IMG/VR virus record: IMGVR_UViG_3300025536_000010
Location: 170,887 to 234,886 of that record
Reading direction: 5' to 3' (one strand)
DNA: 64,000 bases
The position numbers and the translations under genes are program-made. The notes below the pieces were generated by a model. That model saw only the letters and a list, made by a program, of their open reading frames with translations. It did no database searches and was not told where the DNA came from. How positions within the stretch are numbered: position 1 is the stretch's first letter; every line of letters starts with the position of its first letter. Of the stretch, positions 1-64,000 are shown piece after piece.

Positions 1-1503
1 CCGCGTCGTGTTGTAGTGGCCTTCGCTCTTACCGACCAGGATGTCCCACTTCTCTTGGTTGGCGTAGTGCATCGGCATGATGATCTGCGGGACGTGGTAG
101 CCCGCAAACGTCCAGCGCCGCTCCGGGTAGGCGTGAACCCAACGACCCATGCGCGGGTTGACCGGCTGCCGGCACATCGAGCAGACCACGCCTGGGCACT
201 CCTCGCAGATGTCTCGGTGCCACTTCCCGATCATCCCCCATAGATCCCAGTTCTCGGATGGGATGTTCCAGTGCCCGCAGCCGCCGCGCAGACACTTAAT
301 CATCCACTCGGCCTGGCTGCTGTCCTGCCACAGCGACTCCATCGTATTGTCGAGCGACTTCGGCGTGCCGGCGTACTGCTTCAAGGCCCAGGGTGAGCCG
401 GACAGCGTCTCGTGGATGATTTGCAGGAAGTCATGATTCATGTCCTGCACTTCGTCGATGACGTTCTTGTCGGCCGGGATACCGCGGGTACGCTCGGCGT
501 CGAGGAACGCATAGGAGAAGTACATCGCGCTGCCGTTGATGAAGCTGCGCTGGAGGATCTGGTTGGTCGTCTTCTTGCCGGTGAAGAGGCGGTGGACCGG
601 CGAGTTGTCGATGAACTCCCGAACGTAGTTGTGGGAGAAGCGCCGGATCATCTCGAACAGCGGCGTGACGTAGAGCGTCGAGAAGTAGGGGATGGAGTTG
701 GAGAAGACCACGCCCTGAGCAGCCAGTGAGGTCGAGTTGTGGGACACGACCTTGCCGAGGATGAAGTTGTGGTCTTCTTCGACCTCGATGTCGACGGTGT
801 TGGCCTGACCGTCTTCGTAGTTAGCCCGCACGCGCTCCCAGGCCAGTTCGCCGCATTTCCCCTGCACCGCCAGATAGTCGCCTCGATAGATGTGGCGGAC
901 CATCAGGAACTGTTCAATGTGGTTGTCCGCGTCCCGGGCCAGCAGGCGGTGGTCAGGGGTCACACGGACCTTGAAGCCCGACTCGGTCACCAGGCAGTTG
1001 ACATCTTTGACGCCCGACTGCCAGACTTTGGTGACCTTGCGGGGTGTGAAAGTCTTCCGCGCGTCGGAGAAGGAAATAACAATGTCGCCGACCTTGAGGC
1101 TCTTGGCCGGTACACGCTGCCCGTCCGCCAGCAAAACGAGTTCATTCTCGTCCATGCACTTCGATACCTGCCGCCCCGTTTTGAGGAGCGTGGTGCGGGC
1201 CATGCGCGTGCGGAAGAAGGGCTCGAAGGGGAAGTAGTTGTTCAGCTTGTAGGGCTTGCCCTTGAGCTTGAGCAGCAGCGGTAAGATCGGACGGAGGGAA
1301 ACGCAGTTCCCCTTGCGCAGGAAGTGGCGGGCCAGGACAAGTTTCTTGGTGGCCTCGTCCTCGAAGCCAGTAAGCTCGGGCAGGCTGTCGTAGCCGACCG
1401 GACCAGCCCGGAGGAGAACGGACTTCATCCGTTCTTCCTGCTCAGCCATCCTGACTTCGTTCTCACCGTCAACAGTAAGCTGGTTTTCTGCGTCATAGTT
1501 CAT
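1..1503 (-). CDS. terL: Terminase large subunit, 5' part (runs off the left edge), intein-containing
   Basis: Absent from the ORF track because there is no stop in the window. Manual translation from ATG 1503 is open to base 1: LLKTGRQVSK|intein|STS (Walker A), VIDEVQD (Walker B), YAGTPK (coupling motif), then a Cys-rich segment as in gpA-like terminases. Start codon uncertain. Confidence 0.85.
   Translation of the reverse strand, partial: MNYDAENQLTVDGENEVRMAEQEERMKSVLLRAGPVGYDSLPELTGFEDEATKKLVLARHFLRKGNCVSLRPILPLLLKLKGKPYKLNNYFPFEPFFRTRMARTTLLKTGRQVSKCMDENELVLLADGQRVPAKSLKVGDIVISFSDARKTFTPRKVTKVWQSGVKDVNCLVTESGFKVRVTPDHRLLARDADNHIEQFLMVRHIYRGDYLAVQGKCGELAWERVRANYEDGQANTVDIEVEEDHNFILGKVVSHNSTSLAAQGVVFSNSIPYFSTLYVTPLFEMIRRFSHNYVREFIDNSPVHRLFTGKKTTNQILQRSFINGSAMYFSYAFLDAERTRGIPADKNVIDEVQDMNHDFLQIIHETLSGSPWALKQYAGTPKSLDNTMESLWQDSSQAEWMIKCLRGGCGHWNIPSENWDLWGMIGKWHRDICEECPGVVCSMCRQPVNPRMGRWVHAYPERRWTFAGYHVPQIIMPMHYANQEKWDILVGKSEGHYNTTR
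736..1158 (-). mobile_element. Mini-intein (141 aa, no homing endonuclease) inserted in the terminase Walker A motif
   Basis: Starts CMDENELVLLADG (block A), contains VTPDHRLL (block B TxxH), ends VDIEVEEDHNFILGKVVSHN followed by Ser. Removal restores GRQVSKST. Confidence 0.92.
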
Positions 1504-1516
1504 GAGGAGGACTTCC

Positions 1517-1741
1517 TTGTCTCAAAAGCAGCGCCGTCACCGCGGCAAGGCGGATGATACCTTTCTGCCGCAGCGTGGGCAAGGTGCAGAGGATGAGGGG
1601 GCGGACTGGATCGTCGGCTGCATCGTCGTCCTGCTCGAAGGCGCCTGCGGCCTGGTGATGGCGATTGCCCGCCCCCTCTGGGATCTGGTACGCTTCGTGT
1701 GCTGGGACGCCTGGCGCACGGAGCCTAAACGCAAACCCTAA
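1517..1741 (+). CDS. Small putative membrane protein
   Basis: GAGGAGG 6 nt before TTG 1517; hydrophobic stretch WIVGCIVVLL. Confidence 0.45.
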   Translation: MSQKQRRHRGKADDTFLPQRGQGAEDEGADWIVGCIVVLLEGACGLVMAIARPLWDLVRFVCWDAWRTEPKRKP

Positions 1742-1755
1742 CACGGAGGCCACGC

Positions 1756-1971
1756 ATGGCTGTGTCCCGTTCGGCCCTGGACTTCCTGCGGCGCAAAGGT
1801 CTGGTCACTGATATGCTGCGACCTGGCCCACGTCTCAACGTGAGCCAGCTGCTCGTTCACACCGTTCCCATTCCTTCGCCGCCCAAGCCCTTGCCGCACC
1901 TGTTGACGGGCTTCGAGGGCGACCCGCCACCCGACCGGGGCATGTCCAGGCCGTGGCCCGGACAACCGTAG
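1756..1971 (+). CDS. Hypothetical protein
   Basis: GGAGG RBS, fits the gene packing. Confidence 0.5.
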   Translation: MAVSRSALDFLRRKGLVTDMLRPGPRLNVSQLLVHTVPIPSPPKPLPHLLTGFEGDPPPDRGMSRPWPGQP

Positions 1972-1985
1972 AGGTCGGAGGATTG

Positions 1986-2165
1986 ATGTCAAAGCACAAT
2001 GGGGACGGTATGCTCGTCCCCAAGTTCATCGGCGGGCTCATGGTCGTGGGCGTCCTCTGGACGGTCCTCACCGGAGCCCTGTGGCACTGGGTCGTTGTCG
2101 GGGTCGTGACTGTCATGACGCTGGCCGTGGCTAAAGCTGCCACACCGCCCAAGAAAGGTAAATGA
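1986..2165 (+). CDS. Small two-helix membrane protein
   Basis: GGAGG RBS; two hydrophobic segments and a basic C-terminus; ATGA overlap with the next gene. Confidence 0.6.
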   Translation: MSKHNGDGMLVPKFIGGLMVVGVLWTVLTGALWHWVVVGVVTVMTLAVAKAATPPKKGK

Positions 2166-2623
2166 TGACCATTACCGAGTTGGTGATTGCGGCACTGGCG
2201 ACCTGGGAGATAATCGAGATCTGGCGGCACGGTAGTATCTTCGCCGACCGGCGGGCCTACGCCCAGGCCGAAGGCTACGGACACTTCCTACGGCGGCTGC
2301 TCGATTGCGGCTTCTGCCTGAGCCCGTGGGTCGCCTTCCTGCTCGTGCTGTGCCCGCTGACGCTGTCCCTGGCGGTCGACCCACCACGGCACTGGTTGGC
2401 TGGCTCGGTGTGGGCGTTCTTCCTGTTGTGGCGTTACGCCGTCTACGCCTTTGCCGTTGCTCGGCTCGCCAACCTCGGTAATGATCTCACGCACTCGTGG
2501 TGCCGCACACCAGACACCAAGAAGCAGATCGCCGCGCAGTTCGCGGGCGATGATTCAAAAGCCACTTTAGAGGAGAGGCCGCATGGACCAGCAACCGATG
2601 CAAACGGAGAAGACCACGTTTGA
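2162..2623 (+). CDS. Membrane protein with CxxC motif (DUF1360-like)
   Basis: LLDCGFCLSPWVA motif between hydrophobic helices. Confidence 0.6.
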   Translation: MMTITELVIAALATWEIIEIWRHGSIFADRRAYAQAEGYGHFLRRLLDCGFCLSPWVAFLLVLCPLTLSLAVDPPRHWLAGSVWAFFLLWRYAVYAFAVARLANLGNDLTHSWCRTPDTKKQIAAQFAGDDSKATLEERPHGPATDANGEDHV

Positions 2624-2999
2624 CATGGCCGTTATGGCCAAGCTCAAAAACGCCGCCGACAGCGTGTTGACCGAGCACCCAGAGGTTGACTGCGTCTGTG
2701 CGGTCGTCTCCTGGAAGGGCAACCTCAACGACGCTGGCATCAAACACGGCATCTGGGTCGGTGACCAAGGGCCAGTCGGTACGGCCGAGGGCATTTTCGG
2801 CAGCATGTACCAACTAATAAAGATGTTCGACGAGCAGGCCACGAGGGCCGTGAAATACGTCGAGCATGTCCGCGAAAAAGTTGAGGTTCTGGGAACAGAA
2901 CTGAGGAACCGCCATGAAGAACTCGAAGCGGTCAAAGCAGAAATCGCAAAGTGCAAAGCCCAAGTTCAGTCTGACGCCGGAGGAACAAAAACCACTTGA
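2583..2999 (+). CDS. Hypothetical protein with C-terminal coiled coil
   Basis: GAGGAG RBS, typical codon usage. Confidence 0.65.
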   Translation: MDQQPMQTEKTTFDMAVMAKLKNAADSVLTEHPEVDCVCAVVSWKGNLNDAGIKHGIWVGDQGPVGTAEGIFGSMYQLIKMFDEQATRAVKYVEHVREKVEVLGTELRNRHEELEAVKAEIAKCKAQVQSDAGGTKTT

Positions 3000-3564
3000 G
3001 GACTTACTCAAGGACCACGGCGTCAAGAACTGGGACTTCCTCATCGTCGGTGACGGCTCCGGGTCGAACTGGAACCGTGAGGCGGGCTGGGGCGCAGTCA
3101 GTATCGAAAAAATCACAATGGAACGTCTCGTGTGGACCGGGACGATGAACAAGGGCACGGTCAACTTCGCAGAGATGATGGCTTACCAGCAGCCACTCAG
3201 CTGGCTGGCCGCCCGCGAAGAAGATCGCCGCGCCAAGCGCGCGGTGAAGTACCGGGCCTACCAGGTCCACATCTTCACGGACAGTGACTACTGCCGGCAA
3301 ACCGGCAACAGCAAGAACCGCCTCGTGGCCAAGAACGGGGCGTTGTGGGCGGCGTTCGATAGTTACGTTCGGCAGGGCTTCGTGCTCAACTGGCACTGGA
3401 TACCGCGCGGCAGCGTGGCCCTGAACTCCTACTGTGACAGGCTGTCGAAACTGGCAAGGCTCCTGATGAAAAAGTATAATCTCCAGGAGAAGCTAGAAAC
3501 GGAACACTCCTGCGGGGGTGTACCGCGGACAGTCTACGACATCAACCCGTCCGAGGCGGGGTAG
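2914..3564 (+). CDS. rnhA: Ribonuclease HI-like protein
   Basis: IVGDGSG..AGWGAV, TVNFAEM, IFTDSDY, KNGALW, WHWIP, N..CDRLSK match the RNase HI D-E-D-D pattern. True start may be slightly downstream. Confidence 0.8.
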   Translation: MKNSKRSKQKSQSAKPKFSLTPEEQKPLEDLLKDHGVKNWDFLIVGDGSGSNWNREAGWGAVSIEKITMERLVWTGTMNKGTVNFAEMMAYQQPLSWLAAREEDRRAKRAVKYRAYQVHIFTDSDYCRQTGNSKNRLVAKNGALWAAFDSYVRQGFVLNWHWIPRGSVALNSYCDRLSKLARLLMKKYNLQEKLETEHSCGGVPRTVYDINPSEAG

Positions 3565-3572
3565 GAGGGTGC

Positions 3573-4073
3573 GTGATAATCAACGAGGGCCGATTGGAGG
3601 TGCGCTGGTATCGCCCGTCCGACATGGTACAGCTTGTTGGGCTGCATCAATGCTGCCTACCCAAGGAAGGTTGGACGAGCAAGGATTTCTGGAAGTTCGT
3701 CCATAAGGCCGGCACGACCAACATCCTCAAAGTGCTGTCCGACGACCAGGGCAAGATCGTATACGGTACGCTGCTGTACACCCTTGGCCCCGGTGAGTGC
3801 CGTCTCCGGCGTGTCTGTGTTTGGCCCGACTACCGCCGCCGCGGTCTGGGCACTTTCATGGTCCACACGACCATGACGAGCCCACGCAGTTCGCTCAAAA
3901 ACCGCAACTTCGTCGCCAAGGTCAAAGAAGCCGACGTCACGGCCCAGCTGTTTTTGCGAAAGCTGGACTTCACGTTCAACGCAAAGGAGGCGCGCGCTCA
4001 AGACGACGAAGGCAAGGACTACTATGTCTTTCGCTTCAAAAAGCCCGAGTTTGCTGCCCTAGCAACCGGGTGA
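3573..4073 (+). CDS. GNAT acetyltransferase (RimI-like)
   Basis: VWPDYRRRGLGT acetyl-CoA motif; VKEADVTAQLFLRKLDF. Confidence 0.8.
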   Translation: MIINEGRLEVRWYRPSDMVQLVGLHQCCLPKEGWTSKDFWKFVHKAGTTNILKVLSDDQGKIVYGTLLYTLGPGECRLRRVCVWPDYRRRGLGTFMVHTTMTSPRSSLKNRNFVAKVKEADVTAQLFLRKLDFTFNAKEARAQDDEGKDYYVFRFKKPEFAALATG

Positions 4074-4097
4074 CGGTATCGTTCAGACAGGTCTGTA

Positions 4098-4958
4098 ATG
4101 ACGACCACAGTCAAAGTACGAACCCACACCGCCCACATCGTCGAGTTCGAGGACAAAGAGTACGAGGTCAGCCTGCAACCGGACTCGTGCGTTGATGTCC
4201 AAGTGAAACGTCTCGCGGACGGGTCGCTGGTGATCGGTTACCTCGTCCAAGACACCGACTGTCAACACCCGCTCAACGACTGCGACGGCTCCGGCAAGAT
4301 CTACCGCCGCTACCGCGACGCTCCGCGCGAAGAGAAGGCGCAGTTCTACACGGAGATGGCCGTCGACGAATACGGTGAGAAAACTGGTAAGCCCAACCCG
4401 TACGCCGTGCTGCTCGACGTTTACATCCACTCTGGCGAGGTCTGGCGGGTCCACGGCTCAGGAAAGTATTTCCCGGACGAGCGCTGGGACGTCAGCAACA
4501 CAGCTGGCGTTTGGGTGCCAGACGAGTCCTGCGTCCAGCATATCGAATTGACAGCTGCACAACAGGTACTCGGCGACCGAGGTAAAATCCTCTTCGGTGT
4601 ACCGGGACGCTTCGGCAGCTACGGTTGGGAAGTCGGCACGAGACGGAAAATCGGGCTCAAAAGCCCGTTCAACGCGCTCCGCTCGGCTGTCGAATCCGGC
4701 TGTCATGTTGTGTTCCTCATTTCCTACGGCACGGAGTTTCGTGCTGCCGCTCGGCAAGAGGCCATCCGATGCGCTACCTCGGCGGTCGAAGAGTACAACA
4801 AATGGCTCTCTGGCGACTGCTGGGGCGTCTGCATTGACACTTTCGACGAGGACGGCGAGCCGAACGATAACGACTCCTGCTGGGGTTATATCGGCCAGGA
4901 GTACGCCGAGGAGGAACTTACCTTGGAGATGGAACACAGAGGCAAGCCAACGCCATAG
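4098..4958 (+). CDS. Hypothetical phage protein
   Basis: 286-aa ORF with typical codon bias; DSCWGYIG C-terminal motif. Confidence 0.7.
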   Translation: MTTTVKVRTHTAHIVEFEDKEYEVSLQPDSCVDVQVKRLADGSLVIGYLVQDTDCQHPLNDCDGSGKIYRRYRDAPREEKAQFYTEMAVDEYGEKTGKPNPYAVLLDVYIHSGEVWRVHGSGKYFPDERWDVSNTAGVWVPDESCVQHIELTAAQQVLGDRGKILFGVPGRFGSYGWEVGTRRKIGLKSPFNALRSAVESGCHVVFLISYGTEFRAAARQEAIRCATSAVEEYNKWLSGDCWGVCIDTFDEDGEPNDNDSCWGYIGQEYAEEELTLEMEHRGKPTP

Positions 4959-4967
4959 GAGGAGCCT

Positions 4968-5390
4968 GTGGTAAAAAAGAAAAAAGCGTTAGCCGTCAAA
5001 CTCGTGCCCGTCCCAAAGGCGTTCATGGAACAGGTAGAGAAAGCCTACTCGGCCGATACCATCGGCGGCCGTGAGCGCCTGCGTGATGTCTTTTTCTACC
5101 AAGGGCTGATGCGCACCACCACGAGTGTCATCTCCGGCGGCGAACGATCCACCGAGGCCACAACCTGGGAGGTCGTGCCGGCCGAGAAATTCAAAGGCAC
5201 GATCCTCAGCTACGCCGACATGCAGCGGCACGCCGACAACGGCACCTGGACATACGAGGGGATGCGCGTCCGCCTGGGTGAGGACTGGTGCGTCCTCACC
5301 CGCGAGATCCGTTTCGTCCTCGACAAGAAAGCGGCCATGCCCGGCGGCGCAGACAACCCGGCACGAGGTAAACCGCAAGGACTGTTCTAA
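4968..5390 (+). CDS. Hypothetical protein
   Basis: AGGAGG RBS before GTG. Confidence 0.65.
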   Translation: MVKKKKALAVKLVPVPKAFMEQVEKAYSADTIGGRERLRDVFFYQGLMRTTTSVISGGERSTEATTWEVVPAEKFKGTILSYADMQRHADNGTWTYEGMRVRLGEDWCVLTREIRFVLDKKAAMPGGADNPARGKPQGLF

Positions 5391-5401
5391 CGAGAGACGT
5401 C

Positions 5402-5620
5402 ATGAGCCGACAGCACCTGATAGAGTGTGAGAAGCTGCTGGAAGAGTTCGTCGAGAACATCGACGACACTGGCGGGCTCGGCGAAATGAAACCGGGTGTA
5501 TTCGCGCCCCTGGCCGATCCATCCTGGTCGGACCTGGGTGACCTGTACATCCGGGCGTGCAAGGCTCTCGGCCGGGAGCCAGTGATCGAGCGAATAGAGG
5601 AAGACGATGGCGACGGTTAG
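5402..5620 (+). CDS. Hypothetical protein
   Basis: Packing and codon bias. Confidence 0.6.
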   Translation: MSRQHLIECEKLLEEFVENIDDTGGLGEMKPGVFAPLADPSWSDLGDLYIRACKALGREPVIERIEEDDGDG

Positions 5621-5867
5621 CTGGGGTAACGACCAGCATACGCACTTCGTCGGCCGCAACGGTTGTTTCAAATGCTCCGGCATTACCGTACAGACGACCG
5701 ATGGCGATAATCTGCTTGGCCTCGAACCGCTCACCAGCCGCGGCTTCACAGGTCGCTGCTGTATTGAAATCCCGGCGAGCGCCATCGACGGGCTGATTGC
5801 AGCGCTACAAGAAGCCAAGAGGGAGCTACAACCATGCGTTCCGGCACAAACCGCACCCAGGCGTTGA
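5607..5867 (+). CDS. Hypothetical protein
   Basis: Overlap-coupled with neighbours. Confidence 0.55.
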   Translation: MATVSWGNDQHTHFVGRNGCFKCSGITVQTTDGDNLLGLEPLTSRGFTGRCCIEIPASAIDGLIAALQEAKRELQPCVPAQTAPRR

Positions 5868-6061
5868 GCCTGGCCCTGGCCAACGCCAAAACGGACGACA
5901 AACCCCGTTACGTCTGGATGTGGGACGGCGTATACTGGGTCGAGCGTGAGCCGCCCAAGGCTGCCTGGGCTGGAACAAATCTGGAAACGGTCACGGTCGT
6001 CAACCCCGAAGGCACGACCGAGACGTTTGACCCGCAGAAACATGGAGAGAAACAATGCTGA
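5834..6061 (+). CDS. Hypothetical protein
   Basis: GGGAG RBS; coupled to dcd. Confidence 0.55.
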   Translation: MRSGTNRTQALSLALANAKTDDKPRYVWMWDGVYWVEREPPKAAWAGTNLETVTVVNPEGTTETFDPQKHGEKQC

Positions 6062-6750
6062 CCGGCAAGCAGATCGAGCGCGAGGTGGAGCGAGGCCGCA
6101 TGACCATCTGGCCGTGGAATCCAAAACAGCTGAACCCCAACAGTTACAACTTGTGTTGGGATGCCCATCTCAAGATCTACAAGAAGACGGAGCCGTTGCT
6201 CCGTTGGTATGAAACGCTGGAGAACCTGCGCCAGCGCGGGGCGATGACGACGCTCGAAATGTACACGCTGGCGGGACCGAAACCGATCCTCGAACCGCTC
6301 AACATGCGTACGAAGGAGGAAACGGTCGACCTGCTGATTCCGCCGGACGGCTTGACTCTTTTCCCGGAGATGCTCTACCTGGCCGCGACCGTCGAGTTCG
6401 CCGGCTCGGACTGGTTCATCCCGGAACTGCACGGCCGCTCGTCAATGGGCCGCCTGGGCGTCTTCGTTCACGTCACGGCCGGCTTCGGAGACTGTGGGTT
6501 CTCTGGGCACCCCGAACACACAGACGCCTACGGTGCGCACCAGCAAGACACCCGCGCACAGTGGACCCTCGAAGTCGTGGCTGTCCACCCCATCCGCGTC
6601 TACGCCGGCGTGCAAGTATGCCAAATCTGTTTTGCAAAGCCCGTGCAAGACGCGGACCTTGGAGATCTGCCGCGCTACAGCGGCAAGTACGTCGCCGACC
6701 GCGGCCCGAAGGCGTCCAACCTGTGGAAGGATTTCCTCGAACACGATTAA
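6055..6750 (+). CDS. dcd: dCTP deaminase (dCTP deaminase/dUTPase family)
   Basis: QLNPNSYNL, GRSSMGRLG, TAGFGDCGFSG, WTLEV, VCQICF, YSGKY. Confidence 0.9.
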   Translation: MLTGKQIEREVERGRMTIWPWNPKQLNPNSYNLCWDAHLKIYKKTEPLLRWYETLENLRQRGAMTTLEMYTLAGPKPILEPLNMRTKEETVDLLIPPDGLTLFPEMLYLAATVEFAGSDWFIPELHGRSSMGRLGVFVHVTAGFGDCGFSGHPEHTDAYGAHQQDTRAQWTLEVVAVHPIRVYAGVQVCQICFAKPVQDADLGDLPRYSGKYVADRGPKASNLWKDFLEHD

Positions 6751-6785
6751 CATATAACGTGCAACAGGAGCCGTAACGAGGTACA

Positions 6786-7157
6786 ATGCCACCAGAAAAC
6801 CGCAAACGCAGGCAACCGAAGAAAACAGGGCCTGACACAAGTACCTGGTCGGAAGCCGACAAGGCTGCCTACGCTAAGAAGAAGGCCCTGGAGACACCGA
6901 TTGCCGAGATGGCCCTCCAGGTGCGTGTTATCAACACGTTGGAGGACAACGGCGTCATCATGTGCAGTGACCTCATGAAACAGACCTACGAGGTGCTCAT
7001 GGGGATGAAAAACTTCGGGGACAAAACGCTGACTGAGGTCCGGGACGCCATCAAGGCCCTGGGCCTCGACCCGCCCACCTGGGCCAAACCCCCGAAGCCA
7101 GTGAAGCTCCCCAGGGCCAAGAGCCAGGGGAACGCGATTTTCGGCGACATGTGGTAA
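6786..7157 (+). CDS. Stand-alone RNA polymerase alpha-subunit C-terminal-domain protein
   Basis: PIAEMALQVRVINTLEDNGV..DL..T...LMGMKNFGDKTLTEV...LGL is the alpha-CTD HhH pattern. Confidence 0.85.
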   Translation: MPPENRKRRQPKKTGPDTSTWSEADKAAYAKKKALETPIAEMALQVRVINTLEDNGVIMCSDLMKQTYEVLMGMKNFGDKTLTEVRDAIKALGLDPPTWAKPPKPVKLPRAKSQGNAIFGDMW

Positions 7158-7159
7158 CT

Positions 7160-7564
7160 ATGAACACGAAAACGATGACGGCCGAGCAGCTGCTCGACGT
7201 CTCCACCCGCAGCAGCATGTTCGCAGAGGTGCAGCAGGAGATCCTTGCTCGTCTCGAAGCCTGGGACGAAAGCGCGAAGGACTACAACAACAAGATGGTG
7301 GAGTCCTTCTCGCGCTGCGCCAGTTTTGCGGTCTGCTCCCTGGCCGGCGCGCACCGTATGCCGCGCATGACCAAGGCGCAAATCCGCGAGTTCACAAATC
7401 TGCTTTTTGACTTCTTCTGTCGCGTCTGCCAGGAGCCGCAAGGAAAAAAGGACGAGCCCGAGCCTTTCGATATGATCCAGCAGGTATTGCAAGAATGGCA
7501 CGGAGTCAACCTGGCGACCTCTGCAAGAAGTGCGGCAAGCCCGTCCCCAGAAACGAAGCCCTGA
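7160..7564 (+). CDS. Hypothetical protein
   Basis: Packing and codon bias. Confidence 0.6.
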   Translation: MNTKTMTAEQLLDVSTRSSMFAEVQQEILARLEAWDESAKDYNNKMVESFSRCASFAVCSLAGAHRMPRMTKAQIREFTNLLFDFFCRVCQEPQGKKDEPEPFDMIQQVLQEWHGVNLATSARSAASPSPETKP

Positions 7565-7683
7565 TCTACGCGGGCCTGCACGAGGACTGTTTCGTCCCCA
7601 ACCACGGCGGGACGAAGACAGGGACCGTCGTGCGCGCCAACAAACTACCGTCCCGCAAGGGGCGCTGTCCCAACGACACCTGA
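7495..7683 (+). CDS. Small putative zinc-finger protein
   Basis: CKKCG...HEDC. Confidence 0.5.
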   Translation: MARSQPGDLCKKCGKPVPRNEALIYAGLHEDCFVPNHGGTKTGTVVRANKLPSRKGRCPNDT

Positions 7684-7692
7684 AAGGAGCGT

Positions 7693-9093
7693 TTGATGCT
7701 GAGTGAGACGTACCAAGCGTGTGTGAACCTGGAGATGACCCACAGTGCCCTGGTGCTTACGCGCCACGACCGCGAAACCGGGCAATCCTATGTCATCGGC
7801 ATCCTCCTGGTCCCCACCGCCGACTACGCCGAACACCTGACCAACATCGGCAAGATCATGGCGCAGCCGAAGTCGCCCGAGGTCATTGCGGACGAACTCC
7901 GCGCGGCCGGCTACCCGGTGCTGCGCTACAACACCGTCAACCGCGAGAACCCCTGTTCCGAAATCTTCATAGGCTGGCATCAGTACGGACGCTCCCGCCG
8001 TGGTTCTTCGTCCTACCTACATACTGCCGAGCGGGCCGACAACGCGCCCAAGGATACCTTCGGCATCAAGACCACCTTCCCGCCGATCAAGGAAACGCAG
8101 CTGGTGGAGATGGACTTCGCCGGTGCCGAGTTGGGCGAGTTTGCGCGCAACGTCAAGGCAACCGCAGCGGGCGATTACCCAAGCAACCAGATCTTCATCT
8201 GCCAGAACTGCGGCAAGAACTACGTCTACGGCCAGGCCAAGGAAGCCATCCACCGCGAGTTGGGGCAAGCAGGCAGACCGATTGCTTTCTGCTGCGCGTT
8301 TTGCCAGCGTGACTACCTCCAGAAGCGCGGCCGGATGCCCGCGGTCGGTGCCGAGATTCCGCTCGGCAAACCCGAGGTCTGTAACCTGCGTGCTGCTGTC
8401 GGCCTCAAGCTGACCATCAACTACAAGGACAGCATCGTGGTCGGCGACGAGATCTGCCTCGCGGATGAAGCAGACGTGCGCCAGCTGTTGAACGCCCACG
8501 GCGTCGGCGCCGAGGACATTGAGAAGCTACTCAAGGATCGCACGCTCGACCTGGCCGACAAGGTGCTGCACTTGGACTACGACACGTTCGGGACGGAGAA
8601 ATGGGCGAAGTCGATCAAGGCCCACCTGGACAAGGCCAAAGCCGAGGGCTTGATGCCGCAGGCATTGTTCAGTATCGACAGCATCAGTGTCAGGGCCGCG
8701 GGCGAGCCCATTGTGGCGGACCCAACTCCCGAGCAGTCGGCGAACTTCTTCAAGCAGGCGGCAGCTGCGGCGCACTGGGGGTACTTCGTCAAAGAGCTAG
8801 TCCAGAGTGCGCACAACGGGCTCATGGACGCTCGCGCAGTGAGCATCAACGGGCGGACGATCAAGGAAAACCCAGGCCGTACCGAAAACGAGGCGGACTT
8901 CTGGACAGTCGAAGGCGAGACGCGCTACGAGTTCCAAGATATTGCAAGCGCGGTCTACCACTGTCTCAGCCACCCAGGGAAGGGGTATCTCAATCTGTGG
9001 GCGCTCAAGTACGGCCGCGACGCCAGTGCAGCGGAGGCGCACGTCTTAACGGCACAGATCGGGGACGTGGTGGTGACCGGCGGCAGGCGCTAG
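7693..9093 (+). CDS. Hypothetical multidomain protein with a Cys cluster
   Basis: AAGGAG RBS; CQNCG...FCCAFCQ. Confidence 0.7.
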   Translation: MMLSETYQACVNLEMTHSALVLTRHDRETGQSYVIGILLVPTADYAEHLTNIGKIMAQPKSPEVIADELRAAGYPVLRYNTVNRENPCSEIFIGWHQYGRSRRGSSSYLHTAERADNAPKDTFGIKTTFPPIKETQLVEMDFAGAELGEFARNVKATAAGDYPSNQIFICQNCGKNYVYGQAKEAIHRELGQAGRPIAFCCAFCQRDYLQKRGRMPAVGAEIPLGKPEVCNLRAAVGLKLTINYKDSIVVGDEICLADEADVRQLLNAHGVGAEDIEKLLKDRTLDLADKVLHLDYDTFGTEKWAKSIKAHLDKAKAEGLMPQALFSIDSISVRAAGEPIVADPTPEQSANFFKQAAAAAHWGYFVKELVQSAHNGLMDARAVSINGRTIKENPGRTENEADFWTVEGETRYEFQDIASAVYHCLSHPGKGYLNLWALKYGRDASAAEAHVLTAQIGDVVVTGGRR

Positions 9094-9288
9094 GAGGGCG
9101 AAGCCTGAGCGCGTGCGAGGCGCGCTCCCGGCGTCGGGGGCGGGAGCGCGCTGAACCTAAAAGCCATATACGAGGAGCCTGCGGCTCTGTCGCCGATGTG
9201 TTGAGGGAAGCCCGCCGTGGTTAAGCGCGACGCTCCCTTGACCCCTTAATAACTTCTTGGGCTCGCGCAGCGCAGCCCAGGAGAGATT

Positions 9289-9355
9289 TATAATAAGTAG
9301 GCTAGCTACTTAGCCTAAGATGTGCCCCAGGTATTAGGCTAACTGTTAGCCTAAT
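9289..9355 (+). promoter_or_regulatory. AT-rich region with TATAAT and two TAGGCTA-N5/6-TAGCCTA palindromes (operator or origin candidate)
   Basis: TATAAT 9289-9294; palindromes 9298-9317 and 9333-9355 (ATTAGGCTAAC-T-GTTAGCCTAAT). Confidence 0.6.
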
Positions 9356-9365
9356 GGAGGTTTAC

Positions 9366-9851
9366 ATGGCTGTAACGTCGGCTTTTTTGCGAAAACAGGT
9401 GCGGGCGGCCAAAAACGCTGCCATGATGGCCGCCCGCGCCAGGCGTCGTACGGAAGCATGGGGTTGTAAGATCCGCTGGCCCCCGTACGAGACGGAGTTC
9501 GAGATCCAGGCTCATCTATACGCTGAACTTCGCGCCCTCGGCTTCCGTGTACGCGGCAACATCATGTCGGCCGACAACAACTTCCTCGACCTCGTCGTGT
9601 TCGACGACGCGAATAACGTCATTGCCCTGATCGAGGTCAAGAAAGAGATTCACAAGCACGACTGGGATGACCCCATATTCATGAAGGCGTTGCGCGCACA
9701 GGTGCAGCGTTATTGTGACCTCGGCGGCCCGGTTCACCTGATTGTCGGCATGAAGAAGGCCGAGGCGTTCTTGGCCAAGATTCGCCGTAACGGCGGCAAG
9801 CTGCCCACGAAAGCGTGGGGGGCGGCGTGTTTGCGTCAGGAGACGCCATGA
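9366..9851 (+). CDS. PD-(D/E)xK restriction-endonuclease-like protein
   Basis: E..IQ..LY..L...GF, FLDLVVFD, LIEVKK, QVQRY. Confidence 0.7.
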   Translation: MAVTSAFLRKQVRAAKNAAMMAARARRRTEAWGCKIRWPPYETEFEIQAHLYAELRALGFRVRGNIMSADNNFLDLVVFDDANNVIALIEVKKEIHKHDWDDPIFMKALRAQVQRYCDLGGPVHLIVGMKKAEAFLAKIRRNGGKLPTKAWGAACLRQETP

Positions 9852-10777
9852 GCTTACACGAGCACGATTTGATCTACCGCATCACCGAAGTACGCGGTGC
9901 CGAGCGGTATAACGCTCAGCGGCGGGCCGTATTGACCGGAGCGTTCCGCAGTACGGGTTGGACGCGGGAGGGCAACAAGAGCATCATCGCGTCCATGAAC
10001 TCGCTGCGCCGTCTCTGGCAGAAGCGGCTGGCCGATCTCAAAGCCGCCGCTTGGGGTCCGCTGGCCAAGGAGAGCCACCACTGTTTCATGCGGAACTGTC
10101 CGCCTTTCGGCGTGCTCACGCACAAGATCACCAGCAAGCCCTGCAAGCGCACCCGCGTCTGCCCGTTCTGCTACGCCCGGCAGACGGTCCTGGAGATGTT
10201 CCTGTTCTTCGAGCGGGAACTGTACGGCGGCACCGACCCAGCGTCGCGGGTCGCCCGTCTGGAAGGTCGGCAGCTGGTGGAGGTTCACGTTGACCGCGCC
10301 TGCGACCTGCGGCCATTTCCCGGCGAGGCGCGCGGACCCAAGATTCTCGACTACGGTCGGCGCCTGCGGGTCCGCGTCTTGAACGAGCATCGCCAGGACG
10401 AGCTGCGCCTGTGCGGGGCCAAGACCGGAGCGGTGCTCTACCGCCTGGAGCCGTTCACGAGTAAGCTACGGTTGGTCCGCAGCGGTATCCTGCTCACTTC
10501 GCAGGCGGTGCCGGATTATTTCGGCACCAAGTACGGCCCCAACGACAAGATCATCAAGTACGACCGCGTCGACAAGCACCTGCTCGCTGAGGTCGTCGGC
10601 CGCGTCTGCCGCTATCCGCGGCAGATGCTGATCGCCCCGGCCGAGGACGTCGTGGCGCTGTTGCGCGGCTTGCAGAACGCGCGCCTCCTGTCGTTCTACG
10701 GAGGCACGCCGAAACCCCAAAAGCCAGTTTTGGAGGAAGCAGACGATGGCGAAGAAGAAGGCACGGAAGAAGTCTGA
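9848..10777 (+). CDS. Hypothetical protein resembling a degenerate rolling-circle Rep (zinc motif kept, HUH absent)
   Basis: CKRTRVCPFCYAR, EVVGRVCRYP, LQNARLLSFYG; function inferred only. Confidence 0.45.
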   Translation: MSLHEHDLIYRITEVRGAERYNAQRRAVLTGAFRSTGWTREGNKSIIASMNSLRRLWQKRLADLKAAAWGPLAKESHHCFMRNCPPFGVLTHKITSKPCKRTRVCPFCYARQTVLEMFLFFERELYGGTDPASRVARLEGRQLVEVHVDRACDLRPFPGEARGPKILDYGRRLRVRVLNEHRQDELRLCGAKTGAVLYRLEPFTSKLRLVRSGILLTSQAVPDYFGTKYGPNDKIIKYDRVDKHLLAEVVGRVCRYPRQMLIAPAEDVVALLRGLQNARLLSFYGGTPKPQKPVLEEADDGEEEGTEEV

Positions 10778-11081
10778 GGCATTCGTGCCTGAGAAGGTTG
10801 AGCCCGAAGGCGGTGTGAAAGAGGCCCTTGATCTGGTCGACACCATCGACCGGATCATCGACGAGGACATCGACGGAGAAACCTATTCCAAAGGTGAGGA
10901 TTTCTTCGGCGGCGTCTCCTCGCGCGCCGAAGACATCGGGGCCACCATCGAACGGACCAACAAGGTAAGTCCGGCACAGAAGCAAGCTCTCGACAACATG
11001 CTGGCCGGCGTCCGCAAATGGCTGCACACCGACCGGGACGACAGTCCCTCACGGACGCGGAGCCAGCGCAGGAGAAGGTGA
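10746..11081 (+). CDS. Hypothetical protein
   Basis: GGAGG RBS. Confidence 0.65.
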   Translation: MAKKKARKKSEAFVPEKVEPEGGVKEALDLVDTIDRIIDEDIDGETYSKGEDFFGGVSSRAEDIGATIERTNKVSPAQKQALDNMLAGVRKWLHTDRDDSPSRTRSQRRRR

Positions 11082-11085
11082 ATTT

Positions 11086-11583
11086 ATGGCCGAAGAGATC
11101 ACGAGCCCGCCGTTCCCGAACATGGTGTCGGGCGGTGGCTTGTACGACAAGCTGCGGGAACTCCGCGAGTGGGTCGAGGGCTACCGCGAAGCCCTTAATG
11201 ACGAAGCCGGCCAGGCCGTCATTCCCGCCGTGGCTGAGTTCCCCGAGAAGAAGATGTACGTCCAGTACCAGCCGGTGCCGGTCCAGTTTTACCACTGGAG
11301 CCATCTGCGCCAGATCCGGCGGGAGTGGGACATCTTGCTCCAGAACTACGAGGACGCCTGGAACTGCAAACCGTGCATCCGCCAGCGTGTCATGCTGGTC
11401 CAGCAGGCCGCCCTGCTGCTTAACGGCGCGTTCATGGACCCGGAGACGCGCGAGGCCAAACAGCAGGCAGAGCAGGAGCGCATGCAGCGCTCTTTCGAGC
11501 GGTTGATGGCCCACTATAAAAACATCATGGACCCCGATGACGAAGAAGAGACGCAAGACCGAAAGAAGAAGCGGCGAGGCTGA
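11086..11583 (+). CDS. Hypothetical protein
   Basis: Codon bias and packing. Confidence 0.65.
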   Translation: MAEEITSPPFPNMVSGGGLYDKLRELREWVEGYREALNDEAGQAVIPAVAEFPEKKMYVQYQPVPVQFYHWSHLRQIRREWDILLQNYEDAWNCKPCIRQRVMLVQQAALLLNGAFMDPETREAKQQAEQERMQRSFERLMAHYKNIMDPDDEEETQDRKKKRRG

Positions 11584-12142
11584 GGACTACTTCGGCTTCC
11601 TGGAGGAAGAGTCGGCGCCGCTGCCGCACCAGCGGCGCAAGTACCTGCGGATGCACGAGTGGCCCGAGGAGGCGCCGATCCTCACCGCCGACGACATCTG
11701 CTACAACTTCACGACCGACTCCGGTCGCCGCGACCTCATGGAGTGGTTGGAGGCGGCGTTCGCCCCACGTCACGACCGAGACGGTGTGACGCTGGTCGGC
11801 TACTGGCGCAGCAAGCCTTTCCGCCGGGCGACCAAGATGGTTCAGCGTGTCCTTGCTGAGTACACGGGCCGCGAGCGTTGTGACCTGTGGTTCTTCTGCG
11901 AAAAAAGCTACCGCGACCAACTGCCTGGTTACAGGTGGATCGCTGCGGTCTGGAACGAAGCCATGAGCCGCCTTGGGTACGACATACCCGAGAAGCAGCG
12001 GCGTGTCTCCGAAGAAGGCAGAATGTGGGGAGTTAAATGTGTTGATCCTCGTAAAGAGCGCAAGCCCAGACAGGGGCCTCGTTGCCTGGATGATCGCCCA
12101 GTCCGTCGCAAGCAGCCGGTTCACCGCCACGGTAAGCATTGA
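11537..12142 (+). CDS. Hypothetical protein
   Basis: Codon bias and packing. Confidence 0.55.
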   Translation: MTKKRRKTERRSGEAEDYFGFLEEESAPLPHQRRKYLRMHEWPEEAPILTADDICYNFTTDSGRRDLMEWLEAAFAPRHDRDGVTLVGYWRSKPFRRATKMVQRVLAEYTGRERCDLWFFCEKSYRDQLPGYRWIAAVWNEAMSRLGYDIPEKQRRVSEEGRMWGVKCVDPRKERKPRQGPRCLDDRPVRRKQPVHRHGKH

Positions 12143-12626
12143 CGCCAAGGACATACCGTTGCGCTATCGCCACCGGGCGGCCATCAAGATCGAATACGTC
12201 CGCCTGCGTCGCCGTAAGGATTACTGCGGGCAGCACCCTGGTCCCTGCCTGGCCCTGTTCCGCCGGCACCGTAAGAGTAGTTGTCTCGAAGGCACGGACT
12301 GGGTCGCGTTCAACGACCTGCTCAATGACGTCCTCGACGCCCTGGGCGTCGACGCCGACGTTTTCTCGTTCAACCGCGAGTCCATGTGCTCGCGCTACTA
12401 CATTCGTCGCGGCACGCGGCGGTTGACGAACTACCTGTCGGACTCTGTGATTCGTTCTGGGAGGCCGATCTATTTTTGGCGAGAGAACTACCTCGCCGAC
12501 TTCGAGGACTGGTGCGATAAAGAGGCCCCGGCCTCGACGTACCCCGACGACACGCCCGGCTATTACGCCAAGACGTTGGCAGAAGAGGAGGCTTGCCGTG
12601 CCCAGGAAGAGACAGCGTACGCATAA
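12039..12626 (+). CDS. Hypothetical protein
   Basis: GGGGAG before GTG 12039. Confidence 0.55.
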   Translation: MLILVKSASPDRGLVAWMIAQSVASSRFTATVSIDAKDIPLRYRHRAAIKIEYVRLRRRKDYCGQHPGPCLALFRRHRKSSCLEGTDWVAFNDLLNDVLDALGVDADVFSFNRESMCSRYYIRRGTRRLTNYLSDSVIRSGRPIYFWRENYLADFEDWCDKEAPASTYPDDTPGYYAKTLAEEEACRAQEETAYA

Positions 12627-13158
12627 CGAGTGGTTCTTCCCTGTGGAGCGCGGCGGACGCAAGTCCTGCACGCACTGCAAGGCGAAACTGGAGCCGGGTG
12701 AGTGGATCTGGTCGTGGTGCGAATACCGCAACGCCAAGAGACATAGCATCCGCGACGTCTGCAAAGCGTGCTGGCCAGCACTCCGCGAGGATCTGCTGCG
12801 GCACGAACGGCAATGCCCGGAGAACTGTACAATCAACCTGGAGATCCGTGGGGCTCCCAAGCCTGCGTGGATGACACTGCGGGAGGTGTGCGATGCCGCC
12901 GTTGAAGATATTCCCGGAGGATCTGGACAAATCCAGTGTGCGGGAAAGCCGTGTGTGGGTGAAAGAGAACCGGCGCGACGGTTGCCGGTGCCCAGCATGC
13001 CGGCAAGTGGTAGCAGAACGGAAGCGGCATTTGCACCACTCGATGGCCCGAGCGCTGCTGCTGATCTTCTGGTACTTTCAACGGAACCCCGGCAAGAACT
13101 GGTTGCATGTGGAGAGTTACCTCAAGCATCTGCCGGTCAGTCGGGCGCTTCGTGGTGA
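12598..13158 (+). CDS. Putative zinc-finger protein (3' end overlaps the next gene)
   Basis: GAGGAGG RBS; CTHC...CKAC. Confidence 0.5.
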   Translation: MPRKRQRTHNEWFFPVERGGRKSCTHCKAKLEPGEWIWSWCEYRNAKRHSIRDVCKACWPALREDLLRHERQCPENCTINLEIRGAPKPAWMTLREVCDAAVEDIPGGSGQIQCAGKPCVGEREPARRLPVPSMPASGSRTEAAFAPLDGPSAAADLLVLSTEPRQELVACGELPQASAGQSGASW

Positions 13159-13429
13159 CTTTGCCAAGCTGCGGTTCTGGGGGTTGATCGAGAAGCGCCC
13201 AGGCGCGAAGGACGACGGCAACCCCAGCAGCGGTTACTACGCGATCACCGCGAAAGGGAAGAAGTTCGTCCGTAACGAGATCTCGGTGCCGCCGTACTTC
13301 TGGATGTTCAACGGGAAGTGCCGCGGGTTCGCTCAGGACGAGGAAGAGGTGTACATTAAAGACGTGCTCCAGAAGAAGTTTTTCAACTACGACAAGTTGA
13401 TGAACAACGAGGGACTCGATACCGGCTGA
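12893..13429 (+). CDS. Hypothetical protein, zinc ribbon plus winged-helix-like C-terminus
   Basis: GGGAGG RBS; CRCPAC; KLRFWGLIE...GYYAITAKGKKF. Confidence 0.65.
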   Translation: MPPLKIFPEDLDKSSVRESRVWVKENRRDGCRCPACRQVVAERKRHLHHSMARALLLIFWYFQRNPGKNWLHVESYLKHLPVSRALRGDFAKLRFWGLIEKRPGAKDDGNPSSGYYAITAKGKKFVRNEISVPPYFWMFNGKCRGFAQDEEEVYIKDVLQKKFFNYDKLMNNEGLDTG

Positions 13430-13437
13430 GGTGAAGC

Positions 13438-13908
13438 ATGCTGACCAAAACAGAAGTAGAGGCCCTGGCCAGGAAGTGGCGCCCGTCCTTGCCCAGGGAC
13501 TGGCGCACCGAATACTGGGAGAACCTCGGCTGGCACTTCCGGTTCGTCAACGGCCGCGTCTGCATCAGTTACCATCAGTACCAGGGTGACCAGGGTTTCC
13601 ACGCGATGATCTCCGACATCGGTGGCCCTGTCGGCAGCAGCAGCGGCGACTGGCACGACTCGACGTCCTATGCTACGCCGCGCGAGGCTGCCCTGGCAGC
13701 AGCCAAGAACGTCGCGGCCTATATCAAGAAGCGGACGGAGGAATTCGGTATCCTCCGCAAAGAAATCACGGACGCTCTGGAGTCGATTCGCAGCAACCGG
13801 CCCGACCAGCCGCTGCTGTTCCCGGACGATCCTGAGCCCAATACTGACGGCCCCTATGGACCAGAACACGATGAACCACGGCGTCGTAAGCCACGCGGAC
13901 GTCGCTAA
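13438..13908 (+). CDS. Hypothetical protein
   Basis: GAGGTG RBS. Confidence 0.6.
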   Translation: MLTKTEVEALARKWRPSLPRDWRTEYWENLGWHFRFVNGRVCISYHQYQGDQGFHAMISDIGGPVGSSSGDWHDSTSYATPREAALAAAKNVAAYIKKRTEEFGILRKEITDALESIRSNRPDQPLLFPDDPEPNTDGPYGPEHDEPRRRKPRGRR

Positions 13909-14449
13909 GTTCGGTGGGCGCTTCGATGCCCGTTACTTGCTCATGTGCAAGGAACACGAAGCGCTCTACGACGAACTGGTGGCGCAGTTGACCAAGGAAG
14001 AGTTGTGCGACCTGGCCCAGCGCTTGCCCTACAACCAGCAGATCGCCGACGTGCTGCGGCCACGGGGCGTAGTTGCGAACCACCAGAGTTCGTTCATGCG
14101 CTGGCTCCTCGGTGAGCCCGCTGAGAGCGGGTCTTACATGTCGGCGACTTGGCGCCCGCCCAGGCCGCCACTACCGGGGCAGCCGAAGCGCGTGCTGGCC
14201 GTCTACTGTGCTGCGGCGGCGCAGTATACGGCTAGCATCATGCTGGAACGTGTCCTGGCACTGTCCCAGCAGAAGAAGTTGATCCTGGACGACTTGCTGG
14301 CCCTGATGAATTTCGGGGCGGGTAAGGATCTGGTAAGGCTGCGCGAAGCCATGAAGCGTGGCGGGAAAGAGAAACTCGAAGAGGTGAAGCCTGGCGGATC
14401 TGCACTGAATCAGCCAGGAGACGGCGCTGCCGGAGAAACGTCAACATGA
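13856..14449 (+). CDS. Hypothetical protein
   Basis: Likely ATG 13856 inside the longer ORF; ATGA overlap with the next gene. Confidence 0.55.
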   Translation: MDQNTMNHGVVSHADVAKFGGRFDARYLLMCKEHEALYDELVAQLTKEELCDLAQRLPYNQQIADVLRPRGVVANHQSSFMRWLLGEPAESGSYMSATWRPPRPPLPGQPKRVLAVYCAAAAQYTASIMLERVLALSQQKKLILDDLLALMNFGAGKDLVRLREAMKRGGKEKLEEVKPGGSALNQPGDGAAGETST

Positions 14450-15102
14450 GCAGGCGCGCTGGTCCAGTGCGTACGACTGACTACGCAGAGGTCCATTCAT
14501 TCGATGAGGCCGTCGTTTTCTTGAATGGTAAGCAGCGACGGCAGATTAGCGTCTCGACGCGGCAGGGCTACGAGATTTACGTCATCGTGACGGGCCGCGA
14601 CGAGGACGGTGCCGTTTGGGAGGCCGGTATCGAAGCTGCCGGCGCGATTATCCTGCGCTACCGAGCAGACGGAAGCTACAAGGCCAGTATGCGGAACAAA
14701 GACAAACGGCGTTTCGCTACGGCTTACACGCGGGACCGTCTGAATCAGTTTGCGCCGCACGGGGTACGTTACCACCTGCTGCGCAATGGTACGTTGCTGC
14801 ACACGCTCATCGGCAGCGGTTCGTGCGAGGATTGTGAAGACAAATGGTATAACCTACTAGGATACCAGGAGGACGCCATGCCAAGAAGTAACCGGCCTGT
14901 CAACGGAGTGCCGATTGTGCAGCCGGTGCCTGATGCGCTGAGGCACGCTGAGGCGCATGCCGCGGCACCGGCATCGGTGCCGGATTACGAACATCGCTAC
15001 AGTAACGGCGTCGTAGTCGTTAAGTTGCACGGCTGCGCCGTGACCGTTAGCGGTGTGCTACCGGACCACGGCGTTAGCGTTACGAGAGAGGTTGGGCGCT
15101 AA
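14446..15102 (+). CDS. Hypothetical protein (paralog of 15530-16210)
   Basis: Y..DGS...T..T..RLNQF.P shared with 15530; internal RBS plus in-frame ATG at 14878. Confidence 0.6.
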   Translation: MSRRAGPVRTTDYAEVHSFDEAVVFLNGKQRRQISVSTRQGYEIYVIVTGRDEDGAVWEAGIEAAGAIILRYRADGSYKASMRNKDKRRFATAYTRDRLNQFAPHGVRYHLLRNGTLLHTLIGSGSCEDCEDKWYNLLGYQEDAMPRSNRPVNGVPIVQPVPDALRHAEAHAAAPASVPDYEHRYSNGVVVVKLHGCAVTVSGVLPDHGVSVTREVGR

Positions 15103-15104
15103 TC

Positions 15105-15521
15105 ATGTGGAGTCTGGAAAGTCTACGCCGGATCAACCAACAGGCGGCGAACAAAGCGCACCGCCTCAAGAAGAAGCCTCGTAGCTTCACGGTCGAGCAG
15201 CTGCGGCACGCCATCGCCAATCGGGGTGAGGGTGTTGCCGTGCCCAGCCTCGGCAGTTTTACCCCGGACGGCTGGGTGGACACATTGGAGGCGAAGCGGG
15301 CCTGGCGGATGGTCGACAAGAGTTGGCAGGAGAAGCGTGATGGCCCCGCCATGACCATCCGCGAGATGCTGGAGTGGATGCTGGATCTCACACGCCAGAA
15401 CCCCAAACACGCCTTCGCCGTGGTCGACGAGGGGCCGTTCCAGCTGCATGTCAGCGCCTTCTTGCCCGAGGAGAAACTACAGGGCCACCAGGTCCACGAG
15501 GATGACGGCAACCCTGATTAG
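15105..15521 (+). CDS. Hypothetical protein
   Basis: Codon bias; AFAVVDEGPFQLHV. Confidence 0.65.
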   Translation: MWSLESLRRINQQAANKAHRLKKKPRSFTVEQLRHAIANRGEGVAVPSLGSFTPDGWVDTLEAKRAWRMVDKSWQEKRDGPAMTIREMLEWMLDLTRQNPKHAFAVVDEGPFQLHVSAFLPEEKLQGHQVHEDDGNPD

Positions 15522-15529
15522 GAGCCGCC

Positions 15530-16210
15530 TTGGCCGCTAACCATCCGTACGCCGGCATCTCTGCATGCCACTTTATCAACTCGAAGGCGGACATCCACAG
15601 CTACGAGGATTGCGTCAGATTTTTGGGCGATGAATGCACCAAGAAGCTCGCCTCCAACATGCTCGTCTGTAGCGGGCCGCGGCACCTCTGTAACCCGCTG
15701 TGGTGTCACGTCCGTCTGTACGAGACGAACATCATCACTTACTGGCGGGACGGTTCGTTCATCGTCGACCACGGTGGCCACATCACGGCTACCACGGTGA
15801 CGCGCCTCAACCAGTTCGGGCCGCATCTGGTGCATTTCTATCGCCACCGCAACAGGCTCTGGGTGAGCGGCGTGGAGTGCGGTCACGCGCGACAGGCTTT
15901 GCGCGTCGAACGGCGTGAAGACGGCTCGCAATTTGTTGCTCGCGCGGAGCCGGTGGAGCGCCCCGGCATCTTCGTTGGGGCGCCGCCAATACCTGTGGCG
16001 GACTTGACGCCCGTGGTGGTTGGCACTCCAATGCGCGTGAAGTTTACGGCAGAGGGTGGCTTCGTGGCCACCTACAGTGAAGGACCGGACGACGGGCGCG
16101 ATTTGGACGCCTGTGTCCAGCAAGCCCTGGGTCGCCTGTTGGGCGGCAACGGGGACGGCTCAAGTTTGACAGGAGAACTACACAATGGCGAAGATCATCA
16201 CCAACGGTAA
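15530..16210 (+). CDS. Hypothetical protein (paralog of 14446-15102)
   Basis: AGGAG RBS; LYETNIITYWRDGS...TATTVTRLNQF. Confidence 0.65.
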   Translation: MAANHPYAGISACHFINSKADIHSYEDCVRFLGDECTKKLASNMLVCSGPRHLCNPLWCHVRLYETNIITYWRDGSFIVDHGGHITATTVTRLNQFGPHLVHFYRHRNRLWVSGVECGHARQALRVERREDGSQFVARAEPVERPGIFVGAPPIPVADLTPVVVGTPMRVKFTAEGGFVATYSEGPDDGRDLDACVQQALGRLLGGNGDGSSLTGELHNGEDHHQR

Positions 16211-16535
16211 GCAGCAGCTGGAAGCGGAGAAGGCCCTCAAGACGGAGGTGAGGGAACTCACCGGGGCGATCAAGGGCAAGAATACCGCGATCAAAGCGCT
16301 GGAGAAGGAGCTTATCCTGAACAAGAAGGCGGTTGGCAAAACCATCGCCGAGAAGGAGAAGCTGTCCGTTATTTTGCTGGGTAAGATGTCGGCTGTCCAG
16401 AACCACCATCAGGACATCGAAGACACCATCGACCAGTGGGCCGACGACAAGCTCAAGCCGGCGCAGGCGCTGCGGAAGATCCGCGGCATCAGTGCCAAGC
16501 TGGGCAGGTTGTGCAAGTCCGTCGTCCCCGGTTAG
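16185..16535 (+). CDS. Basic coiled-coil hypothetical protein
   Basis: AGGAG RBS. Confidence 0.65.
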   Translation: MAKIITNGKQQLEAEKALKTEVRELTGAIKGKNTAIKALEKELILNKKAVGKTIAEKEKLSVILLGKMSAVQNHHQDIEDTIDQWADDKLKPAQALRKIRGISAKLGRLCKSVVPG

Positions 16536-16591
16536 GACTGGCGTCTTGATCGCCCTTCGGTAACAATGCGTGCGACGCATGGAGGTGTCGC

Positions 16592-16783
16592 ATGTTACCT
16601 GAACCATCCAAGCCTGGAGTCCAGCTGTGCATGAAGTGCGGCTGGAAGTTCATCAGTCCTGACCCGGAGCGTATCCGTCGCTGTCAGGACTGCAAGAAAC
16701 ACGAAGAACTGTACGAACCGCCCTCGGGGAGGCTAGTCCTCACCGAGGGCATCGTACACATCCTCTGGGAGTTCCAGCAGTGA
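16592..16783 (+). CDS. Small zinc-ribbon protein
   Basis: GGAGG RBS; CMKCG..F......RRCQDC. Confidence 0.65.
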   Translation: MLPEPSKPGVQLCMKCGWKFISPDPERIRRCQDCKKHEELYEPPSGRLVLTEGIVHILWEFQQ

Positions 16784-17835
16784 GCGTCGTACGCAAGATC
16801 ATCGTCCTGGGTGACGTTATTCTCGACCGTACGGTTTTCTGCCGTATCAAGGGCCTCTCGCCTGAAAACCAAAATATCTTCGACGTCGAAGAGAAGCACG
16901 GCGACAACGCCCTGGGTGGGGCTGGCAACGTCGCTGCCAACTGCTTCGGGCTGTTCGGGCAGAAAGACGGTCAGTCGGTGCTACCGCTGTTCCTGGTCGC
17001 GGCCGACGATGCTGGCAGGGAGATTACCTGCCTGTTGAACTGTCTGCATGTGGAGTACGGCCTGGACCGTTACTACGGCGGCGTGACAGCGGAGAAGATT
17101 CGCTACGTCACCAGCAGTGGTCAGCTGCTGCGCATCAGCCGCGAGGGGTCTGGCGATCTGTCGAGCGGCTACTGGTCCAGCAGCAAGTCCAGTCTGAGCC
17201 TGCGGTTGAACGTGGAGATCCAGGAGCCTGTCCGGCCGGTCGTTTGCCTCGTCGACTACGACAAGGGTTATTTCCGCAGCCCATTGGTTACGGAGATCAT
17301 GGTCAAGCTGATCGGCGCGCAGTGCCCGATCATTGTGGACCCCGGTCGGCACGGTCATTGGGAGCGGTATAACCTGGCCACGGTCATCAAGGCCAACGTC
17401 AAGCAGGCCCAGGCGCACTACGAATCGCATCGGGACAGCCGTGCCGACCTGTGCCCGCCGCTCGACTCCCCGGAGAAGTTCGACCCGAACGAATACGAGT
17501 GTGACTCGTTCTACCGCTCCGTGGCCCACCGGCTGCAACGGCTGCTGGACGACACCAAGGTCAACTACGAGCACATGGTTCTGACGCTGGGGGCCGGCGG
17601 TTTGGCGCACTTCACGCCCAACGGGGAAGTGCAGCTGATGCGTGAGCCGCCTTGTGACATTATCGACGTCACTGGGGCCGGCGATACCGTAATGGCCGCG
17701 CTGGCCGTGGGTATGGCGGAGTACGGGCACGACGCGGGGAACATGGCTGCCAACTGCCGGTTCGCGCTCAAAGCAGCCAACGTCGCCGTCCGGCGGCGCG
17801 GGACGACGGTCGTTCACAGAAAAGACGTGGAGTGA
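16780..17835 (+). CDS. HldE/RfaE domain I-like PfkB sugar kinase (heptose-7-phosphate kinase-like)
   Basis: IIVLGDVILDR, LGGAGNVAAN, T.EKIRY....QLLRI, DYDKG, IIVDP, DVTGAGDTVMA. Confidence 0.85.
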   Translation: MSVVRKIIVLGDVILDRTVFCRIKGLSPENQNIFDVEEKHGDNALGGAGNVAANCFGLFGQKDGQSVLPLFLVAADDAGREITCLLNCLHVEYGLDRYYGGVTAEKIRYVTSSGQLLRISREGSGDLSSGYWSSSKSSLSLRLNVEIQEPVRPVVCLVDYDKGYFRSPLVTEIMVKLIGAQCPIIVDPGRHGHWERYNLATVIKANVKQAQAHYESHRDSRADLCPPLDSPEKFDPNEYECDSFYRSVAHRLQRLLDDTKVNYEHMVLTLGAGGLAHFTPNGEVQLMREPPCDIIDVTGAGDTVMAALAVGMAEYGHDAGNMAANCRFALKAANVAVRRRGTTVVHRKDVE

Positions 17836-18371
17836 TGGAACCCGCACGTTTCACGAACAATTACCCAGGCCCTTACTGGGACATGACCTGGCAGCGTTGG
17901 GCCTATCGGGACGCCCTGGACTGGGCCAAGAAAAACAAGCGGACCATCGTGGTCTGCAACGGCTGCTTCGACTTGCTGCACATCGGCCACCTGCGCGTCT
18001 TTCAGGCGGCGCGCGAGGTGGACCCCGGCAACACGTTCGTCGTCGCTGCGGCAAACGACGACGCCACGGTCAAGAAGCTCAAGGGTAAGAGTCGGCCCTT
18101 CCTCACCTTGGAGCAGCGCCTGCACTTCCTCTACGCCATCCGCTTCGTCGACTTCGCAGTCGGCTTCTGGGAGGACACACCGGAGAAACTGCTCCAGTTC
18201 ACGGAGCCAGACTACCTGGCCAAGGGTGAAGAATACAAGGGTCGTGCCGAAGACATCCCTGGCTACCTATACGCCAAGAAAGGTATGCTGTGGGTGCCGA
18301 TGGAGATTGGCTGTCACACCACCGACCTCGCCCTCAAGATCGCTACCGCGACAAGGAAGTCCCTCGGATAA
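17832..18371 (+). CDS. HldE/RfaE domain II-like nucleotidyltransferase (heptose-1-phosphate adenylyltransferase-like)
   Basis: NGCFDLLHIGH, NDDATVKKLKGKSRP, EDTPEKLL...PDYLAKGEEY. Confidence 0.88.
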   Translation: MMEPARFTNNYPGPYWDMTWQRWAYRDALDWAKKNKRTIVVCNGCFDLLHIGHLRVFQAAREVDPGNTFVVAAANDDATVKKLKGKSRPFLTLEQRLHFLYAIRFVDFAVGFWEDTPEKLLQFTEPDYLAKGEEYKGRAEDIPGYLYAKKGMLWVPMEIGCHTTDLALKIATATRKSLG

Positions 18372-18390
18372 CTACAACTGACATCGAGGA

Positions 18391-18609
18391 GTGACTCCTG
18401 TGCGAGTAAAATGTCGCAGTGGTTTGGCGCTGACGATCCCGTGCCACCACACAGTCTTTACGCCGGTCGGTGATTACCAGGAGGGTGATGTTGTCGACCC
18501 CACTACGGTAGATTTCGAGGCCGACCGTGCTCCGGTCGTCCTGGAGCCCGGCCGGCGCATCATCGTCGACAATAAGGTAGAGGTCGTCGAGACAGTTCGG
18601 ACGGCCTGA
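18391..18609 (+). CDS. Hypothetical protein
   Basis: Fills the gap; start uncertain. Confidence 0.5.
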   Translation: MTPVRVKCRSGLALTIPCHHTVFTPVGDYQEGDVVDPTTVDFEADRAPVVLEPGRRIIVDNKVEVVETVRTA

Positions 18610-18634
18610 TGGCTAAAAGCCACTTTTGAGAACT

Positions 18635-19738
18635 ATGGCACACGACACCCTCTGGCTCTCCGACGCGCACCTGCGCAACCGGAGAGGCGACGAGCAGTTC
18701 GCCCTGCGGCAGTGCATCACGGCCGCGAAGAAACATAAAGTCAAGCAGGTCATCGCCACGGGTGACCTGACCGACCGGCAGACCAACCGTTCTTTGCCCA
18801 TCTCCTTCTGGATGAAGCAGATTGACCGGCTCGAAGAAGCCGGTATCGCTTTCTGGTTCCTCCAGGGCAATCACGACGAAGACGAGCCGCCCTGGCTCTC
18901 GGCGCACCGGCACGCCAAGCACCTGCACAACCGCAGCGTTCAGGTCGGCCCCTACACTGGCTTCGGCCTCGACTTCCAGCCTTTCGGCAAACTGCAAGAG
19001 GTGCTGCCCGAGTTGCCGGCGGAGGCCAACCTGCTCATCTGCCACCAGGCGTGGAGCGAGTGGATGCACTTCGATGACGTCCCCCAGGGGGATTTCGCGC
19101 AGGTGCCGGGACACTTCTCGCACGTTTTCTCCGGGGACTACCACCGCAAGAAGGTGGATAAGTGCAAAAATGCAGACGGCGACAAGATGATCTGCGCCTC
19201 CGTGGGGGCGACCTGCGCTCAGAAGATCGACGAACCCCACGAGCACTACTACTGCCTGATCGGCGACGATGGCCAGCTGCGTTTCGAGAAGCTGCACAGC
19301 CGCGTCTATATCGAGTGGCCAGTCATGAACCGACCGGACGACCTGGATCAGTTCATGGAGGAGTACGACTCGGAACTGGCCAGGGCGGAGCAGCATGCTG
19401 CCGCCAACGACTACCCGGAGACGCTGGTCCGTCCCTACCTGCGCGTCACCTACAGCCACAAGCTGAACGACGCCGTCGCCCGTGTCACGAAGGCAGTTGG
19501 GGAGCGAGCAATCCTTTACTGGAAAGAGATCCCGCCCGAGGACAAGCAGCCGACCAAAAACAAGCCTGCCAAGGTCGGTAAGGAAGAAGCGGTCACACCT
19601 CTGAGCGTACTCGCCCAGGAGGTCGACAAGGAGAAGGAGCCCGAGGTTTTTGAACTCTGCACCCGGCTGCTCCAGGCCCCTGCGACCTTCAAAGAGGAGT
19701 TTGCCCGCTGGAAGGCCGAACGACTGCTGGAGGGGTGA
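18635..19738 (+). CDS. sbcD: SbcD/Mre11-like metallophosphoesterase nuclease
   Basis: SDAH, GDLTD, GNHD, CHQ, GDYH motifs; upstream of sbcC. Confidence 0.88.
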   Translation: MAHDTLWLSDAHLRNRRGDEQFALRQCITAAKKHKVKQVIATGDLTDRQTNRSLPISFWMKQIDRLEEAGIAFWFLQGNHDEDEPPWLSAHRHAKHLHNRSVQVGPYTGFGLDFQPFGKLQEVLPELPAEANLLICHQAWSEWMHFDDVPQGDFAQVPGHFSHVFSGDYHRKKVDKCKNADGDKMICASVGATCAQKIDEPHEHYYCLIGDDGQLRFEKLHSRVYIEWPVMNRPDDLDQFMEEYDSELARAEQHAAANDYPETLVRPYLRVTYSHKLNDAVARVTKAVGERAILYWKEIPPEDKQPTKNKPAKVGKEEAVTPLSVLAQEVDKEKEPEVFELCTRLLQAPATFKEEFARWKAERLLEG

Positions 19739-20085
19739 TGTTCGCTTGCAAGATCCTGAAATCGGCGACCATAACGGTTGAGGACGCTCACGCCGATTTT
19801 CGCGTTATCGCAAAACGATTTATCTCGCTGCCATTCCCAGCGTACGAGGGGCTTACCCTGGATTTTCAGAAGCCAGGACAGGACGAGCCGATGCTTCTCG
19901 TTACCTGCGAACACGTCTGGTGGTTCGTCGCCATGAGTCGGTTCGACATCGAAGACAATAGCGGGGAGTCGGTGGTGTTCGACACCACAGAGCAGGCTGA
20001 CGCCTGGTTCGCCGCGAACGGCTGGACCGACGTTAGCTGGAGCAAACTTGAACCGAGGACGCGCCTTGCACCACCTCCTAGTTAA
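19735..20085 (+). CDS. Hypothetical protein
   Basis: GTGA overlap with sbcD. Confidence 0.55.
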   Translation: MMFACKILKSATITVEDAHADFRVIAKRFISLPFPAYEGLTLDFQKPGQDEPMLLVTCEHVWWFVAMSRFDIEDNSGESVVFDTTEQADAWFAANGWTDVSWSKLEPRTRLAPPPS

Positions 20086-20104
20086 GAAGCAGGGCGGTCT
20101 AACC

Positions 20105-20404
20105 GTGGAGCGCAAGTTCAGCGAGTTCCACCAGACCGTCCACGTCTGCGTGCCGCGCCGCGGATTCGGTGGGCCGAGCAGCCCAGGCACGAGCATCTTC
20201 GTCACGGTCAACCGTGACAAGGACTTTTTGCGGCGGCGCGACACGGAGAACCCCAAATGGGGGAAGGCAACCGTCAATTGGTGCGCCTGCGGCAACACCG
20301 ACCGGAAGACGGCGTTCCTGATGACACGCGCACTCAACCTCGCCATCTTCATCGCGCAGGCGATGGACAACGGCGAGTTCGACAAGGAGAAGCTCAATGG
20401 CTAA
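20105..20404 (+). CDS. Hypothetical protein
   Basis: Packing; start uncertain. Confidence 0.55.
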   Translation: MERKFSEFHQTVHVCVPRRGFGGPSSPGTSIFVTVNRDKDFLRRRDTENPKWGKATVNWCACGNTDRKTAFLMTRALNLAIFIAQAMDNGEFDKEKLNG

Positions 20405-20957
20405 GAACAAGTTTTTGGTTGAACGTATCGAGCACCTCGAAGCGGTCGCGGAGGAGAATGAGGTGCTGCGCGGGCAACTCCAGGAGTTGGCCGAGAACTT
20501 GAACGTCGGCGCGGAGAAGGTCGAAGCGCTGGAGGAGGCGACCCGGTCGCTCAAGATGCGCTTGGATGACCTGACCGAGCAGCACGAGGAACTGGTGCTG
20601 TCTATTCACGGCAACGCCAAGAAAGAAAAGCCGTATACATGGGAGGACGAAGACGAAGACCCTGGCGAGAATCGGACCTATCTCGACGAGGATGAGGACG
20701 AAGACTCGGACGAAATCGCTGACGAAGACTCGGACGAGGATGAGCCCGAGCACTACATTATCGTGAACCCATGCAAGCCCGGCACCAAGGGCTTCACCAC
20801 TTACTTCCAGGGTCTTCGGCTGGGTGAGGAGCGCTGGACTCGCAATATGGACTCGGCCAAGCGCTACTACGACGAGGCGGAAGCGGAGGCGCAGAGGAAG
20901 CGCCTTCTCAAGAAGAACGGCAAGAGGCTCGAACTCCAGCCCGGCTACGGAGACTGA
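20397..20957 (+). CDS. Coiled-coil/acidic hypothetical protein
   Basis: AAGGAG RBS. Confidence 0.65.
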   Translation: MAKNKFLVERIEHLEAVAEENEVLRGQLQELAENLNVGAEKVEALEEATRSLKMRLDDLTEQHEELVLSIHGNAKKEKPYTWEDEDEDPGENRTYLDEDEDEDSDEIADEDSDEDEPEHYIIVNPCKPGTKGFTTYFQGLRLGEERWTRNMDSAKRYYDEAEAEAQRKRLLKKNGKRLELQPGYGD

Positions 20958-20960
20958 CCC

Positions 20961-23108
20961 ATGCACTTCCGCAAGCTACACTTCAAGAACGCCTGCCGGT
21001 TCGAGGACTTTCAGGTGGACCTCAAGAAGGGGTCCGTGGGGGTCTTCGGCAAGAACGGCATCGGTAAGAGCACCCTGCTCAACTTCATGTACGCCATACC
21101 CACAAATGACTTCTCGCGCTTCGAGGGGGTCAAGACGGACTGCATCCGCTACGGCGCACCGGAGAAGGCGGAGAGCTTTCTCTACGGCGAGATCGAGCAC
21201 AACGATCACCTGCTGTGCATCAAGCGGAACTTCAAGCCCACCAAGAACAACCCTGGCACGGTGCTGGTGGTCGACGGCGGTAAGGAGATCACTGACGCCA
21301 ACAAGGCCGAGGAAGAGATCGGCAAGATCCTGGGCGTCGACAAGAAGATGCTCGGGCTCTACGCTTTCAAGACCCAGGACCGCATCTACGACTTCCTGAC
21401 GACCACGCCGACCGAGCGAGCCAAGGCATTTGCCGTCCTGTGCCGCACGGAGGTCTGCGAGGAGATGTGGGACTTCCTGGGCGAGTTCCTCAACAAGGAC
21501 AGCGAGATCAACGCCGTTATCGTCGACAACTCCGACGAACTGCTGGCCGAGATCGCGGCGCTCAAGGGCCAGATCGAGGAACTGGATGCCTCGATCAAGC
21601 AGGAAGAGGAGCGGCTGCTCAACTCCAAAAGCGAGGCATCGGCCCGGGACATCCTCAAGAAGCAGGACCGTAAGGAGGATCTGCTCGGGCAGCAGGAGCG
21701 CTTGCAAGCCAGTCTGGAAGAAAGCCAGGTAACGCTGGCCGAGAAGCAGGAGCGCCTGGCTAAGAGCGAGCGTGTGCGCAAGAAGCGCGCCGAGGACGTC
21801 GAAAGTCTTTGCGTAGCCGCGGACGACGCCAAAGCCGCGCTCAAGGCGTGGGACGCCTACAAGAAGTACCGTGCGCGCCGTAAGGCCCTCAACGTGGAAG
21901 CCGAGGCCCTGGACCGCGAGGAGGAGGAGAATAAGCCGCCGGTGCAGCCGAAGGACTACGGCAAGCACGATCTGGACGCACTGCGCAAACAGGTGGTCGA
22001 TATGGAGTCTGCTTTGGACAGGGCCAAAGCCGTTGTCGCCAAGTTCCAAAGCCAAAAGATCGTGGCTTGCCCGACTTGTAACACGCCGGTCACGGATCTG
22101 GCAGATCACCTGAACGAACAGCGCAAGATCGTCCTGGAGTACCCCAAGGAGGTCGAGCGTCTGGATACCATCGTTGAAACGATGACGGTCTACGACAACA
22201 AGGTTCGCAAGTACGAGAAGTGGTCGGCCGGGTTCGAGGCACGGCGCAAAGCCAACCAGGATGCCCGGGCTGCCCTCAAGGGCATCAATACGCCGGACGG
22301 CGACGAGGCTGATCTCAACAAGGTCATCGAACAGTACCAGGAAGCTGTCCAAGCGCTCACGGAGATTGTTGGCAAGGTCGAGAACACACGCCGCGCCGTG
22401 ACGACTGCGGAGGCTGCGCAGGAGGCTACGCAGAAACGATTGGCCGAGGTGGCCGAAGGCGTCGTGGAGAACACGGTCGACGCGGCCAAGGTGGAGCGGG
22501 CCAGGGAGCGCTTGGAGGAGCATATCGCGTCGGGTAAGAACATCGCACGCATCCAGGGCGAGTGGAAGGGCGTGCAGGCGCAGATCGAAAGCAAGGAGGA
22601 AGACCTGCGCAAGCTGCGCAACCGTCTCAAGCGCAGCAAGAAGGTACGGGCTGTGGCCCGGGTGGCCGAGCGGGTGCGGGACGTCTTGCACCGCGACCGG
22701 CTGCCGCGGCGCGTGGCTGCTACCAACCTGTCACGCATGGAGGGTGACATCAACGAGGGCCTGGGTTACTTCGGCGATCCGTTCTGGGTGGAGTCCGACG
22801 AGAGCCTCCAGTTCACGGCGCACAAACCGGGTGAACCGCCACAACCGGCTCTACGGTTGTCGACCGGGCAGAAGGTCGTGTTGGCGATGGCGTTCTGGCC
22901 TGCGGTGGGCTCGCTCTGGCAGCAGGATCTCGGTATGCTGGCCTTGGATGAGCCGACTGCCAATCTGGACGAGGAGAACCGGAAATTCCTCAGTCAGGCC
23001 CTGGGCGCCATGTCGGCCAAATGCCGCGGGCGGCGGCAACTCATTCTCGTGACGCACGACCCAAACCTGGCGAACTCCTTCGACCAGGTTATCAAACTGG
23101 AGACGTAG
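20961..23108 (+). CDS. sbcC: SbcC/Rad50-like SMC ATPase
   Basis: GKNGIGKST, Q-loop, coiled coil with CPTC zinc hook, LSTGQ signature, LALDEPTANLD, VTH. Confidence 0.92.
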   Translation: MHFRKLHFKNACRFEDFQVDLKKGSVGVFGKNGIGKSTLLNFMYAIPTNDFSRFEGVKTDCIRYGAPEKAESFLYGEIEHNDHLLCIKRNFKPTKNNPGTVLVVDGGKEITDANKAEEEIGKILGVDKKMLGLYAFKTQDRIYDFLTTTPTERAKAFAVLCRTEVCEEMWDFLGEFLNKDSEINAVIVDNSDELLAEIAALKGQIEELDASIKQEEERLLNSKSEASARDILKKQDRKEDLLGQQERLQASLEESQVTLAEKQERLAKSERVRKKRAEDVESLCVAADDAKAALKAWDAYKKYRARRKALNVEAEALDREEEENKPPVQPKDYGKHDLDALRKQVVDMESALDRAKAVVAKFQSQKIVACPTCNTPVTDLADHLNEQRKIVLEYPKEVERLDTIVETMTVYDNKVRKYEKWSAGFEARRKANQDARAALKGINTPDGDEADLNKVIEQYQEAVQALTEIVGKVENTRRAVTTAEAAQEATQKRLAEVAEGVVENTVDAAKVERARERLEEHIASGKNIARIQGEWKGVQAQIESKEEDLRKLRNRLKRSKKVRAVARVAERVRDVLHRDRLPRRVAATNLSRMEGDINEGLGYFGDPFWVESDESLQFTAHKPGEPPQPALRLSTGQKVVLAMAFWPAVGSLWQQDLGMLALDEPTANLDEENRKFLSQALGAMSAKCRGRRQLILVTHDPNLANSFDQVIKLET

Positions 23109-23110
23109 CC

Positions 23111-24088
23111 ATGTCCACCGCCGCGCTCGACTGCGTGAACATCTTGCGTCTGCACACAGACGACGAGGGCGTGGTGTGGTTCGGCGACGATTACCAGTTG
23201 GCTATCAACAGTGAAACCAGAGCGTCAGACTTTTTCGAGTCTGACGCTCTGGGTATCGAACTCAAACACGTCCGTAAGGTGCGGCTGCTAGGCACACGGG
23301 CTAACGCCCCGCTTATCGTCCGCCTGGCGCAGACACGCTGTCGTGACCACAACGTCCAGATTCAACTCGGCTCGCCGGCTTTGGTGCCAACCAGGGCAGC
23401 ACGCGGCGACCCAACTACTGTGTTGCAGTATCTGTGGCAGCCCAGCTACAGCAGCACCTGCCCCGGCATGTGGCACGCTTTCGCTGAACACGACTTCCCT
23501 GGCTACTTGATGCTCAGCGAGTTGCGGGAGAAGCAAGCTGCTTGCCTTGGGGTCGGCAGCTTCCAGGAAGTGCCCGACGTCGTGAAACGCACCGCTCGCT
23601 ACCACCCAGCCTGGCCAGCAGTCACGTTCGTCCCTTGGCTGGATCACAACTGGGCCTGTCGGCTGCTTTGCGAGATTATCGACCCTCGTTGGTTCATCCA
23701 CCCGCAACGACCAGACCGGCCGTCCAGACTGTTCAATCATCTGGGCCTCACGCCGCGGAACATGGGCGCGTTTCTCCAGCAGGGCTTCCCGGACCCGCAC
23801 TACTACCAGGCTACCACAGCACTGCGCTGCTGGTACAATCGAGGCATGCCTCAGAGCCGTAGTGGTCCGGGGAGTTTCCTCTGGCGTGCCTACCTGTCGA
23901 CCGACAACCAGGTCAAAGGTCTGCTGCGCGGTACGCAGCAACTGGTGCGGCTGATCCAGTCGGTGTGGTTGCAAACAGTCGTCCGACCGCACCCTGAATT
24001 CCGGTTTCAACCAATCAAGTTTTTCAAAGATCCAGCCGAAGCGGAGGCGTTCGAGCAGCACCGAGCGTCTTGTAAACCAGTGGAATGA
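23111..24088 (+). CDS. IS110-transposase/Nop-domain-like protein, apparently catalytically inactive
   Basis: HPAWPAVTFVPWL...ACRLLCEIIDPRWF...SRLFNHLGLTP matches the IS110 C-terminal pattern LL.EI.D..RF...L..Y.GL.P; the N-terminal RuvC-like part lacks the DEDD residues. Confidence 0.6.
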   Translation: MSTAALDCVNILRLHTDDEGVVWFGDDYQLAINSETRASDFFESDALGIELKHVRKVRLLGTRANAPLIVRLAQTRCRDHNVQIQLGSPALVPTRAARGDPTTVLQYLWQPSYSSTCPGMWHAFAEHDFPGYLMLSELREKQAACLGVGSFQEVPDVVKRTARYHPAWPAVTFVPWLDHNWACRLLCEIIDPRWFIHPQRPDRPSRLFNHLGLTPRNMGAFLQQGFPDPHYYQATTALRCWYNRGMPQSRSGPGSFLWRAYLSTDNQVKGLLRGTQQLVRLIQSVWLQTVVRPHPEFRFQPIKFFKDPAEAEAFEQHRASCKPVE

Positions 24089-24100
24089 GCGGTTGCCCTG

Positions 24101-24109
24101 TGGTAAAAT
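24101..24109 (+). promoter_or_regulatory. Extended -10 promoter element upstream of the RAMP-like gene
   Basis: TGGTAAAAT (TGnTAnAAT) ending 38 nt before ATG 24148. Confidence 0.5.
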
Positions 24110-24147
24110 ATACCCACGTCAACCGTCGCACAGAGGGAAGGGAAGCC

Positions 24148-24672
24148 ATGCGGGAACTAACCGTACGGATACGGTTTCGGGAACACTGTATTGGTAACGC
24201 CAAGGAGGCCAACGGGGGCTACCGGCTACTGCTGCCGCGGAACCCGTTTGGGCGTATCGTTTTTCCGGCCAGTTGGCACCGATCCAATCTCAGGTTCGCC
24301 GCGCAACTGCTTGGGCGACACCAGGACGAGGCCCAGAAGATCCTCTGGGACGTAGAGGTTGACGGCTACGTCCGCAAAGGCGGCTGGTTCAAACGGCAGT
24401 ACCAAACCAACGACGGTAGGCCGCGCCATGCCCTGCACGAGGCGTTTTTGCCGGGGCAGGTGGTCGGTATCAACTGCGTGGTGCCGGCGACCATCCCCGA
24501 CGACGATTTCATCAGCCTGATGAACATCGCGGGGCGTTACAAGGGTTTGAGCCCGCACGGCCCTGGTCAGTTTGGCTTTTTCGAGGTCGAGAGCGTCCGA
24601 CCGCGCCGGGCGGCGCAGCCGGGCGAAGGAGAGCAGCATGACGAAGGGGTGAAACAATGGAAGCACGTCTAG
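24148..24672 (+). CDS. Stand-alone RAMP-superfamily (Cas7/Csm3-like) protein, 174 aa
   Basis: LTVRIRFREHCIG (first strand plus Gly), GRIVFPASWHRSNLRFAA (P.S..R..LR helix), HEAFLPG, LMNIAGRYKGLSPHGPGQFGFFEV (Gly-rich loop plus last strand). Confidence 0.65.
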   Translation: MRELTVRIRFREHCIGNAKEANGGYRLLLPRNPFGRIVFPASWHRSNLRFAAQLLGRHQDEAQKILWDVEVDGYVRKGGWFKRQYQTNDGRPRHALHEAFLPGQVVGINCVVPATIPDDDFISLMNIAGRYKGLSPHGPGQFGFFEVESVRPRRAAQPGEGEQHDEGVKQWKHV

Positions 24673-24795
24673 CTGCCAACTAGACGTGCCTCCATAGCGG
24701 TGACGGCTTGTTCCGGTGTGCTGGTGGAACCATAAGCCTGTTCTAACTATACCCCGCCGCCACCCCAGTTTCAACTCTATTCCAGTTTTTGGAGT
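24663..24795 (+). ncRNA. Candidate structured RNA between the RAMP and helicase genes
   Basis: Perfect 10-bp stem GCACGTCTAG/CTAGACGTGC (24663-24689); second bulged stem ATAG..ACGGCTT-GTTCC/GGAAC..AAGCC.GT..CTAT (about 24694-24750). Confidence 0.35.
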
Positions 24796-24804
24796 GGCGA
24801 AGCT

Positions 24805-26373
24805 ATGCGCAAGAAGATCACCGTCCTGCGGACGGATGACAAGATCGTCGTCGAACCGACCACGCGCCGCGTACGAGCGCTGATCGAGCAAGACCTCACC
24901 TACATCGAAAAGAGCTTCTTTCACGGCTACGAGCGCAAGAAGCGGCTCAAACACGGCCTGCCGCCTTTCGAGGAAATCGAGTGGCAGTGTTACGGTGAGG
25001 ATCACAAGGGCAGGCTCTCCACGTCCTGGGGCTTCTGCGAGCGCATCGTGGACCTGCTGGAGAAGGACGGCTACCCGGTCGAGGTGCGCTGGGCTACCAA
25101 GGGCAACCAGGAGGAGGCTGCGCAGCGCGCCGAGACGGTCTACAAGCCTCGCTGGGACCGCATCGAGCAGCTGGAAGCGGATGGCTTCAAGTTCCGCTAC
25201 AAACAGCGGAAGGCCCTCAATCTAATAGCCACTTTTGAGAACGGCCGCATCTCGTGCCCCCCTGCCTGGGGCAAGGGCACCCTTATCATGCTGGCCAGTG
25301 TCCTCTTCCCCAAGGCCAAGATTGCCGTGGTCACCGACCGCGTCGACGTTCTCCAGACCCGGCTCTATCCCGAACTGGCCATGAATCTACCCTCGGTAGG
25401 TATCGTGGGTGGGGGCATGCGCCGCAAGGGTCGGCGAGTCATGTGCTACACCGCAGACAGCCTGCACCACTGCCCGAACGACGTGGACTTTGTGTTCGTG
25501 GACGAGGGCCACGAGGCGTGTGCCGACAAGTTCGCGGAGTCGATGGGCAAGTTCAGTAAAGCCAGGATCTGGATGTTCTCGGCAACCTGGGATATGCGCC
25601 TGGACAACAAGGACATCCGTGCCGAGGCGATGGCTGGCAAGATCCGCCTGCACGTCCCGTACCAGAAGGCCGTCGAACACGGCATGGTCGTCCCAGTCGA
25701 GGTCATCTGGGACGACGTCATCATGGACGAAAACCCGTGCTCGGGTCTGGACGGCGTGGACAAGGATCGGGCTGGCATCTGGGCCAACGACTATCGCAAC
25801 AAGCTGATCGCCAAGAACAGCGGCCTGTACGGCCCGGAGGTCCAGGAACTTATCACCTGCAAGACGCTCGAACACGCTCTGCACCTCAAAAAGATTTTGC
25901 CGGGTCACGTCCTGGTCTACTCAGGACAGCAACTCAAGGACCGGGACATCCGCTGGTTTCGTGACTGCGGCCTCATCGACGACACCTGGCGGCCGATGAC
26001 GATGGAGAAGCGTAAGCGGCTGACCAAACGCTTCGAGCGCGGTAAGCTCAAGAAGGCCATCGCCACCACGGTTTGGAACGTGGGTGTGAACTTCAAGCAG
26101 CTGGCCGTCGTCAACCGGGCGGACGCGGGCGGTTCGCCGATCAACGACACACAGATCCCTGGACGCGGCGCGCGTATCGACGACGTCTCGGGTAAGAAGA
26201 AGCTCTGTGCCATCATCCACGATTACAAGGACCAGTTCGACACAGGCACGCGGATGAAAGCCGAGCGCCGAGGAAAGTCTTATGACGCCAACGAGTGGCG
26301 TCAGCATCACCCAAAGAAGGAGAAGCGGTCGCTGTTGCGGCAGCTGATGGAATGGGGGAACCCACTCAAATGA
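24805..26373 (+). CDS. Superfamily 2 (DExH) helicase
   Basis: CPPAWGKGT, VDEGH, SAT, IATTVWNVGVN, QIPGRGAR. Confidence 0.9.
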   Translation: MRKKITVLRTDDKIVVEPTTRRVRALIEQDLTYIEKSFFHGYERKKRLKHGLPPFEEIEWQCYGEDHKGRLSTSWGFCERIVDLLEKDGYPVEVRWATKGNQEEAAQRAETVYKPRWDRIEQLEADGFKFRYKQRKALNLIATFENGRISCPPAWGKGTLIMLASVLFPKAKIAVVTDRVDVLQTRLYPELAMNLPSVGIVGGGMRRKGRRVMCYTADSLHHCPNDVDFVFVDEGHEACADKFAESMGKFSKARIWMFSATWDMRLDNKDIRAEAMAGKIRLHVPYQKAVEHGMVVPVEVIWDDVIMDENPCSGLDGVDKDRAGIWANDYRNKLIAKNSGLYGPEVQELITCKTLEHALHLKKILPGHVLVYSGQQLKDRDIRWFRDCGLIDDTWRPMTMEKRKRLTKRFERGKLKKAIATTVWNVGVNFKQLAVVNRADAGGSPINDTQIPGRGARIDDVSGKKKLCAIIHDYKDQFDTGTRMKAERRGKSYDANEWRQHHPKKEKRSLLRQLMEWGNPLK

Positions 26374-27134
26374 AGCGCAAACCCAAGAGTGCCTCGTCTA
26401 CCCCAACGGCCTCGGCGCGCAAGCGCGCTGAGGTGCAGCCAGAAGAATGGCGCGAGTTGACAGACGAAGCCAAAGCTGTCCGCGCCGCTTATAAGTCTGA
26501 GCGGACGCGCTGGGAGTCGTTCAAGGCCGGTGAGCCTGTGGACTACTCGGTGCCACGCCGGTACAACGGCACGCCGCCGCTCAAGGTCGACGGCGAGTTG
26601 GAGATCGAAAAGGGCGCGGTGAACGTCTGGCAGCGGCTGGCGAACTTTTTCCTCGAAGAGGAGATCGACGCTGCCTCCTACATCACCGTGTTGTTCGACG
26701 GTTTAATGGGCAAACTGAAAAAGGTGGACAAACGCGCACCGGAGCCGCCGCAGTTGTTGGCCAAGGAGTATCAAGAGATCTGGCATCAGAACAAGGACGC
26801 CGTCATCGAACGTATTCGCGTGTCGCTGTTGATCGAGAAGAACCGGGCCGAGCAGCGGTTCTCCTCGCTGCGCTTCGGTGGGCGTGCCGCCAAGGACGCT
26901 TGGGCGAGTGTCCTCACGGACTCGTCTATGGAGTTGTCCCCTTTGTTCCGGTACTGTATCGCTTCGCGTATTGGTGGTAACAGGTTCGGACGTATCGCGG
27001 CTCACTACGAGTCGCGTGCTGTCATGCAGTTCGAGCGTTACCGCCCGTTCTACAGAAAGCAGTGGAAGGCCCTACTGCCGAAGGGTTTTGCCAAGCGGTC
27101 GCGGGTGCTGTACCCGCAACTCGTCATGCGGTGA
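26370..27134 (+). CDS. Hypothetical protein in the replication cluster
   Basis: ATGA-coupled to the helicase. Confidence 0.7.
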   Translation: MKRKPKSASSTPTASARKRAEVQPEEWRELTDEAKAVRAAYKSERTRWESFKAGEPVDYSVPRRYNGTPPLKVDGELEIEKGAVNVWQRLANFFLEEEIDAASYITVLFDGLMGKLKKVDKRAPEPPQLLAKEYQEIWHQNKDAVIERIRVSLLIEKNRAEQRFSSLRFGGRAAKDAWASVLTDSSMELSPLFRYCIASRIGGNRFGRIAAHYESRAVMQFERYRPFYRKQWKALLPKGFAKRSRVLYPQLVMR

Positions 27135-27159
27135 TCGGCCCAAATTGAAAGGGTGTGCT

Positions 27160-28878
27160 GTGGAGAAGACTAACGAAAAAACCAAAAAGCAAGTAATCGA
27201 ACGGCGAGCCACGCTTGACGAGGCCAAGACCGACGAGATGCTGGCTGTGCTGATCCGCAACCAAGAGGCGTTCGAGAACGTCCAGGACATTTTCCAGCAA
27301 AAGCACGCGCGGTATCTGGGCGACGACAAGAGCTTGCTTTGGAAGGCGGTCAAAAAGTACCACGCAGATCACGAGGCCATGCCTAACAAGGGCGCGCTCA
27401 TAGCGGATCTGCACCAGGCGATCCGGGACAACCCTAACAACCTCGACGAGGAGGGTCGGGCGAAACTAGACGAGTTCGTCGAGTACGCTTTCGACGACAA
27501 AGAGCACGGCAAGAACATTTCCAAGTCGGCGGTCCACTGTAGGGTGGCCATCGAGACGTGCAAGAAATACCTGGAGGAGTTCAACCTCGGCGAGTTGCGC
27601 GACATGCTCGTCAAGGATGGCACGGTGCCCATTGACGCCGTGGAGGTCATGGAGCAGAAGCGGGCCGAACTCGACCAGGCCCTGTCACTGACCGACGTCG
27701 ATGTCGGCGTGCCGTTCCCAGCGGGTTGGGACACCCGCGAGCGCGTGCAGCTGTTCAGCACGGGCTGTGAAACCCTGGATCACTTTTTGGGCGGCGGCTG
27801 GCGTGCGCCAGAGATCATCCTGTTCATGGGACCGTATGGCTCGTGCAAGACCACCCTGGTCTGCCACTCCGTTGGCAGGCTGATCGAGGAGTGCCAAAAG
27901 GCGCACGATAAGGCCCTCAAGCGCTGGCAGAAAAAAGGGTCGATCAAGGGCAAGGAGCCGAAGCGCCCGGTGGTCGTGCTGGTGTTTACCGAAGGCAGCA
28001 AGGACGACTACCGCATCCGTATCCTGTCACACATGGCCCGCGTACTGTGGAAGCGCCTGGCTACCATGCGGTCGCTCAAGGCCCTGTCCAAATCCAAGAA
28101 GCCGGGTGCGGTGGTGTCTGAGGGGGTGGAGATCGGCACCGAGTACGAGAAGGAATTGTACGCTGGTGTGAAAAAGGAAGGCTACAAATGCGAGCAGGTG
28201 CGGGTTGCCGAGGCCGTCGCCTTGGCTAACCAGTACCTGGTGCTGATCGACTGCACCGACAGTGAGGACACGCCACACAAAATCGGTCGCGGCGGCATTC
28301 CCGAGGTCGCACACGTCCTGCGGAACTATTTCCGCAAGAACAAGATGCTGCGACCCCGCGCGATCTGGATCGACCACCTTTCAGCCCTGGCTGATCGCAT
28401 GGCCGAAGCCAGTTCTACCGACGACGAGAAGCTCCACCTGATTCTCAAGCGCATGCCACGACAGGCGGCGGATAAGCTGTCCAAGCCGTTCAAGTGCCCG
28501 GTAGCGCTGCTGCATCAGTTGTCGGGCGAGGCTAACCAGCGCTCGGTGGCCTCGCGCTATCACCACTCGGATGGTGCCGGCTCGAAGCAGATCGGCGAGT
28601 ACGTCGATTTTGCCATTGTTACAGGCCCGCCCAACAAGCAGGGCCTGTGCCAGTGGGCGTGTACCAAACACCGACGCGAGCCGGCGACCAACGAACGTGT
28701 CGTGCAGATCCTTGGGCAGTTCAACACGCTCATGGACGTCACGACGTTGTACCACGTCGACCCCTCTAACGGGATCACTGCGCGGTCAGAGTTCGACGCG
28801 CACGAGGCCCACGCCAAAATGAGTAAGGGCGGCAAGGGTAAGGGGGACGACGACGACGGCATCGACCTTCAAATGTAA
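27160..28878 (+). CDS. dnaB: DnaB-like replicative helicase
   Basis: LDHFLGGGW, GPYGSCKTT, VFTE, IWIDHL, LLHQLS, KHR; directly upstream of primase. Confidence 0.85.
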   Translation: MEKTNEKTKKQVIERRATLDEAKTDEMLAVLIRNQEAFENVQDIFQQKHARYLGDDKSLLWKAVKKYHADHEAMPNKGALIADLHQAIRDNPNNLDEEGRAKLDEFVEYAFDDKEHGKNISKSAVHCRVAIETCKKYLEEFNLGELRDMLVKDGTVPIDAVEVMEQKRAELDQALSLTDVDVGVPFPAGWDTRERVQLFSTGCETLDHFLGGGWRAPEIILFMGPYGSCKTTLVCHSVGRLIEECQKAHDKALKRWQKKGSIKGKEPKRPVVVLVFTEGSKDDYRIRILSHMARVLWKRLATMRSLKALSKSKKPGAVVSEGVEIGTEYEKELYAGVKKEGYKCEQVRVAEAVALANQYLVLIDCTDSEDTPHKIGRGGIPEVAHVLRNYFRKNKMLRPRAIWIDHLSALADRMAEASSTDDEKLHLILKRMPRQAADKLSKPFKCPVALLHQLSGEANQRSVASRYHHSDGAGSKQIGEYVDFAIVTGPPNKQGLCQWACTKHRREPATNERVVQILGQFNTLMDVTTLYHVDPSNGITARSEFDAHEAHAKMSKGGKGKGDDDDGIDLQM

Positions 28879-28880
28879 CT

Positions 28881-29951
28881 ATGGCTAAGCCACTGAATAA
28901 GGCTCTGTACTGCCGCCTCAAGCGCCTGTTCGGTTCGGTCAAAATCTCGATGACCGGGCAGGCGCACAAGCACAGTCAGGGTCGAGGACACGAAGACGAG
29001 AAGACGCTCATCTTCGAGCAGGACGGGGAGTATTATCAGGTCTGCTGCCCGTACTGTAGCGACACGCGCCACCGACTCTACGTCAACCACATGTTCGGCA
29101 AGACCGATGCGTGGGGTCGGAGAATGAACTTCGTGGCTTACTGTTTCAACGAAGGCTGTCTTTACAAACCTGAGAACCGTGCTGACTTCGTTGACAACCT
29201 GGAAGACCTGGGGCAGTTTCTTAAAGAGGCTAGCGTGCGCCAGGGCGTCGTCCTGCCCGAAGAAGCTCGCGCGGTGCTGTGGCCTGGCCCGTGCAAGCTG
29301 CTGACGCGCCTGGAGGCAGATCACCCGGCCAGGGCTTACCTAGAAAGCCGCAACTTTGACCCGGACGAGATCACCAAGAAGTTCGAGGTTTGCTACTGCA
29401 CCGACAGTCACATGTTCCTGGCACGCAACCGTCTCGTCATACCAATCATCGAGAAGGGAGAACTGCGCGGTTGGCAGTGCCGCTACGTCGGGGAGTTGGC
29501 CTGGAAGGACAAAAACAAAAAGAAGGAGTTGCCGCCCAAATACTTCTCCTGCCCGAACTCGCAGTTCCGTTCGCGCTGCGTTTACAACTGGGAGCGCATG
29601 AAGCAGTGGCAGACGGGGGTGATTGTCGAAGGCCCCACTGACGTTTGGAGTTTTGGGAGCATGGCCGGGTGCATATTCGGCAACACCATGACCGAATGGC
29701 AGAAGAAGAAAGTGCTGTCCGTGTTTCGCAGCAGGACGCTCATCTTGTTGCTCGACCCGGATCAGTTCGAGGCGCGGCGGACCAAACAGCTGATCGCGTT
29801 CTTCGAGCGGCGCATGTCGGGCCGCTTTGCCGCTGTGAAGCTGCCCGAGGGCACCGACCCTGGTTCGTTAGGGCGCGACTTCCTCAAGGAGTACGTCCGC
29901 GAGGAGGCTGGGGCCAAGGGTGTGAAGGTCATCTACAAGAAGGTGGCGTGA
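28881..29951 (+). CDS. DNA primase (zinc finger plus TOPRIM)
   Basis: CPYC..CFNEGC, YLESR, RLVIP, PKY, IVEGPTD, LDPD, DPG. Confidence 0.9.
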   Translation: MAKPLNKALYCRLKRLFGSVKISMTGQAHKHSQGRGHEDEKTLIFEQDGEYYQVCCPYCSDTRHRLYVNHMFGKTDAWGRRMNFVAYCFNEGCLYKPENRADFVDNLEDLGQFLKEASVRQGVVLPEEARAVLWPGPCKLLTRLEADHPARAYLESRNFDPDEITKKFEVCYCTDSHMFLARNRLVIPIIEKGELRGWQCRYVGELAWKDKNKKKELPPKYFSCPNSQFRSRCVYNWERMKQWQTGVIVEGPTDVWSFGSMAGCIFGNTMTEWQKKKVLSVFRSRTLILLLDPDQFEARRTKQLIAFFERRMSGRFAAVKLPEGTDPGSLGRDFLKEYVREEAGAKGVKVIYKKVA

Positions 29952-29988
29952 CGGTTACTAACTGCGTGTGCTAAGGATCGGAGTAAGT

Positions 29989-32900
29989 ATGGACGGAGAG
30001 AAAAAGAAAGCCAAACTGCGCCGGCGCATCCGCATGCTGGAAAGAGAGGAGCGCAAAAAGCATAAGCGGCTGCTCAACGCGGTAGTCGGCAAGTCTGGCA
30101 TGTGGCCTTTGAACGCCCCGGGGATGCCTCCCCCGGGGCCTGATTTTCTCAGGGTCGCTCAGGGCCTGGGCGATCAGACGGAATACGCCAAGCAAACCAA
30201 GACGAGGGAGGGCGTCTATAAGCCTGGCGACAAACTGGAGGAACTGTACCGGCGGGCGCTGCGCGAGGTCGGCTTCTCCATCGACGTCAAAATCCGCGAG
30301 GGCACCTATGGTCCGGTGACGTTCGTGCCTGGACACATCTGGGGCCAGTATTCGGAAGAGTGGCAGCGGTCGATCCTGGAGCCTAACTACGAGCCCCCCA
30401 AGATCGACGGCCCCCACCCGGCCGAAGTGTTTGTCCTGGGTAAGATGCCCTGGCGCGAAGAGACAATCGAGGGCCGTAACCTGATCGGGGCTACCGGCGA
30501 AATCCTCATCGACCTGATCGCTAAGCTGCGCGTCCGCGGTGCGCAGAAATGGTACGTCAGCAATCTTGTGAAGTTCATGCCGCCCGACGACACCAGCGTC
30601 CTCAAAGCGGGCTGGATACACGATTGCATGCCGCTCCTGCATCAGGAACTGCGGATCGTGCGGCCCAAGTACATTCTCTGCCTGGGCGCGGACGCCTCGA
30701 AGTGGCTGCTCGGCGACAAGTTCAACGTCAGCTACATGGCGGGGCGCGTCGTCCCCTATACCTACCCTATCCATTTGACGTACGACCACGAGCCTGAACA
30801 CCACACGGCGCACGTCATGACGGTGTTGCACCCTGCGGAAGTCTCCCGCGAGCCCGCCAAGGCCCGCATCCTGGAGAGCAACTTCCGGCGCTTCGCGTAC
30901 CTGATCGAGGGCCACAACCTCGACATTGAGGAACAGGGACTGGACCACAGGGTCTGCAACACGCTCGAAGACGCCGAGGAGTGGGTGCAGGAGGTCAACG
31001 CCTACTTCGCCGACAAGCCGAAGCGCTTACGGCTCGTGGGGATCGACGCCGAATGGCAGGGGCAGCACCCGATCAACAAGGGTAGCTACGTCCGCACGAT
31101 CCAGATCGCGTGGGACGAGAAAAAGTCGATGTGCTTCGTGATCTCGCACCCGGGCGGCAAATGCGCGTTTCGGGACCGAGACGGCAAACCGGCGGTCAAG
31201 CGCCTGGTCAGGCTGCTCAACGAGTTCATGGAGGACAAGCGTGCTTGCGGCCACTTCTTTGTCTCTGACTTGGAGTGGCTGCATCATCTGGGGTTCGATC
31301 CAATCAAGCACTGTCCGGTGCCGCTCTACCCGAACAAGAAAGGCAAGCTGGCCTGGGAGCGGCTGCGGAACGGTGAAGGTTGGCTCGACAGCGCCTACAT
31401 GAACCACGCTGTCGAGGAGACGGCACCGCTGGGGTTGGAAATGCTGACGATGCGCTACACTAGCGCACCGCGGTACGACATTGCACTCGAAGATGCCGTG
31501 AAGGAGTATTGCAAGAAACAAGGCATCAAGCGCGAGGCTCTGGAGGGCTACGGCGATATACCGGACAAGGTGCTGGTGCCGTACGCCAACTACGATGCCG
31601 ACGTGACGCTGCGCATCGTCAAGAACTTGCTGGAACTTCTCGACTCGGACTACGAAGGCAACTGCGCCTGGGAGCCGTTCTGGGAGTCGATGATTATCCA
31701 AAAACCGATTTTGAGAATCCACAAGAACGGCATCTGTGTCGACCGTGGCCGCGTGGACGATCTCACCAAAAAGTTCGTCACGGCGCGTTACGCCCAGGAA
31801 GAGAAGATCCAGACCTGGGCGCGCTGGACGGAGACGGAAGAGTGCGCGGCGTTCAACGTCCGCTCGAACCAGCAGGTTCGTGAGTTCCTGTTCGGCGAGA
31901 AGTACAACGGCAAGCGGGACGAGCGCGGCAAGCCGATCCGCCTGCGCCCCGAGGGTGCGCGCTGTTTGAATCTGGAACCGTTGCTGGACACCAGCAAACC
32001 GCCTCGGCGGTGGAAAGACCTCAAGGAGCGTGGTCTGGACCGCGATGCCACGCCTGGCACTGGCAAGATGATCCTGGGCATCATGGCGCAGGAGAATCTG
32101 AACGTGGCGGACCAGATCAACATGGTCCGCGACTATCGGTTCCTGGATCAGGTTTTGAAGTCGATCCTGCGGCACCCCAAAGTGGACGAGGACGACCACT
32201 GGATCGAGAACGAGGACGGCTTTTTGGAGTACGAAGCAGGCTTGGCCGCTTGCATCGACAACGACGGTCGGGTGCGTACGCACATCTACCCGACAGCGGA
32301 AACGGGTCGGTGGAAACACTCCCGGCCGAACCTAGCTAACATCAGCAAGAGCCGCGACCCCGACTACGTCCGCATGCTGGGCGGCGAGAAGGTGAACGGC
32401 AAATGGGTCGGCGGGCTGTACACGCACAAGCTGCGCAGCGTCCTCAAAGCTGCCCCCGGGTACTGTCTTATCGAGTTCGACTACAAGGGCGCCGAACTAT
32501 ACGGTATGTCCTTGATGGCTGGCTCGAAGAAGATGATGGAGCACTGCGAGCGCGCTAACACCTACGAGGAGGAGGGCTACAGCCGGAAGGGCAAGAAAGC
32601 CAAACCGGATCACAAATGCAAGGACGGCAAAAAGGGCTGCGAGTTGTGCGGCTACCCGTCGCCGGAATACTACGACATCCACTCGAACGTCGCCAAGCTG
32701 GCGTTCCAGCTGGAGTGTCACCCGAGCAAGTTCGGCCTGGATCAGATCGGCAAATCGCACTTCCGCACGCTGGCGAAGAATGTGATCTTCGGCATCGCCT
32801 ACGGTCGTGGGGCCAAAGCCATCGCGCTCCAGGCCAAGGAGCAGGGCGTCAACGTCACCGTCGAGCAGGCCCAGATGGTCATCGACGCCATTTTCGAGAT

Positions 32901-33381
32901 GTACCCGGAGTTGGTCCCGTTCTTCGACGAGGCCAAGCAGCGAGCGCTCAACGAGAAGTGGTTATGCCACTGCTTCGGTCGCTACCGGCGCTTTCCCACG
33001 ACTTCGGACTACAAGATGGAGGGTGAGTTCGAGCGGCAGGCGATGAACTTCCCGATCCAGGGCATGATCGCGTCCGCTGTGGATCGCGGCCTGGCTTTCC
33101 TGGACGACAAGATTGACGAGCTTGGCCTCCAGGACGATATTCGTCTGTTGTTGCAGATGCACGACGCCGGCCTGGTGGAGTGCAAGTACGAATTGGTCCC
33201 GTACGCCAAGAAGCTCATCAACTGGGCGATGGTCGACATGGTCGAGATCTGGCCTACGGATCTGGCCGGAGAAATGCGCGGCGACGGTCCCTACCACCTG
33301 GGCCTGGACTTCGCCGTCGAGCAGCACTGGGGCGAGAAGATCCCCAAGGACAAGTACGCTGAACTAGGAATCCCGGTATGA
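29989..33381 (+). CDS. polA: Family A DNA polymerase with N-terminal uracil-DNA-glycosylase-like domain and 3'-5' exonuclease
   Basis: UDG-like block (LGKMP..G..G, SNLVKF.P, HPA); IDAE, YANYDAD exonuclease motifs; TGRW..SRPNLANI; DYKGAEL; RTLAKNVIFGIAYG; QMHD. Confidence 0.93.
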   Translation: MDGEKKKAKLRRRIRMLEREERKKHKRLLNAVVGKSGMWPLNAPGMPPPGPDFLRVAQGLGDQTEYAKQTKTREGVYKPGDKLEELYRRALREVGFSIDVKIREGTYGPVTFVPGHIWGQYSEEWQRSILEPNYEPPKIDGPHPAEVFVLGKMPWREETIEGRNLIGATGEILIDLIAKLRVRGAQKWYVSNLVKFMPPDDTSVLKAGWIHDCMPLLHQELRIVRPKYILCLGADASKWLLGDKFNVSYMAGRVVPYTYPIHLTYDHEPEHHTAHVMTVLHPAEVSREPAKARILESNFRRFAYLIEGHNLDIEEQGLDHRVCNTLEDAEEWVQEVNAYFADKPKRLRLVGIDAEWQGQHPINKGSYVRTIQIAWDEKKSMCFVISHPGGKCAFRDRDGKPAVKRLVRLLNEFMEDKRACGHFFVSDLEWLHHLGFDPIKHCPVPLYPNKKGKLAWERLRNGEGWLDSAYMNHAVEETAPLGLEMLTMRYTSAPRYDIALEDAVKEYCKKQGIKREALEGYGDIPDKVLVPYANYDADVTLRIVKNLLELLDSDYEGNCAWEPFWESMIIQKPILRIHKNGICVDRGRVDDLTKKFVTARYAQEEKIQTWARWTETEECAAFNVRSNQQVREFLFGEKYNGKRDERGKPIRLRPEGARCLNLEPLLDTSKPPRRWKDLKERGLDRDATPGTGKMILGIMAQENLNVADQINMVRDYRFLDQVLKSILRHPKVDEDDHWIENEDGFLEYEAGLAACIDNDGRVRTHIYPTAETGRWKHSRPNLANISKSRDPDYVRMLGGEKVNGKWVGGLYTHKLRSVLKAAPGYCLIEFDYKGAELYGMSLMAGSKKMMEHCERANTYEEEGYSRKGKKAKPDHKCKDGKKGCELCGYPSPEYYDIHSNVAKLAFQLECHPSKFGLDQIGKSHFRTLAKNVIFGIAYGRGAKAIALQAKEQGVNVTVEQAQMVIDAIFEMYPELVPFFDEAKQRALNEKWLCHCFGRYRRFPTTSDYKMEGEFERQAMNFPIQGMIASAVDRGLAFLDDKIDELGLQDDIRLLLQMHDAGLVECKYELVPYAKKLINWAMVDMVEIWPTDLAGEMRGDGPYHLGLDFAVEQHWGEKIPKDKYAELGIPV

Positions 33382-33842
33382 ACTCGCTATCGGAATCGCA
33401 GATATTTGTGCTGCGCAACCTGGCGCGCGGTCGCCCTGCTGGCGACCGCGTGGAGACGCGCTACGGAGGTTTGCACCGCACTCTGCAAACCCTGCTCGGG
33501 TACGGCTACGTTGAGATGATCGAACGACGGGTGCCGCTCAAGGGCAAGTCTGGGGCGTTTGACCGGGCGAAGGATTATGTCCTTACCGCTGCCGGCAAGG
33601 AGGTAGTAACTATCTGCGGTTTGGTGCCACGCCTGCTGCTGCCAAAACCGAAGGTGGCGGTTAAATACGGCACCTGCTCGAAGTGCGGTCGGCGTTTCGC
33701 TGTCTACCGCGCGCGGGTGTCTGGTGACTGGGCGATCCGCCGGCACGTCCGGGAGCGTGGCGGCGGCACCCTGTTCACCGAACCGTGTCGGGGTAGTGGG
33801 TTGGCGCCCAGCAGCCCGGTGAGCCCAGCACGGTATCCGTGA
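33378..33842 (+). CDS. Hypothetical protein (winged-helix-like plus zinc ribbon)
   Basis: L...GYVE...YVLTAAG; CSKCG...H...C. Confidence 0.55.
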   Translation: MNSLSESQIFVLRNLARGRPAGDRVETRYGGLHRTLQTLLGYGYVEMIERRVPLKGKSGAFDRAKDYVLTAAGKEVVTICGLVPRLLLPKPKVAVKYGTCSKCGRRFAVYRARVSGDWAIRRHVRERGGGTLFTEPCRGSGLAPSSPVSPARYP

Positions 33843-33851
33843 CTACCGACT

Positions 33852-33880
33852 TTGAAGCCGCGCGCGGGTCGCGGTAAAAT
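33852..33880 (+). promoter_or_regulatory. Sigma70-type promoter
   Basis: TTGAAG-17 bp-TAAAAT. Confidence 0.6.
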
Positions 33881-33909
33881 CGTGTCTCTGGAGTCGATCT
33901 TGGAGTATC

Positions 33910-34533
33910 ATGGAACCGAACTACACCACCACGGACATCGAAGCGCGAGCCGTAGCGGCCCGCGAGGCCCACCGTGACTACATCGCAGACCTGGAAACCA
34001 AGTACCACCAGCGCTGCGACTGGCGCAAGGAACGAAAAATCTTGCCCATCGGAGTTTGCGGTTACGGTCGGGCCGGCAAAGATACCGCTGCGGAGTACCT
34101 GTGCGCCCACACGGACATGCAGTACCCCATGTCAGCGTCTTGGGTGGTGTTGCCGATGATCGCCCACATGATCGGCATCCCGAAGGAAGAAGCGTGGAAG
34201 GTTAGGCATGACCACCGAGAGTTCTGGATCGCGGCGTGCCACGCCGTTCGCGGTCGGGACTACGGCTTCCTGGTACGCATGTGCCTGGGAGCCGGGGATA
34301 TTGCAGTCGGCATACGGGGCCGACTGGAACTGGATGAAGTTGCTCGAACCGGGGTGGTCGGTATGACGCTCTGGATCGACAACCCGCGAGTCAAACCGGA
34401 CATTACCGTGGAGTACGGCCCTGATGATTGTGACATCATGGTGCCCAATCACGGTAGCCGGCTTGACCTGTATGCCCGCTTGCATAAGTTACTGAGGCTT
34501 CTGCACAGCGGGGCGTTCACGAAGATCTATTAG
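33910..34533 (+). CDS. Deoxynucleoside monophosphate kinase-like P-loop protein
   Basis: IGVCGYGRAGKDTAAEYL, GIR...E, CDIMVPNHG. Confidence 0.75.
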   Translation: MEPNYTTTDIEARAVAAREAHRDYIADLETKYHQRCDWRKERKILPIGVCGYGRAGKDTAAEYLCAHTDMQYPMSASWVVLPMIAHMIGIPKEEAWKVRHDHREFWIAACHAVRGRDYGFLVRMCLGAGDIAVGIRGRLELDEVARTGVVGMTLWIDNPRVKPDITVEYGPDDCDIMVPNHGSRLDLYARLHKLLRLLHSGAFTKIY

Positions 34534-34553
34534 ATGAAGGAAGGACAAAACTC

Positions 34554-36725
34554 ATGGCAACGAAACGTTTGGCAGCACGCAAGCCCGCCGATTACGACAG
34601 CCGCGTCCACGGGCGCCGCGAGACGAACATTCCCCAGGACGACCACACCATCAACGAGGGCATCTGCCCCGTCAACCTGCTGCGCCCGCGGTACGATGAC
34701 GGCCCCATGTACTTCATCCCGTTCAAGCACCCCAGCTACGAAGACCCGGAGAACATGCTCCAGCCGGGCCGTACTGCCCCGGAACCGGGTGCTTACTCGC
34801 ACTGGCTGATCCGTATGGAGGTCGCGGCTTACATCGGCTTGCCGGACTGCACGAAGCACAGCTTCAACCTGCGCCACCCGGCCGACAAGGAGGCCAAGAA
34901 GGGCAACCCCTACCGCGAGTTGTACTTCGCCGCTGCCCAGGCGCACGATAACGGTCAGTTCGGGAACGGCAAGAAATGGGACAGCAGCTGGAACAAGTTC
35001 CTCAAGGGGAGCAAGAAGTCCGGCGGTGCAGCGCTGTCCCGTCCCACTGCCAAGTATTTCGTCCAGGGCGCCGTGTTCTGCAACGGCGACCGCGACTACA
35101 TGGAAGGCGACCGCGAGTTGCCGTTCGGTTTGGCCCAGGGTGACGACCTGACGGTCATTCAGATCCCGGTGTCCGCCGGCCAGGGTATCATCAAGCTGCT
35201 GGACATCGAGAAGGACCAGTACGAAGGCAACGGCGAAGACGATCCTTCGGCCCCGTTCAAGTGGGGTGATCCGACTGGTCGGTTCAAGAAGAAGGCGCGC
35301 ACCATCTCCGGCTGCAAGGTCTTCTGCATCTACAACCCGAAGAAGACCAAGATCAAGCAGGACACCTCGTTCAGCGGGGAGTTCAAGGAGATCCAGGGCT
35401 ACGAGGCCGCCATCAAGGAAGCCTACAAGGCCGGCGGGCAGGTGCTGTTCGACGGCAACTTGGAAACCAAGCAGGTCGATTTCATCTTCGAGCACGCGCA
35501 GTTCTGGTTCGACGACGAAGACAGCGGCACCAAGGGGCTGTTGCGCATCGCACCCGTGGAACAGCAGGCGCTGTGGGTCGCCCAGGCGTTCAAGTCGGCT
35601 CCGAAGCTGATTGCCTTCGCCTGGTCCGAGCAAGAGGGCCTCATGACCGACGAGGTCAAGGCCGTCTTGGCGGCGCGTGTCAGCGCTGTCGTCCCCGGCG
35701 AGGACGACGACGATGACGACGATGAGGACGATGAGACGCCGAAGCGCAAGGTGAAGAAAGACCCGAGCGCCAAGGCCGGCAAGAAGGCCAAGCCCGAGGC
35801 CGACGACGAAGATGATGATGAAGACGACGAGGAGGAAACCTCGAAGAAGGGCAAGAAGCCTGCCAAGGGCAAGAAGGCCAAGGACGAGGAAGACGAGGAA
35901 GACGAGTTCGAGGACGACGAAGACTCGGACGACGACTCGGACGACGACGAAGAGGAGGACGAGAAGCCGGCCAAGAAGGGTAAGAGCAAGAAGGCCAAGG
36001 ACGACGACGAGGACGACGACTCCGACGACGAAGAGGAGGACGACGACTCCGACGACGAAGACGACTCCGACGAGGACGACGACTCCGACGACGAAGAGGA
36101 GGACGACGACTCCGACGACGAAGAGGAGGACGACGACTCCGACGACGAAGACGACTCCGACGAAGAGGAGGACGAGAAGCCGGCCAAGAAGGGTAAGAGC
36201 AAGAAGCCCGCGGCCGAGGACGACGAAGAGGAGGAGGACGACGACTCCGACGACGAAGACGACGAAGAGGAGGAGGACGACGACTCCGAGGACGACGACT
36301 CCGACGACGAAGACGACGAAGAGGAGGAGGACGACGACGAAGACGACGAGAAGCCGGCCAAGAAGGGTAAGAAGCCTGCGGCCAAGGACGACGACGAAGA
36401 GGAGGACGACGAAGACGACGAAGAGGAGGACGAGGACGACGACAAGCCGACCAAGAAGGGCAGCAAGGACAAGAAGCCCGCTGCCAAGGTCGGGAAGAAG
36501 CCCGAAGCCAAGGCCGAGAAGCCGGCTGCCAAGAAGGGCAAGGGCAAGAAGGGCGACGAGGAGGACTACTTCGGCGATAGCGACGCCGGCAAGGCCGCTA
36601 GCAAGTCCGCGAAGGCCGCCAAGGCCGCCAAGGACAACTCGGCCAAGCGCGGGTCGGCACCGAAGAAGGAAGCTCCCAAGCCTCCGGCGAGCAAGGGCGG
36701 TAGCGCCAAGCGCAAGCAGAAGTAG
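34554..36725 (+). CDS. Probable ssDNA-binding/recombination mediator protein with a roughly 340-aa D/E/K low-complexity tail
   Basis: Position between polA and recA, strong codon bias, own terminator, acidic tail; the fold is not recognised directly. Confidence 0.55.
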   Translation: MATKRLAARKPADYDSRVHGRRETNIPQDDHTINEGICPVNLLRPRYDDGPMYFIPFKHPSYEDPENMLQPGRTAPEPGAYSHWLIRMEVAAYIGLPDCTKHSFNLRHPADKEAKKGNPYRELYFAAAQAHDNGQFGNGKKWDSSWNKFLKGSKKSGGAALSRPTAKYFVQGAVFCNGDRDYMEGDRELPFGLAQGDDLTVIQIPVSAGQGIIKLLDIEKDQYEGNGEDDPSAPFKWGDPTGRFKKKARTISGCKVFCIYNPKKTKIKQDTSFSGEFKEIQGYEAAIKEAYKAGGQVLFDGNLETKQVDFIFEHAQFWFDDEDSGTKGLLRIAPVEQQALWVAQAFKSAPKLIAFAWSEQEGLMTDEVKAVLAARVSAVVPGEDDDDDDDEDDETPKRKVKKDPSAKAGKKAKPEADDEDDDEDDEEETSKKGKKPAKGKKAKDEEDEEDEFEDDEDSDDDSDDDEEEDEKPAKKGKSKKAKDDDEDDDSDDEEEDDDSDDEDDSDEDDDSDDEEEDDDSDDEEEDDDSDDEDDSDEEEDEKPAKKGKSKKPAAEDDEEEEDDDSDDEDDEEEEDDDSEDDDSDDEDDEEEEDDDEDDEKPAKKGKKPAAKDDDEEEDDEDDEEEDEDDDKPTKKGSKDKKPAAKVGKKPEAKAEKPAAKKGKGKKGDEEDYFGDSDAGKAASKSAKAAKAAKDNSAKRGSAPKKEAPKPPASKGGSAKRKQK
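35700..36560 (+). repeat. Coding low-complexity tandem repeats (GAC/GAA/GAG runs; DDDSDDEEE and EKPAKKGK units)
   Basis: Repeated gacgacgactccgacgacgaagaggag and gagaagccggccaagaagggtaag. Confidence 0.9.
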
Positions 36726-36746
36726 TCGTTTTCTCGTTTAACGAAC

Positions 36747-36780
36747 AGGCGGACCCGTCCTTCGGGGCGGGTCCGCTTTT
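36747..36780 (+). terminator. Rho-independent terminator
   Basis: GGCGGACCCGTCC-TTCG-GGGCGGGTCCGCT followed by Ts. Confidence 0.85.
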
Positions 36781-36798
36781 CGTCTAGGAGGGTATCCG

Positions 36799-38535
36799 AT
36801 GGTTACGAAGAAGAAGTCACGCCTCAAGCCTCGCAAACCGCCGCAGATCGGCCGTCAGTTGGCGGACGACGTTGAGGAGGAGCGGGAGGCGCGTAAAGTG
36901 TCGCCCAGTGAAGCCGCCGAGGCCGAGGAAGACTATTTTGGAGACGATGCGCCGGCACCGAAATCCAAGAAGAAGGCGGACACCGTTGACACAGAAGATG
37001 TCTCTGGCGACGGTGACGACCGCGAAGACGAGCCGATGGTGAAGCCGCGTCGGAAGAAGGTGCGCGGCGAGGACGGTAAGATCCTCGTCAAGGCGGCCGG
37101 CAAGGGTGTGTCCGTGCCCATGAAGCGAATCGTCTGTCTCGACACACGCAAGCTGTCGAAGAAGGACGAGATCAAGCTGGCCAACTGGCAGGGGCGGACG
37201 CGGGGCAAGGCCCTGGACGCTTTTTTCCGTGGCCAGGTTGCCGAGACGCGCAAGAAGTTTGGACACTCGTCTGTCCACATCGGCGACGAGGTCAAGAATC
37301 TGATCGTTGGTATTCCCATGTTCGGCGGTCGTGGGCCGGACGCTGCCAAATACCCAGGCTGTCTGCCGATGGAGTTCGTCATCGCGCAGGATTGTTTCCC
37401 GCTTGGCTTGGTGTGGCAGCTGGTCGCCAAGCACGGTGTCGGTAAAAGCGGCTTGCTGGCTGAGTTTGGTCGCTGGTTCTACCTGGCCGGCGGCGGTATG
37501 AACTTGTGCGAGGCCGAGGACAAGTTCAACCCTAACTGGTACGAGAGTATCATGGGGAGCGAGTTTTTCCCCAGCCTGGTGCCTCTTTTTCACTGCAAGT
37601 CCGTCGAGGACTGGCAGCGTAAACTGTCGGGCGCGATCAAGTCGGCCAAGAGTCAGTGTGTCGGCACCAAAGAAAACCCAGGGCCAGGGCGCACGGTGCC
37701 GATCATGTTCGGCATCGACTCGATCATGGGTAAGCAGTCCGAAGAGACGCAGGAGCAGATCTTCGGTACGAGCGAACTTGGCATCGAAGGGCGCAGGAAA
37801 GGTAAGGGTGCTCCCAAGAGCAAGCCCGGACTCGGCCACGGCAGTCGCGGTTTCCCCATCGAAGCGCAGGTTATCACCCGCTACATGCGGTCGGTGCCTG
37901 GGCGGATCGAGGGTTGGCCGTTCTCGTTGGTCCTGGTCAATCACCTGCGCATCAAGACGGACGAAGCCGGTAACCTGGAGCGGTCCAAGGCCGGCGGCGA
38001 GCAGGTCAACTTTCAAGAGTCGTTCGAGTTGGAACTCAAGAAAGTTGGCGGACACAAGAAGAAGATCGAGTCGGCCGATTTTGACGGGTTCCCTTTGCAA
38101 ATCAGCTGCGAGAAGAACTCGTTCGGGCCGACCCACCGTTCGATACAGACTCGCGTTCTCTGGTGGGACGAAGAGAACGAGGAGACGGGCGCGTGGGAAC
38201 AGAGGACCGTGTGGGACTGGGACTGGTCTACGATCCACTTGTTGCATAGTATCAAGAATGGGGAGCGGGCCAGCCCGCGTCTCAAGCAAGCCCTCAAGGA
38301 CATCGAGTTCCATCTCGACTGCCCGGAGTCGGGCGAGGTCAATAACACGGCCTGGTCGAAAGACCTGGGCATGACCAAAGACGATGCGATGTCCTGGAGC
38401 GAAGTCGGTGCCCTGATCCGCGAAGATCCGAAGCTGATGGCCAGGCTGCGCAAGGCTCTGCGGATCAACCCGCGGCCCCTTCTCCAGGGGGATTACCTGG
38501 CGCAGCTGGACACTATCAGTGAGGATCTGCCGTGA
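36799..38535 (+). CDS. recA: RecA/UvsX-like recombinase with a long charged N-terminal extension
   Basis: FPLG, AKHGVGKS, EAE, GIDSI, LVNHLR, AGGEQVNF, EKNSFG. Confidence 0.88.
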   Translation: MVTKKKSRLKPRKPPQIGRQLADDVEEEREARKVSPSEAAEAEEDYFGDDAPAPKSKKKADTVDTEDVSGDGDDREDEPMVKPRRKKVRGEDGKILVKAAGKGVSVPMKRIVCLDTRKLSKKDEIKLANWQGRTRGKALDAFFRGQVAETRKKFGHSSVHIGDEVKNLIVGIPMFGGRGPDAAKYPGCLPMEFVIAQDCFPLGLVWQLVAKHGVGKSGLLAEFGRWFYLAGGGMNLCEAEDKFNPNWYESIMGSEFFPSLVPLFHCKSVEDWQRKLSGAIKSAKSQCVGTKENPGPGRTVPIMFGIDSIMGKQSEETQEQIFGTSELGIEGRRKGKGAPKSKPGLGHGSRGFPIEAQVITRYMRSVPGRIEGWPFSLVLVNHLRIKTDEAGNLERSKAGGEQVNFQESFELELKKVGGHKKKIESADFDGFPLQISCEKNSFGPTHRSIQTRVLWWDEENEETGAWEQRTVWDWDWSTIHLLHSIKNGERASPRLKQALKDIEFHLDCPESGEVNNTAWSKDLGMTKDDAMSWSEVGALIREDPKLMARLRKALRINPRPLLQGDYLAQLDTISEDLP

Positions 38536-39101
38536 AGGAGCACCCCTTCAAAAAGATGAGCCGCGGCTACCAGGAGCGTGCTGCTGCCGAGGAAGTGCGG
38601 CAGTACGAAGAGTCGCGGATCGCTTACCTTCTCAAAGCCCTGAATATGCCGAAAGCGGCGTCCAGGCTCCGCGAGGAGGAACATCGCCACTCGGGGGACG
38701 TCCGGCTTACTTGCCGGGCGTTCAACGAGCGCTACACCTCGTTCCCCGTTCTTTTGGGTACGTCCATCCTGGGCGGGGTTAAGTTGCACCTCGACAAGAC
38801 CGCGCTCCTACCGGCGCTGTTTCGGCAGTTCGACCAGGCTCCGTTTGTGCGAGCCTACGAGGACTTCTTCGAGCAGCACCAAGGCGACGCGGAAGGTAGG
38901 GTTCTCGGCCTCGTGTTCCCGCGCAAGGGGATCAGGCAGGGGCTGATAATCCTCAACGAAGAACTGGAGGCGGTGCCCTACCACGGGCTCACCCTGGTTT
39001 ACAGCGGCGGTAACCGAAAGCACCCGTGCAAGCTGTACGTCAGGCCGTTTCAGTTGCTTGTCGAGGCGATCTATCGCAAGGGCCACGGTTGGCGGCCCTA
39101 G
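38532..39101 (+). CDS. Hypothetical protein (possibly a degenerate resolvase-like fold)
   Basis: GTGA-coupled to recA; VLGLVFPRKG. Confidence 0.6.
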   Translation: MKEHPFKKMSRGYQERAAAEEVRQYEESRIAYLLKALNMPKAASRLREEEHRHSGDVRLTCRAFNERYTSFPVLLGTSILGGVKLHLDKTALLPALFRQFDQAPFVRAYEDFFEQHQGDAEGRVLGLVFPRKGIRQGLIILNEELEAVPYHGLTLVYSGGNRKHPCKLYVRPFQLLVEAIYRKGHGWRP

Positions 39102-39223
39102 CGCTGGGAGACGTTCTCCCAAAAACTGGTTTTTAGACATGGCCCAGAAGGGCAGGGCGTGGTACGCTTACCTCAAGAGGTGGCAGACACGCACCAACAC
39201 TCACGACGAAGGAGACAACAAGA

Positions 39224-40177
39224 ATGTCCGACAACACCACCGCCGTAGCCCCCATCGACAAGAAGCGTCTGGCCATCTTCAAGGACATGACGGAGGCCAC
39301 CCAGGAAGTCGCCCGCGATTTCGAGGGCAAGCTCTCCAAGGGCGCGACCGGCTTGGTCATGATCCAGTACGACGTCGGTTCGCGGCTGGCCGACATCATC
39401 GCCGACGAGGGGACGTACGGTGCCGGTGCCGTCAAGCAGCTGTCTCTCTACCTGGGCATCCCCGGCGGCGAGACGACCCTCTACAACCTGCGGAATTTCG
39501 CGCAGGAGTTCGATAAGGAGTTCGTGCGCCAGTGGACCTCGAAGTCGATGGCCGGCGGCGGTCACCTGGCGATGGCGCACTGGTTCCAGATCATGAAGCT
39601 CAAGAGCAAGGAGAAGCAGGAGAAGCTCTTGAACCGCACGCTCAAGGAATCCTGGAGCGCCAACGACCTGGAAAAGGAAGTCCGCGCCGGCAGCGGCGGC
39701 AAGACCAAGAACGTCCGTGGCGGCGGGCGTAAGCCACAGACGCCGACGAGCCCGATGGCCGGGCTCCAGAAAGCGTTCTCGGTGGCTCAGCAGCTGAACA
39801 GGCTGGAGCCGGTGCTGCTGGAGTCGGTCTTCGACAAGATTGACTCCCTCGAACCGGACAAGGTGACGGACACCTTGCTGGAGAAGCTGGAGACGACCCG
39901 CGATCAGGTGGCGGAAACCCAGGAGACGTCGGGCGAAATGCTGACGCACCTGGAGAAGAACATCAAGCGCGTCACCAAGATCCTCGAAAAGCAGAAGGCT
40001 GCCGCCGAGGAAGCGGGCGACGAGGACGAAGATGCGGGCGAAGAGGCGCCCAAGAAGAAAAAGAAGAAGCCCGCCTCGGCGTCGAGCAACGGCAAGGCCG
40101 AGTCCAACGGCCACGTCGACGGCGCCAAGAAGAAGAAAAAGAAGAAGAAGCTCCGCCCGGTTGCGGCCGAGGCGTAA
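39224..40177 (+). CDS. DNA-binding protein with a DUF1016(YhcG)-N-like domain and poly-Lys tail
   Basis: YG.GAV.QLS..L...G...L.N.R.FA..F; L..AH...I; WS..DLE; KKKKKKKK. Confidence 0.6.
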   Translation: MSDNTTAVAPIDKKRLAIFKDMTEATQEVARDFEGKLSKGATGLVMIQYDVGSRLADIIADEGTYGAGAVKQLSLYLGIPGGETTLYNLRNFAQEFDKEFVRQWTSKSMAGGGHLAMAHWFQIMKLKSKEKQEKLLNRTLKESWSANDLEKEVRAGSGGKTKNVRGGGRKPQTPTSPMAGLQKAFSVAQQLNRLEPVLLESVFDKIDSLEPDKVTDTLLEKLETTRDQVAETQETSGEMLTHLEKNIKRVTKILEKQKAAAEEAGDEDEDAGEEAPKKKKKKPASASSNGKAESNGHVDGAKKKKKKKKLRPVAAEA

Positions 40178-40293
40178 CCGAGTAACTTCTTGAGGACAAC
40201 TGCGGGTGTACGGGGCAGGCTGCCAGACACCTTGCCGGGCCGTCGTGGCTTCCGTGAACCGGCACCCGCAGTTTTTGCTCACGGACGGGCTCC

Positions 40294-41100
40294 ATGTTCA
40301 GCGTCAACATCCTGTTTTATGGCAACACTCCTGGTTTGGTTGTTCGTTGCCTTTTGTCTGTCATACACCACGCAGACTGGTCTTTGATCGCCGAGGTCAG
40401 GCTCGGCCTCAACGCGGTATCGGAATGGTCGCGCCGGCTTATCATGGACGAGATCAAAAGCGTGCCGGTGCCCTGCACGATCTACCAGGAGCGCGATAAC
40501 AGGAACGTTGGCAAGTACCCGTTGATGCGCAGGATGTTCTATGACGGGCCGCCGTTGGCGGCAGACCGCGTAATGTGGTTCGATGACGACAGCTACCTCA
40601 ACGGTGGTCGGGCTTGGTGGAAAACCGCCAGCGCGGTCGCACAACAGGCTGACATGGTCGGCTCGGTTTACAGGCTGCCCAAGGGCTTCCGCGGCAACCA
40701 GCCGCAGGCTATCGCAGCCCAGCCCTGGTACACTGGCAAGCCGGTGGAACGTCCTCACCAGCCGTCGTTCTGTACTGGCGGCTGGTGGATTATCAAAACA
40801 GAGATTCTCAAGCGCTGGGACTGGCCACACCCGGCTTTGTTTCACAACGGCGGCGACTCCATGCTGGGAGAGTTGTGCCGCCAGCAAGGTTATGTGGTCA
40901 AGCATTGGCGCGAGGGCGTTGCCATCAACGCGGACAATGCCGGGCGCGAGTCCAAGGCAGAGCGGCGAGGCTTGTCGACGCCGTGGGTCTGGACGGACTG
41001 GCGGCCAGATAAGCCGGACGATCTCAGCCACCACGATTTTGAGTGTGTCTACAACGGTTTCCGTTTGCCGTTAGGCCCGCCGCCGTGTCTGCTGGGCTAG
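40294..41100 (+). CDS. Glycosyltransferase (GT-A fold, family 2-like)
   Basis: N.GK, VMWFDDDSY (DxD), FCTGGWW, GGDSMLG. Confidence 0.75.
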   Translation: MFSVNILFYGNTPGLVVRCLLSVIHHADWSLIAEVRLGLNAVSEWSRRLIMDEIKSVPVPCTIYQERDNRNVGKYPLMRRMFYDGPPLAADRVMWFDDDSYLNGGRAWWKTASAVAQQADMVGSVYRLPKGFRGNQPQAIAAQPWYTGKPVERPHQPSFCTGGWWIIKTEILKRWDWPHPALFHNGGDSMLGELCRQQGYVVKHWREGVAINADNAGRESKAERRGLSTPWVWTDWRPDKPDDLSHHDFECVYNGFRLPLGPPPCLLG

Positions 41101-41110
41101 GAGGACTAGC

Positions 41111-41551
41111 GTGCTCTGCAACCACACCTGGATCGACGTCCGTCCGCATCTGCTCTCCGGCGAACAGCCAGTGTTCATGATGCAGCGTCCTCTGGCCCAC
41201 GGACATAGCGCCAAAGGTGGCTTGTTCAATACGGCCGAGATTGCCAAGGTTGGAGAGCATTGGGTGCCGCACGGCCCAGTCCTCGACGTCGAGGATGTGC
41301 AGTGGGGCATTACCAAGGTAGGCGACCTGGTGCGCGTCCCGGTGTTCGCCTACAAGACGCAGCACTTAGCCCCGGCGTCGATCTGGGGCCTGGGCCTCCA
41401 GATTGGCCTGGCGGCCGTGGTGCATTTGCGTAAACATACAACCGATATTCCACGGGCGGCGATGCTCGTGCTGGGGCACGAGTGCATGGACTTACGTCCT
41501 GCGGAGGAAGCCTATCGCTGCTTCGTGGGCATTGCGTTGCAAACCAAGTAA
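41111..41551 (+). CDS. Hypothetical protein
   Basis: GGAGGA RBS before GTG. Confidence 0.6.
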   Translation: MLCNHTWIDVRPHLLSGEQPVFMMQRPLAHGHSAKGGLFNTAEIAKVGEHWVPHGPVLDVEDVQWGITKVGDLVRVPVFAYKTQHLAPASIWGLGLQIGLAAVVHLRKHTTDIPRAAMLVLGHECMDLRPAEEAYRCFVGIALQTK

Positions 41552-41557
41552 GGAGAC

Positions 41558-42073
41558 TTGACCGTGACCCAGCCGATGGCTCAGCCACAACAGCCGATGC
41601 ACCCCTCCCAGCAGCTGGCCCAGCAGATGCAGGAAGCGCCTCACCAGGCCCCCGTTGCTCCGCGCCAGGTGCGCAAACGGGTTGACATCCCGGCCCTGGT
41701 TGTCGAAATGGATGACTGGTTGACGGCCCTCAAACGCGCCGTCGCCGGCTATACGGCCCTGAGCCTGTCCTTGGCGTCTGCCCAGGGGCATATCCCCGAA
41801 GGGGACCGGCGCAAGGGCCTGCCGATTCTGGAGTTCAAAAGCAGCGTCGACGGGCAGACTCCCATTGTCTGCTGCGCCGACCTGCGGAAGGTCAACCCGG
41901 AGTACCTCCAGCACGTCATGGTGCCGCTCATCAACGCCCAGGCGGCCGACATACTGGAAGCCTTCGACGAAATGAGCACGCGGATCGAGATGGCTCGACC
42001 GATGCTTTACAAGATGCTGGGGTTCGACGCCAACGGGCAGCCCTTGCCACCGCAGCAGGCGGACGCCGCCTGA
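41558..42073 (+). CDS. Hypothetical protein with Q/P-rich N-terminus
   Basis: AAGGAG RBS. Confidence 0.65.
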   Translation: MTVTQPMAQPQQPMHPSQQLAQQMQEAPHQAPVAPRQVRKRVDIPALVVEMDDWLTALKRAVAGYTALSLSLASAQGHIPEGDRRKGLPILEFKSSVDGQTPIVCCADLRKVNPEYLQHVMVPLINAQAADILEAFDEMSTRIEMARPMLYKMLGFDANGQPLPPQQADAA

Positions 42074-42118
42074 GACGGCCTCTAGGGGCGGGCAGCGGCC
42101 CGCCCCTGCGGAGGTTCC

Positions 42119-42793
42119 ATGACCAATAACGCTGCACCGGCGCACACGCCGGAAGACCCGTTCGATAAGCTAGACCCAAAAGACGGGTTCCACGTCATCT
42201 ACCTCGAAACCCACGGTTCCGTGTCCTTGCACGTTCACGCTTATGCTGGCGGCGAACTGTACAATATCACCGACGACATCGACCCGGCTAATGCCAGCCT
42301 CGAACTCGTCAGCCTGCCCGACACGGACGAGAACTGCGGACAACTCAAGCGGTTGCATGACGTCGCCGATGCCGTAGCCCGGTATTTCACCCTGGGCGGT
42401 AGCTGGCGTGAACTGGACATGACTCTGAAAAAGATGGAGAAGGTGCTGGTGGGCGGCATCGTCTTCCCTGGCTACCACTTCACCGTGTCCAACTATTTCG
42501 GGGACGAGGGGTGGCAGCACATCTTCACGAAGGACTGCGGCCTGAACCCGGACGGCACGCACCCGGCGGTCGTCTGGGAACAGCCGACGCAGAATGAAGC
42601 AGGCGGGCTGGTGGGCGGCTGGATCAACCACAGCACGCTGGAGAACATCACCAAACAGCAGGAAGAAGATGGCTGGGGAGAAACGGAGGCGGAAGAAGAA
42701 GCCGAGGAAGCTGACGAAGCCGTTCCACGCCAGCTACAACATCGGCCAAATAACGGCACTCAGGGACAGCCTGTTCAAGATCCTGAGTCATGA
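42119..42793 (+). CDS. Hypothetical acidic protein
   Basis: GGAGG RBS. Confidence 0.65.
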   Translation: MTNNAAPAHTPEDPFDKLDPKDGFHVIYLETHGSVSLHVHAYAGGELYNITDDIDPANASLELVSLPDTDENCGQLKRLHDVADAVARYFTLGGSWRELDMTLKKMEKVLVGGIVFPGYHFTVSNYFGDEGWQHIFTKDCGLNPDGTHPAVVWEQPTQNEAGGLVGGWINHSTLENITKQQEEDGWGETEAEEEAEEADEAVPRQLQHRPNNGTQGQPVQDPES

Positions 42794-43640
42794 GTTTGTC
42801 GAGCCTGGGCTGGTCCCGGAGGCGGCACTGTTTGACCGTCTGGTGCAGATCGTCTGGGAGGCCCTGCCTGGCGATCTGGACAAGGACGTTATCGAGGACT
42901 CGTTGCGCCACCTCGTCGGCATTCATCCGACCAAGGCGCTCTACCTCGAAACGTGCTGGCGGTTAGCCGGTAACCTGCCCAGGTTGGCTCTGCGGCGTGC
43001 TGTACCGCCTTGGCACGCTCAGCGGGTCCGCGAATGGGTGCCGATGGTCGTCACAGGCTGCCGACGCTGTCTCAGCGACCGGGGCGACCGTGGTGCTCTG
43101 TTCTCGTTTCGTATTCTGGGCGGTACGCCCTGTCCGCGTATCGTCCAGAAATGGTTGTCGTTTAAGGTCTGCCGCATCCTGGCGAAAAACACTGGGTTCA
43201 ATCCGCGGCAGCACCGCACACGCTATCCTTTCACAGACCCCCGGCAGCTTGTCGGCCTGCGTCTCTACGGCCTGGTCGAGCCCGACTTGTGCAGTAGGGA
43301 ACCGGGGTTCGAGATCCCTTTGGCTCCGCATCCCAAGAGCAACGTCATCCAGCCGTCCCCGCGCGTGTTCCCGGCTACCGTGCGCGAGTACAACATAATC
43401 ATGGTCAAACGGACGTTCCGTTGCGACCCTGGCTACGGGTGCCCGGAAGGGTTCCCTATGACGTTCCCGTGCCAGCTATGCCCGGTGGGCTTCCTGCGCT
43501 GTAAGGCGGGCAAGCACCGCAAGGACTGGCGGCGGCGGGCGTGTACGCAGTGCGAACGGAAAGACGCTTTCTTCGACGACGAACTGTCCAAGGAGATGTG
43601 CGTTGACTGCTTCAACAAGCAAGCCTATCGGAGACAATGA
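42669..43640 (+). CDS. Hypothetical protein with C-terminal Cys clusters
   Basis: CQLC..C, CTQC..CVDC; ATGA-coupled to the ligase. Confidence 0.65.
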   Translation: MAGEKRRRKKKPRKLTKPFHASYNIGQITALRDSLFKILSHEFVEPGLVPEAALFDRLVQIVWEALPGDLDKDVIEDSLRHLVGIHPTKALYLETCWRLAGNLPRLALRRAVPPWHAQRVREWVPMVVTGCRRCLSDRGDRGALFSFRILGGTPCPRIVQKWLSFKVCRILAKNTGFNPRQHRTRYPFTDPRQLVGLRLYGLVEPDLCSREPGFEIPLAPHPKSNVIQPSPRVFPATVREYNIIMVKRTFRCDPGYGCPEGFPMTFPCQLCPVGFLRCKAGKHRKDWRRRACTQCERKDAFFDDELSKEMCVDCFNKQAYRRQ

Positions 43641-44815
43641 TGGCAAAGGCACCACGCATCAAGACGAAAGACACCGAGGTCAGGGCATGCCCGCGCGGGG
43701 TACTGCCTGTCCTCTACAAGAAGACGACTGGCGGCCGAGTGCAGTCCTGGGAGATTTGGGTCACCAGGCTCAAGTCGAACGGCTACGGCAAGATGTACAC
43801 CCGGTACGGCCTGGTCGACGGTCAGCAGCAGGAGATCCAAGAGATCATCTCCGAGGGTAAGAACGAAGGCCGCGGGAACGCCACCACGCCTTATGAGCAG
43901 GCTTGCCTGGAGGCAGCGGCGCGTTGGGACAAGCAGCGCAACCGTAAGGGCTACGCCGAAGACCCAACTGGCGCGGCCTCAGCAGCGATTCGTTCCGTGT
44001 CGCCCATGCTGGCCCAGAAGTTCCAGGACCACGAGAAGAAGGTGAACTGGGACACGGCCCTGGCGCAGCCCAAGCTGAATGGTTTCCGCTGCATCGTTCG
44101 AGTGGTGGAGGGCAAGCTGGTGGCGTTCAGCCGCGAGAACCAGGTTCTGGAGGTGCCGCACGTCCTCCAGGCCCTGCGCAAGCCCATGCTGAATGAGGGC
44201 ATCATGGCCGTGGATGGTGAACTATACACCCACGGCATGTCTCTCAACGTGATCTCCTCGGCCTGCAAGAAGCTCTCCAAGCTGACCGAGCAGATCCAGT
44301 ACAACATCTACGACACCGTCACGGACGAGGCGTACGCGAAGCGCATCAAAGACCTGCATCTCAAGCTGTGCTTCGGCGGAGATGCCAGGGTTATCCAGAT
44401 GGTGGAGACGGTCAAGGTGCGCACCCGGGACGAACTGATGACCGCCCAGGCCGAGTTCGTTGGGCAGGGTTACGAGGGGGCCATGCTGCGGCACGGGGAC
44501 GCTGGCTACGAGTCGGGACGGCGGTCGTCGTACCTGCTCAAGGTCAAGACCTTCCTGGACGCCGAGTTCAAAGTGGTGGACTACAAATACGGGCGTGGCA
44601 AGATGGCCAAGGTGCCCATCTTCACCTGCGTCACGGACGAGGGCCACCACTTCGACGTGCTGCCGCAGGGTACGATGGAGGAGCGGCACGAACTGGGCGA
44701 GAAAGCTGGTAGCCTGCTCGGCAGTATGCTGACGGTCAAGTACCAGGAGATGACGAAGACGGCCGAGCCGGTCCCGTTCCATCCGGTCGGGATCGGCTTC
44801 CGGGAGGAGGGCTAG
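43637..44815 (+). CDS. ATP-dependent DNA ligase with WGR-like N-terminal domain
   Basis: PMLA, QPKLNGFRC, VDGELY, IYD, YEGAMLR, LLKVK. Confidence 0.92.
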   Translation: MMAKAPRIKTKDTEVRACPRGVLPVLYKKTTGGRVQSWEIWVTRLKSNGYGKMYTRYGLVDGQQQEIQEIISEGKNEGRGNATTPYEQACLEAAARWDKQRNRKGYAEDPTGAASAAIRSVSPMLAQKFQDHEKKVNWDTALAQPKLNGFRCIVRVVEGKLVAFSRENQVLEVPHVLQALRKPMLNEGIMAVDGELYTHGMSLNVISSACKKLSKLTEQIQYNIYDTVTDEAYAKRIKDLHLKLCFGGDARVIQMVETVKVRTRDELMTAQAEFVGQGYEGAMLRHGDAGYESGRRSSYLLKVKTFLDAEFKVVDYKYGRGKMAKVPIFTCVTDEGHHFDVLPQGTMEERHELGEKAGSLLGSMLTVKYQEMTKTAEPVPFHPVGIGFREEG

Positions 44816-44816
44816 T

Positions 44817-45605
44817 ATGCCTCAGAAAACTGTCCCGGTGTCTTTCTTGAAGGATCATCCGCGGCAGCGTGAAGTGTTTGGGGTGCCGTCTCCAGAAGAA
44901 ATCGAGAGGCTGGCTGCCTCGATCAACCGTCGCGGCCTGGACTACCCGCTAGAGATACTGCCAGACGGCACCATCATCAAGGGACATCGCAGGCGTCTTG
45001 CTGCGCAGTCGCTGGGTTGGAAAGACGTCCCGGTCAAGATACTGCACGAACTTGCCGACGATCCGGTAGCCGCGTCTAGGTTGTTTCTGAGCGACAACTT
45101 TGACAGGCAGCAGCTTACGCCTTTGCGGCGGGCTAAGTGTATCGTGTCTCTCATGGAGTTGGAGATCGGCAAGTTAGTCGAGCGGTTCAACGCCAATAAG
45201 AAAGAGCAACTCAAAGAGAGCGTGGCGAAGCAACTGCACACCAGCCGGCGGACAGTGGATCGTTACTTGCTGGCTCTGCGGACCCCGTTCGAGGTCCAGG
45301 AGGCGTTCGACCGTAACAAGCTCAGCCTGGTCCAGGTCGGTAAAATCGCCATGATGTCGAAGGCTGTTCAAAACGCTATCGCGGCTCGGCTCGCGCTTGG
45401 CGAACCTCCGCGGGTTGTCTACGCAGATACGGTGGAGGACACGTCGCCATACAAGGCTATCGCGTCGTTGTTGGTTGCCGTGAACAAGGCCAGGGACGTA
45501 ATCGGCGACCAGGTGCTGGACAATGCTAAGTTGCAAAAGTACCGTGGCCGCCTTCGGGTGGCCAGGGGCTACATCGACGGACTCATCAAAGGTCAAGCGT
45601 GTTAG
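44817..45605 (+). CDS. ParB-like N-terminal domain plus HTH protein
   Basis: LAASI..RGL..PL.I....IIKGHRRR.AA..LG; DN..RQQLTP; VAKQL..SRRTVDRYL. Confidence 0.85.
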   Translation: MPQKTVPVSFLKDHPRQREVFGVPSPEEIERLAASINRRGLDYPLEILPDGTIIKGHRRRLAAQSLGWKDVPVKILHELADDPVAASRLFLSDNFDRQQLTPLRRAKCIVSLMELEIGKLVERFNANKKEQLKESVAKQLHTSRRTVDRYLLALRTPFEVQEAFDRNKLSLVQVGKIAMMSKAVQNAIAARLALGEPPRVVYADTVEDTSPYKAIASLLVAVNKARDVIGDQVLDNAKLQKYRGRLRVARGYIDGLIKGQAC

Positions 45606-45642
45606 CGAAAAGGCTAAAGCTGGCCAATAAGGAGGCGGTTTA

Positions 45643-45963
45643 ATGATGCCTCAAGGACACTTCCTACCCTGGAAGGACGTCACGGATATGCAGCTATGGT
45701 TGCTGCGCGGCCCGTGGTGCAGCGACGGTTCGGTCGCTTTGCTGTTGGCTTTTGGCCTTATCGAGAGGCTACCGGAGAACGACTGGCGGGCAGCCAGCCA
45801 TATCTGGCAGACCACGGAAAAGGGCAAAAGGCTTCTGGAAATCAACCGCGGTCGTGCGGTTGAGTTGCAGCCTGATCTTGAGAAGCTGGAGATGCAAAAC
45901 CGTATCGAGAAGCTGGAACTCAGTTTCGGCCGAGCGTTGGTGGAGGAGGCCCTGCATGCCTAG
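45643..45963 (+). CDS. Hypothetical protein
   Basis: AAGGAGG RBS. Confidence 0.6.
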   Translation: MMPQGHFLPWKDVTDMQLWLLRGPWCSDGSVALLLAFGLIERLPENDWRAASHIWQTTEKGKRLLEINRGRAVELQPDLEKLEMQNRIEKLELSFGRALVEEALHA

Positions 45964-46444
45964 CGTGCTGTTTCCCTGGGTCAGGAAACTGACCCTGGCC
46001 ATGCAGGGTACTTTGTTGACTTGCGTGCGTGGACCGGATGGTATCCGCAAGGACCATCCGGTCAAACAGTTCATCCGGGTCTACCGGCGGGCCATCCTGC
46101 GTGGGGCCAAGCCGGTGCCCGGTGATTTCATGACAGCCCAACCGTTCCTGCATGTCGACGAGGCGATGGCGCGGGGTATCGTCCCCGCCGCCCCGCGCTG
46201 GGGTAGTGCCGATTACTACCTGGCTATTCAGGAGTGGTGGGAGAAGAACGTCGACGACTTGCCGCATCACTGGTTGCTGCATTTCTGCCACTGTGCGGAG
46301 ATTGTCGGCTGTTATCACCCGGATTCGTATGCTCGCAGGTTCTGGTTCGTGGTCTACGAAGGGATCGTGAAGTCTTTCCACATGATCCCCGAATCCAAAG
46401 AAGCACTGGACCAGCGCCTGCGTGAGCGTGGAGGCCCATACTGA
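45956..46444 (+). CDS. Hypothetical phage protein
   Basis: GGAGG RBS; RGPDG, LPHHWLLHFCHCAEIVG.YHPD. Confidence 0.65.
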   Translation: MPSVLFPWVRKLTLAMQGTLLTCVRGPDGIRKDHPVKQFIRVYRRAILRGAKPVPGDFMTAQPFLHVDEAMARGIVPAAPRWGSADYYLAIQEWWEKNVDDLPHHWLLHFCHCAEIVGCYHPDSYARRFWFVVYEGIVKSFHMIPESKEALDQRLRERGGPY

Positions 46445-46573
46445 TGATGGCCACTGGTTGACGGAGAAAACTTAGTTTGCTTGACCAGTGGGGTCCGTTA
46501 GGGTATGAAAGAGGAGCCTGCCGGTTGGCCCCGGCAGGCTCAAACACACTAACCTCTTGTGGGAGAGGTCAGC

Positions 46574-47020
46574 ATGCTCTCGTACTCTATACCTCCGCAG
46601 TCAGCATTTCAACAGTTATCTCCGGCAACTCGACTTAGTTGGGTGGCGGGTCTTATCGAAGGCGAAGGTTACATTAGTATCGGTGGTCGTCGCGGTAGCC
46701 GCGGTGGTCGCTGCCGCTTGTACCTGCGTGTCGGTGTCCGTATGACGGACGAAGACGTAATTCGCCGACTTGCCGATGCTGTCGGTCGTGGGACCGTTCA
46801 CGGCCCGTACCCGAACGGTAAGGGTTGTAAGATCGTGTGGGTGTGGTCGTGGCAGGGTGACGAGGCTAGCGCTTGGGTTACTAAGTGCCTGTCGCCGCTG
46901 CTGTGTAGTAGGCGTAGGCGGCAGATCGTCAAGGTACTCGCCGAAGTAGCTACGTCTATCGAGAATGCCAACGAACCTGGCCTTCATCGGCAAAGATCCT
47001 TGCTGCCTGACTTCTTTTAA
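46574..47020 (+). CDS. Free-standing LAGLIDADG homing endonuclease
   Basis: WVAGLIEGEGYISI, VRMTDEDVIRRL....G.G. Confidence 0.85.
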   Translation: MLSYSIPPQSAFQQLSPATRLSWVAGLIEGEGYISIGGRRGSRGGRCRLYLRVGVRMTDEDVIRRLADAVGRGTVHGPYPNGKGCKIVWVWSWQGDEASAWVTKCLSPLLCSRRRRQIVKVLAEVATSIENANEPGLHRQRSLLPDFF

Positions 47021-47030
47021 GGAGAGCGTC

Positions 47031-47513
47031 ATGGGGCGCGAGCGGTACAGTCCGCAGGAGCAGCAGTTCTACAGACTCTACTTGAACAGTCCGGCGTGGC
47101 GGGCTCGCCGGAAATCAAGAATCGCTAAAGCCGGTGGTCGTTGTGAGTGGACCGTCGACAATTTCAACGGCCCTCCAGTACGCTGCGCAAGAACGCGGTA
47201 CTTGTGCGTCCACCACAACACTTATGAACGTCTTGGCGCTGAGCAGGATGGTGACCTGGATGTGTATTGTTGGGCGCATCACATGTTGGAGCACCTGCTA
47301 TGGAAGCGCTGCGTCCGCTGCGCGCAGCCGTGCCTAGAAAACGACGGCCTGGCCGAGCGCTGGTTGACCATCACCCTGCGGGCGATGGGTATCAACCTCG
47401 ACGCCGGTCAGGTCGCGTGGAGAGGTCTGCCGACCAAGGAGTTTCTCCTGGACCAGATCGGCAGCATCTGTTTTACTTGCGAGGAACAACTGGGGCCTCG
47501 CGTCAAGGAGTAA
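47031..47513 (+). CDS. HNH-like endonuclease
   Basis: YLNSPAWR.RR...A..RCE, VHHNTYERLG.E..DL...C..HH. Confidence 0.75.
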   Translation: MGRERYSPQEQQFYRLYLNSPAWRARRKSRIAKAGGRCEWTVDNFNGPPVRCARTRYLCVHHNTYERLGAEQDGDLDVYCWAHHMLEHLLWKRCVRCAQPCLENDGLAERWLTITLRAMGINLDAGQVAWRGLPTKEFLLDQIGSICFTCEEQLGPRVKE

Positions 47514-47515
47514 GC

Positions 47516-48535
47516 ATGGGTAAGCTGGTACAACCGAAAGTGTTTCTGGTGGGCTACACAGGCGTCGACGCCGAAGGGCTCAAGGCGTACCTGGAGTACA
47601 CCGGCCAGCAGGACTTCCTGGAGTCCTGGCAGAAGGCCCGCGACCTGGGCCTGTCGGACGGTGAGTGTCTGTGTTCGCTGTACGCCAAGATGTGCTACAA
47701 GACGCTCATCCTGGGCAAGAACGACAACATCAAAAGGGTCAGGGACATTCAGGACAACCTGACGGGCACCTTCGACACCGCCCACGGCTCGGTCTTCGAG
47801 CACCTGCAACTCAACTTCGTGGTGACCGACTGCTCGCGGGTTTACACGCACGAGCAGGTGCGCCACCGGCCAGGATGGGCCTACTCGCAGACCTCGGGCC
47901 GCTACTGCCGTGGCGAGAGCCTCGACATCGTGACGGACCCGATCCTGTCGGCGATCCAGGATGACTTGAACCGCCACGCCAGCAACCTGGAAACCGCGTA
48001 CAAGGCGTGGTGCGACCGCATGGGCCTCAACGGCTTTGCGCGTCTTCGTGCGGCATTGGAGTCGCGGGCGGATAAAAACTACCCACTCCACGACGCCGAC
48101 TTGGTGGTGGAGGCGCAGCGGCTCGGCATGCGCCCCAATGCGAAGACCGGAGAACTCGAAGTGCCGATGGACCGGGCCAAGAAGGTCACCTCGGCCCTGC
48201 GTCGCTACCTGCCCAACGGACAGGCCAACGAAATGGGCATGTCCTGCAACATCCGGGCGCTGCGGCACACCATCGCCATCCGCACCCAGCGCTTCGCCGA
48301 GTGGGAGATCCGGGTAATTTTCAACCAGGTCTACCAGCTAATCAAACAGAAGTTCCCCGCGATGGTCGCAGACGGGCAGGAGTTCGTGTACGATGGCCTG
48401 CTGGAGATCGCGGGGATGCGGATGCAGCCCTACGAGATGAAGGCCGGCGACCCGGGGGCGCTGCGCTTCTACACCTCCGATCAGCTGGCCACGGAACTCG
48501 ATACCCGGACGGCCACCGCAGGATTACCGGAATGA
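47516..48535 (+). CDS. thyX: FAD-dependent thymidylate synthase
   Basis: HGSVFEH, THEQVRHR, SQTSGRY, R..LP, NIRALRH, AEWEIR. Confidence 0.93.
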   Translation: MGKLVQPKVFLVGYTGVDAEGLKAYLEYTGQQDFLESWQKARDLGLSDGECLCSLYAKMCYKTLILGKNDNIKRVRDIQDNLTGTFDTAHGSVFEHLQLNFVVTDCSRVYTHEQVRHRPGWAYSQTSGRYCRGESLDIVTDPILSAIQDDLNRHASNLETAYKAWCDRMGLNGFARLRAALESRADKNYPLHDADLVVEAQRLGMRPNAKTGELEVPMDRAKKVTSALRRYLPNGQANEMGMSCNIRALRHTIAIRTQRFAEWEIRVIFNQVYQLIKQKFPAMVADGQEFVYDGLLEIAGMRMQPYEMKAGDPGALRFYTSDQLATELDTRTATAGLPE

Positions 48536-49251
48536 ACCGTTTGACTTTGGACATGGGCTACCCACTCGACGCGCGGCACGATTGGGTACGCCTGGCGGCT
48601 GCTTACCAGCAGGCCAAACCGTTTCCGCATGTCGTCATCGACGACTTTCTTGAGCGCCGTTTAGCCCTGGAAACCGCCAGGGCGTTACGGCGGATCAAGG
48701 AGCCGTTCTGGCAGAACGAGGACCACGATGACCAGGTCTTCAAGTTCTGGTGCGACAACCCGGAGGCTGTGCCGCAGCCCGGCCGGGACTTGCTCTACTG
48801 GTTCAACTCGGGCACCATGCTGGCCATCGCGGAAAAGCTGACCAATATCCGTGGCTTGCTGCCCGACCTGGACTATCACGGCGGCGGCGTTCACCGCACC
48901 AAGCCTGGTGGGCGCCTGTCGGTCCACTGCGACTACAACGTCCACCCGGTCACGCAGCTGCACCGGCGCGTCAACGCTCTCTACTTCCTGAACGAGACGT
49001 GGCGGCCGGAGTGGGGCGGTCAGCTGGAGTTGTGGTCCGCGGACATGAAACAGTGCGTGCAAAAGATCGAGCCGGTGCTAAATCGGCTGGTCCTTTTCAC
49101 GATCACCGACACGGCGTTTCATGGGGTGCCAGCGCCGGTCGATGCCCCAGTGGATCGCTACTCTCTGGCCCTGTACTACTTCACGGCCGACAGGCCCGAG
49201 TCCGAGAAGTCGGACCCGCACATGGCCCTGTGGCAGCAGCCGCAGGCGTGA
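48532..49251 (+). CDS. 2OG-Fe(II) oxygenase
   Basis: PFPHVVIDDFL, GGGVH, HCD (HxD), WGGQLELW, FHG, RYS. Confidence 0.9.
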   Translation: MNRLTLDMGYPLDARHDWVRLAAAYQQAKPFPHVVIDDFLERRLALETARALRRIKEPFWQNEDHDDQVFKFWCDNPEAVPQPGRDLLYWFNSGTMLAIAEKLTNIRGLLPDLDYHGGGVHRTKPGGRLSVHCDYNVHPVTQLHRRVNALYFLNETWRPEWGGQLELWSADMKQCVQKIEPVLNRLVLFTITDTAFHGVPAPVDAPVDRYSLALYYFTADRPESEKSDPHMALWQQPQA

Positions 49252-49257
49252 ACTCTC

Positions 49258-49288
49258 TTGTCTCGGAAGCGGTGATACGGTATCACCG
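49258..49288 (+). promoter_or_regulatory. Putative promoter overlapped by a perfect palindrome (operator)
   Basis: TTGTCT-17-TATCAC; CGGTGATAC-G-GTATCACCG at 49270-49288. Confidence 0.5.
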
Positions 49289-49339
49289 TCTTATTGAACC
49301 TACCACGACGGTAGGCGGTCACCAATGAGGAGAATCGTT

Positions 49340-49453
49340 ATGGCGAAGAAAGCACCGGCCAGCGCGTCAGCCCCGAAGGGCGGCAAGGGAAGCAAGGGCA
49401 CCAAGCCGACGACGAAGGGGAGCAAGGGGGGTAAGGGCGGTAAGGGCAAGTAA
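49340..49453 (+). CDS. 37-aa Lys/Gly-rich peptide
   Basis: GAGGAG RBS; MAKKAPASASAPKGGKGSKGTKPTTKGSKGGKGGKGK; below the ORF-track cutoff. Confidence 0.7.
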   Translation: MAKKAPASASAPKGGKGSKGTKPTTKGSKGGKGGKGK

Positions 49454-49487
49454 CCCAAAACTGCTGAACCCTGTAAGCTGGTCCAAG

Positions 49488-49521
49488 GAGGGGCCTGGAA
49501 CGTCCAGGCCCCTCTTCGTTT
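49488..49521 (+). terminator. Rho-independent terminator
   Basis: GAGGGGCCTGGA-ACG-TCCAGGCCCCTC-TTCGTTT. Confidence 0.7.
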
Positions 49522-49543
49522 ACCCAAGCAAGAAAGGATAGAC

Positions 49544-49861
49544 ATGAGCGAGACGACTACGCCTGTGACCAAACAGCGGACGCCTTCTGCCAGGGTCATT
49601 GCGGCCATGTGGCTCAAGCAGCAGATCGAGGAGGGCCTTTGCCCGGATGCCTTGACGGAGTGCTCCGGCTCGCGCGTGACCGAGCGGAAGATCAACAAGA
49701 TCCGCGAGCAGATGTTCAAGATCGCCGGTAAGGGCACCCTGGTGCGCATCGACCGCATCGTTGACGGTTTCAAGAACCCGAAGCCGGCCGACCCGAAGAT
49801 GGCCGAGCGTATGAAGGCCATGCACGCGGCGCGCAAGAACAAGAAGAAGGAAGAAGGCTGA
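49544..49861 (+). CDS. Basic hypothetical protein
   Basis: AAGGA RBS; strong codon bias. Confidence 0.65.
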   Translation: MSETTTPVTKQRTPSARVIAAMWLKQQIEEGLCPDALTECSGSRVTERKINKIREQMFKIAGKGTLVRIDRIVDGFKNPKPADPKMAERMKAMHAARKNKKKEEG

Positions 49862-49862
49862 C

Positions 49863-50384
49863 ATGCCCTTCGAGCCGCTCTACACGTCGACGGGCGCTGA
49901 GTTCAGCCAGTGCCAGGTTTACCGCTACACGCTTACGCGCTGGTGGGATCGGCTGGCCAAGCGGGGGCGTGTGTGCTGGGTCATGCTGAACCCCAGTACC
50001 GCTGACGCGCTCGTAGACGACCCCACCGTTCGTCGTTGTGCGCAGTTCTCGCACAGGTGGGGCTACGGCGGCATGATCGTGGTGAACATTTTCGGGTTGC
50101 GGGCGACCGACCCCAAGCATCTGCGCAAGGTTGCTGACCCTGTTGGCCCGGACAACGATTTTGCTGTCATCGCGGCGGCGACGGCTTGTGACCTGGTCAT
50201 GGCTGCCTGGGGGACTCACGGTGGGCTGAACAACCGTGGGTGCCAGGTTCATCGGAAGCTGGCTCGCACCCCGGGCCTAGAAGTCTACGCGCTGGGTGTC
50301 ACGAGCGGTGGTTTTCCCAAACACCCGCTCTACATCAAGGGCGACGTAGTGAAGGAACTTTTCCCGTATAAGAGCCATGCTTAG
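49863..50384 (+). CDS. DUF1643 family protein
   Basis: YRY.L.R.W, MLNPSTAD..DDPT.RRC, VN.F..RATDP, AAWG, PKHPLY. Confidence 0.88.
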   Translation: MPFEPLYTSTGAEFSQCQVYRYTLTRWWDRLAKRGRVCWVMLNPSTADALVDDPTVRRCAQFSHRWGYGGMIVVNIFGLRATDPKHLRKVADPVGPDNDFAVIAAATACDLVMAAWGTHGGLNNRGCQVHRKLARTPGLEVYALGVTSGGFPKHPLYIKGDVVKELFPYKSHA

Positions 50385-51354
50385 CGCTCTCAACTTCCCG
50401 TACCCACTGCCGGAGTTGAAACCGGAGTGGCGCACTTCGACCGTGGTACAGCTGGCCAAGGCGATCCTGGAGAACAAGGACTGGCCTGACATGCCGATCC
50501 TTGCTGACGCGCTCGAAGAAGCCGGTTGTATCGACCAGGGCGTCTTGGAACATCTGCGGGGCACCTGGCGAACCTGCTCGTGCTGCGACGGCAAAAAACG
50601 TGTGCCGTACGCCGCGAAGTACGAAAACGACGGCAGCACGACTGTCATGTCCTGGCGGGACTGCTACATGTGCGACGGGCGTGGCCAGGTTCCCGAGGAC
50701 ACACACGGCCCGTGTGCGGCGCCGTACCGCAACGGCTGCTGGCACGGCACCTGTTGGTTGGTTAGGCACCTGGCCGGAGTCTCGCAGATCCTGGTGGCGC
50801 GGTTCAAAGAGAGAACCGGAAGCGGCGAAGAAGTGGACCAGGAAGCCACCGCCATCAACCCGGGTGACTGGTTCGGCAAAACCTGGCAAGTTGTCGCCGC
50901 AGATTGCATGGACCCGCCACGGTACATCGTCGAAGCCGACACGCCCTCGGACGCCGAAGAGGAGTGGATCGACAGTGATTACGGTGCGCACTACCGTATT
51001 GAGCCGAACGATCCAGACTACCTGGACCCCGACCGCGTACATTTCACCGGGGCGGGGACAGCGTATGATGGCGAAAACATTATGATCTACGGCCAGGAGT
51101 TCGTCGCGCACGTCAGAGGCAGTATGCCTTTTGCGTGCCGCTACTTCGGGCCTGGCCTCCCCCACGAGGGGGTGTCCCCGCTGGTGTATCAGTACGGGGA
51201 GCAAGAGTGCGAGCATTGCGAGAAGAAGTGCTTTGCGTATGAACCGCTTGCTTTGCGGTTGCGTGGGCACTACTGCTCGCAGGCGTGCCACGATCTAGCG
51301 CACGCCGACCCGCAGGACGACGAGCACGGCCTGGAACAGTTTGAGGCTCGCTGA
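50377..51354 (+). CDS. Hypothetical protein with a Gemmataceae-type 'PILADALEEAGC' domain and zinc motifs
   Basis: PEWRTSTVVQLAKAI......MPILADALEEAGC....LEHLR. Confidence 0.7.
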   Translation: MLSALNFPYPLPELKPEWRTSTVVQLAKAILENKDWPDMPILADALEEAGCIDQGVLEHLRGTWRTCSCCDGKKRVPYAAKYENDGSTTVMSWRDCYMCDGRGQVPEDTHGPCAAPYRNGCWHGTCWLVRHLAGVSQILVARFKERTGSGEEVDQEATAINPGDWFGKTWQVVAADCMDPPRYIVEADTPSDAEEEWIDSDYGAHYRIEPNDPDYLDPDRVHFTGAGTAYDGENIMIYGQEFVAHVRGSMPFACRYFGPGLPHEGVSPLVYQYGEQECEHCEKKCFAYEPLALRLRGHYCSQACHDLAHADPQDDEHGLEQFEAR

Positions 51355-51425
51355 CGTCGCGTTAGAAAGAGGGGCTCTGGTAGAATAGCCCAAGAACGGT
51401 GTTTCTGTCCCAAGGAGGTTTGACC

Positions 51426-51644
51426 ATGAACGCAATCACTCACAAGTCGCTGACCGAGACGGAACGCAACCGCCTCACGGCCGCCCTGAACGCCAACGCG
51501 CACCAGGACAAGGCCATTTTCATTGGCCAGGCCGACACGTCGTTTATCGGCTTCGATCAGCCGGGCATGCGCGGCACGCACCCGGAGGAGGTCAGTGACG
51601 CGGAGGTCATCAACGCCATCAAGAGCGTGCCCTGCCACTACTAA
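51426..51644 (+). CDS. Hypothetical protein
   Basis: AAGGAGG RBS; upstream TGGTAGAAT at 51378-51386; downstream hairpin 51675-51697. Confidence 0.65.
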   Translation: MNAITHKSLTETERNRLTAALNANAHQDKAIFIGQADTSFIGFDQPGMRGTHPEEVSDAEVINAIKSVPCHY

Positions 51645-51738
51645 GCAACAGACGGATGCCAACCCGTTGTTCCTCGCCCCGGCGCCCAGCCGGGGCGGGT
51701 TCTCTAAACCACTTTTTAGATTTCACGGAGTAGCCGTC

Positions 51739-52410
51739 GTGACTCTCAACGCGCGTATGAGCCCCAGCGACAGTCGTCTGTACAACGTCGGCCGCGACGT
51801 TGCCTGGTGTTTCGGCCACGCTATCATGGAAGTCGCCAAGCGGTGCGAAGAGGGTCGCTGGGAGGCCCTTGTCAAGCTGGCGAAGGAGAAAGGCGTTACG
51901 GATGAGGAACTGGGTAAGGCGTGCCAGTGTCTCTGCGTCTTTGTCGAGACGCAGATGGACCAGCGGGAGAGCATGGCTCAAGGGCTGGCGCGCTGCGGCT
52001 TCCTCGATCTGAACGAGAACGCCCGTGTGATCGTTATGGCCCACTTGGGTACGATCATGCTCGGCATGCACTGGGCCGGCGTACGCGAGACGACCATCCA
52101 GGGCGTCGGCCCCACGCTTGGCTACCAGGGCCTGCGGCGTTACGGCCGACGCTGCGCTCTACTCATGCAGCTGCCGCCTTGGCGGCGCCGGCTCTATAAC
52201 TTCTGGACCAGGGCCAAGCGTGCCTGGCACACGTTGTTCCAGACCGGCCTCTATTCCGATTTCAACCACGGCGGGTCGAACCAACCGAATCACGCCGTCC
52301 CGCAGCGGCCTGTGGTCCGCAACCAGGTCCGCGATAAGTGCGAGGACGCCGCCGACCGCGCGTTGGCGTGCGAGGAAGAATCACGCGATGAACCAATCAC
52401 TGCTGGATAG
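51739..52410 (+). CDS. Hypothetical protein
   Basis: GGAG before GTG 51739. Confidence 0.6.
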   Translation: MTLNARMSPSDSRLYNVGRDVAWCFGHAIMEVAKRCEEGRWEALVKLAKEKGVTDEELGKACQCLCVFVETQMDQRESMAQGLARCGFLDLNENARVIVMAHLGTIMLGMHWAGVRETTIQGVGPTLGYQGLRRYGRRCALLMQLPPWRRRLYNFWTRAKRAWHTLFQTGLYSDFNHGGSNQPNHAVPQRPVVRNQVRDKCEDAADRALACEEESRDEPITAG

Positions 52411-52612
52411 CCGCACCTTGCTCATAGTCGCCGTGTCTGTCGTCTTGTTTTTTGGGCTGCGCCTGCTGGTAATGACCGTGCTGCTGACCCTGGCCAAACG
52501 CGGCAGGCCGCTCCGGTGTCCACACTGCTTGACGGTGCTGCGGCGCACGCCCTGCCTGACCCTGACCATGTGCAGTCAGTGCGGTCGTGTCTACGAGGTT
52601 GAACACCGATGA
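52388..52612 (+). CDS. Small membrane protein with zinc ribbon
   Basis: One hydrophobic helix; CPHC...CSQCG. Confidence 0.55.
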   Translation: MNQSLLDSRTLLIVAVSVVLFFGLRLLVMTVLLTLAKRGRPLRCPHCLTVLRRTPCLTLTMCSQCGRVYEVEHR

Positions 52613-53478
52613 TTGTGAACTACTGGCCGTCGTGGTTTCGGGCGCTTTACGGCGGCGACTGGCCGCTGGACTACTGCTGCGTGGATCTCGAAACCACTGG
52701 CTACCTGGCCACCCAGGACGTCATCACCCAATGGGGGCACTGTTTGGTCCAGGACGGCAAGGTGATCGACCAGATCTCGCTCGTTATCGACTGGACCGAA
52801 CATGCTGTCGTGCCGGATCACTGGCTCAGCAGCCGGCTCAACTGTTTGCGGCAGGGTATGGAGATCGGCGGCAAGAAGTGTCACATGTCCTACGCCCGCA
52901 TGAAACAGGAGGGTATGAAGCCGGACAAGGCGTTCAAATTCATCCTCCAGTTCACCGACACTATCAGGAAGAAAGGCATCCCGTTCGTCCTGCACGGTGG
53001 CGTGTTCGACGAGAAGATGCTCTGTGCCAACGTCCAGGGCTTCGTCAACCCGAACCTGGGTTTCACCCTGGGCGACAACGGCTGGATCGACACCGAGGGC
53101 GTCGAGAAAGCCAGCCAGGACGTTCACCAGATCCGGTTCCACCCGCAGAAGAATGACACGCTGCGGAAATACTGGCACCGAGTCAAGTACACGCGCGTCA
53201 ACGGGCTCAAGTCCAATCTGGACGACCACTGCTTCCGCAAGTACAAGTTCCAGGAGGAGCACGGCATCGAGCCCAAACAGATGCACGACGCCAAGGTGGA
53301 CTCGTTCTGTTGCCACCTGCTGATGGAGAAGTTCCGGGCCTTGATCCGGCCGACGCCGGAGACGCCGCCTTATCCAAGCGCGGATCACAAAGAGGCCAGG
53401 AAAGGCAAAACGATAGTCATGCCCCGCCCTGGGCCGCTCGTCGCGCTCAGTCGGGTGCGAGGACAAAGACGGACATGA
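52609..53478 (+). CDS. DEDDh 3'-5' exonuclease (DnaQ-like)
   Basis: VDLETTG, H...FD, IDT, HDAKVD. Confidence 0.85.
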   Translation: MIVNYWPSWFRALYGGDWPLDYCCVDLETTGYLATQDVITQWGHCLVQDGKVIDQISLVIDWTEHAVVPDHWLSSRLNCLRQGMEIGGKKCHMSYARMKQEGMKPDKAFKFILQFTDTIRKKGIPFVLHGGVFDEKMLCANVQGFVNPNLGFTLGDNGWIDTEGVEKASQDVHQIRFHPQKNDTLRKYWHRVKYTRVNGLKSNLDDHCFRKYKFQEEHGIEPKQMHDAKVDSFCCHLLMEKFRALIRPTPETPPYPSADHKEARKGKTIVMPRPGPLVALSRVRGQRRT

Positions 53479-53481
53479 TAC

Positions 53482-54252
53482 ATGAGCCTGTTCTATTCGG
53501 ACTTTTGGGGCTCGGCTCGCTCGCGGGCCAAGGCCGCCGCCGCCAGCGGTGTGCAACGTGCAAAAAAGAAATCTGGAAAGGCGAAGGCTACCGTCTCGTC
53601 GACGGCCTCGCCTACCACCAAGCCTGCGCCCCGAAACAAGCAACCGGACCCGCTGGAGGTGGTGGCGTGGTTCGTGGCCCATGTCCAGGCCCGTGACACG
53701 CCGATTTACCTGGGCATCGACCCAGGCGCCACGGGCGCGATTGGGATGCTGTGCGGCAAGCTGTACGCGGTCGTCGACATCCCCGTCTACCGGGTGAAGG
53801 TCAAACGTGTCCGGCACAACAACAAGAAGATCCGTGCTTTGACGGGCCGGAAAACCCGGACGGTCGACGGCTCGACGAGCAAGTTCGACTTTCCGGCAAT
53901 CTGTCGGCTGTTTCGCTTGTTCAAGCCGATCAAGAAAAAACTCATCGTCGTCCTCGAAGAGATTCCGCCGACGATGGGCAAGCGCGCACGCAAATACGTT
54001 GAGATCATGGTGAACCGCGCCTACGCGATCTGGCCGCTGTTTCTCTGCTCGAAAGGCTACACGGTCAAAGAGATCAAGCCTTCGGACTGGAAGAAGCGGA
54101 TGGACCTGTACGGCAAGGACAAGGAGGCGTCTCGCCGGCTAGCGCTCAAGATCTTCCCGATGGCGAACATCCAACGCAAGGAAGACACTGATCGGGCCGA
54201 GGCGCTGCTGATAGCTGAATGCGTACGAAGGATACATAATGGCAAAGCGTAA
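53482..54252 (+). CDS. RuvC-like Holliday junction resolvase
   Basis: LGIDPGATGAIG, VLEE, P..WKK, DRAEALLIA. Confidence 0.85.
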   Translation: MSLFYSDFWGSARSRAKAAAASGVQRAKKKSGKAKATVSSTASPTTKPAPRNKQPDPLEVVAWFVAHVQARDTPIYLGIDPGATGAIGMLCGKLYAVVDIPVYRVKVKRVRHNNKKIRALTGRKTRTVDGSTSKFDFPAICRLFRLFKPIKKKLIVVLEEIPPTMGKRARKYVEIMVNRAYAIWPLFLCSKGYTVKEIKPSDWKKRMDLYGKDKEASRRLALKIFPMANIQRKEDTDRAEALLIAECVRRIHNGKA

Positions 54253-55081
54253 ACCCGCCGACCATGTGCAGTTCGCTCAGTACGGCGATTGCGTCAAACT
54301 GTTCCAGGCGTCGACGAAAAAGTACGACCTCATCGTCGCCGACCCGCCGTACAACTTCGGGATGCCGTACGAGGCATACGACGACAACAAGTCCTACGAA
54401 GCCTACATGAAGTGGACCGATCAGTGGCTCGGGGCCGCCCTGAGCCGTCTTGCGCCGCACGGTAGCATGTTCATTTTCGTGCCCGACGAATGGGTCACGG
54501 AGATCGACTACAAATGCACGCATCACTACCAGCTGTACAAGCGGCGGCACATCCTCTGGGCTTTCACCTTCGGGCAGAAGGCTCACCGCAACTTCACGAG
54601 AAGCCACTGCCACATTCTCTACTACACCAAGACCAAGACGCGGTTCACGTTCAACGAGGACGCGGTCAAGGTGCCGTCGGCGCGGCAGCTGGTGTACAAC
54701 GACCCCAGGGCCGCCAAAGGCGGCAAACCGCCCGACGCGACCTGGATGCTGCTCAAGGAGCAGTTGGAGCCGTACATGACGCCGGACACAGACACCTGGC
54801 TCGTATCCAGGATCTGTGGTACTTACAAGGAACGCGAAAAGCACAGCCCGAACCAGATCCCGGTGCCGATCACCGCCAGGATCGTGCGAGCGTGTTCCAA
54901 CCCAGGTGACTGGGTTTGTGATCCGTTTTGCGGCACCGGCAGCAGCGGCGTGGCCTGTGCCGGCAACAGCAGGAACTGGGACGGTTTCGACGTGGGCAGG
55001 AACTGCGTCAAACAGTCGCAGCGACGGATCAACGAGGTAAGGAAACTCAATGGACTCGGCAAACTCGCAGCGCTCGTCTGA
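54239..55081 (+). CDS. DNA N6-adenine/N4-cytosine methyltransferase (beta class), orphan
   Basis: DPPY precedes DPFCGTGS. Confidence 0.9.
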   Translation: MAKRKPADHVQFAQYGDCVKLFQASTKKYDLIVADPPYNFGMPYEAYDDNKSYEAYMKWTDQWLGAALSRLAPHGSMFIFVPDEWVTEIDYKCTHHYQLYKRRHILWAFTFGQKAHRNFTRSHCHILYYTKTKTRFTFNEDAVKVPSARQLVYNDPRAAKGGKPPDATWMLLKEQLEPYMTPDTDTWLVSRICGTYKEREKHSPNQIPVPITARIVRACSNPGDWVCDPFCGTGSSGVACAGNSRNWDGFDVGRNCVKQSQRRINEVRKLNGLGKLAALV

Positions 55082-55178
55082 GCCGGCTACCGCCGGGGCC
55101 GCACTGCTGATTTGCGCTATCCTAGCGATGGGCGTGCTTATCACCGTGGCCGCGTTGGTCATAGTGGCCCTGTTGTAA
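55050..55178 (+). CDS. 42-aa single-helix membrane peptide
   Basis: AAGGA RBS; MDSANSQRSSEPATAGAALLICAILAMGVLITVAALVIVALL. Confidence 0.55.
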   Translation: MDSANSQRSSEPATAGAALLICAILAMGVLITVAALVIVALL

Positions 55179-55201
55179 AAAGTGGCTTTTGGGGACGCAT
55201 C

Positions 55202-56515
55202 ATGGTCAGGAAGAAAGTCAAGCAGCGTGAGGCAGCAGCCAAATCCAAGACCGTCAAGAAACGAGTCACCACGGCCGACCTGAGCAAGGCCCTCAAGGTC
55301 AAACCACTCCGAGCGGGCAGCCCGGCCTCGAAACTCGTCGATCCCGCGGACGGCCTGCCGCAAACGCCGATCCTGTCTTCGCGGGCGATGGGTATCGACG
55401 TCAACGACTATCAGATGCTGCCCCAGGCCGTACCGGACAACCTGTCGCCTGAGCAGCGGGCAATCAAGGAAGCTGGCAAGCTCGCTGACGACCTGCTCAA
55501 GCGCGAGGAATGGTCGCACGTTTTCCAGGCCATGAAGACGCTGCGCCAGGGCTACGCCGTGGTCTACCGCTGCCTGCAAGATCTCTGCGCCAAGCTGCAC
55601 GAAGACTTCGAGAAGCGTGGCGTGGAGATGCCTCTGGTGGAGGACTTCCTGATCCAGTACGCCATGTACGAGTCCTCCAAGCCGTTCACGGAACACCAGT
55701 GGATGGACAACGTCATCAACTCCTTCCTGCCCTGGCTGGCAACCGTGCTCGACGAACACACGGCTGCCGACGAGAAAGAGGCACAGGACCAACGCATCAA
55801 GGAGAACGAGGAGCGGCAGACGCGCCCAGTGCCCATCGGTTTCAAGCACACGCCAGAGCTTGAAGCTGCCATGCTGGAGCGGGACCGTAGCCTGGTCCTG
55901 GTCGGCTGGAAGCCGGCTATCTTGTGGTTGCTGGACCAGGTCTGCTCGCACGCCCTCCTCAGTAAGGACGAGCAGGTTTACCAGGTGGTGCGGTTCATGG
56001 ATAGCGCACCCAAGGGCAAAGACCAGCATTCTCGTCTCATCCGCCTGGGTGGTAACGCCTGGCGCGGTTGTGCCGACTCGGACAAGAAGCTGGCGATGTG
56101 TATGGGCAGCTATGTCGCCGACCGCATTTCCGCCCAGCCCGATCTGTTCATCGTCGACCATCTGCCCAGCGCCTATACGGCTGGCTTCGTCGGCAGGCCC
56201 GAAGCAGCCAGGGCGGGCGACGCCCACCGCCGGTTTCACAAATGGTGCGAGAAGGCTGCCTGTGCTTTCCTCGGCTGTGTTTGCGTTCCCGAACGCGGCA
56301 CGCCCGACATCACCGACCCGGCGTTTGAGCAACTTCGCACCTTCGCTACTTTGCGTCCGGTCATCGTGCAGGACGAAGCGGAGGATCTGGAACCCAACAA
56401 GTACCGAATCATCATTGGGCACGCGGCAACTGTGCTCGATGTCGAGAAGGACGTGATCGAGTCCTACGGGCGGACCATATTGCTGCCCGCAGGCCGTAGT
56501 ACCATCGAAGGATAA
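55202..56515 (+). CDS. Hypothetical protein, possible degenerate DnaB/RecA-fold C-terminal domain
   Basis: SLVLVG with no GKT; PDLFIVDHL resembles Walker B. Confidence 0.6.
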   Translation: MVRKKVKQREAAAKSKTVKKRVTTADLSKALKVKPLRAGSPASKLVDPADGLPQTPILSSRAMGIDVNDYQMLPQAVPDNLSPEQRAIKEAGKLADDLLKREEWSHVFQAMKTLRQGYAVVYRCLQDLCAKLHEDFEKRGVEMPLVEDFLIQYAMYESSKPFTEHQWMDNVINSFLPWLATVLDEHTAADEKEAQDQRIKENEERQTRPVPIGFKHTPELEAAMLERDRSLVLVGWKPAILWLLDQVCSHALLSKDEQVYQVVRFMDSAPKGKDQHSRLIRLGGNAWRGCADSDKKLAMCMGSYVADRISAQPDLFIVDHLPSAYTAGFVGRPEAARAGDAHRRFHKWCEKAACAFLGCVCVPERGTPDITDPAFEQLRTFATLRPVIVQDEAEDLEPNKYRIIIGHAATVLDVEKDVIESYGRTILLPAGRSTIEG

Positions 56516-56517
56516 CC

Positions 56518-57186
56518 ATGACAGCAAAAATCTTTGTCGGCTTTCGTACGCGGCCGGTGGAGGACTTCAAGGAATTCATGCCGAAGTTCTCCGCCTCCCG
56601 CGTTTTGACGGACCCCAAGAAAATCGAGGCCGACATCCAGGCCAAGGCCGAGATGTTCGTTTCGACCTGCAAGGACGCGCCGTACACCGGGACGTTCGAC
56701 GAGGTCTTCCTGGTGGACCGCCGGAAGAAGAAAGTGCTCCAGTGGCTCTACCCGCCCAAGGACAGTGACAAGCCGCGCATCTGCGTCAGCGTCCGTAACT
56801 ACCTGCTCAAGGCGTACCCGACCGCCTGGGACTGGGATACGCACGGTAAGAGGCCGGAGGTCGTCTTCCTCGGGTTCAACCCGAGATTGTTTTTGAAGAT
56901 GCTCGGCCTGGAGTGTTCTCTGCCGGGCGTTGGTAAACCCTTGCCGCCGAAACTGTGGTACAGTAACTCGGACCACAGAGACATCGAGGAGGCGGTGCTG
57001 CCCAAGGACTTCGAGAAAGTCTTGACCCTGGACACCGTCATCAAGCGCCGCCGCCCGCTTGATCCCGAGGCGGCCAAGAAGTGGGACGAACACGTCAAGG
57101 ACTGGCCCGGCCCCGGGCAAGTTCCCAGGAAGGACGTCGAGATCGCCATCGAACTTGCTGCGCAGTTAGGGTTCCTGTCGGAGTAG
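56518..57186 (+). CDS. Degenerate 3'-5' exonuclease-like protein
   Basis: IFVGFRT in place of DIET; DPKKI...P.TG; FLGFN; terminal KDV. Confidence 0.5.
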   Translation: MTAKIFVGFRTRPVEDFKEFMPKFSASRVLTDPKKIEADIQAKAEMFVSTCKDAPYTGTFDEVFLVDRRKKKVLQWLYPPKDSDKPRICVSVRNYLLKAYPTAWDWDTHGKRPEVVFLGFNPRLFLKMLGLECSLPGVGKPLPPKLWYSNSDHRDIEEAVLPKDFEKVLTLDTVIKRRRPLDPEAAKKWDEHVKDWPGPGQVPRKDVEIAIELAAQLGFLSE

Positions 57187-57211
57187 TAGCGACGCAGGCA
57201 CGGAGGCCGCG

Positions 57212-57979
57212 ATGCACGAGAAGTACAAGCAACCGCAGGGGGATGGCTGTTTCACCGCCCACGGCCCGTCCGTGGACAGCAAAGGGCTGCTCAAAAAGTA
57301 TCCCTTGCGCTTGGGGGCAGCAGCGGCGCTGGGCGACGTACTGGACGAGTACGTCTTTTTCACGCCTGCGTCGTTGTACCTGCACGGTTACTTCTGCGAC
57401 GCCCCGCTTATCGACTTCGTATGGGAGATGGGCGGTGACGTGCGCTTGTACCATCGTCGGTTTAACCGGCCGATTTTCCGCGGTCTGGAGACGCGCGACG
57501 GTGACAAAGACTGGAACCATGTCCTGTGGGCGATCAAGCGCGAGTTCTGGGCTAACTTCAACGATTTCCTCATCAGCACGGTGCTGTCGTTCCGCGAGGC
57601 TACGCCGCCGCACCTGTCGATGTTTGCCGAGCAAGAGGTTACGATTCTGGACCCGCTGGCCGTCGACCGGACGGTACTCTACCGGGCCGACTTGCCCATG
57701 CTGGTTGTGTCGGCCTTCTGCGTGAACGGTAGTTTGGGGCGGACCAGCTTCGTGGAGGGCAAGAGCGCCCTGATGGACCCGCCGCAGCTGGCACAGTGGC
57801 CAGCAGACGGTGAAGTGTTGGCCTACGCCGACGCGCTGTTCCGCGGCAAGGGTAACCCGGTGAACGCGAGACTCAACTACCGCAACGCACAGGAGGCTAA
57901 GGCCAGGTATGCTAATGAAACTGGAACTGGGCCGCGACTGCGCCCTGGAGATTCACGAGAACAAAGAAGGCGAAACTGA
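57212..57979 (+). CDS. Hypothetical protein
   Basis: GGAGG RBS. Confidence 0.65.
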   Translation: MHEKYKQPQGDGCFTAHGPSVDSKGLLKKYPLRLGAAAALGDVLDEYVFFTPASLYLHGYFCDAPLIDFVWEMGGDVRLYHRRFNRPIFRGLETRDGDKDWNHVLWAIKREFWANFNDFLISTVLSFREATPPHLSMFAEQEVTILDPLAVDRTVLYRADLPMLVVSAFCVNGSLGRTSFVEGKSALMDPPQLAQWPADGEVLAYADALFRGKGNPVNARLNYRNAQEAKARYANETGTGPRLRPGDSREQRRRN

Positions 57980-58244
57980 GGCCATGACTTTCCTGCCGGA
58001 GTTTACCACTCCCAAGGGGCAGCTGGTCCTGGGTTACTGCACGGTGTACAACGATGACGGCACCAAGCTGGACTCGTTCGAGCTTGTGGCGTCGGGGGCG
58101 ACCGGCAAGGTCACCAAAAGAACTCGGTCGAAGCCCGCCAAGGCGTGGGTCGACATGACCGAGGACGAGCGCAAGGCCAAATCCGAGGACGAGCACAAAG
58201 TCAAATCCAAGGACGAGGCCGAAGACGAGGAAGACGATTCATGA
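57909..58244 (+). CDS. Hypothetical protein
   Basis: Codon bias; ATGA overlap with the next gene. Confidence 0.6.
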   Translation: MLMKLELGRDCALEIHENKEGETEAMTFLPEFTTPKGQLVLGYCTVYNDDGTKLDSFELVASGATGKVTKRTRSKPAKAWVDMTEDERKAKSEDEHKVKSKDEAEDEEDDS

Positions 58245-58918
58245 GCAAAAACAAGGCTGAGGACAAGCAGGCGCAGGCTTGGGAGTTCTGGCAGGCATCG
58301 TTAAGCCCCGCAGCGCGAAAGGCGCTGGACGAGCCCGAACCACCTGCCCTGCCGGTAAGCTCGCCCGCGGCCAGCGCGGACGACGAGGAAGACGCTTACG
58401 CCGAACTCTGCGAGCGGCTCAGCGTCCAGGCCCGCGAAGCCCTCGATCAGGCCGAGCCGGCAGCACCGTCATCGCCCGACACCATCGAGCGCCCGGACCA
58501 GCTGCTGGCCCGTCCGTGCCTGGTCGAGAGCCCAAACGGCGATTGGGCCACGCTGCGCGTGTTCAAGACGATGGAGGGCTTGGCCAGGCGCATCGGCGAC
58601 CTGGAAGGTTCCGACACGGTTGTTTGGGCCGTGTTCGGTGTGCCCATGCGGCTGACCAAAGGCCCGCAGCGGTATTTGCTGCTACCGGACGGCGAAAATG
58701 CGATAATGGTTCCCATGTACTCCGGTGGTCCGGTCAAAAAAGTCGAGGCCAGCCTGCTCGAAGGGTTGGAGATGCAGGAGGACGGATTCATCGGCCCGTA
58801 TGAGCTAGCGAACACGAAAGTCGTCTCTGCCAAACTGGAGAACCAGCAGCCGGCCCCTGCCAAGGGCAAGGAGAGCAGTGACGACGATGATGACGATGAC
58901 GATGATGACGACAACTAA
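58241..58918 (+). CDS. Hypothetical protein with poly-Asp tail
   Basis: ATG 58241 coupled to the previous stop. Confidence 0.65.
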   Translation: MSKNKAEDKQAQAWEFWQASLSPAARKALDEPEPPALPVSSPAASADDEEDAYAELCERLSVQAREALDQAEPAAPSSPDTIERPDQLLARPCLVESPNGDWATLRVFKTMEGLARRIGDLEGSDTVVWAVFGVPMRLTKGPQRYLLLPDGENAIMVPMYSGGPVKKVEASLLEGLEMQEDGFIGPYELANTKVVSAKLENQQPAPAKGKESSDDDDDDDDDDDN

Positions 58919-58989
58919 AAAACGTCGGCATTTGAGTCACAATATATGACGGGCGGCCCGTTAGACTACGGGTCCGCCCGCTCATCGTT

Positions 58990-59028
58990 ACACCAGGAAC
59001 GCCTGCGGTGGGTGTCCTGGTGTTTTTT
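58990..59028 (+). terminator. Rho-independent terminator preceded by a second long hairpin
   Basis: ACACCAGG...CCTGGTGT-TTTTT. Confidence 0.75.
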
Positions 59029-59064
59029 CTGTCCGGTGTGCTGTATCGAAAGGAGCTATGCGCT

Positions 59065-61086
59065 ATGACCACAACCAAGACTGGCAAGCTCGACTTCAAC
59101 GCCTTGGGCACGAGCCCCGAACATCAAACCTGGAAGAAGCATCGTGAACTTCTCCTCAACGTGAGCGGCGACGCTGCGGGGTTCCGTGGCTGCATCGCCC
59201 TCGGCTTGCTCGTGCGGCGTGTCGTCGGTGAGGCCATGCTGTGGGGGAACAAGAAGTTCCTGCACAACGCGGATGTCGACTGGCTGAGCATCACCGACAT
59301 CCCCAGCGGGTTCTTCAAGATGCTGCGGCGTCGCCGCGAGGTCCACTGGGCGACTCGCCGGCAGGCGACCACACGCTTCGGCATGCCGGTTCTCAGTTTC
59401 GGCTCCGAAGGCAGCGCCGCCTGGGATTTCCGCAGCATGCCTTTCGACAGCGCCACGTTGTCGGACACGGTCGAGGGCGTGGACGTCCAGATCAACCACA
59501 GCCCCGACGTCCTCAGCCCGTCCGAGCATCCGCAACTCTTCCGCGCCTTGAACGCGCTCGAATGGGCCGCCACGTCCACAGCGTTCAGCTACCGGGGCAC
59601 CTGGCAGGCTGAGAAGGAGCACCTGTTCCAGACCCTTGGCAAGAAACTCTCCAACCCCGAGGACCGCTTGGTGGTCTTCGGGAACAACATCCTGATGAAC
59701 CATGTCGAGCGGCCCGACGTTTGGATGCCGAAGGCGTACCTGGGCTTCCCGCTCCAGCTGGCCGGCAAGCTCTACGATCGCGCCACGCGCCCGCTGGCCG
59801 GTGGCCCGCCGTACTTCTCCGACGATCTGCGTCGGTTGGCGGTCAAGACTATCAACGATCCCTACGTTGCCCCGTACGCGGGCCAGGTGGTGAAGATCGT
59901 CCGTGAGGTCTATCACGGGTTGCCGGCGGTTGCGCTCCACCTGGTCCTCAGCAACAACAAGAAGTACACACACGTCATTCGCTTCGGCCAGCAGGCGAAG
60001 ATCTTTCGCCAGCAGGGTGCGTATTTCAAAGCTGGTGAAGCGCTCGGGCAGGAGAACTTCATCCTGACGCCCGACTGGGAAAGCAAGAGTCCCTACACTC
60101 GCTGGGACAAGTGGCTGCCGCGCCTGCTCAGTCCGCACTTCGATGCCGGCATCAGGGTCTGGTTCGAGCGGCAGCTGGTTCAGTTCACGCCGGGCGTGAT
60201 CCACGCGCCTTCGGCCATCGCGGCGGTGGCGGCGCTGGGGAACGCCCTGGACGAGTCGCATCTGCTCTGGGACGTGTCGCCCAGCGAGCGCTACTTCAAC
60301 GCGACGTGTGACACCTACGTTTTCCCGACGATTCAGATCATGCGGTGGGACGACTTCCGGGGCACCTTGCCCGGCGGCGTCGCCTATGATCTGAACCCGG
60401 CCGATCCGCGGTTTCTCACGGTCGAAGAAGCCAGGCGGTTGCGTGCCGAGGCCAGGGTGCGCAAGCAGGAGGAGGACAGGATTCGTCAGGAGGAGGAGCG
60501 GGCACGCAGGGAGGAAGAGGAGGCGTGTCAGGCCATCCAGGACATGCGCGATCCGATTGCGGCTGAGGCTCGGCGGCAGCGCGAGGACGCGCTCAAGCTG
60601 GTGCGCCGGGATCAGAGTGAAGAAGAGGCGCGCCTGGCCGTGATTGCCGTTCAGAACGACCCGGTGGCGGTCGAGGCTGCGCGGCAGGCGGCGATGGCTC
60701 GGAAGCTGGTCAAGCTGGAGCCGGTCGAAGAGGAAGCGCGCCTGGCTGTGGCTGCCTGCCAGAACGACCCGGTGGCGGTCGAGGCTGCGCGGCAGGCGGC
60801 GATGGCCAGGGAGATGGTCAAGCGGGAGCCGGTCGAGGAGGTCGATACGGCGGACCTGCCGCTGGCTGGCACTGTCACCCGCGTCGGCGTTCACCGCGAC
60901 TGGTTCGACATGCGTGAGGCGGATGGTGTCCGGGTCCGGTTCACCATGAATGGTTTCACGTCGGTCTACGGGCCGCGCGGCGGTGTCAGCAGGAAGGGCG
61001 TTCATGATGAGCGTCTCGCCAGGGGCGCCGAGGTCAGCGTGATCTGCGGTGCCGACGAGAAGGCTCTTGAGGTCTATATTAAGTAA
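59065..61086 (+). CDS. Large hypothetical protein with internal 36-aa repeats
   Basis: AAGGAG RBS; about 673 aa. Confidence 0.75.
   Translation: MTTTKTGKLDFNALGTSPEHQTWKKHRELLLNVSGDAAGFRGCIALGLLVRRVVGEAMLWGNKKFLHNADVDWLSITDIPSGFFKMLRRRREVHWATRRQATTRFGMPVLSFGSEGSAAWDFRSMPFDSATLSDTVEGVDVQINHSPDVLSPSEHPQLFRALNALEWAATSTAFSYRGTWQAEKEHLFQTLGKKLSNPEDRLVVFGNNILMNHVERPDVWMPKAYLGFPLQLAGKLYDRATRPLAGGPPYFSDDLRRLAVKTINDPYVAPYAGQVVKIVREVYHGLPAVALHLVLSNNKKYTHVIRFGQQAKIFRQQGAYFKAGEALGQENFILTPDWESKSPYTRWDKWLPRLLSPHFDAGIRVWFERQLVQFTPGVIHAPSAIAAVAALGNALDESHLLWDVSPSERYFNATCDTYVFPTIQIMRWDDFRGTLPGGVAYDLNPADPRFLTVEEARRLRAEARVRKQEEDRIRQEEERARREEEEACQAIQDMRDPIAAEARRQREDALKLVRRDQSEEEARLAVIAVQNDPVAVEAARQAAMARKLVKLEPVEEEARLAVAACQNDPVAVEAARQAAMAREMVKREPVEEVDTADLPLAGTVTRVGVHRDWFDMREADGVRVRFTMNGFTSVYGPRGGVSRKGVHDERLARGAEVSVICGADEKALEVYIK
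60619..60840 (+). repeat. 108-bp coding tandem duplication (2 copies plus a degenerate upstream copy)
   Basis: EEEARLAV.A.QNDPVAVEAARQAAMAR..VK.EPV twice, starting at 60619 and 60727. Confidence 0.9.
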
Positions 61087-61104
61087 GCATTCCTTTCGGA
61101 GTCA

Positions 61105-61150
61105 GTGGTCCGGCGGCAGGAAGCCGCCGGCCCTGGCTTTCTTTTCTTTA
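61105..61150 (+). terminator. Rho-independent terminator
   Basis: CCGGCGGC/GCCGCCGG stem then a T-rich tract. Confidence 0.7.
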
Positions 61151-61240
61151 CCTATCGGCCTTCCGCCGCCTTACGCGGTGCGGTTAGAATACCGGCGTTG
61201 CTGATCGCTTGAACGGATGCACCGTGAGAAGGATCTCGCT

Positions 61241-62830
61241 ATGTCCAGGATGAGCCCAGGTTACGCTGCCTGGTGGGACGCTCCCAACACTGGTGGCGAC
61301 GACACCCCCGTTATTCGCCATGCCCCCGAAGACGGCAACTACCATCTGCCTGATTGGGACATGGTATCGAAGATGCGAGGCAGCCAGGTCGGTAAGTTCG
61401 CGGTTGTGCCGCGAGCACGCCGCGACGGCACCAGCACAGGTTTCGATGCTAGTGTTGCCGGGCCGGTCCACGTCGACCCTGACGCTCCAGACGGCGGCGT
61501 GATTTTCGACCCGACCTCCGTTGACCGGCGCACCATGAACCAGGCGGTCGCCACCAACTACTACCCTCATCAGGTCTTTTACAAGCTCGGCACGCCGGCC
61601 CCGCTCCTGGGGTACGGTCGCGGCCGTTTCTATGGTCACGAACAACAGTTCGTGGAGCCGCCCCGCGTGAACCCGCATCTGGGAGATCACGCTTATATCG
61701 TGCCCAAGGCGGCGGGGGATGGCGGACAACGCCTGACCGAAATCCCGACCATCGTGGGTAACGGGATGGCCCCCGCTCCGTACAACCCGCAGTTCCACGC
61801 TCAGGAGGAGCAACGAGTGAACCCTGCACCGCCGCTATCGTCTCTGCCGCCGATGGTCCACCAGCCTGTAGCCGGGCCTGCGGCTCAACCAGCGCCCATG
61901 CCAGCCCAGCCGCAGTACGCTCCTGCGGCTCCTGTGCCGCCCCAGCCGGTGCATCCCGGGCAGTATCAGCACCCCGGCAATCCCTACCAACAGCCCACGC
62001 AGCCCTACTACCCGCCCCCACCGCCGCCGGCCGATCCGGCCCTCATGGGTATGATGCACCAGTTGTTGGGCGGCATGACGGCTCTCCAGCAGCGCGTGGT
62101 GGCCGTGGAGCAGCGCGCTGCCGCTCCGCCGCAGCAGCCAGGCTACCCGCCGACAACCGGCGTGTCGGCGAACCCCATGCCGGTTGGTCCGCCGCCGGGT
62201 CTGGCAACCTTGCCCGTGGGCGCCGGCGGTCGTCCGCGCGGCGGCTACAACACCCAAAACGAGAACTTCGACGACGAAACCGCCAGGCCGATCCGCAAGC
62301 AGGTCATCCGCGACAAGCGCAGTCAGCGCATCATCGAAGAAGACCAGCAGGAAGAGGACGACGGCCAGCAGCAACAGCCGCAGCGCCCCGTGCGCCGGGC
62401 GCGGCCGAACAGCCTGGTGGAACACGATCAGGCCGAACGTCAGCAGACCGAGCGGCAGTACGAACGCTACCAGGAGCCTGGGGACGACCGCGTTATCACG
62501 GGCTTCGAGTCCCTGGAATTGCCGTTCGTCACCGGCCCCCTCGGCAACAAGGCCAAGCGGCGTGTCTTTCTGGAGATCCCTGGGGCTGGCAAGCACAGCG
62601 GGCACTTCCACGACATCATCGAGAGCGAACACTGCGTCGCTCTGGTCTACGACACGCGCTACGAGGACGGCACGCAGTATCTGCCGCCCGACATGGGCGA
62701 TACGCAACTCAAGCTGCACGTCCCCGATAAGAAGATCACCTACACGGTGAGCAGCATGGGGTTCCACTACTCGTTCGGCGTGTTCGACCAAATCGTTCTG
62801 GTCAAGCATGGCGTCGAGCCGTTAAACTAG
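61241..62830 (+). CDS. Pro/Gln-rich hypothetical protein with globular termini
   Basis: TAGAAT at 61185-61190 upstream; AAGGA RBS. Confidence 0.75.
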   Translation: MSRMSPGYAAWWDAPNTGGDDTPVIRHAPEDGNYHLPDWDMVSKMRGSQVGKFAVVPRARRDGTSTGFDASVAGPVHVDPDAPDGGVIFDPTSVDRRTMNQAVATNYYPHQVFYKLGTPAPLLGYGRGRFYGHEQQFVEPPRVNPHLGDHAYIVPKAAGDGGQRLTEIPTIVGNGMAPAPYNPQFHAQEEQRVNPAPPLSSLPPMVHQPVAGPAAQPAPMPAQPQYAPAAPVPPQPVHPGQYQHPGNPYQQPTQPYYPPPPPPADPALMGMMHQLLGGMTALQQRVVAVEQRAAAPPQQPGYPPTTGVSANPMPVGPPPGLATLPVGAGGRPRGGYNTQNENFDDETARPIRKQVIRDKRSQRIIEEDQQEEDDGQQQQPQRPVRRARPNSLVEHDQAERQQTERQYERYQEPGDDRVITGFESLELPFVTGPLGNKAKRRVFLEIPGAGKHSGHFHDIIESEHCVALVYDTRYEDGTQYLPPDMGDTQLKLHVPDKKITYTVSSMGFHYSFGVFDQIVLVKHGVEPLN

Positions 62831-62861
62831 ACCTATGGACTTCGCCCACAAGGAGAGCGGC

Positions 62862-63062
62862 ATGAGCATGGAAAAACGCGGCGTCACCGAGGATGATTCC
62901 CTGGTGACGGAGACGGTGGTGGCCGGCGGCATCACCCGCAAGGATATGCAGGAGGCCACGAAGGCCGCGCAGGACAAGGGTCACCAGTGCTGCGGCGGCA
63001 GCTGCGGCAGCGACCCTCTGAGCAAGCTGGCCGACGCTGTCAAGGATCAAAGCAAGAAGTAA
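62862..63062 (+). CDS. Small hypothetical protein upstream of the portal gene
   Basis: AAGGAG RBS; MSMEKRGV. Confidence 0.6.
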   Translation: MSMEKRGVTEDDSLVTETVVAGGITRKDMQEATKAAQDKGHQCCGGSCGSDPLSKLADAVKDQSKK

Positions 63063-63140
63063 CCTCCTTGGGAGCCGGGTAGCGCCTGCCCGGTTCTCTC
63101 ACATCCTTCCACGGACGACTTATCGACACGGAGGTCGGTC

Positions 63141-64000
63141 ATGAGCCAACTCGGGCTCCGCGGTCAGTTTTCCAGTTTCGGCGGGATGGGTGCCGGTACA
63201 AGCTACCCCAACCCATTCGACGACCTGGCTAGCCTGGCCATCCCGCAGAACTTCCGGTCGGCGCTCTACTGGTGCGAGTACGTCTTCTCGATGTTCGGGA
63301 CGTACCGCATGGCGATGGAGCGCATCATTTCTTACTTCCTCACCGACATCAGCATTCTCAACGCCAGCGAGGATGAGGAAGAGAAGTGGAAGTCGTTCCT
63401 GGGCGACATCGTCGACGCCAAGAGCGTGATCCAGAACAAGCTGCGGAATCGGATGTGCTACGGCAACAGCTTCTCTAGCGTGGTCGTACCGTTTCGCCGC
63501 TTCCTGTCCTGCCCCAAATGCGGCAACATGTTCCTGCTGCGCGAGGTCTACAACAACAAGGCCGCGTTCAACTTCCAGTGGCAAGAGCCGGAGTTTCACG
63601 CCAGCTGTCCGCACTGCAAAGTCGGCTCCGGCTATCGAGGTAAATGGAACGTCCGCGACGAGCAGGAAGACCTGGAGAAGAAACTCAAAATCAAGGTCTG
63701 GAACCCGCACGAGATCGAAATCCTCCACGATCCCTACACGGACGAGACGGCCTACCTCTGGCGCATACCCGAAGACTACAAGATGCAGGTCCGTAAGGGC
63801 CACCTGTTCCACCTGGAGCGCGCCCCCAAGGAGGTGTTGCAGGCGATCCATCACAACCAGTGGTATCGCTTCCACCCCGACGCTCTGTTCCACATGAAGG
63901 AGCCGACGCTCTCCGGTATCATCTGTCGCGGCTGGGGCTTGCCGCGCATCCTCAGCAACTTCCGCCAGATCTGGTATGTCCAGGTGCTGCGGCGCTTCAA
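63141..64000 (+). CDS. Probable portal protein, 5' part (runs off the right edge)
   Basis: GGAGG RBS; manual translation MSQLG..YPNPFDDL..WCEY..CYGNSF..CPKCG..CPHC..WNPHEI..FHMKEPTLSG..RGWGLP. YGN.F and FH.K....GWG.P resemble large-phage portals. Confidence 0.7.
   Translation, partial: MSQLGLRGQFSSFGGMGAGTSYPNPFDDLASLAIPQNFRSALYWCEYVFSMFGTYRMAMERIISYFLTDISILNASEDEEEKWKSFLGDIVDAKSVIQNKLRNRMCYGNSFSSVVVPFRRFLSCPKCGNMFLLREVYNNKAAFNFQWQEPEFHASCPHCKVGSGYRGKWNVRDEQEDLEKKLKIKVWNPHEIEILHDPYTDETAYLWRIPEDYKMQVRKGHLFHLERAPKEVLQAIHHNQWYRFHPDALFHMKEPTLSGIICRGWGLPRILSNFRQIWYVQVLRRF

What the first reader, a model, noticed from the sequence alone, without database searches (positions are those of the whole stretch)
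2555..55192. Dispersed 17-bp quasi-palindrome YYAAAA-RCCAS-TTTTDR, roughly every 6.5-8 kb over the first 39 kb
Copies: 2555 TCAAAAGCCACTTTAGA; 10717 CCAAAAGCCAGTTTTGG; 18613 CTAAAAGCCACTTTTGA; 25222 CTAATAGCCACTTTTGA; 31698 CCAAAAACCGATTTTGA; 39120-39136 (minus) CTAAAAACCAGTTTTTG; 51702 CTCTAAACCACTTTTTA; 55176-55192 (minus) CCAAAAGCCACTTTTTA; weaker at 24775 and 9157. It is AT-rich in a GC-rich genome. Most copies lie just upstream of gene starts. Two sit inside the helicase and polA genes and use otherwise rare codons (CTA ATA; TTG AGA), which suggests selection on the DNA sequence. It occurs in both orientations. Inference: a binding site for a dimeric phage protein, such as a parS/matS-like organising site, a stoperator-like repressor site or a packaging signal. 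The ParB-like (44817) and DUF1016-N-like (39224) proteins are candidate binders.
Basis: partly seen in the sequence, partly recalled or inferred. Interest (0 to 1): 0.72.

Follow-up and report, generated by a model that had tools for sequence, protein, structure and literature searches.

The report
Evenly spaced palindromic sites, jumbo phage
A 235-kb phage that encodes its own RNA polymerase carries about 36 copies of a 17-base near-palindrome at unusually even 6.5-kb intervals; related phages keep the same positions but each has its own version, so it is most likely the docking site of a phage-encoded dimeric DNA-binding protein, and its exact role is unknown.

Summary
The window has 10 matches at ≤2 mismatches against 0.1 expected. 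The whole 234,886-bp phage genome has 36 sites: about 24 fill short intergenic spacers and about 12 lie inside genes.

- **Selection on DNA.** In-gene copies are about 20-fold over a synonymous-codon shuffle and use rare codons.
- **Spacing.** It is far more even than random (CV 0.45 vs 0.96, P<5e-5). This repeats in relatives (G004: 34 sites, CV 0.34).
- **Relatives.** Related ~200-kb phages that also encode an RNA polymerase (RNAP) carry the same element with lineage-specific cores (AACGTT, ACCGGT, AGTACT). Sites fall at orthologous positions, even inside coding sequence (SKSTFW / LKNVFW / LKTGFW).
- **Not RNA.** There is no consistent RNA hairpin and no arm covariation.
- **Not an ordinary promoter.** No -35/-10 pair accompanies the motif. 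A separate, strand-specific TAnAAT promoter class exists.

I read it as the DNA site of a phage-encoded dimeric protein. It most likely marks or controls transcription units of the phage RNAP (~0.4). The main rivals are a roadblock operator and an architectural or loading site.

The ParB-like candidate fails because it is absent from all five relatives searched. A 70-aa GerE/LuxR-type helix-turn-helix (HTH) protein is a better candidate. The closest precedent is the unexplained 17-bp dyad repeats of Cluster O mycobacteriophages.

The parts
2555..2571 (+). Palindrome copy TCAAAAGCCACTTTAGA (1 mismatch). It lies 11 nt upstream of ATG 2583 (ORF 2583-2999, preceded by GGAGAGG) and inside the 3' end of ORF 2162-2623.
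10717..10733 (+). Perfect copy CCAAAAGCCAGTTTTGG, 12 nt upstream of ATG 10746.
18613..18629 (+). Perfect copy CTAAAAGCCACTTTTGA. It lies between a stop at 18609 and ATG 18635 (SbcD/Mre11-like phosphoesterase). The G002 orthologue also has a site upstream.
20401..20417 (+). Weak 2-mismatch hit CTAAGAACAAGTTTTTG in the first codons of ORF 20397-20957. It may be a chance match.
24775..24791 (+). Degenerate copy (centre and right arm kept), 13 nt upstream of the helicase ATG at 24805.
25222..25238 (+). Copy inside the SF2 helicase gene (24805-26373), built from rare codons CTA ATA .. ACT TTT. The amino acids here (LNLIATFEN) differ from G002 and G003.
31698..31714 (+). Copy inside polA (29989-33381). 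The peptide IQKPILRI is the same as in G002, but this phage uses CAA AAA .. TTG AGA where G002 uses CAG AAG .. CTC CGA.
39120..39136 (-). Perfect copy with its centre reversed. It is intergenic, 87 nt upstream of the DUF1016_N gene. The G002 and G004 orthologues also have a site upstream.
51702..51718 (+). Copy CTCTAAACCACTTTTTA directly after a strong hairpin and 20 nt upstream of GTG 51739. The G002 orthologue also has a site upstream.
55176..55192 (-). Perfect copy with its centre reversed, 9 nt upstream of ATG 55202. The G003 orthologue also has a site upstream.
9157..9173 (+). Half-site CTAAAAGCCATATACGA (left arm and centre only), after a GC-rich hairpin and about 130 nt upstream of TATAAT at 9289.
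51672..51701 (+). Terminator-like GC hairpin (-26 kcal/mol) that abuts the 51702 copy. It ends the small unit driven by TAGAAT at 51381. Coordinates are approximate.
51381..51386 (+). TAGAAT, a -10-like hexamer of the separate promoter class. The other intergenic ones in the window are at 9289, 24104, 33875 and 61185. All nine TADAAT hexamers in the window are on the + strand.
39224..40177 (+). Gene for a DUF1016_N plus weak HTH_ParB protein. It is conserved in G002, G003 and G004.
44817..45605 (+). Gene for a ParB_N-like protein (25 bits, below the 26.3 cut-off). It is not conserved in relatives and is rejected as the family-wide binder.

Best explanation
The motif is this phage's version of a 17-24-bp dyad-symmetric DNA element with the form YTMAAAA, a 4-6-bp core, then TTTTKAR. 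A clade of ~200-235-kb phages that encode their own RNA polymerase carries it in 15-36 copies per genome.

It acts as double-stranded DNA. It is the recognition site of a phage-encoded, sequence-specific protein that binds as a dimer. That protein has co-evolved with all its sites, so each lineage has its own core.

My preferred mechanism is that protein-bound sites define and control the transcription units of the phage's own beta/beta'/sigma RNA polymerase. They would act as a promoter-operator or restart signal for the middle or late operons. They are kept at most ~12 kb apart along a genome whose genes nearly all point one way, and they are written into coding sequence where no spacer is available.

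The best binder candidate is the 70-aa GerE/LuxR-type HTH protein at G000:51313-51525, outside the window.

**Shown:** the element, its enrichment, DNA-level selection, even spacing, positional conservation with lineage-specific cores, and the phage RNAP and sigma genes.

**Inferred:** that a dimer binds, which protein binds, and the link to transcription.
For: **DNA site for a dimer**
- Relatives have near-perfect palindromes: about 24 copies of TTCTAAAAAACGTTTTTTAGAA in G002 and 34 copies of GATCYCAAAA(A)CCGGTTTT(T)GAGATC in G004.
- The slightly asymmetric centre occurs in both orientations, about 2:1, in G000 and in G004.
- The eight window copies give weak, mutually inconsistent RNA folds. 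Arm complementarity within a site is no better than for re-paired arms.

**Selection and co-evolution**
- In-CDS hits number 15 against 0.69 in codon shuffles.
- At one alignment column of gene 106, three genomes each encode their own core: TCC AAA TCC ACT TTT TGG, CTA AAA AAC GTT TTT TGG and CTC AAA ACC GGT TTT TGG.
- Sites fall at orthologous genes far more often than chance: 12 vs 1.9 expected, 6 vs 0.8 and 8 vs 2.0.

**Link to transcription**
- The phage encodes RNAP beta (PF00562, 4e-53), the N-terminal part of beta' (PF00623) and a sigma factor (Sigma70_r3, 1.8e-9).
- It is the only enriched upstream word apart from the Shine-Dalgarno sequence.
- At 5-6 G000 sites a -17 to -28 kcal/mol hairpin directly precedes the motif, and nothing but motif and Shine-Dalgarno sequence lies before the next gene.
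- Three times the order is TAnAAT promoter, small gene, terminator, palindrome, operon.
- A conserved in-gene site lies 2.9 kb upstream of the major-capsid gene, whose operon ends in a strong terminator.

**Binder candidate**
- The GerE domain scores 3.5e-16. It is present in all four relatives that are ≥90% complete.
- The recognition-helix residues are KTYANR in G000 and RTYAAR in G006, which share the GCCAG core. They are KSYTSR, RSYVNR and KLHLAR in the genomes with other cores.
Against: - **No RNA data.** No transcription start has been seen, and no RNA run holds this phage or G004.
- **Symmetry and orientation.** A dyad-symmetric element used in both orientations is odd for a directional promoter.
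- **Distance to the start codon.** The motif ends only 0-25 nt before start codons. A class II activator geometry is therefore impossible, and any start site would have to lie inside the element.
- **Sites followed by a hairpin.** Two G000 sites (39967 and 109670 in genome coordinates) and one G004 site are followed at once by a terminator-like hairpin.
- **Sites downstream of a promoter.** In four genomes a site lies about 20-30 nt downstream of a TAnAAT hexamer, that is, in a 5' leader. That fits an operator or roadblock better than a promoter.
- **Even spacing.** By my recollection this is not a property of T7 promoters. It fits a range-limited architectural role at least as well.
- **The GerE-like gene.** It was not found in G003, which is 84% complete. 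No site lies directly upstream of it. The helix-core match rests on five genomes.
Confidence: 0.4

Rival explanations
1. Roadblock or operator sites. A phage regulator bound at the palindromes blocks or gates elongating RNA polymerase. This separates early, promoter-proximal genes from downstream operons. It works like stoperators but is symmetric, and it serves timing in a lytic cycle rather than prophage silencing.
For: - TAnAAT promoters lie unusually close upstream of palindromes (median 1.1 kb, P=0.006).
- In G000, G002, G003 and G004 a site lies about 20-30 nt downstream of such a hexamer, in the leader.
- Sites often abut terminators.
- Symmetry and both orientations are natural for a roadblock.
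- Dispersed and intragenic sites resemble the stoperator distribution described in PMC4351075.
Against: - No integrase was found, so there is no sign of lysogeny.
- If the sites only block, the genes behind terminator-plus-palindrome junctions have no visible promoter.
- Only about 11 intergenic TAnAAT promoters exist for 235 kb.
Confidence: 0.2
2. Architectural or loading sites unrelated to initiation. Evenly spaced docking points serve a protein that bridges, spreads or slides, in the manner of ParB/KorB, Noc or MatP. It would fold, insulate or coat the 235-kb genome in ~6.5-kb domains for replication, supercoil management, protection or packaging.
For: - Even spacing is highly significant in four genomes: CV 0.45, 0.465, 0.34 and 0.44 against ~0.95 for random placement.
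- New sites are written into long genes (polA, helicase) where they fill what would be a ~20-kb gap.
- In long spacers the site may hug either the upstream stop or the downstream start.
- One third of sites are intragenic.
Against: - No ParB_N protein occurs in the relatives, and no other spreading protein has been identified.
- The recurrent order of terminator, site and gene start, and the link with the promoter class, point to transcription.
- Intergenic enrichment is about 10-fold over the 6% non-coding fraction. Coding constraint alone could produce this, though.
Confidence: 0.2
3. Binding sites for a host global regulator that the phage exploits, as CtrA boxes are exploited in alphaproteobacterial phages. 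The lineage-specific cores would then reflect different hosts.
For: - There is precedent for host-regulator sites in phage intergenic regions (abstract of PMC9437464, seen).
- The relatives range from 50 to 69% GC, so their hosts probably differ.
Against: - A conserved phage-encoded GerE-type HTH protein exists, and its recognition helix tracks the core.
- The cores differ between otherwise syntenic phages.
- The host is unknown, so this could not be tested.
Confidence: 0.07
4. An RNA-level signal in the polycistronic mRNA, such as a hairpin, an RNase E or RNase III processing site, or an AU-rich translation enhancer or re-initiation spacer.
For: - The element sits just upstream of start codons.
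- Several genes with a site 0-5 nt before the ATG lack a Shine-Dalgarno sequence.
- The G004 and G002 versions could form 10-bp AU-rich stems.
Against: - G000 copies fold weakly and inconsistently: -0.6 to -7.4 kcal/mol, z-scores +1.2 to -2.0.
- There is no covariation between arms.
- Both orientations occur, which changes the RNA sequence.
- Perfect loop-less palindromes and conserved mid-gene sites do not fit.
- There is no Rfam match.
Confidence: 0.05

Closest known systems
17-bp dyad-symmetric repeats of Cluster O mycobacteriophages (Corndog group), TGTTCGGNNNCCGAACA (PMC4351075)
   Same: - It has more than 30 copies per genome.
- It is 17 bp long with dyad symmetry and an asymmetric centre found in both orientations.
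- Many copies lie in short intergenic gaps and about one third lie inside genes.
- The phage is not obviously temperate and also carries a ParB-like domain protein that the authors judged irrelevant.
- Most sites are not associated with SigA-type promoters, which exist separately.
- The authors predict a dimeric binder, and the function is unknown.
   Different: - The sequence, phage group and genome size differ (70-kb siphoviruses of Actinobacteria against 200-235-kb phages that encode an RNA polymerase).
- The Cluster O sites crowd toward one genome end, whereas these are evenly spaced.
- Here the divergent relatives show concerted change of the core with positions retained, which the closely related Cluster O genomes could not show.
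18-bp inverted repeats of Microbacterium Cluster EG phages, GATCAACCNNGGTTGATC (PMC7302621)
   Same: It is a short inverted repeat in small intergenic gaps, 14-22 bp upstream of start codons. It stays conserved while the surrounding DNA diverges. Its function is unknown.
   Different: There are only 8-10 copies, confined to one genome end. None is reported inside genes, and no spacing regularity is reported.
Stoperators of Cluster A mycobacteriophages
   Same: There are dozens of dispersed sites for one phage-encoded DNA-binding protein. Many lie in short intergenic gaps, and specificity is lineage-specific.
   Different: Stoperators are asymmetric 13-mers oriented with transcription. They serve prophage silencing (as summarised in PMC4351075). 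The element here is symmetric and occurs in both orientations, and no integrase was found.
Promoter sets of T7-like phages (T7, T3, SP6); from my own knowledge
   Same: One compact 17-23-bp signal is repeated through a genome transcribed in one direction. Positions are conserved between relatives, while the sequence co-evolves with the phage's own polymerase specificity.
   Different: T7-type promoters are asymmetric and strictly oriented. They are read by a single-subunit polymerase and, by my recollection of the T7 map, are not evenly spaced.
KorB operators (OB) of plasmid RK2 and ParB-parS systems; from my own knowledge
   Same: A palindromic site is dispersed over a replicon every few kb. 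Some copies are near promoters and some are far away. A dimer that acts at a distance binds them.
   Different: The binder is a ParB-family protein, which the relatives lack. The OB and parS sequences have T-rich left arms and A-rich right arms, the reverse of this element.

Membership tests
parS / ParB partition or condensation site | A conserved ParB-family protein (ParB_N plus HTH) is encoded with the sites. | tested here: not met
   The window protein at 44817-45605 scores 25 bits against a cut-off of 26.3. There is no ParB_N match in any of the 5 relatives searched.
parS / ParB partition or condensation site | A 16-bp palindrome of the TGTTNCACGTGAAACA type, in a few copies clustered near an origin or par locus. 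| tested here: not met
   The sequence is A-tract, core, T-tract. The 36 copies are evenly dispersed. The parS consensus is from my own knowledge.
Stoperator (Cluster A mycobacteriophage type) | An asymmetric site oriented with the direction of transcription. | tested here: not met
   The element is dyad-symmetric. The centre occurs in both orientations, about 24 to 12, on a one-strand genome.
Stoperator (Cluster A mycobacteriophage type) | A temperate phage with an immunity repressor and an integrase or partition system. | tested here: not met
   There is no PF00589 match in the complete genome. Serine recombinases were not searched.
Cluster O-type dispersed dyad repeats (a descriptive class) | At least 30 copies of a ~17-bp dyad-symmetric repeat throughout the genome, part intergenic and about one third intragenic. 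| tested here: met
   There are 36 sites, about 24 intergenic and about 12 intragenic. G004 has 34 sites, 28 of them intergenic.
Cluster O-type dispersed dyad repeats (a descriptive class) | The same repeat sequence (TGTTCGGNNNCCGAACA), which would indicate homology. | tested here: not met
   The sequence is different. The similarity is one of organisation, not of descent.
Sigma-70-type promoter | -35 and -10 hexamers about 17 bp apart, in a fixed orientation. | tested here: not met
   The logo shows no conserved positions from -32 to -10 upstream of the motif. The arms are 5 bp apart. A separate TAnAAT class occurs 17 times on the + strand and 0 times on the - strand.
Intrinsic terminator or structured RNA element | A stable GC-rich hairpin (followed by a U-run) conserved by covariation. 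| tested here: not met
   Minimum free energies are -0.6 to -7.4 kcal/mol with inconsistent pairings. There is no excess arm complementarity and no Rfam hit.
Operator of a GerE/LuxR-type HTH dimer | A conserved stand-alone GerE-domain protein whose recognition helix co-varies with the site. | tested here: inconclusive
   The protein is present in G000, G002, G004, G005 and G006 but was not found in the 84%-complete G003. The helix TYA goes with the GCCAG core in two genomes and differs in three others, so n = 5. Binding itself cannot be tested with these tools.
Packaging (pac/cos) signal | One or a few sites near the terminase genes or the genome ends. | tested here: not met
   There are 34-36 dispersed copies, including in G004, which has terminal repeats.

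The most novel reading that the evidence does not exclude
The even ~6.5-kb spacing is itself the selected trait. The palindromes would be loading or anchoring points for a phage protein that partitions a 235-kb, one-direction genome into about 35 units of limited length. These units could be topological or insulating domains. Alternatively, the sites could be a new dyad-symmetric promoter class for a phage multisubunit RNA polymerase. In both cases the binder's specificity and all ~35 sites, including those inside coding sequence, would have changed in concert in each lineage.
Probability: 0.2. Interest if true: 0.8.

Novelty: new variant of a known kind. Interest (0 to 1): 0.62.

Why it matters
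Dispersed dyad repeats of unknown function have been noted in a few actinobacteriophage clusters and never explained.

This clade offers an unusually informative case for three reasons. Uncultured ~200-kb phages that encode their own RNA polymerase and sigma factor all carry the element. Each lineage rewrote the core at about 15-36 sites while keeping their positions, even by changing amino acids. The spacing is held even.

That gives a direct handle on several questions:
- how such phages organise transcription or fold their genomes;
- a natural set of matched protein-site specificities to test, namely GerE-like helix variants against core variants;
- a simple genomic signature, evenly spaced lineage-specific palindromes, for finding the same logic in other large phages.

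If the sites prove to be promoters, they would be a new promoter architecture for phage multisubunit RNA polymerases.

Tried and rejected
- **Exact-motif scan of IMG/VR**. It found only 12 single-copy contigs, which is chance level, so no close relative shares the identical motif.
- **DNA search against cultured phages**. There was no match. PolA is only about 22% identical to T5-like and Bacillus phage PolA.
- **RNA evidence.** No RNA run holds the window or G004; the only hits were 'related protein' runs.
- **Complex prediction** with two copies of the GerE-like protein plus the 18613 site. The job was not folded and gave no verdict, so it is not evidence either way.
- **Arm covariation test**. 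It found no excess complementarity. Anchoring on the A and T runs shifts the register, so I use it only as absence of support for a hairpin.
- **The word CACGGAGG.** It first looked like a second motif and proved to be an extended Shine-Dalgarno context.
- **De novo k-mer search in 21-kb loci of more distant relatives**. The loci are too short to show their motifs.
- **Hypotheses considered and dropped:** DnaA box, sigma-54, an ECF -35 element (GGAAC), UP element, IHF site, Fis site and CtrA box. None fits the geometry, or it does not hold across lineages. These comparisons are from memory only.
- **Strict periodicity.** The spacing is even but not periodic; gaps range from 0.9 to 12.6 kb.
- **Gene calls.** They come from my own crude codon-usage caller. 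Individual starts may be wrong. Some 'far from a start' sites may precede small genes that it missed.

Full report
**1. The observation**

The pattern YYAAAARCCASTTTTDR has 10 matches at ≤2 mismatches in the window. Dinucleotide-preserving shuffles give 0.10. An extra weak hit lies at 20401. The 'weaker' copies at 24775 and 9157 are half-sites.

The window is the last 64 kb of a 234,886-bp virus record with 62% GC. My own gene caller places 267 of 271 genes on the + strand. Genome-wide there are 24 hits at ≤1 mismatch, against none for the backwards-read control. At ≤2 mismatches there are 36 sites.

**2. Anatomy**

- About 24 sites lie in intergenic spacers that they almost fill. The stop codon of the upstream gene is often the TAA inside CTAAAA. 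The start codon follows 0-25 nt after the T-tract, usually with a Shine-Dalgarno sequence in between.
- About 12 sites lie inside genes, always in a stop-free frame that reads x-K-x-x-F.
- The slightly asymmetric centre (GCCAS or STGGC) occurs in both orientations, about 24 to 12, although transcription runs one way.
- The logo shows no conserved positions further upstream, so there is no -35/-10 partner.
- Apart from the Shine-Dalgarno sequence, this is the only enriched word upstream of genes.
Codons in the in-gene copies have a mean relative synonymous frequency of 0.19-0.36, against 0.51 genome-wide.
- Shuffling synonymous codons within each gene gives 0.69±0.81 in-CDS hits, against 15 observed.

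**3. Spacing**

Gaps between the 36 sites have a CV of 0.45. The largest gap is 12.6 kb. Random placement, or random choice among gene starts, gives a CV of 0.96-0.97 and a largest gap of ~27 kb (P<5e-5). The sites are evenly dispersed but not strictly periodic.

**4. Relatives**

No cultured phage is close. PolA and the N-terminal part of RNA polymerase beta' recover a clade of uncultured ~180-225-kb phages. With about 110-130 reciprocal best hits per genome pair at 41-54% identity, four of them (including G000) are syntenic.

Each relative carries the same kind of element with its own core.

| Genome | Size, GC | Element | Copies | Spacing |
|---|---|---|---|---|
| G000 (this phage) | 235 kb, 62% | CTAAAAGCCASTTTTGA | 36 | CV 0.45, P<5e-5 |
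| G002 | 219 kb, 50% | TTCTAAAAAACGTTTTTTAGAA | ~24 | CV 0.465, P~1e-4 |
| G003 | 183 kb (84% complete), 66% | CTAAAAAACGGATTTTRG | ~9 | CV 0.37, P~0.01 |
| G004 | 224 kb, terminal repeats, 69% | GATCYCAAAA(A)CCGGTTTT(T)GAGATC | 34 (28 intergenic) | CV 0.34, P<5e-5; gaps 3.3-12.5 kb |
| G005 | 202 kb | AAAAAGTACTTTTT | ~15 | CV 0.44, P=0.001 |
| G006 | 208 kb | CTAGAWKCCAGTTTCTAG | ~13 | not significant (strict pattern) |

Sites lie at orthologous places far more often than chance. G000 shares 12 with G002 against 1.9 expected, 6 with G003 against 0.8, and 8 with G004 against 2.0.

The clearest case is inside gene 106. At one alignment column the three genomes encode SKSTFW, LKNVFW and LKTGFW. 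Each lineage's own core is written into the two middle codons.

In polA the peptide IQKPILRI is identical in G000 and G002. G000 spells it CAA AAA CCG ATT TTG AGA, which forms the motif. The more AT-rich G002 uses CAG AAG CCG ATT CTC CGA.

The element is therefore selected as nucleic acid. Its positions are old. Its sequence has changed in concert within each lineage.

**5. DNA or RNA**

- The eight window copies fold weakly and differently from one another. Minimum free energies are -0.6 to -7.4 kcal/mol and z-scores run from +1.2 to -2.0.
- Nothing in the window matches Rfam.
- The two arms of a site are no more complementary than arms re-paired between sites.
- Both orientations occur.
- In relatives the element is a loop-less perfect palindrome.

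**6. Genomic context**

The phage encodes a multisubunit RNA polymerase. Beta matches PF00562 at 4e-53. The N-terminal part of beta' matches PF00623. The sigma factor matches Sigma70_r3 at 1.8e-9.

The nearest cultured relative by the beta subunit is Salmonella phage Arash, at 30% identity. Beta, beta' and a sigma factor were detected in Arash virions (PMC10585845).

A second signal class exists. TA[ATG]AAT occurs 17 times on the + strand and never on the - strand. Eleven of these are intergenic, usually with G at -14. In the window all nine are on the + strand. These look like ordinary extended -10 promoters.

They lie unusually close upstream of palindromes, at a median of 1.1 kb (P=0.006). 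Three times the order is promoter, one small gene, a -26 to -28 kcal/mol hairpin, palindrome, operon. The window copy at 51702 is one of these cases.

At 5-6 G000 sites a strong hairpin directly precedes the palindrome. Nothing but the palindrome and a Shine-Dalgarno sequence then stands before the next gene. At two sites a hairpin follows the palindrome instead.

The window itself is the replication and recombination module. It holds SbcD-like and SbcC-like genes, an SF2 helicase, PolA with UDG-like and exonuclease domains, and a DNA ligase. No integrase was found.

**7. Who binds**

- **ParB_N-like protein.** It is sub-threshold. The domain is absent from all five relatives searched, at least four of which carry a version of the element. 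I reject it as the conserved binder.
- **DUF1016_N protein (39224-40177).** It is conserved and has a site upstream in G000, G002 and G004. It remains possible.
- **GerE/LuxR HTH protein.** This 70-aa stand-alone protein lies outside the window (G000:51313-51525, PF00196 at 3.5e-16). It is present in all four relatives that are ≥90% complete and was not found in the 84%-complete G003. Its recognition helix reads KTYANR in G000 and RTYAAR in G006, the two genomes with the GCCAG core. It reads KSYTSR, RSYVNR and KLHLAR in the three with other cores. This rests on five genomes and is suggestive only.

A complex prediction with DNA was not folded.

**8. Mechanism**

What is shown:
- a DNA-level, dyad-symmetric element;
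- concerted evolution of its core within each lineage;
- conserved positions across relatives;
- even spacing;
- a phage that has its own transcription machinery.

I infer that a phage-encoded dimer binds it.

My preferred reading, at about 0.4, is that the bound sites mark and control the transcription units of the phage polymerase. They would act as promoter-operator or restart signals. They are kept no more than ~12 kb apart on a one-direction genome and are written into genes where no spacer is available.

Evidence for this reading:
- the junctions where a terminator is followed by the palindrome and then a gene start;
- the self-contained cassettes of promoter, small gene and terminator that precede palindrome-led operons;
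- the conserved in-gene site 2.9 kb ahead of the major-capsid gene.

Evidence against it:
- the symmetry and the use of both orientations;
- sites that lie in leaders about 20-30 nt downstream of a TAnAAT hexamer;
- sites that are followed by hairpins;
- the complete lack of RNA data.

A roadblock or gate model (0.2) and an architectural or loading-site model (0.2) explain the symmetry and the spacing at least as well. They leave some operons without a visible promoter, or lack a candidate spreading protein. A host regulator (0.07) and an RNA-level role (0.05) are less likely.

**9. Comparison with known systems**

The closest precedent is the 17-bp dyad repeat of Cluster O mycobacteriophages. 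It has more than 30 copies, about one third inside genes, a centre in both orientations and separate SigA promoters. Its function is unknown (PMC4351075). A further precedent is the 18-bp inverted repeat of Microbacterium Cluster EG phages (PMC7302621).

None of the motif strings occurs in a relevant paper of the held library.

The element fails the membership tests for parS, stoperators, sigma-70 promoters, terminators and pac sites. It is a new variant of a known but unexplained kind. Three things are added here: even spacing, conserved positions with lineage-specific cores (including recoded proteins), and the setting in phages that encode their own RNA polymerase.

**10. Verdict**

- Novelty: new variant of a known kind.
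- Interest: about 0.6.

Noticed in passing
window 9289, 24104, 33875, 51381, 61185 (intergenic); also 3475, 4583, 18407, 45341: TA[ATG]AAT hexamers occur only on the + strand: 9 to 0 in the window and 17 to 0 in the genome. Eleven are intergenic and usually have G at -14. They look like a separate class of extended -10 promoters.
   Followed up: partly
window 1742, 51724, 57199, 63127; about 20 more places in G000; also in G002 and G003: The word CACGGAGG lies 12-18 nt before the start codon of about 20 genes and recurs at orthologous genes in relatives. It extends the Shine-Dalgarno sequence with CAC, which the usual anti-Shine-Dalgarno pairing does not explain.
   Followed up: partly
L126:11510-12290 (G005:151510-152290); single repeats at G005:124156 and 136044: The related phage contig G005 carries a CRISPR-like array: about 10 copies of a ~36-bp repeat (GTCTCATCTTCTAAACCGATGAGCAGGTATTACGAT) at a ~72-bp period, plus two isolated repeats.
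   Followed up: no
L048:6967-13787 (G000:66967-73787): The RNAP beta gene ends with a weak intein-splicing match. A 637-aa ORF with no orthologue in G002 or G003 then sits between beta and beta'. The G003 beta orthologue is 1684 aa. This suggests intein or homing-endonuclease insertions in the polymerase genes.
   Followed up: no
window 29989-33381: PolA carries an N-terminal uracil-DNA-glycosylase-superfamily domain (PF03167, 4e-14) ahead of the 3'-5' exonuclease and polymerase domains.
   Followed up: no
L052:1510-2502 (G000:141510-142502) and its orthologues in G002, G003 and G004: A 330-aa protein gene of unknown function is preceded in all four genomes by the palindrome only 0-5 nt before its ATG, with no Shine-Dalgarno sequence. 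In G000, four of the five such sites with 0-5 nt spacing have the centre reversed.
   Followed up: partly
G002 site at 200804 in my gene-oriented coordinates (upstream of the orthologue of G000 gene 130): At this one orthologous position G002 has AAAAAGTGGATTTTGG, which is the G000-type core, instead of its own AAAAAACGTTTTTT. It may be a relic or a second specificity.
   Followed up: no
L047:98-895; L049:15977-19897; L052:2513-5809; L045-L047 in general: The genome also encodes a caspase-like peptidase (C14, 5.5e-23), two collagen-repeat tail-fibre-like proteins, and a run of glycosyltransferases and a sulfotransferase.
   Followed up: no
G004, all 34 sites: The outer arms of the G004 palindrome are GATC on both sides (GATC..AAAACCGGTTTT..GATC). 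GATC is a Dam-type methylation site, and this feature is not seen in G000.
   Followed up: no

What the first reader, a model, noticed from the sequence alone, without database searches (positions are those of the whole stretch)
16780..18371. Phage-encoded split HldE-like NDP-heptose synthesis pair
A kinase and a nucleotidyltransferase matching the two HldE/RfaE domains are coupled by a GTGA overlap, sitting among early and recombination genes and not in a sugar-biosynthesis island. No gmhA or gmhB is visible in the window. The kinase has KANVKQ where PfkB/HldE enzymes have PN..E, and the transferase ends GCHTT in place of G.STT, so substrate or nucleotide preference may differ. ADP-heptose is an LPS-core and S-layer precursor. 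A phage could use it to alter the host receptor or to glycosylate its own proteins or DNA.
Basis: partly seen in the sequence, partly recalled or inferred. Interest (0 to 1): 0.62.

Follow-up and report, generated by a model that had tools for sequence, protein, structure and literature searches.

The report
Split HldE-like pair in huge phage
A 235-kb environmental phage carries its own two-gene version of the bacterial enzyme HldE, which activates the sugar heptose, most likely to feed a heptosyltransferase-like enzyme encoded beside its tail-fibre gene; genes of this type have been listed in virus surveys, so this is a well-documented new example, not a new kind of system.

Summary
Window 16780-17835 encodes a PfkB kinase and 17832/17835-18371 a cytidylyltransferase-fold enzyme. 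Their best family, sequence and fold matches are HldE domain I / HldA and HldE domain II / HldC, though both score below NCBI's equivalog cut-offs. The window is the end of a complete 234,886-bp phage from a subsurface metagenome.

The pair is a self-contained accessory module at a fixed site just upstream of sbcD. In 19 related huge-phage genomes, the same 8 carry both activities (split, fused or unlinked) and 11 carry neither. None has gmhA, gmhB or hldD. No other gene of this phage co-varies with the pair.

The odd kinase motif NVKQ (normally NxxE) is a clade trait, but it also occurs in some bacterial HldA, so it does not indicate a new substrate.

Every family member encodes a GT9-fold plus GT-A-fold glycosyltransferase just after the tail-fibre gene. 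The best reading is ADP-heptose supply for a phage glycan, using the host's GmhA and GmhB. DNA heptosylation is unlikely because no hydroxymethyl-pyrimidine route exists. All function is inferred, with no biochemistry.

The parts
16592..16783 (+). 63-aa small ORF with two CxxC pairs (zinc-ribbon-like). Its stop overlaps the kinase start (GTGA).
   Evidence: Homologues lie next to sbcD in relatives with and without the pair, so it marks the insertion site and is not part of the pathway.
16780..17835 (+). [quoted passage not shown]
   Evidence: TIGR02198 144.5 bits (cut-off 345) against ribokinase 42.8. PDB sequence best hit is HldA 4e84. AF2 model has pLDDT 90.1. Foldseek ranks 1-7 are all HldA, E 3e-26 to 1e-23, and the next PfkB enzymes are near 3e-18.
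17389..17406 (+). K-A-N-V-K-Q: the PfkB NxxE motif with Gln in place of Glu.
   Evidence: Conserved as NxxQ in 18 of 19 split-clade kinases. Also Q in some bacterial HldA-like proteins. E or D in the fused phage forms and in G013.
17416..17502 (+). Approximate clade-specific insertion (about residues 213-241) after the NxxQ motif.
   Evidence: Absent from bacterial HldE/HldA in alignment A1. Partly low-confidence loop in the model, with pLDDT under 50 at residues 223-226.
17674..17685 (+). G-A-G-D catalytic motif of PfkB kinases (D302).
   Evidence: Invariant in all phage and bacterial rows.
17832..18371 (+). HldC / HldE-domain-II-like nucleotidyltransferase (179 aa from GTG 17832, or 178 aa from ATG 17835), predicted heptose-1-phosphate adenylyltransferase.
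   Evidence: TIGR02199 106.5 bits (cut-off 181.5) against TagD 40.3. PDB best single stretch is HldC 5x9q, 62.5 bits, against about 30 per stretch for ECT. PHROG 7878.
17979..17990 (+). H-I-G-H nucleotide-binding motif (HxGH).
18309..18323 (+). G-C-H-T-T, where E. coli HldE has G-C-S-T-T.
   Evidence: His is shared by some clade members (L005, L007, G011, P0123). Others keep Ser (L003, L004, G013, fused forms).
18626..19738 (+). SbcD-like nuclease. This is the conserved downstream anchor of the module.
   Evidence: PHROG 100 and Metallophos. Directly downstream of the HldE genes in G013, G011, G016, G018 and G012.
20961..23108 (+). SbcC-like ATPase (context).
   Evidence: PHROG 77, E 1.4e-45.

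Best explanation
The two genes encode a working, split HldE. [quoted passage not shown] An HldC-type nucleotidyltransferase converts heptose-1-phosphate plus ATP into ADP-heptose. The phage encodes only these two steps. The heptose-7-phosphate (GmhA step) and the 7-dephosphorylation (GmhB step) must come from the host.

The pair is an old, self-contained accessory module at a fixed site just upstream of sbcD in a family of huge phages, and it has been fused or split and repeatedly lost.

Its most likely purpose is to keep up the supply of activated heptose during infection for a phage-made glycan. The best candidate consumer is the family-wide two-domain glycosyltransferase (GT9 heptosyltransferase fold plus GT-A fold) encoded immediately after the collagen-like tail-fibre gene, about 23 kb upstream of the window.

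Shown: homology, fold, motif retention, synteny and the presence/absence pattern. Inferred: substrate, product, dependence on the host, and the acceptor.
For: Identity of the two enzymes:
- HMM best hits are rfaE_dom_I and rfaE_dom_II, with 60-100 bit margins over the next families.
- Best PDB sequence hits are HldA and HldC.
- The kinase model matches HldA far above other PfkB kinases.
- GAGD, GD, GGAxN, K106/R108 and DYxKG are retained in the kinase. HxGH, NSDxS, KGxxRP and ExTP are retained in the transferase.
- GC3 is native to the genome.

The two act as one unit:
- The same 8 of 19 related genomes carry both, and 11 carry neither.
- The domains are fused into 482-506-aa proteins in five relatives.
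- The pair sits at the same site upstream of sbcD across genomes with about 36-50% mean core identity. In relatives that lack it, the small ORF abuts sbcD.
- Kinase relatives P0003-P0018 show the same synteny.

Candidate consumer:
- The GT9-like protein has over 400 relatives at 41-63% identity, most with a PF01075 hit.
- Foldseek's top 28 matches are all GT9 heptosyltransferases, including TibC with ADP-heptose. VIA Z is 19-23.
- Profile hits in the PDB are only WaaC and WaaF.
- It lies after a PHROG tail-fibre/collagen gene in conserved synteny.
- The genome also holds five GT2 genes, a GT1, a GT8, an FkbM methyltransferase, a sulfotransferase and two collagen-repeat proteins.

No other gene co-varies with the pair, which fits a consumer that is either a core gene or a host function.
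Against: - Both proteins score far below NCBIfam's equivalog cut-offs (144.5 against 345, and 106.5 against 181.5).
- Only 10 of 24 HldE-specific conserved positions are strictly kept. Several residues of the RISPEAPVP lid differ.
- NxxE is NxxQ, and STT is HTT.
- No gmhA, gmhB or hldD occurs in this genome or in any of 19 relatives. The host is unknown, so the supply of substrate is an assumption.
- The GT9-like protein has Val/Ile where GT9 enzymes have the Asp of D-[ST]-G-x-x-H, and its PF01075 score is borderline (21.2-23.6 against 22).
- 11 of 19 relatives have the GT9-like gene without the pair, so the link is not exclusive.
- The pair sits in the replication module, not beside any glycosyltransferase.
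- There are no expression or biochemical data.
Confidence: 0.55

Rival explanations
1. The pair modifies the host surface. It boosts ADP-heptose so that LPS core, O-antigen or capsule is remodelled during infection, by phage or host glycosyltransferases. This would block superinfection by other phages or stop progeny from re-adsorbing.
For: Iyer et al. 2021 read PfkB kinases plus HIGH-superfamily nucleotidyltransferases plus glycosyltransferases in jumbo cyanophages in this way (PMC7824862). rfaE and waaF are reported as viral AMGs under LPS biosynthesis (PMC10653327). WaaC and WaaF, which act on LPS, are among the best fold matches of the GT9-like protein. The genome has many glycosyltransferases, an FkbM methyltransferase and a sulfotransferase.
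Against: The GT9-like gene is a core gene in fixed synteny with tail and fibre genes, not part of a variable polysaccharide cluster. A host with LPS heptose already has HldE. Nothing else co-varies with the pair.
Confidence: 0.2
2. The pair supports DNA hypermodification. It makes an NDP-heptose that a phage DNA glycosyltransferase attaches to a modified base, as in the reported 5-heptosyl-hydroxymethylcytosine cluster, to evade restriction.
For: Precedent: a phage cluster with a HAD/APH-like kinase, a cytidylyltransferase and a GT-B DNA glycosyltransferase makes mono- and di-heptosyl-5hmC (bioRxiv 10.1101/2023.12.21.572611). Here the pair lies among replication and recombination genes, and a GT1 (GT-B) gene exists in the genome.
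Against: No ThyA-type hydroxymethylase, TET/JBP dioxygenase or C5 methylase was found in six-frame searches of the complete genome. The nucleotide genes are ThyX and a dCTP-deaminase-like protein. No T4-type DNA glucosyltransferase family appeared in the Pfam survey. No gene co-varies with the pair.
Confidence: 0.07
3. The chemistry is the same but the sugar is different. The kinase and transferase activate another phosphosugar (for example a different heptose or hexose phosphate, or the 1,7-bisphosphate directly, giving ADP-heptose-7-P), or they use a nucleotide other than ATP.
For: Scores lie below the equivalog cut-offs. 14 of 24 HldE-specific positions are not strictly kept, including lid residues. 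There is a clade-specific 30-45-aa insertion next to the active-site motif. No GmhA or GmhB is present anywhere in the family. The GT9-like donor pocket lacks the canonical Asp.
Against: The nearest families by a wide margin are the heptose enzymes. Fused phage versions have canonical NxxE and STT and occupy the same locus. K106, R108, D120, E122 and DYxKG, which distinguish HldE from RbsK and PfkB, are invariant or nearly so.
Confidence: 0.13
4. The genes are decaying or non-functional passengers.
For: The distribution is patchy and the closest relatives lack them.
Against: The frames are intact, GC3 is native, catalytic motifs are invariant across a clade at 31-44% identity, the model is confident, and the overlap coupling is conserved in G013 and G011.
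Confidence: 0.02

Closest known systems
E. coli HldE (RfaE) and the split Burkholderia HldA + HldC
   Same: Same two folds and catalytic motifs (GAGD; HxGH). Same order, kinase then transferase. HldA and HldC are the best solved matches. Split and fused forms both occur, as in bacteria.
   Different: Below the equivalog scores. NxxQ replaces NxxE. A 30-45-aa insertion follows the motif. DPGRxGxW replaces DPK. HTT replaces STT. It is encoded by a phage without gmhA, gmhB or hldD, and it sits beside sbcD instead of in an LPS locus.
Phage heptosyl-5hmC biosynthetic cluster ('contig 53', bioRxiv 10.1101/2023.12.21.572611)
   Same: A phage-encoded kinase plus a cytidylyltransferase-family enzyme supply an activated heptose from the host metabolite pool.
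   Different: That kinase is APH-like and fused to a HAD phosphatase. That cluster includes a T4-beta-GT-like DNA glycosyltransferase and sits with 5hmC-forming enzymes. None of those is present here.
PfkB kinase + HIGH nucleotidyltransferase + glycosyltransferase clusters of jumbo cyanophages (Iyer et al. 2021, PMC7824862)
   Same: The same enzyme superfamilies in jumbo phages, predicted to make NDP-sugars for glycans.
   Different: There the genes are clustered with epimerases and glycosyltransferases and were read as host polysaccharide modification. Here the pair is isolated in the replication module and is specifically HldE-like.
GT9 heptosyltransferases WaaC/WaaF and the protein O-heptosyltransferase TibC (for the candidate consumer)
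   Same: GT-B fold with Z 19-23. N-terminal GD at the same position. Phosphate-binding Lys and motif His are retained.
   Different: It is fused to a C-terminal GT-A domain with DDD. Val/Ile replaces the Asp of D-[ST]-G-x-x-H. It has four family-invariant cysteines. It is encoded after a phage tail-fibre gene.

Membership tests
HldA / HldE domain I (TIGR02198, heptose-7-phosphate kinase) | Best-scoring family model is rfaE_dom_I, and the score reaches the equivalog cut-off. | tested here: not met
   It is the best hit (144.5 bits, E 3.9e-42; the next family is ribokinase at 42.8), but the cut-off is 345.
HldA / HldE domain I (TIGR02198, heptose-7-phosphate kinase) | PfkB fold with GAGD catalytic Asp, and closest solved structure is HldA. 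| tested here: met
   GAGD is invariant. Foldseek ranks 1-7 are HldA, TM up to 0.85, E 3e-26, against about 3e-18 for other PfkB kinases.
HldA / HldE domain I (TIGR02198, heptose-7-phosphate kinase) | NxxE Mg/phosphate motif. | tested here: not met
   The motif is NVKQ. Q is shared by 18 of 19 split-clade members and by some bacterial HldA-like proteins.
HldA / HldE domain I (TIGR02198, heptose-7-phosphate kinase) | Residues conserved in HldE/HldA but absent from RbsK and PfkB. | tested here: inconclusive
   10 of 24 are strictly kept (D18, A53, K106, R108, D120, E122, D151, Y152, K154, G155, E. coli numbering). Lid residues R31, A36 and P39 are changed. Contact residues could not be checked because the HldA paper is not held.
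HldA / HldE domain I (TIGR02198, heptose-7-phosphate kinase) | Phosphorylates D-glycero-D-manno-heptose-7-P at O1. | not testable with these tools
   Needs an enzyme assay or complementation.
HldC / HldE domain II (TIGR02199, heptose-1-phosphate adenylyltransferase) | Best family model is rfaE_dom_II, and the score reaches the cut-off. | tested here: not met
   It is the best hit (106.5 bits, E 1e-30; the next family is TagD at 40.3), but the cut-off is 181.5.
HldC / HldE domain II (TIGR02199, heptose-1-phosphate adenylyltransferase) | HxGH, NSDxS, KGxxRP and ExTP motifs. | tested here: met
   HIGH, NDDAT, KGKSRP and EDTP are present.
HldC / HldE domain II (TIGR02199, heptose-1-phosphate adenylyltransferase) | C-terminal xSTT motif. 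| tested here: not met
   The motif is CHTT. His or Ser varies within the clade.
HldC / HldE domain II (TIGR02199, heptose-1-phosphate adenylyltransferase) | Functional coupling with the kinase (fusion in relatives). | tested here: met
   The domains are fused in G015-G019. The kinase and transferase co-occur in 8 of 8 genomes and are jointly absent in 11 of 11.
Complete ADP-L,D-heptose pathway (GmhA, HldE, GmhB, HldD) | GmhA isomerase, GmhB phosphatase and HldD epimerase are present. | tested here: not met
   No SIS_2, SIS, Histidinol-ppas, HAD_2 or Epimerase hit in the complete genome. No SIS_2 or Histidinol-ppas hit in 19 relatives.
GT9 heptosyltransferase (candidate consumer, outside the window) | GT-B fold closest to GT9 enzymes. 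| tested here: met
   Foldseek's top 28 are all GT9. VIA Z is 23.4 to 19.3 over 253-269 residues.
GT9 heptosyltransferase (candidate consumer, outside the window) | PF01075 above the gathering score. | tested here: inconclusive
   23.6 bits in six-frame search and 21.2 on the protein, against a cut-off of 22. Most relatives carry a precomputed PF01075 hit.
GT9 heptosyltransferase (candidate consumer, outside the window) | Donor-site residues: Lys (WaaC K192) and the D-[ST]-G-x-x-H motif. | tested here: not met
   Lys and His are retained, but the Asp is Val/Ile throughout the family (VTGAMH).
Phage DNA-heptosylation cluster | A route to 5-hydroxymethyl-pyrimidine, plus a DNA glycosyltransferase beside the sugar-activation genes. 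| tested here: not met
   No Thymidylat_synt, Tet_JBP or C5 DNA_methylase. No glycosyltransferase lies next to the pair.

The most novel reading that the evidence does not exclude
A whole family of huge phages decorates its collagen-like tail fibres (or another virion protein) with heptose, using a TibC-like GT9 domain fused to a GT-A domain. About half of the family carries its own HldE module to secure the donor. This would be the first case of virion protein heptosylation by a virus. The NxxQ kinase variant may escape the regulation that limits the host enzyme.
Probability: 0.25. Interest if true: 0.7.

Novelty: new member of a known kind. Interest (0 to 1): 0.42.

Why it matters
If the pair really makes ADP-heptose for a phage glycan, it shows that huge phages carry not only glycosyltransferases but also the donor-activation steps for a sugar otherwise typical of bacterial envelopes. 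Virion glycans can affect adsorption, stability and recognition. The clean presence/absence polymorphism at one locus, with fused and split forms, gives a natural experiment on why a virus needs its own supply of a host metabolite. It also shows how bifunctional enzymes split or fuse. The finding does not open a new class of system: HldE-type genes in viral contigs, and kinase plus nucleotidyltransferase pairs in jumbo phages, have been reported at the annotation level.

Tried and rejected
- **Close relatives in phage collections:** blastn of the locus against INPHARED phages gave no match. tblastn of the kinase gave only remote hits. The search for related loci with either single protein in IMG/VR found nothing. 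Relatives were reached only through the word-indexed protein search and a family alignment of the GT9-like protein.
- **Rooted kinase tree:** with E. coli RbsK and PfkB as outgroups, the branches were too long (5-6 changes per site) and RbsK was drawn into the phage group. The root and the position relative to other PfkB families are unresolved. The careful unrooted search and the AU test for one origin of all phage kinases did not finish in time.
- **A dedicated partner gene:** presence/absence profiling of all 258 called genes against 7 HldE-plus and 5 HldE-minus genomes found none.
- **HldA contact residues from the literature:** the paper is not held.
- **First gene call:** the longest-ORF call picked antisense ORFs, so I replaced it with a GC3-based call.
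Full report
**What is there.** The window is the last 64 kb of a single 234,886-bp virus record, which CheckV estimates as complete. Its DNA was found in only one public sample, a subsurface metagenome that is probably its source.

On the + strand, 16780-17835 encodes a 351-aa protein and 17832-18371 a 179-aa protein. The junction reads GTGATG. The second gene therefore starts either at GTG 17832 (4-nt overlap) or, as in the database copy of 178 aa, at ATG 17835 (1-nt overlap). The kinase start itself overlaps the stop of a 63-aa CxxC...CxxC ORF by GTGA.

Both genes have the codon-position GC of the rest of the genome: GC3 is 0.81, against 0.81-0.83 for the SbcD, SbcC and polymerase genes checked. 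Downstream lie SbcD-like, SbcC-like, helicase, DnaB-like, primase and PolA genes.

**What the two proteins are.**
- *Kinase, by family model.* The best NCBIfam model is rfaE_dom_I (144.5 bits, E 3.9e-42). The next family, ribokinase, scores 42.8.
- *Transferase, by family model.* The best model is rfaE_dom_II (106.5 bits), and the next is TagD at 40.3.
- *Caveat on scores.* Both are far under the equivalog cut-offs (345 and 181.5), so these are a divergent subfamily and not orthologue-grade matches.
- *Solved structures by sequence.* The best hits are Burkholderia HldA (4e84, E 1.5e-16) and HldC (5x9q, 62.5 bits in one stretch). Ethanolamine-phosphate cytidylyltransferase reaches a similar total only by summing two stretches of about 30 bits.
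- *Kinase fold.* An AlphaFold model (pLDDT 90.1, pTM 0.92) matches HldA at Foldseek ranks 1-7 (E 3e-26 to 1e-23, TM up to 0.85). Ribokinase, YihV and Pfk-2 follow at about 3e-18.

**Motifs.**
- The kinase keeps GAGD, the N-terminal GD..D, SPE, GGAxN, K106/R108, R118 and DYxKG.
- Of 56 columns at least 90% conserved in 36 bacterial HldE/HldA, 34 are kept in the phage clade. Of the 24 that also differ from RbsK and PfkB, 10 are strictly kept. Several lid residues are changed.
NxxQ is shared by 18 of 19 split-clade kinases, together with a 30-45-aa insertion just after it.
- However, a group of bacterial HldA-like proteins also has Q (TPNHLQ), and the fused phage forms keep E or D. The substitution is a lineage trait and not evidence of another substrate.
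- The transferase keeps HxGH, NSDxS, KGxxRP and ExTP. GCHTT stands where E. coli HldE has GCSTT, and His or Ser varies within the clade.

**Relatives and locus history.** The kinase has 16 closer relatives (31-43% identity, 112-268 bits), above the mass of bacterial HldE/HldA at 97 bits or less. Four of their contigs show the same order: small ORF, kinase, transferase, SbcD-like, then (where the contig reaches far enough) SbcC-like and helicase.

Through the GT9-like protein (see below) I reached 50 IMG/VR loci. In the 19 contigs of at least 150 kb:
- The same 8 hold both a kinase and a transferase, and the other 11 hold neither. Among genomes at least 90% complete, the split is 6 of 11.
- In G015-G019 the two domains are one 482-506-aa protein. 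In G013 and G011 they are split with a 4-nt overlap, as here. In G012 they are unlinked.
- The HldE genes always sit just upstream of sbcD. In G001 and G003, which lack them and are this phage's closest relatives (56-63% mean core identity), the small ORF lies 84-94 nt from sbcD.

So this is one old locus with fusion or fission and repeated loss (or gain). In trees the split clade is one group (SH-aLRT 91-94). Its relation to the fused phage forms and to the bacterial groups, and the root, are unresolved.

**Rest of the pathway.** Six-frame family searches found no GmhA-type SIS, no GmhB-type HAD and no epimerase in this complete genome. None of the 19 relatives has a SIS_2 or Histidinol-ppas match. 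The lineage encodes only the two HldE steps. The heptose-7-phosphate and the 7-phosphatase must be the host's, unless the chemistry differs.

**Who uses the product.** A Glyco_transf_9 search hit one gene, at genome 147148-149259, about 23 kb upstream of the window.
- *Conservation.* It is a 703-aa protein conserved at 41-63% identity in more than 400 proteins, most with a PF01075 hit, many on 130-240-kb contigs.
- *N-terminal domain.* The model (pLDDT 84.6) matches only GT9 heptosyltransferases at the top: Veillonella GT9, WaaF, WaaC, and TibC solved with ADP-heptose. Foldseek E values are 3e-10 to 1e-7 and VIA Z is 19-23.
- *C-terminal domain.* It is a GT-A fold with an invariant DDD.
- *Sequence profile.* The only significant PDB hits are WaaC and WaaF. 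hhalign gives WaaF 86% probability.
- *Catalytic residues.* The phosphate-binding Lys and the motif His are kept, and a GD sits at the same N-terminal position as WaaC and WaaF D13. But the Asp of D-[ST]-G-x-x-H is Val/Ile in the whole family. The donor pocket is therefore not canonical.
- *Context.* The gene follows a 1098-aa collagen-repeat/CBM protein that matches many PHROG tail-fibre families, and a GT2-methyltransferase. The synteny is conserved across the family.

The genome also carries five GT2 genes, a GT1, a GT8, an FkbM methyltransferase, a sulfotransferase and a second strong collagen-repeat protein.

An unbiased profile of all 258 called genes, against 7 HldE-plus and 5 HldE-minus genomes, found that only the transferase (7 against 0) and the kinase (3 against 0 at tblastn sensitivity) follow the pattern. 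No dedicated partner exists, so the consumer is either a core gene, such as the GT9-like protein, or a host function.

**Rivals.**
- *DNA heptosylation.* It has a precedent, and the pair lies in the replication module. But the genome has no ThyA-type hydroxymethylase, TET/JBP dioxygenase or C5 methylase. Its nucleotide genes are ThyX and a dCTP-deaminase-like protein.
- *Host-surface remodelling against superinfection.* This was proposed for similar genes in jumbo cyanophages and remains possible.
- *A different sugar or nucleotide.* The sub-threshold scores, the changed lid and the non-canonical GT9 pocket do not allow me to exclude it.

**Verdict.** The identification as a phage-encoded split HldE-like pair is well supported by homology, fold and the fused forms in relatives. 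The motif-based hint of new specificity is not supported.

The most likely role is ADP-heptose supply for a phage-made glycan, probably on the tail fibre, with the host's GmhA and GmhB providing the other steps. This is inference only.

HldE-type genes in viral contigs, PHROG 7878 and kinase-nucleotidyltransferase pairs in jumbo phages are already on record. I therefore file this as a new member of a known kind, of moderate interest.

Noticed in passing
window 16592-16783: A 63-aa ORF with two CxxC pairs is conserved next to sbcD in relatives with and without the HldE module (39-55% identity in G001, G003, G006, G011, G013). Its function is unknown.
   Followed up: partly
L002:11149-13260 (genome 147148-149259, outside the window): The GT9-like/GT-A protein has four family-invariant cysteines (C266, C275, C298, C312) in a segment between the GT-B core and the linker. 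This recalls the iron-finger of TibC. I could not check whether they cluster in space.
   Followed up: partly
genome 1-67 kb (L014-L017) and L002:6514-11152: There is a large glycan toolkit for a phage: five GT2 genes, a GT1, a GT8, an FkbM-type and other methyltransferases, a sulfotransferase, DUF6445, two collagen-repeat proteins and a matrixin-type metalloprotease.
   Followed up: partly
genome 1-176 kb (alignments A4, A5): Typical huge-phage extras are present: a tubulin/PhuZ-like protein, multisubunit RNA polymerase beta and beta-prime, a sigma-70-like factor, GroES, class II ribonucleotide reductase, a caspase-like peptidase, a CAP-domain protein, an intein and a NUDIX protein.
   Followed up: no
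window (alignment A3; genes not individually placed): ThyX, a dCTP-deaminase-like protein, a UDG-superfamily protein, DUF1643, an N6/N4 DNA methylase and an RNA polymerase alpha-CTD-like domain are encoded in the window. I saw nothing pointing to base replacement.
   Followed up: no
G019:C1:140414-140914 (relative; L077): The transferase part of the fused HldE of this 75%-complete relative contains one in-frame TGA, according to the six-frame search. It could be a sequencing error, a pseudogene or a split in the making.
   Followed up: no
G012 (L080 and G012:C1:51643-52050): In this complete relative, the transferase stays upstream of sbcD but the kinase lies about 86 kb away. Its motifs are aberrant (NRKK in place of NxxE/Q; GCGD in place of GAGD) and its composition is odd.
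   Followed up: partly
L003:5824-7734: A relative's contig carries a 636-aa protein with a weak Cas12f1-like TNB (TnpB-like) hit just upstream of the small ORF and kinase.
   Followed up: no
whole window, - strand: Many long antisense ORFs (for example 54146-56527, 793 aa) are artefacts of 60% GC. Real genes have GC3 near 0.82, while the antisense frames have high GC1.
   Followed up: yes

What the first reader, a model, noticed from the sequence alone, without database searches (positions are those of the whole stretch)
23111..24088. Domesticated IS110/Tas-like protein with catalytic residues missing
VRLLGTRAN..L......VQIQLGSP.LV....R.DP lines up by eye with the IS110 RuvC-like V.MEATG....V.LVNP..V...KTD..DA region but without the acidic residues. 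The C-terminal HP.W...V...LL.EI.D...F....L...LGL.P and final helix (RGTQQLVRLIQSVW) fit the RNA-binding Tnp/Nop domain, but the usual catalytic Ser-Gly loop after GL.P is absent. The ORF is intact and starts 2 nt after sbcC, which argues for retention and not a decaying insertion sequence.
Basis: partly seen in the sequence, partly recalled or inferred. Interest (0 to 1): 0.68.

Follow-up and report, generated by a model that had tools for sequence, protein, structure and literature searches.

The report
Dead Tas-like protein beside phage SbcCD
This intact, strongly conserved jumbo-phage gene encodes a relative of the RNA-guided TIGR-Tas / IS110 proteins that has lost its catalytic residues and has no visible guide-RNA array, and it sits in the phage's SbcCD-helicase DNA recombination/replication operon, usually next to an orphan CRISPR-Cas7-like protein.

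Summary
Window 23111-24088 (+) is an intact 325-aa ORF that starts 2 nt after sbcC, in a 235-kb uncultivated jumbo phage.

- **Fold.** A high-confidence model (pLDDT 93) has TasR, TasH and the IS621/ISCro4 bridge recombinases as its five best solved-structure matches. It has an N-terminal RuvC-like domain and a C-terminal Nop/Tnp-like domain.
- **Sequence.** 80 of 140 family members weakly hit NCBIfam TIGR_Tas_endo. One member passes Pfam's cut-off for Transposase_20.
- **Lost catalysis.** No acidic residue in the RuvC-like domain is conserved above 59%, and no serine anywhere above 69%.
- **Not a decaying IS.** The gene is single-copy and intact in all 72 related loci. dN/dS is 0.03-0.10, and sbcC lies immediately upstream in every locus that has upstream flank.
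- **Neighbour.** The next gene is a minimal Cas7/Csm3-like RAMP in 61 of 73 loci.
- **No guide found.** I found no TIGR, CRISPR or vrRNA-like array and no embedded conserved RNA.

It probably belongs to the "array-less, coiled-coil-less compact TasR" branch mentioned in a 2026 preprint. Its function is inferred: a non-catalytic nucleic-acid-binding adaptor of the SbcCD/helicase module.

The parts
23111..24088 (+). Tas-like ORF (325 aa, P0001): nuclease-dead RuvC-like domain plus Nop/Tnp-like domain
   Evidence: Translation. 74 homologues, then 1036 clusters. AF2 pLDDT 93. Top structural matches are TasR, TasH and IS621.
23111..23482 (+). Residues 1-124: RNase H/RuvC-like domain without a catalytic carboxylate set
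   Evidence: Matches RuvX/YqgF, poxvirus resolvase, RuvC and the RuvC domains of TnpB, Cas12 and Cas9 at Z 6-7. The best-conserved acidic column is 59% (D17). R58 is 91%, and N65 is invariant in A1 and at least 90% in A2.
23483..23599 (+). Residues 125-163: short acidic linker (helices 126-144 and 156-162) where Tas, IS110 and Nop5 carry the coiled-coil dimerisation hairpin
   Evidence: Secondary structure of the model. The TasH alignment starts at residue 126. Median pI is 5.5. Residues 144-151 are an insertion specific to P0001.
23600..24085 (+). Residues 164-325: basic Nop/Transposase_20-like domain (HPAWPA, DPRWF, LGLTP and GLLRA motifs)
   Evidence: NF052498 aligns to residues 157-214. 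PF02371 aligns to the same stretch in P0074. TasH Z 8.7 over 126-318. Median pI is 9.5, with conserved R193, R203, R/K206, R233, R259 and R273.
20961..23108 (+). SbcC-like ATPase, immediately upstream, with an overlapping or abutting stop/start
   Evidence: phrog_77 E 1.4e-45; SMC_N, AAA_23 and SbcC_Walker_B. Upstream in 72/72 loci. The gap is -20 to -1 nt in 48 of 71 loci.
18626..19738 (+). SbcD-like phosphoesterase of the same module
   Evidence: Metallophos and phrog_100. Present in 60 loci.
24148..24672 (+). Minimal Cas7/Csm3/Cmr4-like RAMP protein (174 aa; the longest ORF starts at 24085)
   Evidence: AF2 pLDDT 91. Foldseek gives 139 PDB hits at E<=1e-3, all top ones type III or type VII Cas7. 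VIA Z 11.3 to Cmr-beta, and the top 40 are all CRISPR RAMPs. The best BFVD hit is a 'Cas system-associated RAMP'. Present in 61/73 Tas-like loci, and 77/79 RAMP loci carry the Tas-like gene.
24657..24695 (+). Strong hairpin spanning the RAMP stop codon; probable operon-end, terminator or stabiliser element
   Evidence: Sequence. RNAfold gives -23.5 kcal/mol. Comparable hairpins follow the RAMP gene in the closer relatives only.
24805..26373 (+). SF2 (ResIII/Helicase_C) DNA helicase, the next gene of the conserved module
   Evidence: phrog_16 E 7e-29. Present in 70 loci.

Best explanation
**Identity (shown).** The gene encodes an array-less, nuclease-dead member of the Tas/IS110/Nop5 superfamily, closest to TasR. 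It has a RuvC-like N-domain that has lost its carboxylates, a much shortened linker in place of the coiled coil, and a basic Nop/Transposase_20-like C-domain that has no serine nucleophile. It is a single-copy gene under strong purifying selection in a large lineage of roughly 200-235-kb phages. It always lies directly after sbcC, usually with overlapping stop/start. It is usually followed by a minimal Cas7-like RAMP and then an SF2 helicase, a DnaB-like helicase, a primase and PolA.

**Mechanism (inferred).** It works without catalysis. The basic Nop-like domain binds a nucleic acid, most likely RNA or an RNA:DNA hybrid as in its relatives. The dead RuvC domain serves as a DNA- or protein-docking surface, as in dead TasR and in Nop5. 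Made in step with SbcC, and in most genomes with the RAMP, it acts as a recognition or adaptor subunit. In that role it directs or restrains SbcCD/helicase processing of phage replication and recombination intermediates. Any RNA partner is not array-encoded.
For: - **Fold.** pLDDT 93. TasR Z 10.3-10.6 over 237-244 aa, TasH Z 8.7-8.8, IS621 and ISCro4 Z 7.8-8.1 over about 250 aa. All other hits cover only the RNase H domain. Foldseek gives IS621 probability 0.96. The only full-length ESM-Atlas match is a cluster carrying PF01548 and PF02371.
- **Sequence.** NF052498 in 80/140 members (best 2.3e-8), NF033542 in 3. P0074 scores 24.0 bits against PF02371, above the 21.3 cut-off.
- **Lost catalysis.**
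- **Selection and synteny.**
- **Basic C-domain.** Median pI 9.5, median net charge +6.5, six conserved basic columns.
- **RAMP neighbour.**
- **Precedent.** Catalytically dead TasR proteins bind DNA with their RNA and repress transcription. An array-less compact TasR branch exists in dense viral genomes (bioRxiv 10.64898/2026.09.09.750476).
Against: - No RNA partner was found: no arrays, no vrRNA-type tracts, no Rfam family, and no synonymous-site constraint inside the gene.
- No expression data exist. The only run holding the sequence is the source DNA.
- Physical association with SbcCD or the RAMP is inferred from gene order alone.
- The RAMP is absent from 11-12 of 73 loci. Two RAMP loci lack the Tas-like gene.
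- Without a coiled coil, the dimer that holds a dual-spacer tigRNA may not form.
- Residue-level mapping of the dead active site rests on motif and secondary-structure register, not on a superposition.
Confidence: 0.6

Rival explanations
1. It is a working RNA-guided DNA binder or transcriptional repressor, like the characterised dead TasR and TasA proteins. Its guide RNA is encoded somewhere my scans cannot see: a single unit, inside a coding region, or far from the gene. The phage would use it for host take-over, life-cycle control or competition with other mobile elements. The position next to SbcCD would then be incidental.
For: Dead TasR and TasA proteins repress transcription under RNA guidance. 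The authors leave open whether the array-less branch uses 'an alternative guide RNA source'. The Nop-like core motifs and basic surface are conserved. Stem-loop tigRNAs keep only a few conserved nucleotides and can lie inside genes, so TRF and k-mer scans could miss them.
Against: No array was found in a CheckV-complete 235-kb genome. No region of suppressed synonymous change lies inside the gene other than the overlap with sbcC. The coiled-coil dimerisation hairpin is reduced to a 39-residue linker. The position in the replication/recombination module is invariant over 72 loci at 25-50% identity, which is typical of a core gene and not of an accessory conflict system.
Confidence: 0.2
2. It is still an enzyme: a structure-specific nuclease or junction resolvase, or an RNA-processing enzyme. 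Its site would be built from the conserved non-acidic residues (H15, R58, N65, H122, D128, Y132, H165, H317), and it would serve the SbcCD recombination module.
For: The N-domain resembles RuvX/YqgF, poxvirus resolvase and RuvC (Z 6-7). The gene lies in a recombination context. Several His, Tyr and Asp columns are 82-99% conserved. Dual-repeat Tas proteins use a metal-independent Tyr/His dyad to cut their RNA.
Against: Known RNase H-fold nucleases need conserved carboxylates, and none here exceeds 59%. The conserved His and Tyr residues are not in the C-terminal loop that carries the Tas Y/H dyad. The phage already encodes an Endonuclease VII-type resolvase (79 bits).
Confidence: 0.1
3. It is a decaying or recently inserted IS110-family element, a pseudogenised transposase.
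For: The fold is shared with IS110, and one relative hits PF02371. The catalytic residues are absent.
Against: It is single-copy in the genome. All 72 loci carry a full-length ORF at the same syntenic site. dN/dS is 0.03-0.10. There is no non-coding flank for a bridge RNA or element ends, because the gene abuts sbcC. No member hits PF01548, out of 69 and 140 scanned.
Confidence: 0.01
4. The resemblance to Tas and IS110 is convergent or trivial: an RNase H fold plus a helical bundle. The protein would be an unrelated phage replication accessory factor.
For: P0001 has no Pfam or PHROG hit. A profile search of PDB sequences finds nothing. hhalign against IS4321 finds nothing. The Z scores of 8-10.6 are moderate.
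Against: The five best PDB matches are all from this one superfamily, and they are the only ones that cover both domains. The sequence hits to NF052498, NF033542 and PF02371 fall on the same conserved core, in 80/140 members.
Confidence: 0.04

Closest known systems
Array-less 'divergent tas clade' of compact TasR proteins in densely packed viral genomes (Xu et al., bioRxiv 10.64898/2026.09.09.750476, 2026)
   Same: Both are RuvC-plus-Nop proteins of about 300 aa with no coiled-coil dimerisation domain and no detectable array. [quoted passage not shown]
   Different: I could not confirm identity with that clade, because its node and contig IDs are unpublished. The preprint gives no function or context in the text I read.
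Catalytically dead stem-loop TasR (PateTasR, CsTasR): RNA-guided transcriptional repressors
   Same: Both have a RuvC fold kept without catalytic residues, with Arg residues reported in the dead pocket there and R58 probably at the second catalytic position here. Both have a Nop-like C-domain and a short C-terminus.
   Different: Those proteins have a coiled-coil dimer, stem-loop TIGR arrays and CUU/UG box motifs. None of these was found here.
TaTasR / SpTasH (PDB 9MTY, 9W03, 21KL): dual-repeat TIGR-Tas nucleases
   Same: They are the best structural matches, at Z 10.6 and 8.7. There is weak but recurrent similarity to NF052498.
   Different: Those proteins have an active RuvC or HNH domain, a Y/H RNA-processing loop and 36-nt tigRNA arrays. 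Here scores are far below the 100-bit family cut-off, and there is no nuclease site and no array.
IS110-family bridge recombinases (IS621 8WT6/8WT9, ISCro4 9T56; PF01548 + PF02371)
   Same: The two-domain architecture is the same, at Z 7.8-8.1 over about 250 aa. The D..RF and GL.P core motifs of Transposase_20 are shared, and P0074 passes the PF02371 cut-off.
   Different: This family has no DEDD tetrad, no Ser nucleophile, no PF01548 signal, no bridge-RNA flank and no mobility. It is single-copy and syntenic.
Nop5/Nop56/Nop58 of box C/D (s)noRNPs
   Same: Both combine a dead RuvC-like N-domain, used there as a docking surface, with a Nop domain. Nop5 is a precedent for exaptation in this superfamily (PMC11213020).
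   Different: No L7Ae or fibrillarin gene is present in the phage. There is no coiled coil, and the context is DNA metabolism.
VIPR (minimal viral RAMP + vap + vrRNA) and CRISPR Cas7, for the neighbouring gene
   Same: The neighbour is a small single-RRM RAMP with a G-rich loop, encoded in a phage next to DNA-interacting proteins.
   Different: No YNNGG, NNNGG, YNNNG or NNNNG repeat tract and no CRISPR array was found. The gene sits inside a replication operon, not between long intergenic regions.

Membership tests
IS110-family RNA-guided recombinase | DEDD catalytic tetrad in the RuvC-like domain | tested here: not met
   No acidic column in residues 1-124 exceeds 59% in 140 sequences, or 65% in 69.
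IS110-family RNA-guided recombinase | Conserved Ser nucleophile (Ser-Gly loop) after the GL.P motif of the Tnp domain | tested here: not met
   LGLTP is followed by x-N..., and no Ser column exceeds 69%.
IS110-family RNA-guided recombinase | Profile matches: PF01548, PF02371, and NF033542 at 140 bits or more | tested here: not met
   PF01548 hits 0/69 and 0/140. PF02371 hits 2/140, with only P0074 shown above the cut-off and P0001 unmatched. NF033542 scores at best 24 bits.
IS110-family RNA-guided recombinase | Mobile element: non-coding flank encoding a bridge RNA, variable location, often several copies | tested here: not met
   One copy in the genome. The gene abuts or overlaps sbcC and keeps the same position in 72 loci.
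IS110/Tas/Nop5 superfamily (fold level) | RuvC-like N-domain followed by a Nop/Tnp-like helical domain | tested here: met
   TasR Z 10.6 (237 aa), TasH Z 8.7, IS621 Z 8.1 (252 aa), and an Atlas cluster with PF01548+PF02371 at TM 0.46.
TIGR-Tas system | Match to NF052498 TIGR_Tas_endo at the curated cut-off (100 bits) | tested here: not met
   P0001 scores 15.1 bits and P0074 scores 33.6 bits. 80/140 members hit at E<=0.1, best E 2.3e-8. This indicates homology, not equivalog membership.
TIGR-Tas system | Associated TIGR array (dual-repeat or stem-loop tigRNAs) beside or inside the gene | tested here: not met
   TRF, an interspaced k-mer scan, Rfam and a synonymous-site scan all found nothing. 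TIGRFinder was not available, so degenerate single units cannot be excluded.
TIGR-Tas system | Coiled-coil dimerisation hairpin between the nuclease and Nop domains | tested here: inconclusive
   Only 39 residues separate the domains, forming helices of 19 and 7 residues. Dimerisation was not tested.
Array-less divergent tas clade (Xu et al. 2026) | Compact RuvC+Nop protein, no coiled coil, no array, dense viral genome | tested here: met
   against the description.
Array-less divergent tas clade (Xu et al. 2026) | Placement in that branch of the published Tas tree | not testable with these tools
   The node and contig IDs and TIGRSafari are not yet public. None of the five metagenome IDs I searched for, taken from the related IMG/VR contigs, appears in the supplements of Faure et al..
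Box C/D Nop5-type RNP | L7Ae and fibrillarin partners | tested here: not met
   PF01248 and PF01269 are absent from the 235-kb genome, and the control genomes gave positive hits.
CRISPR Cas7 / VIPR (neighbouring gene 24148-24672) | RAMP fold (RRM core, G-rich loop) | tested here: met
   Foldseek E 8e-7 with probability 1.00, and VIA Z 11.3. All top hits are Csm3, Cmr4 or Cas7.
CRISPR Cas7 / VIPR (neighbouring gene 24148-24672) | CRISPR array or pentamer-repeat vrRNA in the locus | tested here: not met

The most novel reading that the evidence does not exclude
The dead Tas-like protein and the orphan Cas7-like RAMP form one ribonucleoprotein. It would use non-array RNA, such as phage or host transcripts, primers or R-loop RNA, to mark DNA for the co-encoded SbcCD nuclease and SF2 helicase. 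That would be an array-less, RNA-directed DNA-processing machine in the core replication/recombination operon of a jumbo-phage lineage, joining parts of two different guide-RNA systems (TIGR-Tas and the CRISPR/VIPR RAMPs).
Probability: 0.12. Interest if true: 0.9.

Novelty: new variant of a known kind. Interest (0 to 1): 0.66.

Why it matters
The Tas/IS110/Nop5 superfamily is known for RNA-guided DNA cutting, recombination, repression and RNA methylation. This family would be another exaptation: a guide-less or array-less version that has become a core gene of phage DNA metabolism.

It bears on an open question in the 2026 TIGR-Tas preprint, namely what the array-less compact TasR proteins do. 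The data here give that question concrete partners to test: SbcC/SbcD, a Cas7-like RAMP and an SF2 helicase.

In the papers I searched, I found no report of a Tas-type protein paired with a RAMP. If the two cooperate, that links two lineages of RNA-guided machinery. The family is also large (more than 1000 clusters at 50% identity) and completely unannotated.

Tried and rejected
- **Sequence and feature searches that found nothing useful**
  - Pfam and PHROGs on P0001 gave no hit.
  - tblastn against 50,697 phage genomes gave no match.
  - An A1 profile search of PDB sequences gave no hit.
  - The ESM-Atlas feature search gave only weak leads, and the Atlas's own model is poor.
  - hhalign of A1/A2 against the IS4321 transposase of R751, and against a low-diversity alignment of its relatives, gave nothing. 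A local IS4321 HMM against the family also gave nothing. These profiles were too narrow to count as evidence against homology.
  - PADLOC gave no hit.
  - An A4 profile search of PDB sequences gave only chance hits.
- **Complex prediction.** Tas-like plus RAMP returned no verdict (median score 0.29, mark 0.32). This is not evidence for or against binding.
- **Guide-RNA hunts, all negative**
  - TRF.
  - Interspaced k-mer scan.
  - YNNGG, NNNGG, YNNNG and NNNNG tracts.
  - Rfam at gathering and E-value thresholds.
  - Synonymous-site scan of the gene.
  - The hairpin after the RAMP gene is found only in the closer relatives and looks like a terminator.
- **Expression.** The only run holding the sequence is the source DNA from a subsurface metagenome.
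- **Published identifiers.** None of the five related-locus metagenome IDs I searched for appears in the Faure et al. supplements.
- **Rejected readings.** I rejected a decaying IS, a snoRNP-like complex, and a canonical TIGR, CRISPR or VIPR system.
Full report
**Setting.** The window is the last 64 kb of a 234,886-bp IMG/VR virus record that CheckV rates complete. GC content is about 61% and genes are almost all on the + strand. The polymerase has no relative closer than about 24% identity among 50,697 sequenced phages, so this is an uncultivated jumbo phage. The only sequencing run that holds it is its own source, a subsurface metagenome.

**The observation.** Positions 23111-24088 (+) translate to an uninterrupted 325-aa protein, P0001.
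- The upstream gene, 20961-23108, is an SbcC-like ATPase (phrog_77, E 1.4e-45; SMC_N and AAA_23). An SbcD-like phosphoesterase lies at 18626-19738.
- The junction reads GGAGACG-TAG-CC-ATG. The gene therefore starts 2 nt after the sbcC stop, behind a Shine-Dalgarno-like GGAG.
- A longer ORF from 23021 exists, but all homologues start at the 23111 position.

**The family.**
- A word-indexed search gave 74 unnamed homologues of 300-330 aa at 27-53% identity.
- An exhaustive profile search gave 1036 clusters at 50% identity with E<=1e-3, 598 of them at E<=1e-30, all of similar length among the 150 listed.
- Invariant or near-invariant columns include W23, R58, G61, N65, H165-P166, D191-P-R-W194, R203, G212 (in LGLTP), W241, F256-L257, R259 and W286.

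**Fold.** The AlphaFold2 model built on the 69-sequence alignment has mean pLDDT 93 and pTM 0.91.
- An exhaustive structural search of about 48,000 PDB representatives put TIGR-TasR (9mty, Z 10.3, 244 residues, model 10-319) and TasH (Z 8.8, model 129-318) first. An IS110-family recombinase, ISCro4, covered 254 residues.
- A second look at Foldseek's list gave TasR Z 10.6, TasH 8.7, IS621 8.1 and 8.0, and ISCro4 7.8. Everything below these matched only residues of about 4-124.
- Those lower matches define the N-domain as an RNase H/RuvC-like fold: RuvX/YqgF, poxvirus resolvase, RuvC, and the RuvC domains of TnpB, Cas12 and Cas9.
- Foldseek alone ranked IS621 first, at probability 0.96.
- In the ESM Atlas, the only full-length match (236 residues, TM 0.46) was a cluster carrying PF01548 and PF02371.

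**Sequence-level confirmation.** P0001 has no Pfam or PHROG hit, but other evidence links the family to Tas and IS110.
- The family member P0074 sits in the same sbcC-X-helicase context. It matches PF02371 Transposase_20 at 24.0 bits against a cut-off of 21.3 (E 5.3e-5). The match covers residues 153-210, which is the HPAWPA...DPRWF...LGLTP stretch.
- PF02371 is the only Pfam family hit by more than one of 140 members.
- In NCBIfam, P0001 hits NF052498 "TIGR-Tas system RNA-guided endonuclease" (E 0.017, residues 157-214). P0074 hits it at 3.7e-8 and also hits NF033542 "IS110 family RNA-guided transposase" at 1.6e-5.
- Across 140 members, 80 hit NF052498 and 3 hit NF033542. No other family is hit by more than one member.
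- All scores are far below the equivalog cut-offs of 100 and 140 bits.

The family is therefore a distant homologue of Tas and IS110, nearer to Tas, and is not a member of either curated family.

**Catalytic residues.**
- In 140 sequences, the best-conserved acidic column of the N-domain is D17 at 59%, followed by D100 at 57%. A DEDD/RuvC site needs three or four essentially invariant carboxylates, so this conclusion does not depend on any alignment to a reference.
- By motif and strand register, which is inference, R58 (91%) lies where IS110 has the Glu of "vvmEaTG". "GSP...RxDP" replaces "vNP...KTDxxDA".
- No serine column exceeds 69%, and the Ser-Gly loop after GL.P is missing.
- What is conserved is a basic C-domain: median pI 9.5, median net charge +6.5, with R193, R203, R/K206, R233, R259 and R273. 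The N-domain is neutral and the linker is acidic.
- Several His, Tyr and Asp columns of unknown role are also conserved: H15, H122, D128, Y132, H165 and H317.

**Not a decaying element.**
- I collected 72 related loci. Every one has a single full-length ORF.
- For twelve pairs with measurable dS (1.0-2.7), dN/dS is 0.03-0.10.
- The genome has one copy.
- sbcC is immediately upstream in all 72 loci that have upstream flank. The SF2 helicase is downstream in 70.
- The sbcC stop and the start overlap by 1-20 nt in 48 of 71 loci. In all but one of the others they lie within 27 nt.
- The wider order is conserved down to 27% identity: sbcD, sbcC, this gene, a small gene, SF2 helicase, DnaB-like helicase, primase, and PolA with a UDG-like domain.

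**The neighbour.** The small downstream gene is 24148-24672 by the homologue-supported start. It has no profile hit.
- It folds with pLDDT 91 into a RAMP.
- Foldseek gives 139 PDB hits at E<=1e-3. All the top ones are Csm3, Cmr4 or type VII Cas7 (best 8e-7, probability 1.00).
- VIA gives Z 11.3 to Cmr-beta, and the first 40 entries are all CRISPR RAMPs.
- The best viral match is a "Cas system-associated RAMP".
- It accompanies the Tas-like gene in 61 of 73 loci. Conversely, 77 of 79 RAMP loci carry the Tas-like gene, mostly directly upstream.
- The exceptions show the pairing is strong but not obligate. In L082 the RAMP follows sbcC directly. In L149 about 1.8 kb of unrelated short ORFs intervenes.

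**Search for a guide RNA.** Everything I tried was negative.
- TRF and an interspaced k-mer scan of the whole genome found only coding repeats.
- No YNNGG-type tract, the vrRNA signature of the viral RAMP system VIPR, and none of its relaxed variants, occurs in the genome. Across about 150 related loci there was a single short hit, in L005.
- Rfam found nothing above chance.
- In a subclade with saturated synonymous sites, the only part of the gene with reduced synonymous change is the first 12 or so codons, where it overlaps sbcC.
- A strong hairpin spans the RAMP stop codon (24657-24695, -23.5 kcal/mol). It occurs only in the closer relatives and looks like an operon terminator.
- The phage has no L7Ae or fibrillarin gene. 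It does have its own Endonuclease VII-type resolvase, but no RuvC or RusA.

**Comparison with the literature.**
- Faure et al. (PMC12045711) derived Tas from a search seeded with the IS110 RNA-binding domain, and noted clades with inactive RuvC.
- Vaysset et al. (PMC11213020) linked IS110 to Nop5.
- Xu et al. (bioRxiv 10.64898/2026.09.09.750476) showed that dead-RuvC TasR and TasA act as RNA-guided repressors. [quoted passage not shown]
- The family described here fits that description. I could not verify identity because the node and contig table is unpublished.
- Neither that text nor the VIPR preprint mentions SbcCD coupling or a Tas-RAMP pairing.

**Interpretation.**
- *Shown:* homology and fold, loss of catalytic residues, strong constraint, fixed coupling to sbcC, frequent pairing with a Cas7-like RAMP, and absence of any recognisable array.
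- *Inferred:* the basic Nop-like domain still binds nucleic acid, probably RNA or a hybrid. The dead RuvC domain is a docking surface. The protein is a non-catalytic recognition or adaptor subunit of the SbcCD/helicase recombination-replication module.
- *Rivals:* a hidden-guide repressor (0.2), a residual enzyme using non-acidic residues (0.1), chance resemblance (0.04), and a decaying IS (0.01).
- The single complex prediction I could run, Tas-like plus RAMP, returned no verdict. I do not use it either way.

**Verdict.** It is a new variant of a known kind: an array-less, dead Tas-type protein fixed in a phage core operon. It was probably glimpsed but not characterised in a 2026 preprint. 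Interest is moderate to high, because the context and the RAMP partner turn an open question into testable experiments.

Noticed in passing
window 24148-24672 (+): The gene after the target encodes a 174-aa minimal Cas7/Csm3-like RAMP. It has no CRISPR array and no vrRNA-like repeats. H97, E98 and a G-rich loop (G129, Y131, G133, S135, P136, G143) are invariant. The Csm3-type catalytic Asp is not conserved: the window's copy has N in the RDP motif.
   Followed up: yes
window 24657-24695: A 15-bp hairpin (-23.5 kcal/mol) contains the RAMP stop codon in its stem. About 110 nt of non-coding sequence follow before the helicase gene. Similar hairpins occur only in the closer relatives (L009, L010, L011, L031, L054, L064).
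   Followed up: partly
L082:1331-3989 and L149:1617-3450: These are natural variants. In L082 the RAMP gene follows sbcC directly and there is no Tas-like gene. In L149 about 1.8 kb of short unrelated ORFs sits in its place.
   Followed up: partly
window 29968-33381 (+): This is a 1137-aa family-A DNA polymerase. Its homologues in related phages carry an N-terminal UDG-like domain (PF03167 + PF00476).
   Followed up: no
window 35700-36540: A long Asp/Glu-rich coding repeat (GAC/GAA-type units of period 3, 9, 27 and 63) encodes an extremely acidic protein segment. A shorter acidic repeat lies at 20685-20744, in the 186-aa ORF between sbcD and sbcC.
   Followed up: no
window 60619-60836: A tandem duplication of a 108-bp unit (2 copies, 88% match), with a 54-bp sub-period.
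   Followed up: no
G000:C1:6106-6375 (outside the window): An Endonuclease VII-type junction resolvase (PF02945, 79 bits). The phage has no RuvC or RusA match.
   Followed up: partly
G000:C1:91200-99500 and 144800-145400 (outside the window): Collagen-like (Gly-X-Y) coding repeats of period 9, 18 and 27, probably in tail-fibre or structural genes.
   Followed up: no
L003:4115-4330 and L005:5323-5805: Related phages carry CsrA-like and SpoVG-like genes just upstream of the sbcD/sbcC module, and a fused PfkB + CTP_transf_like (HldE-like) gene nearby.
   Followed up: no
window 23540-23563 (residues 144-151 of P0001): An eight-residue insertion (ACLGVGSF) that 61-68 of 69 homologues lack. It lies in the lower-confidence loop of the linker.
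   Followed up: no
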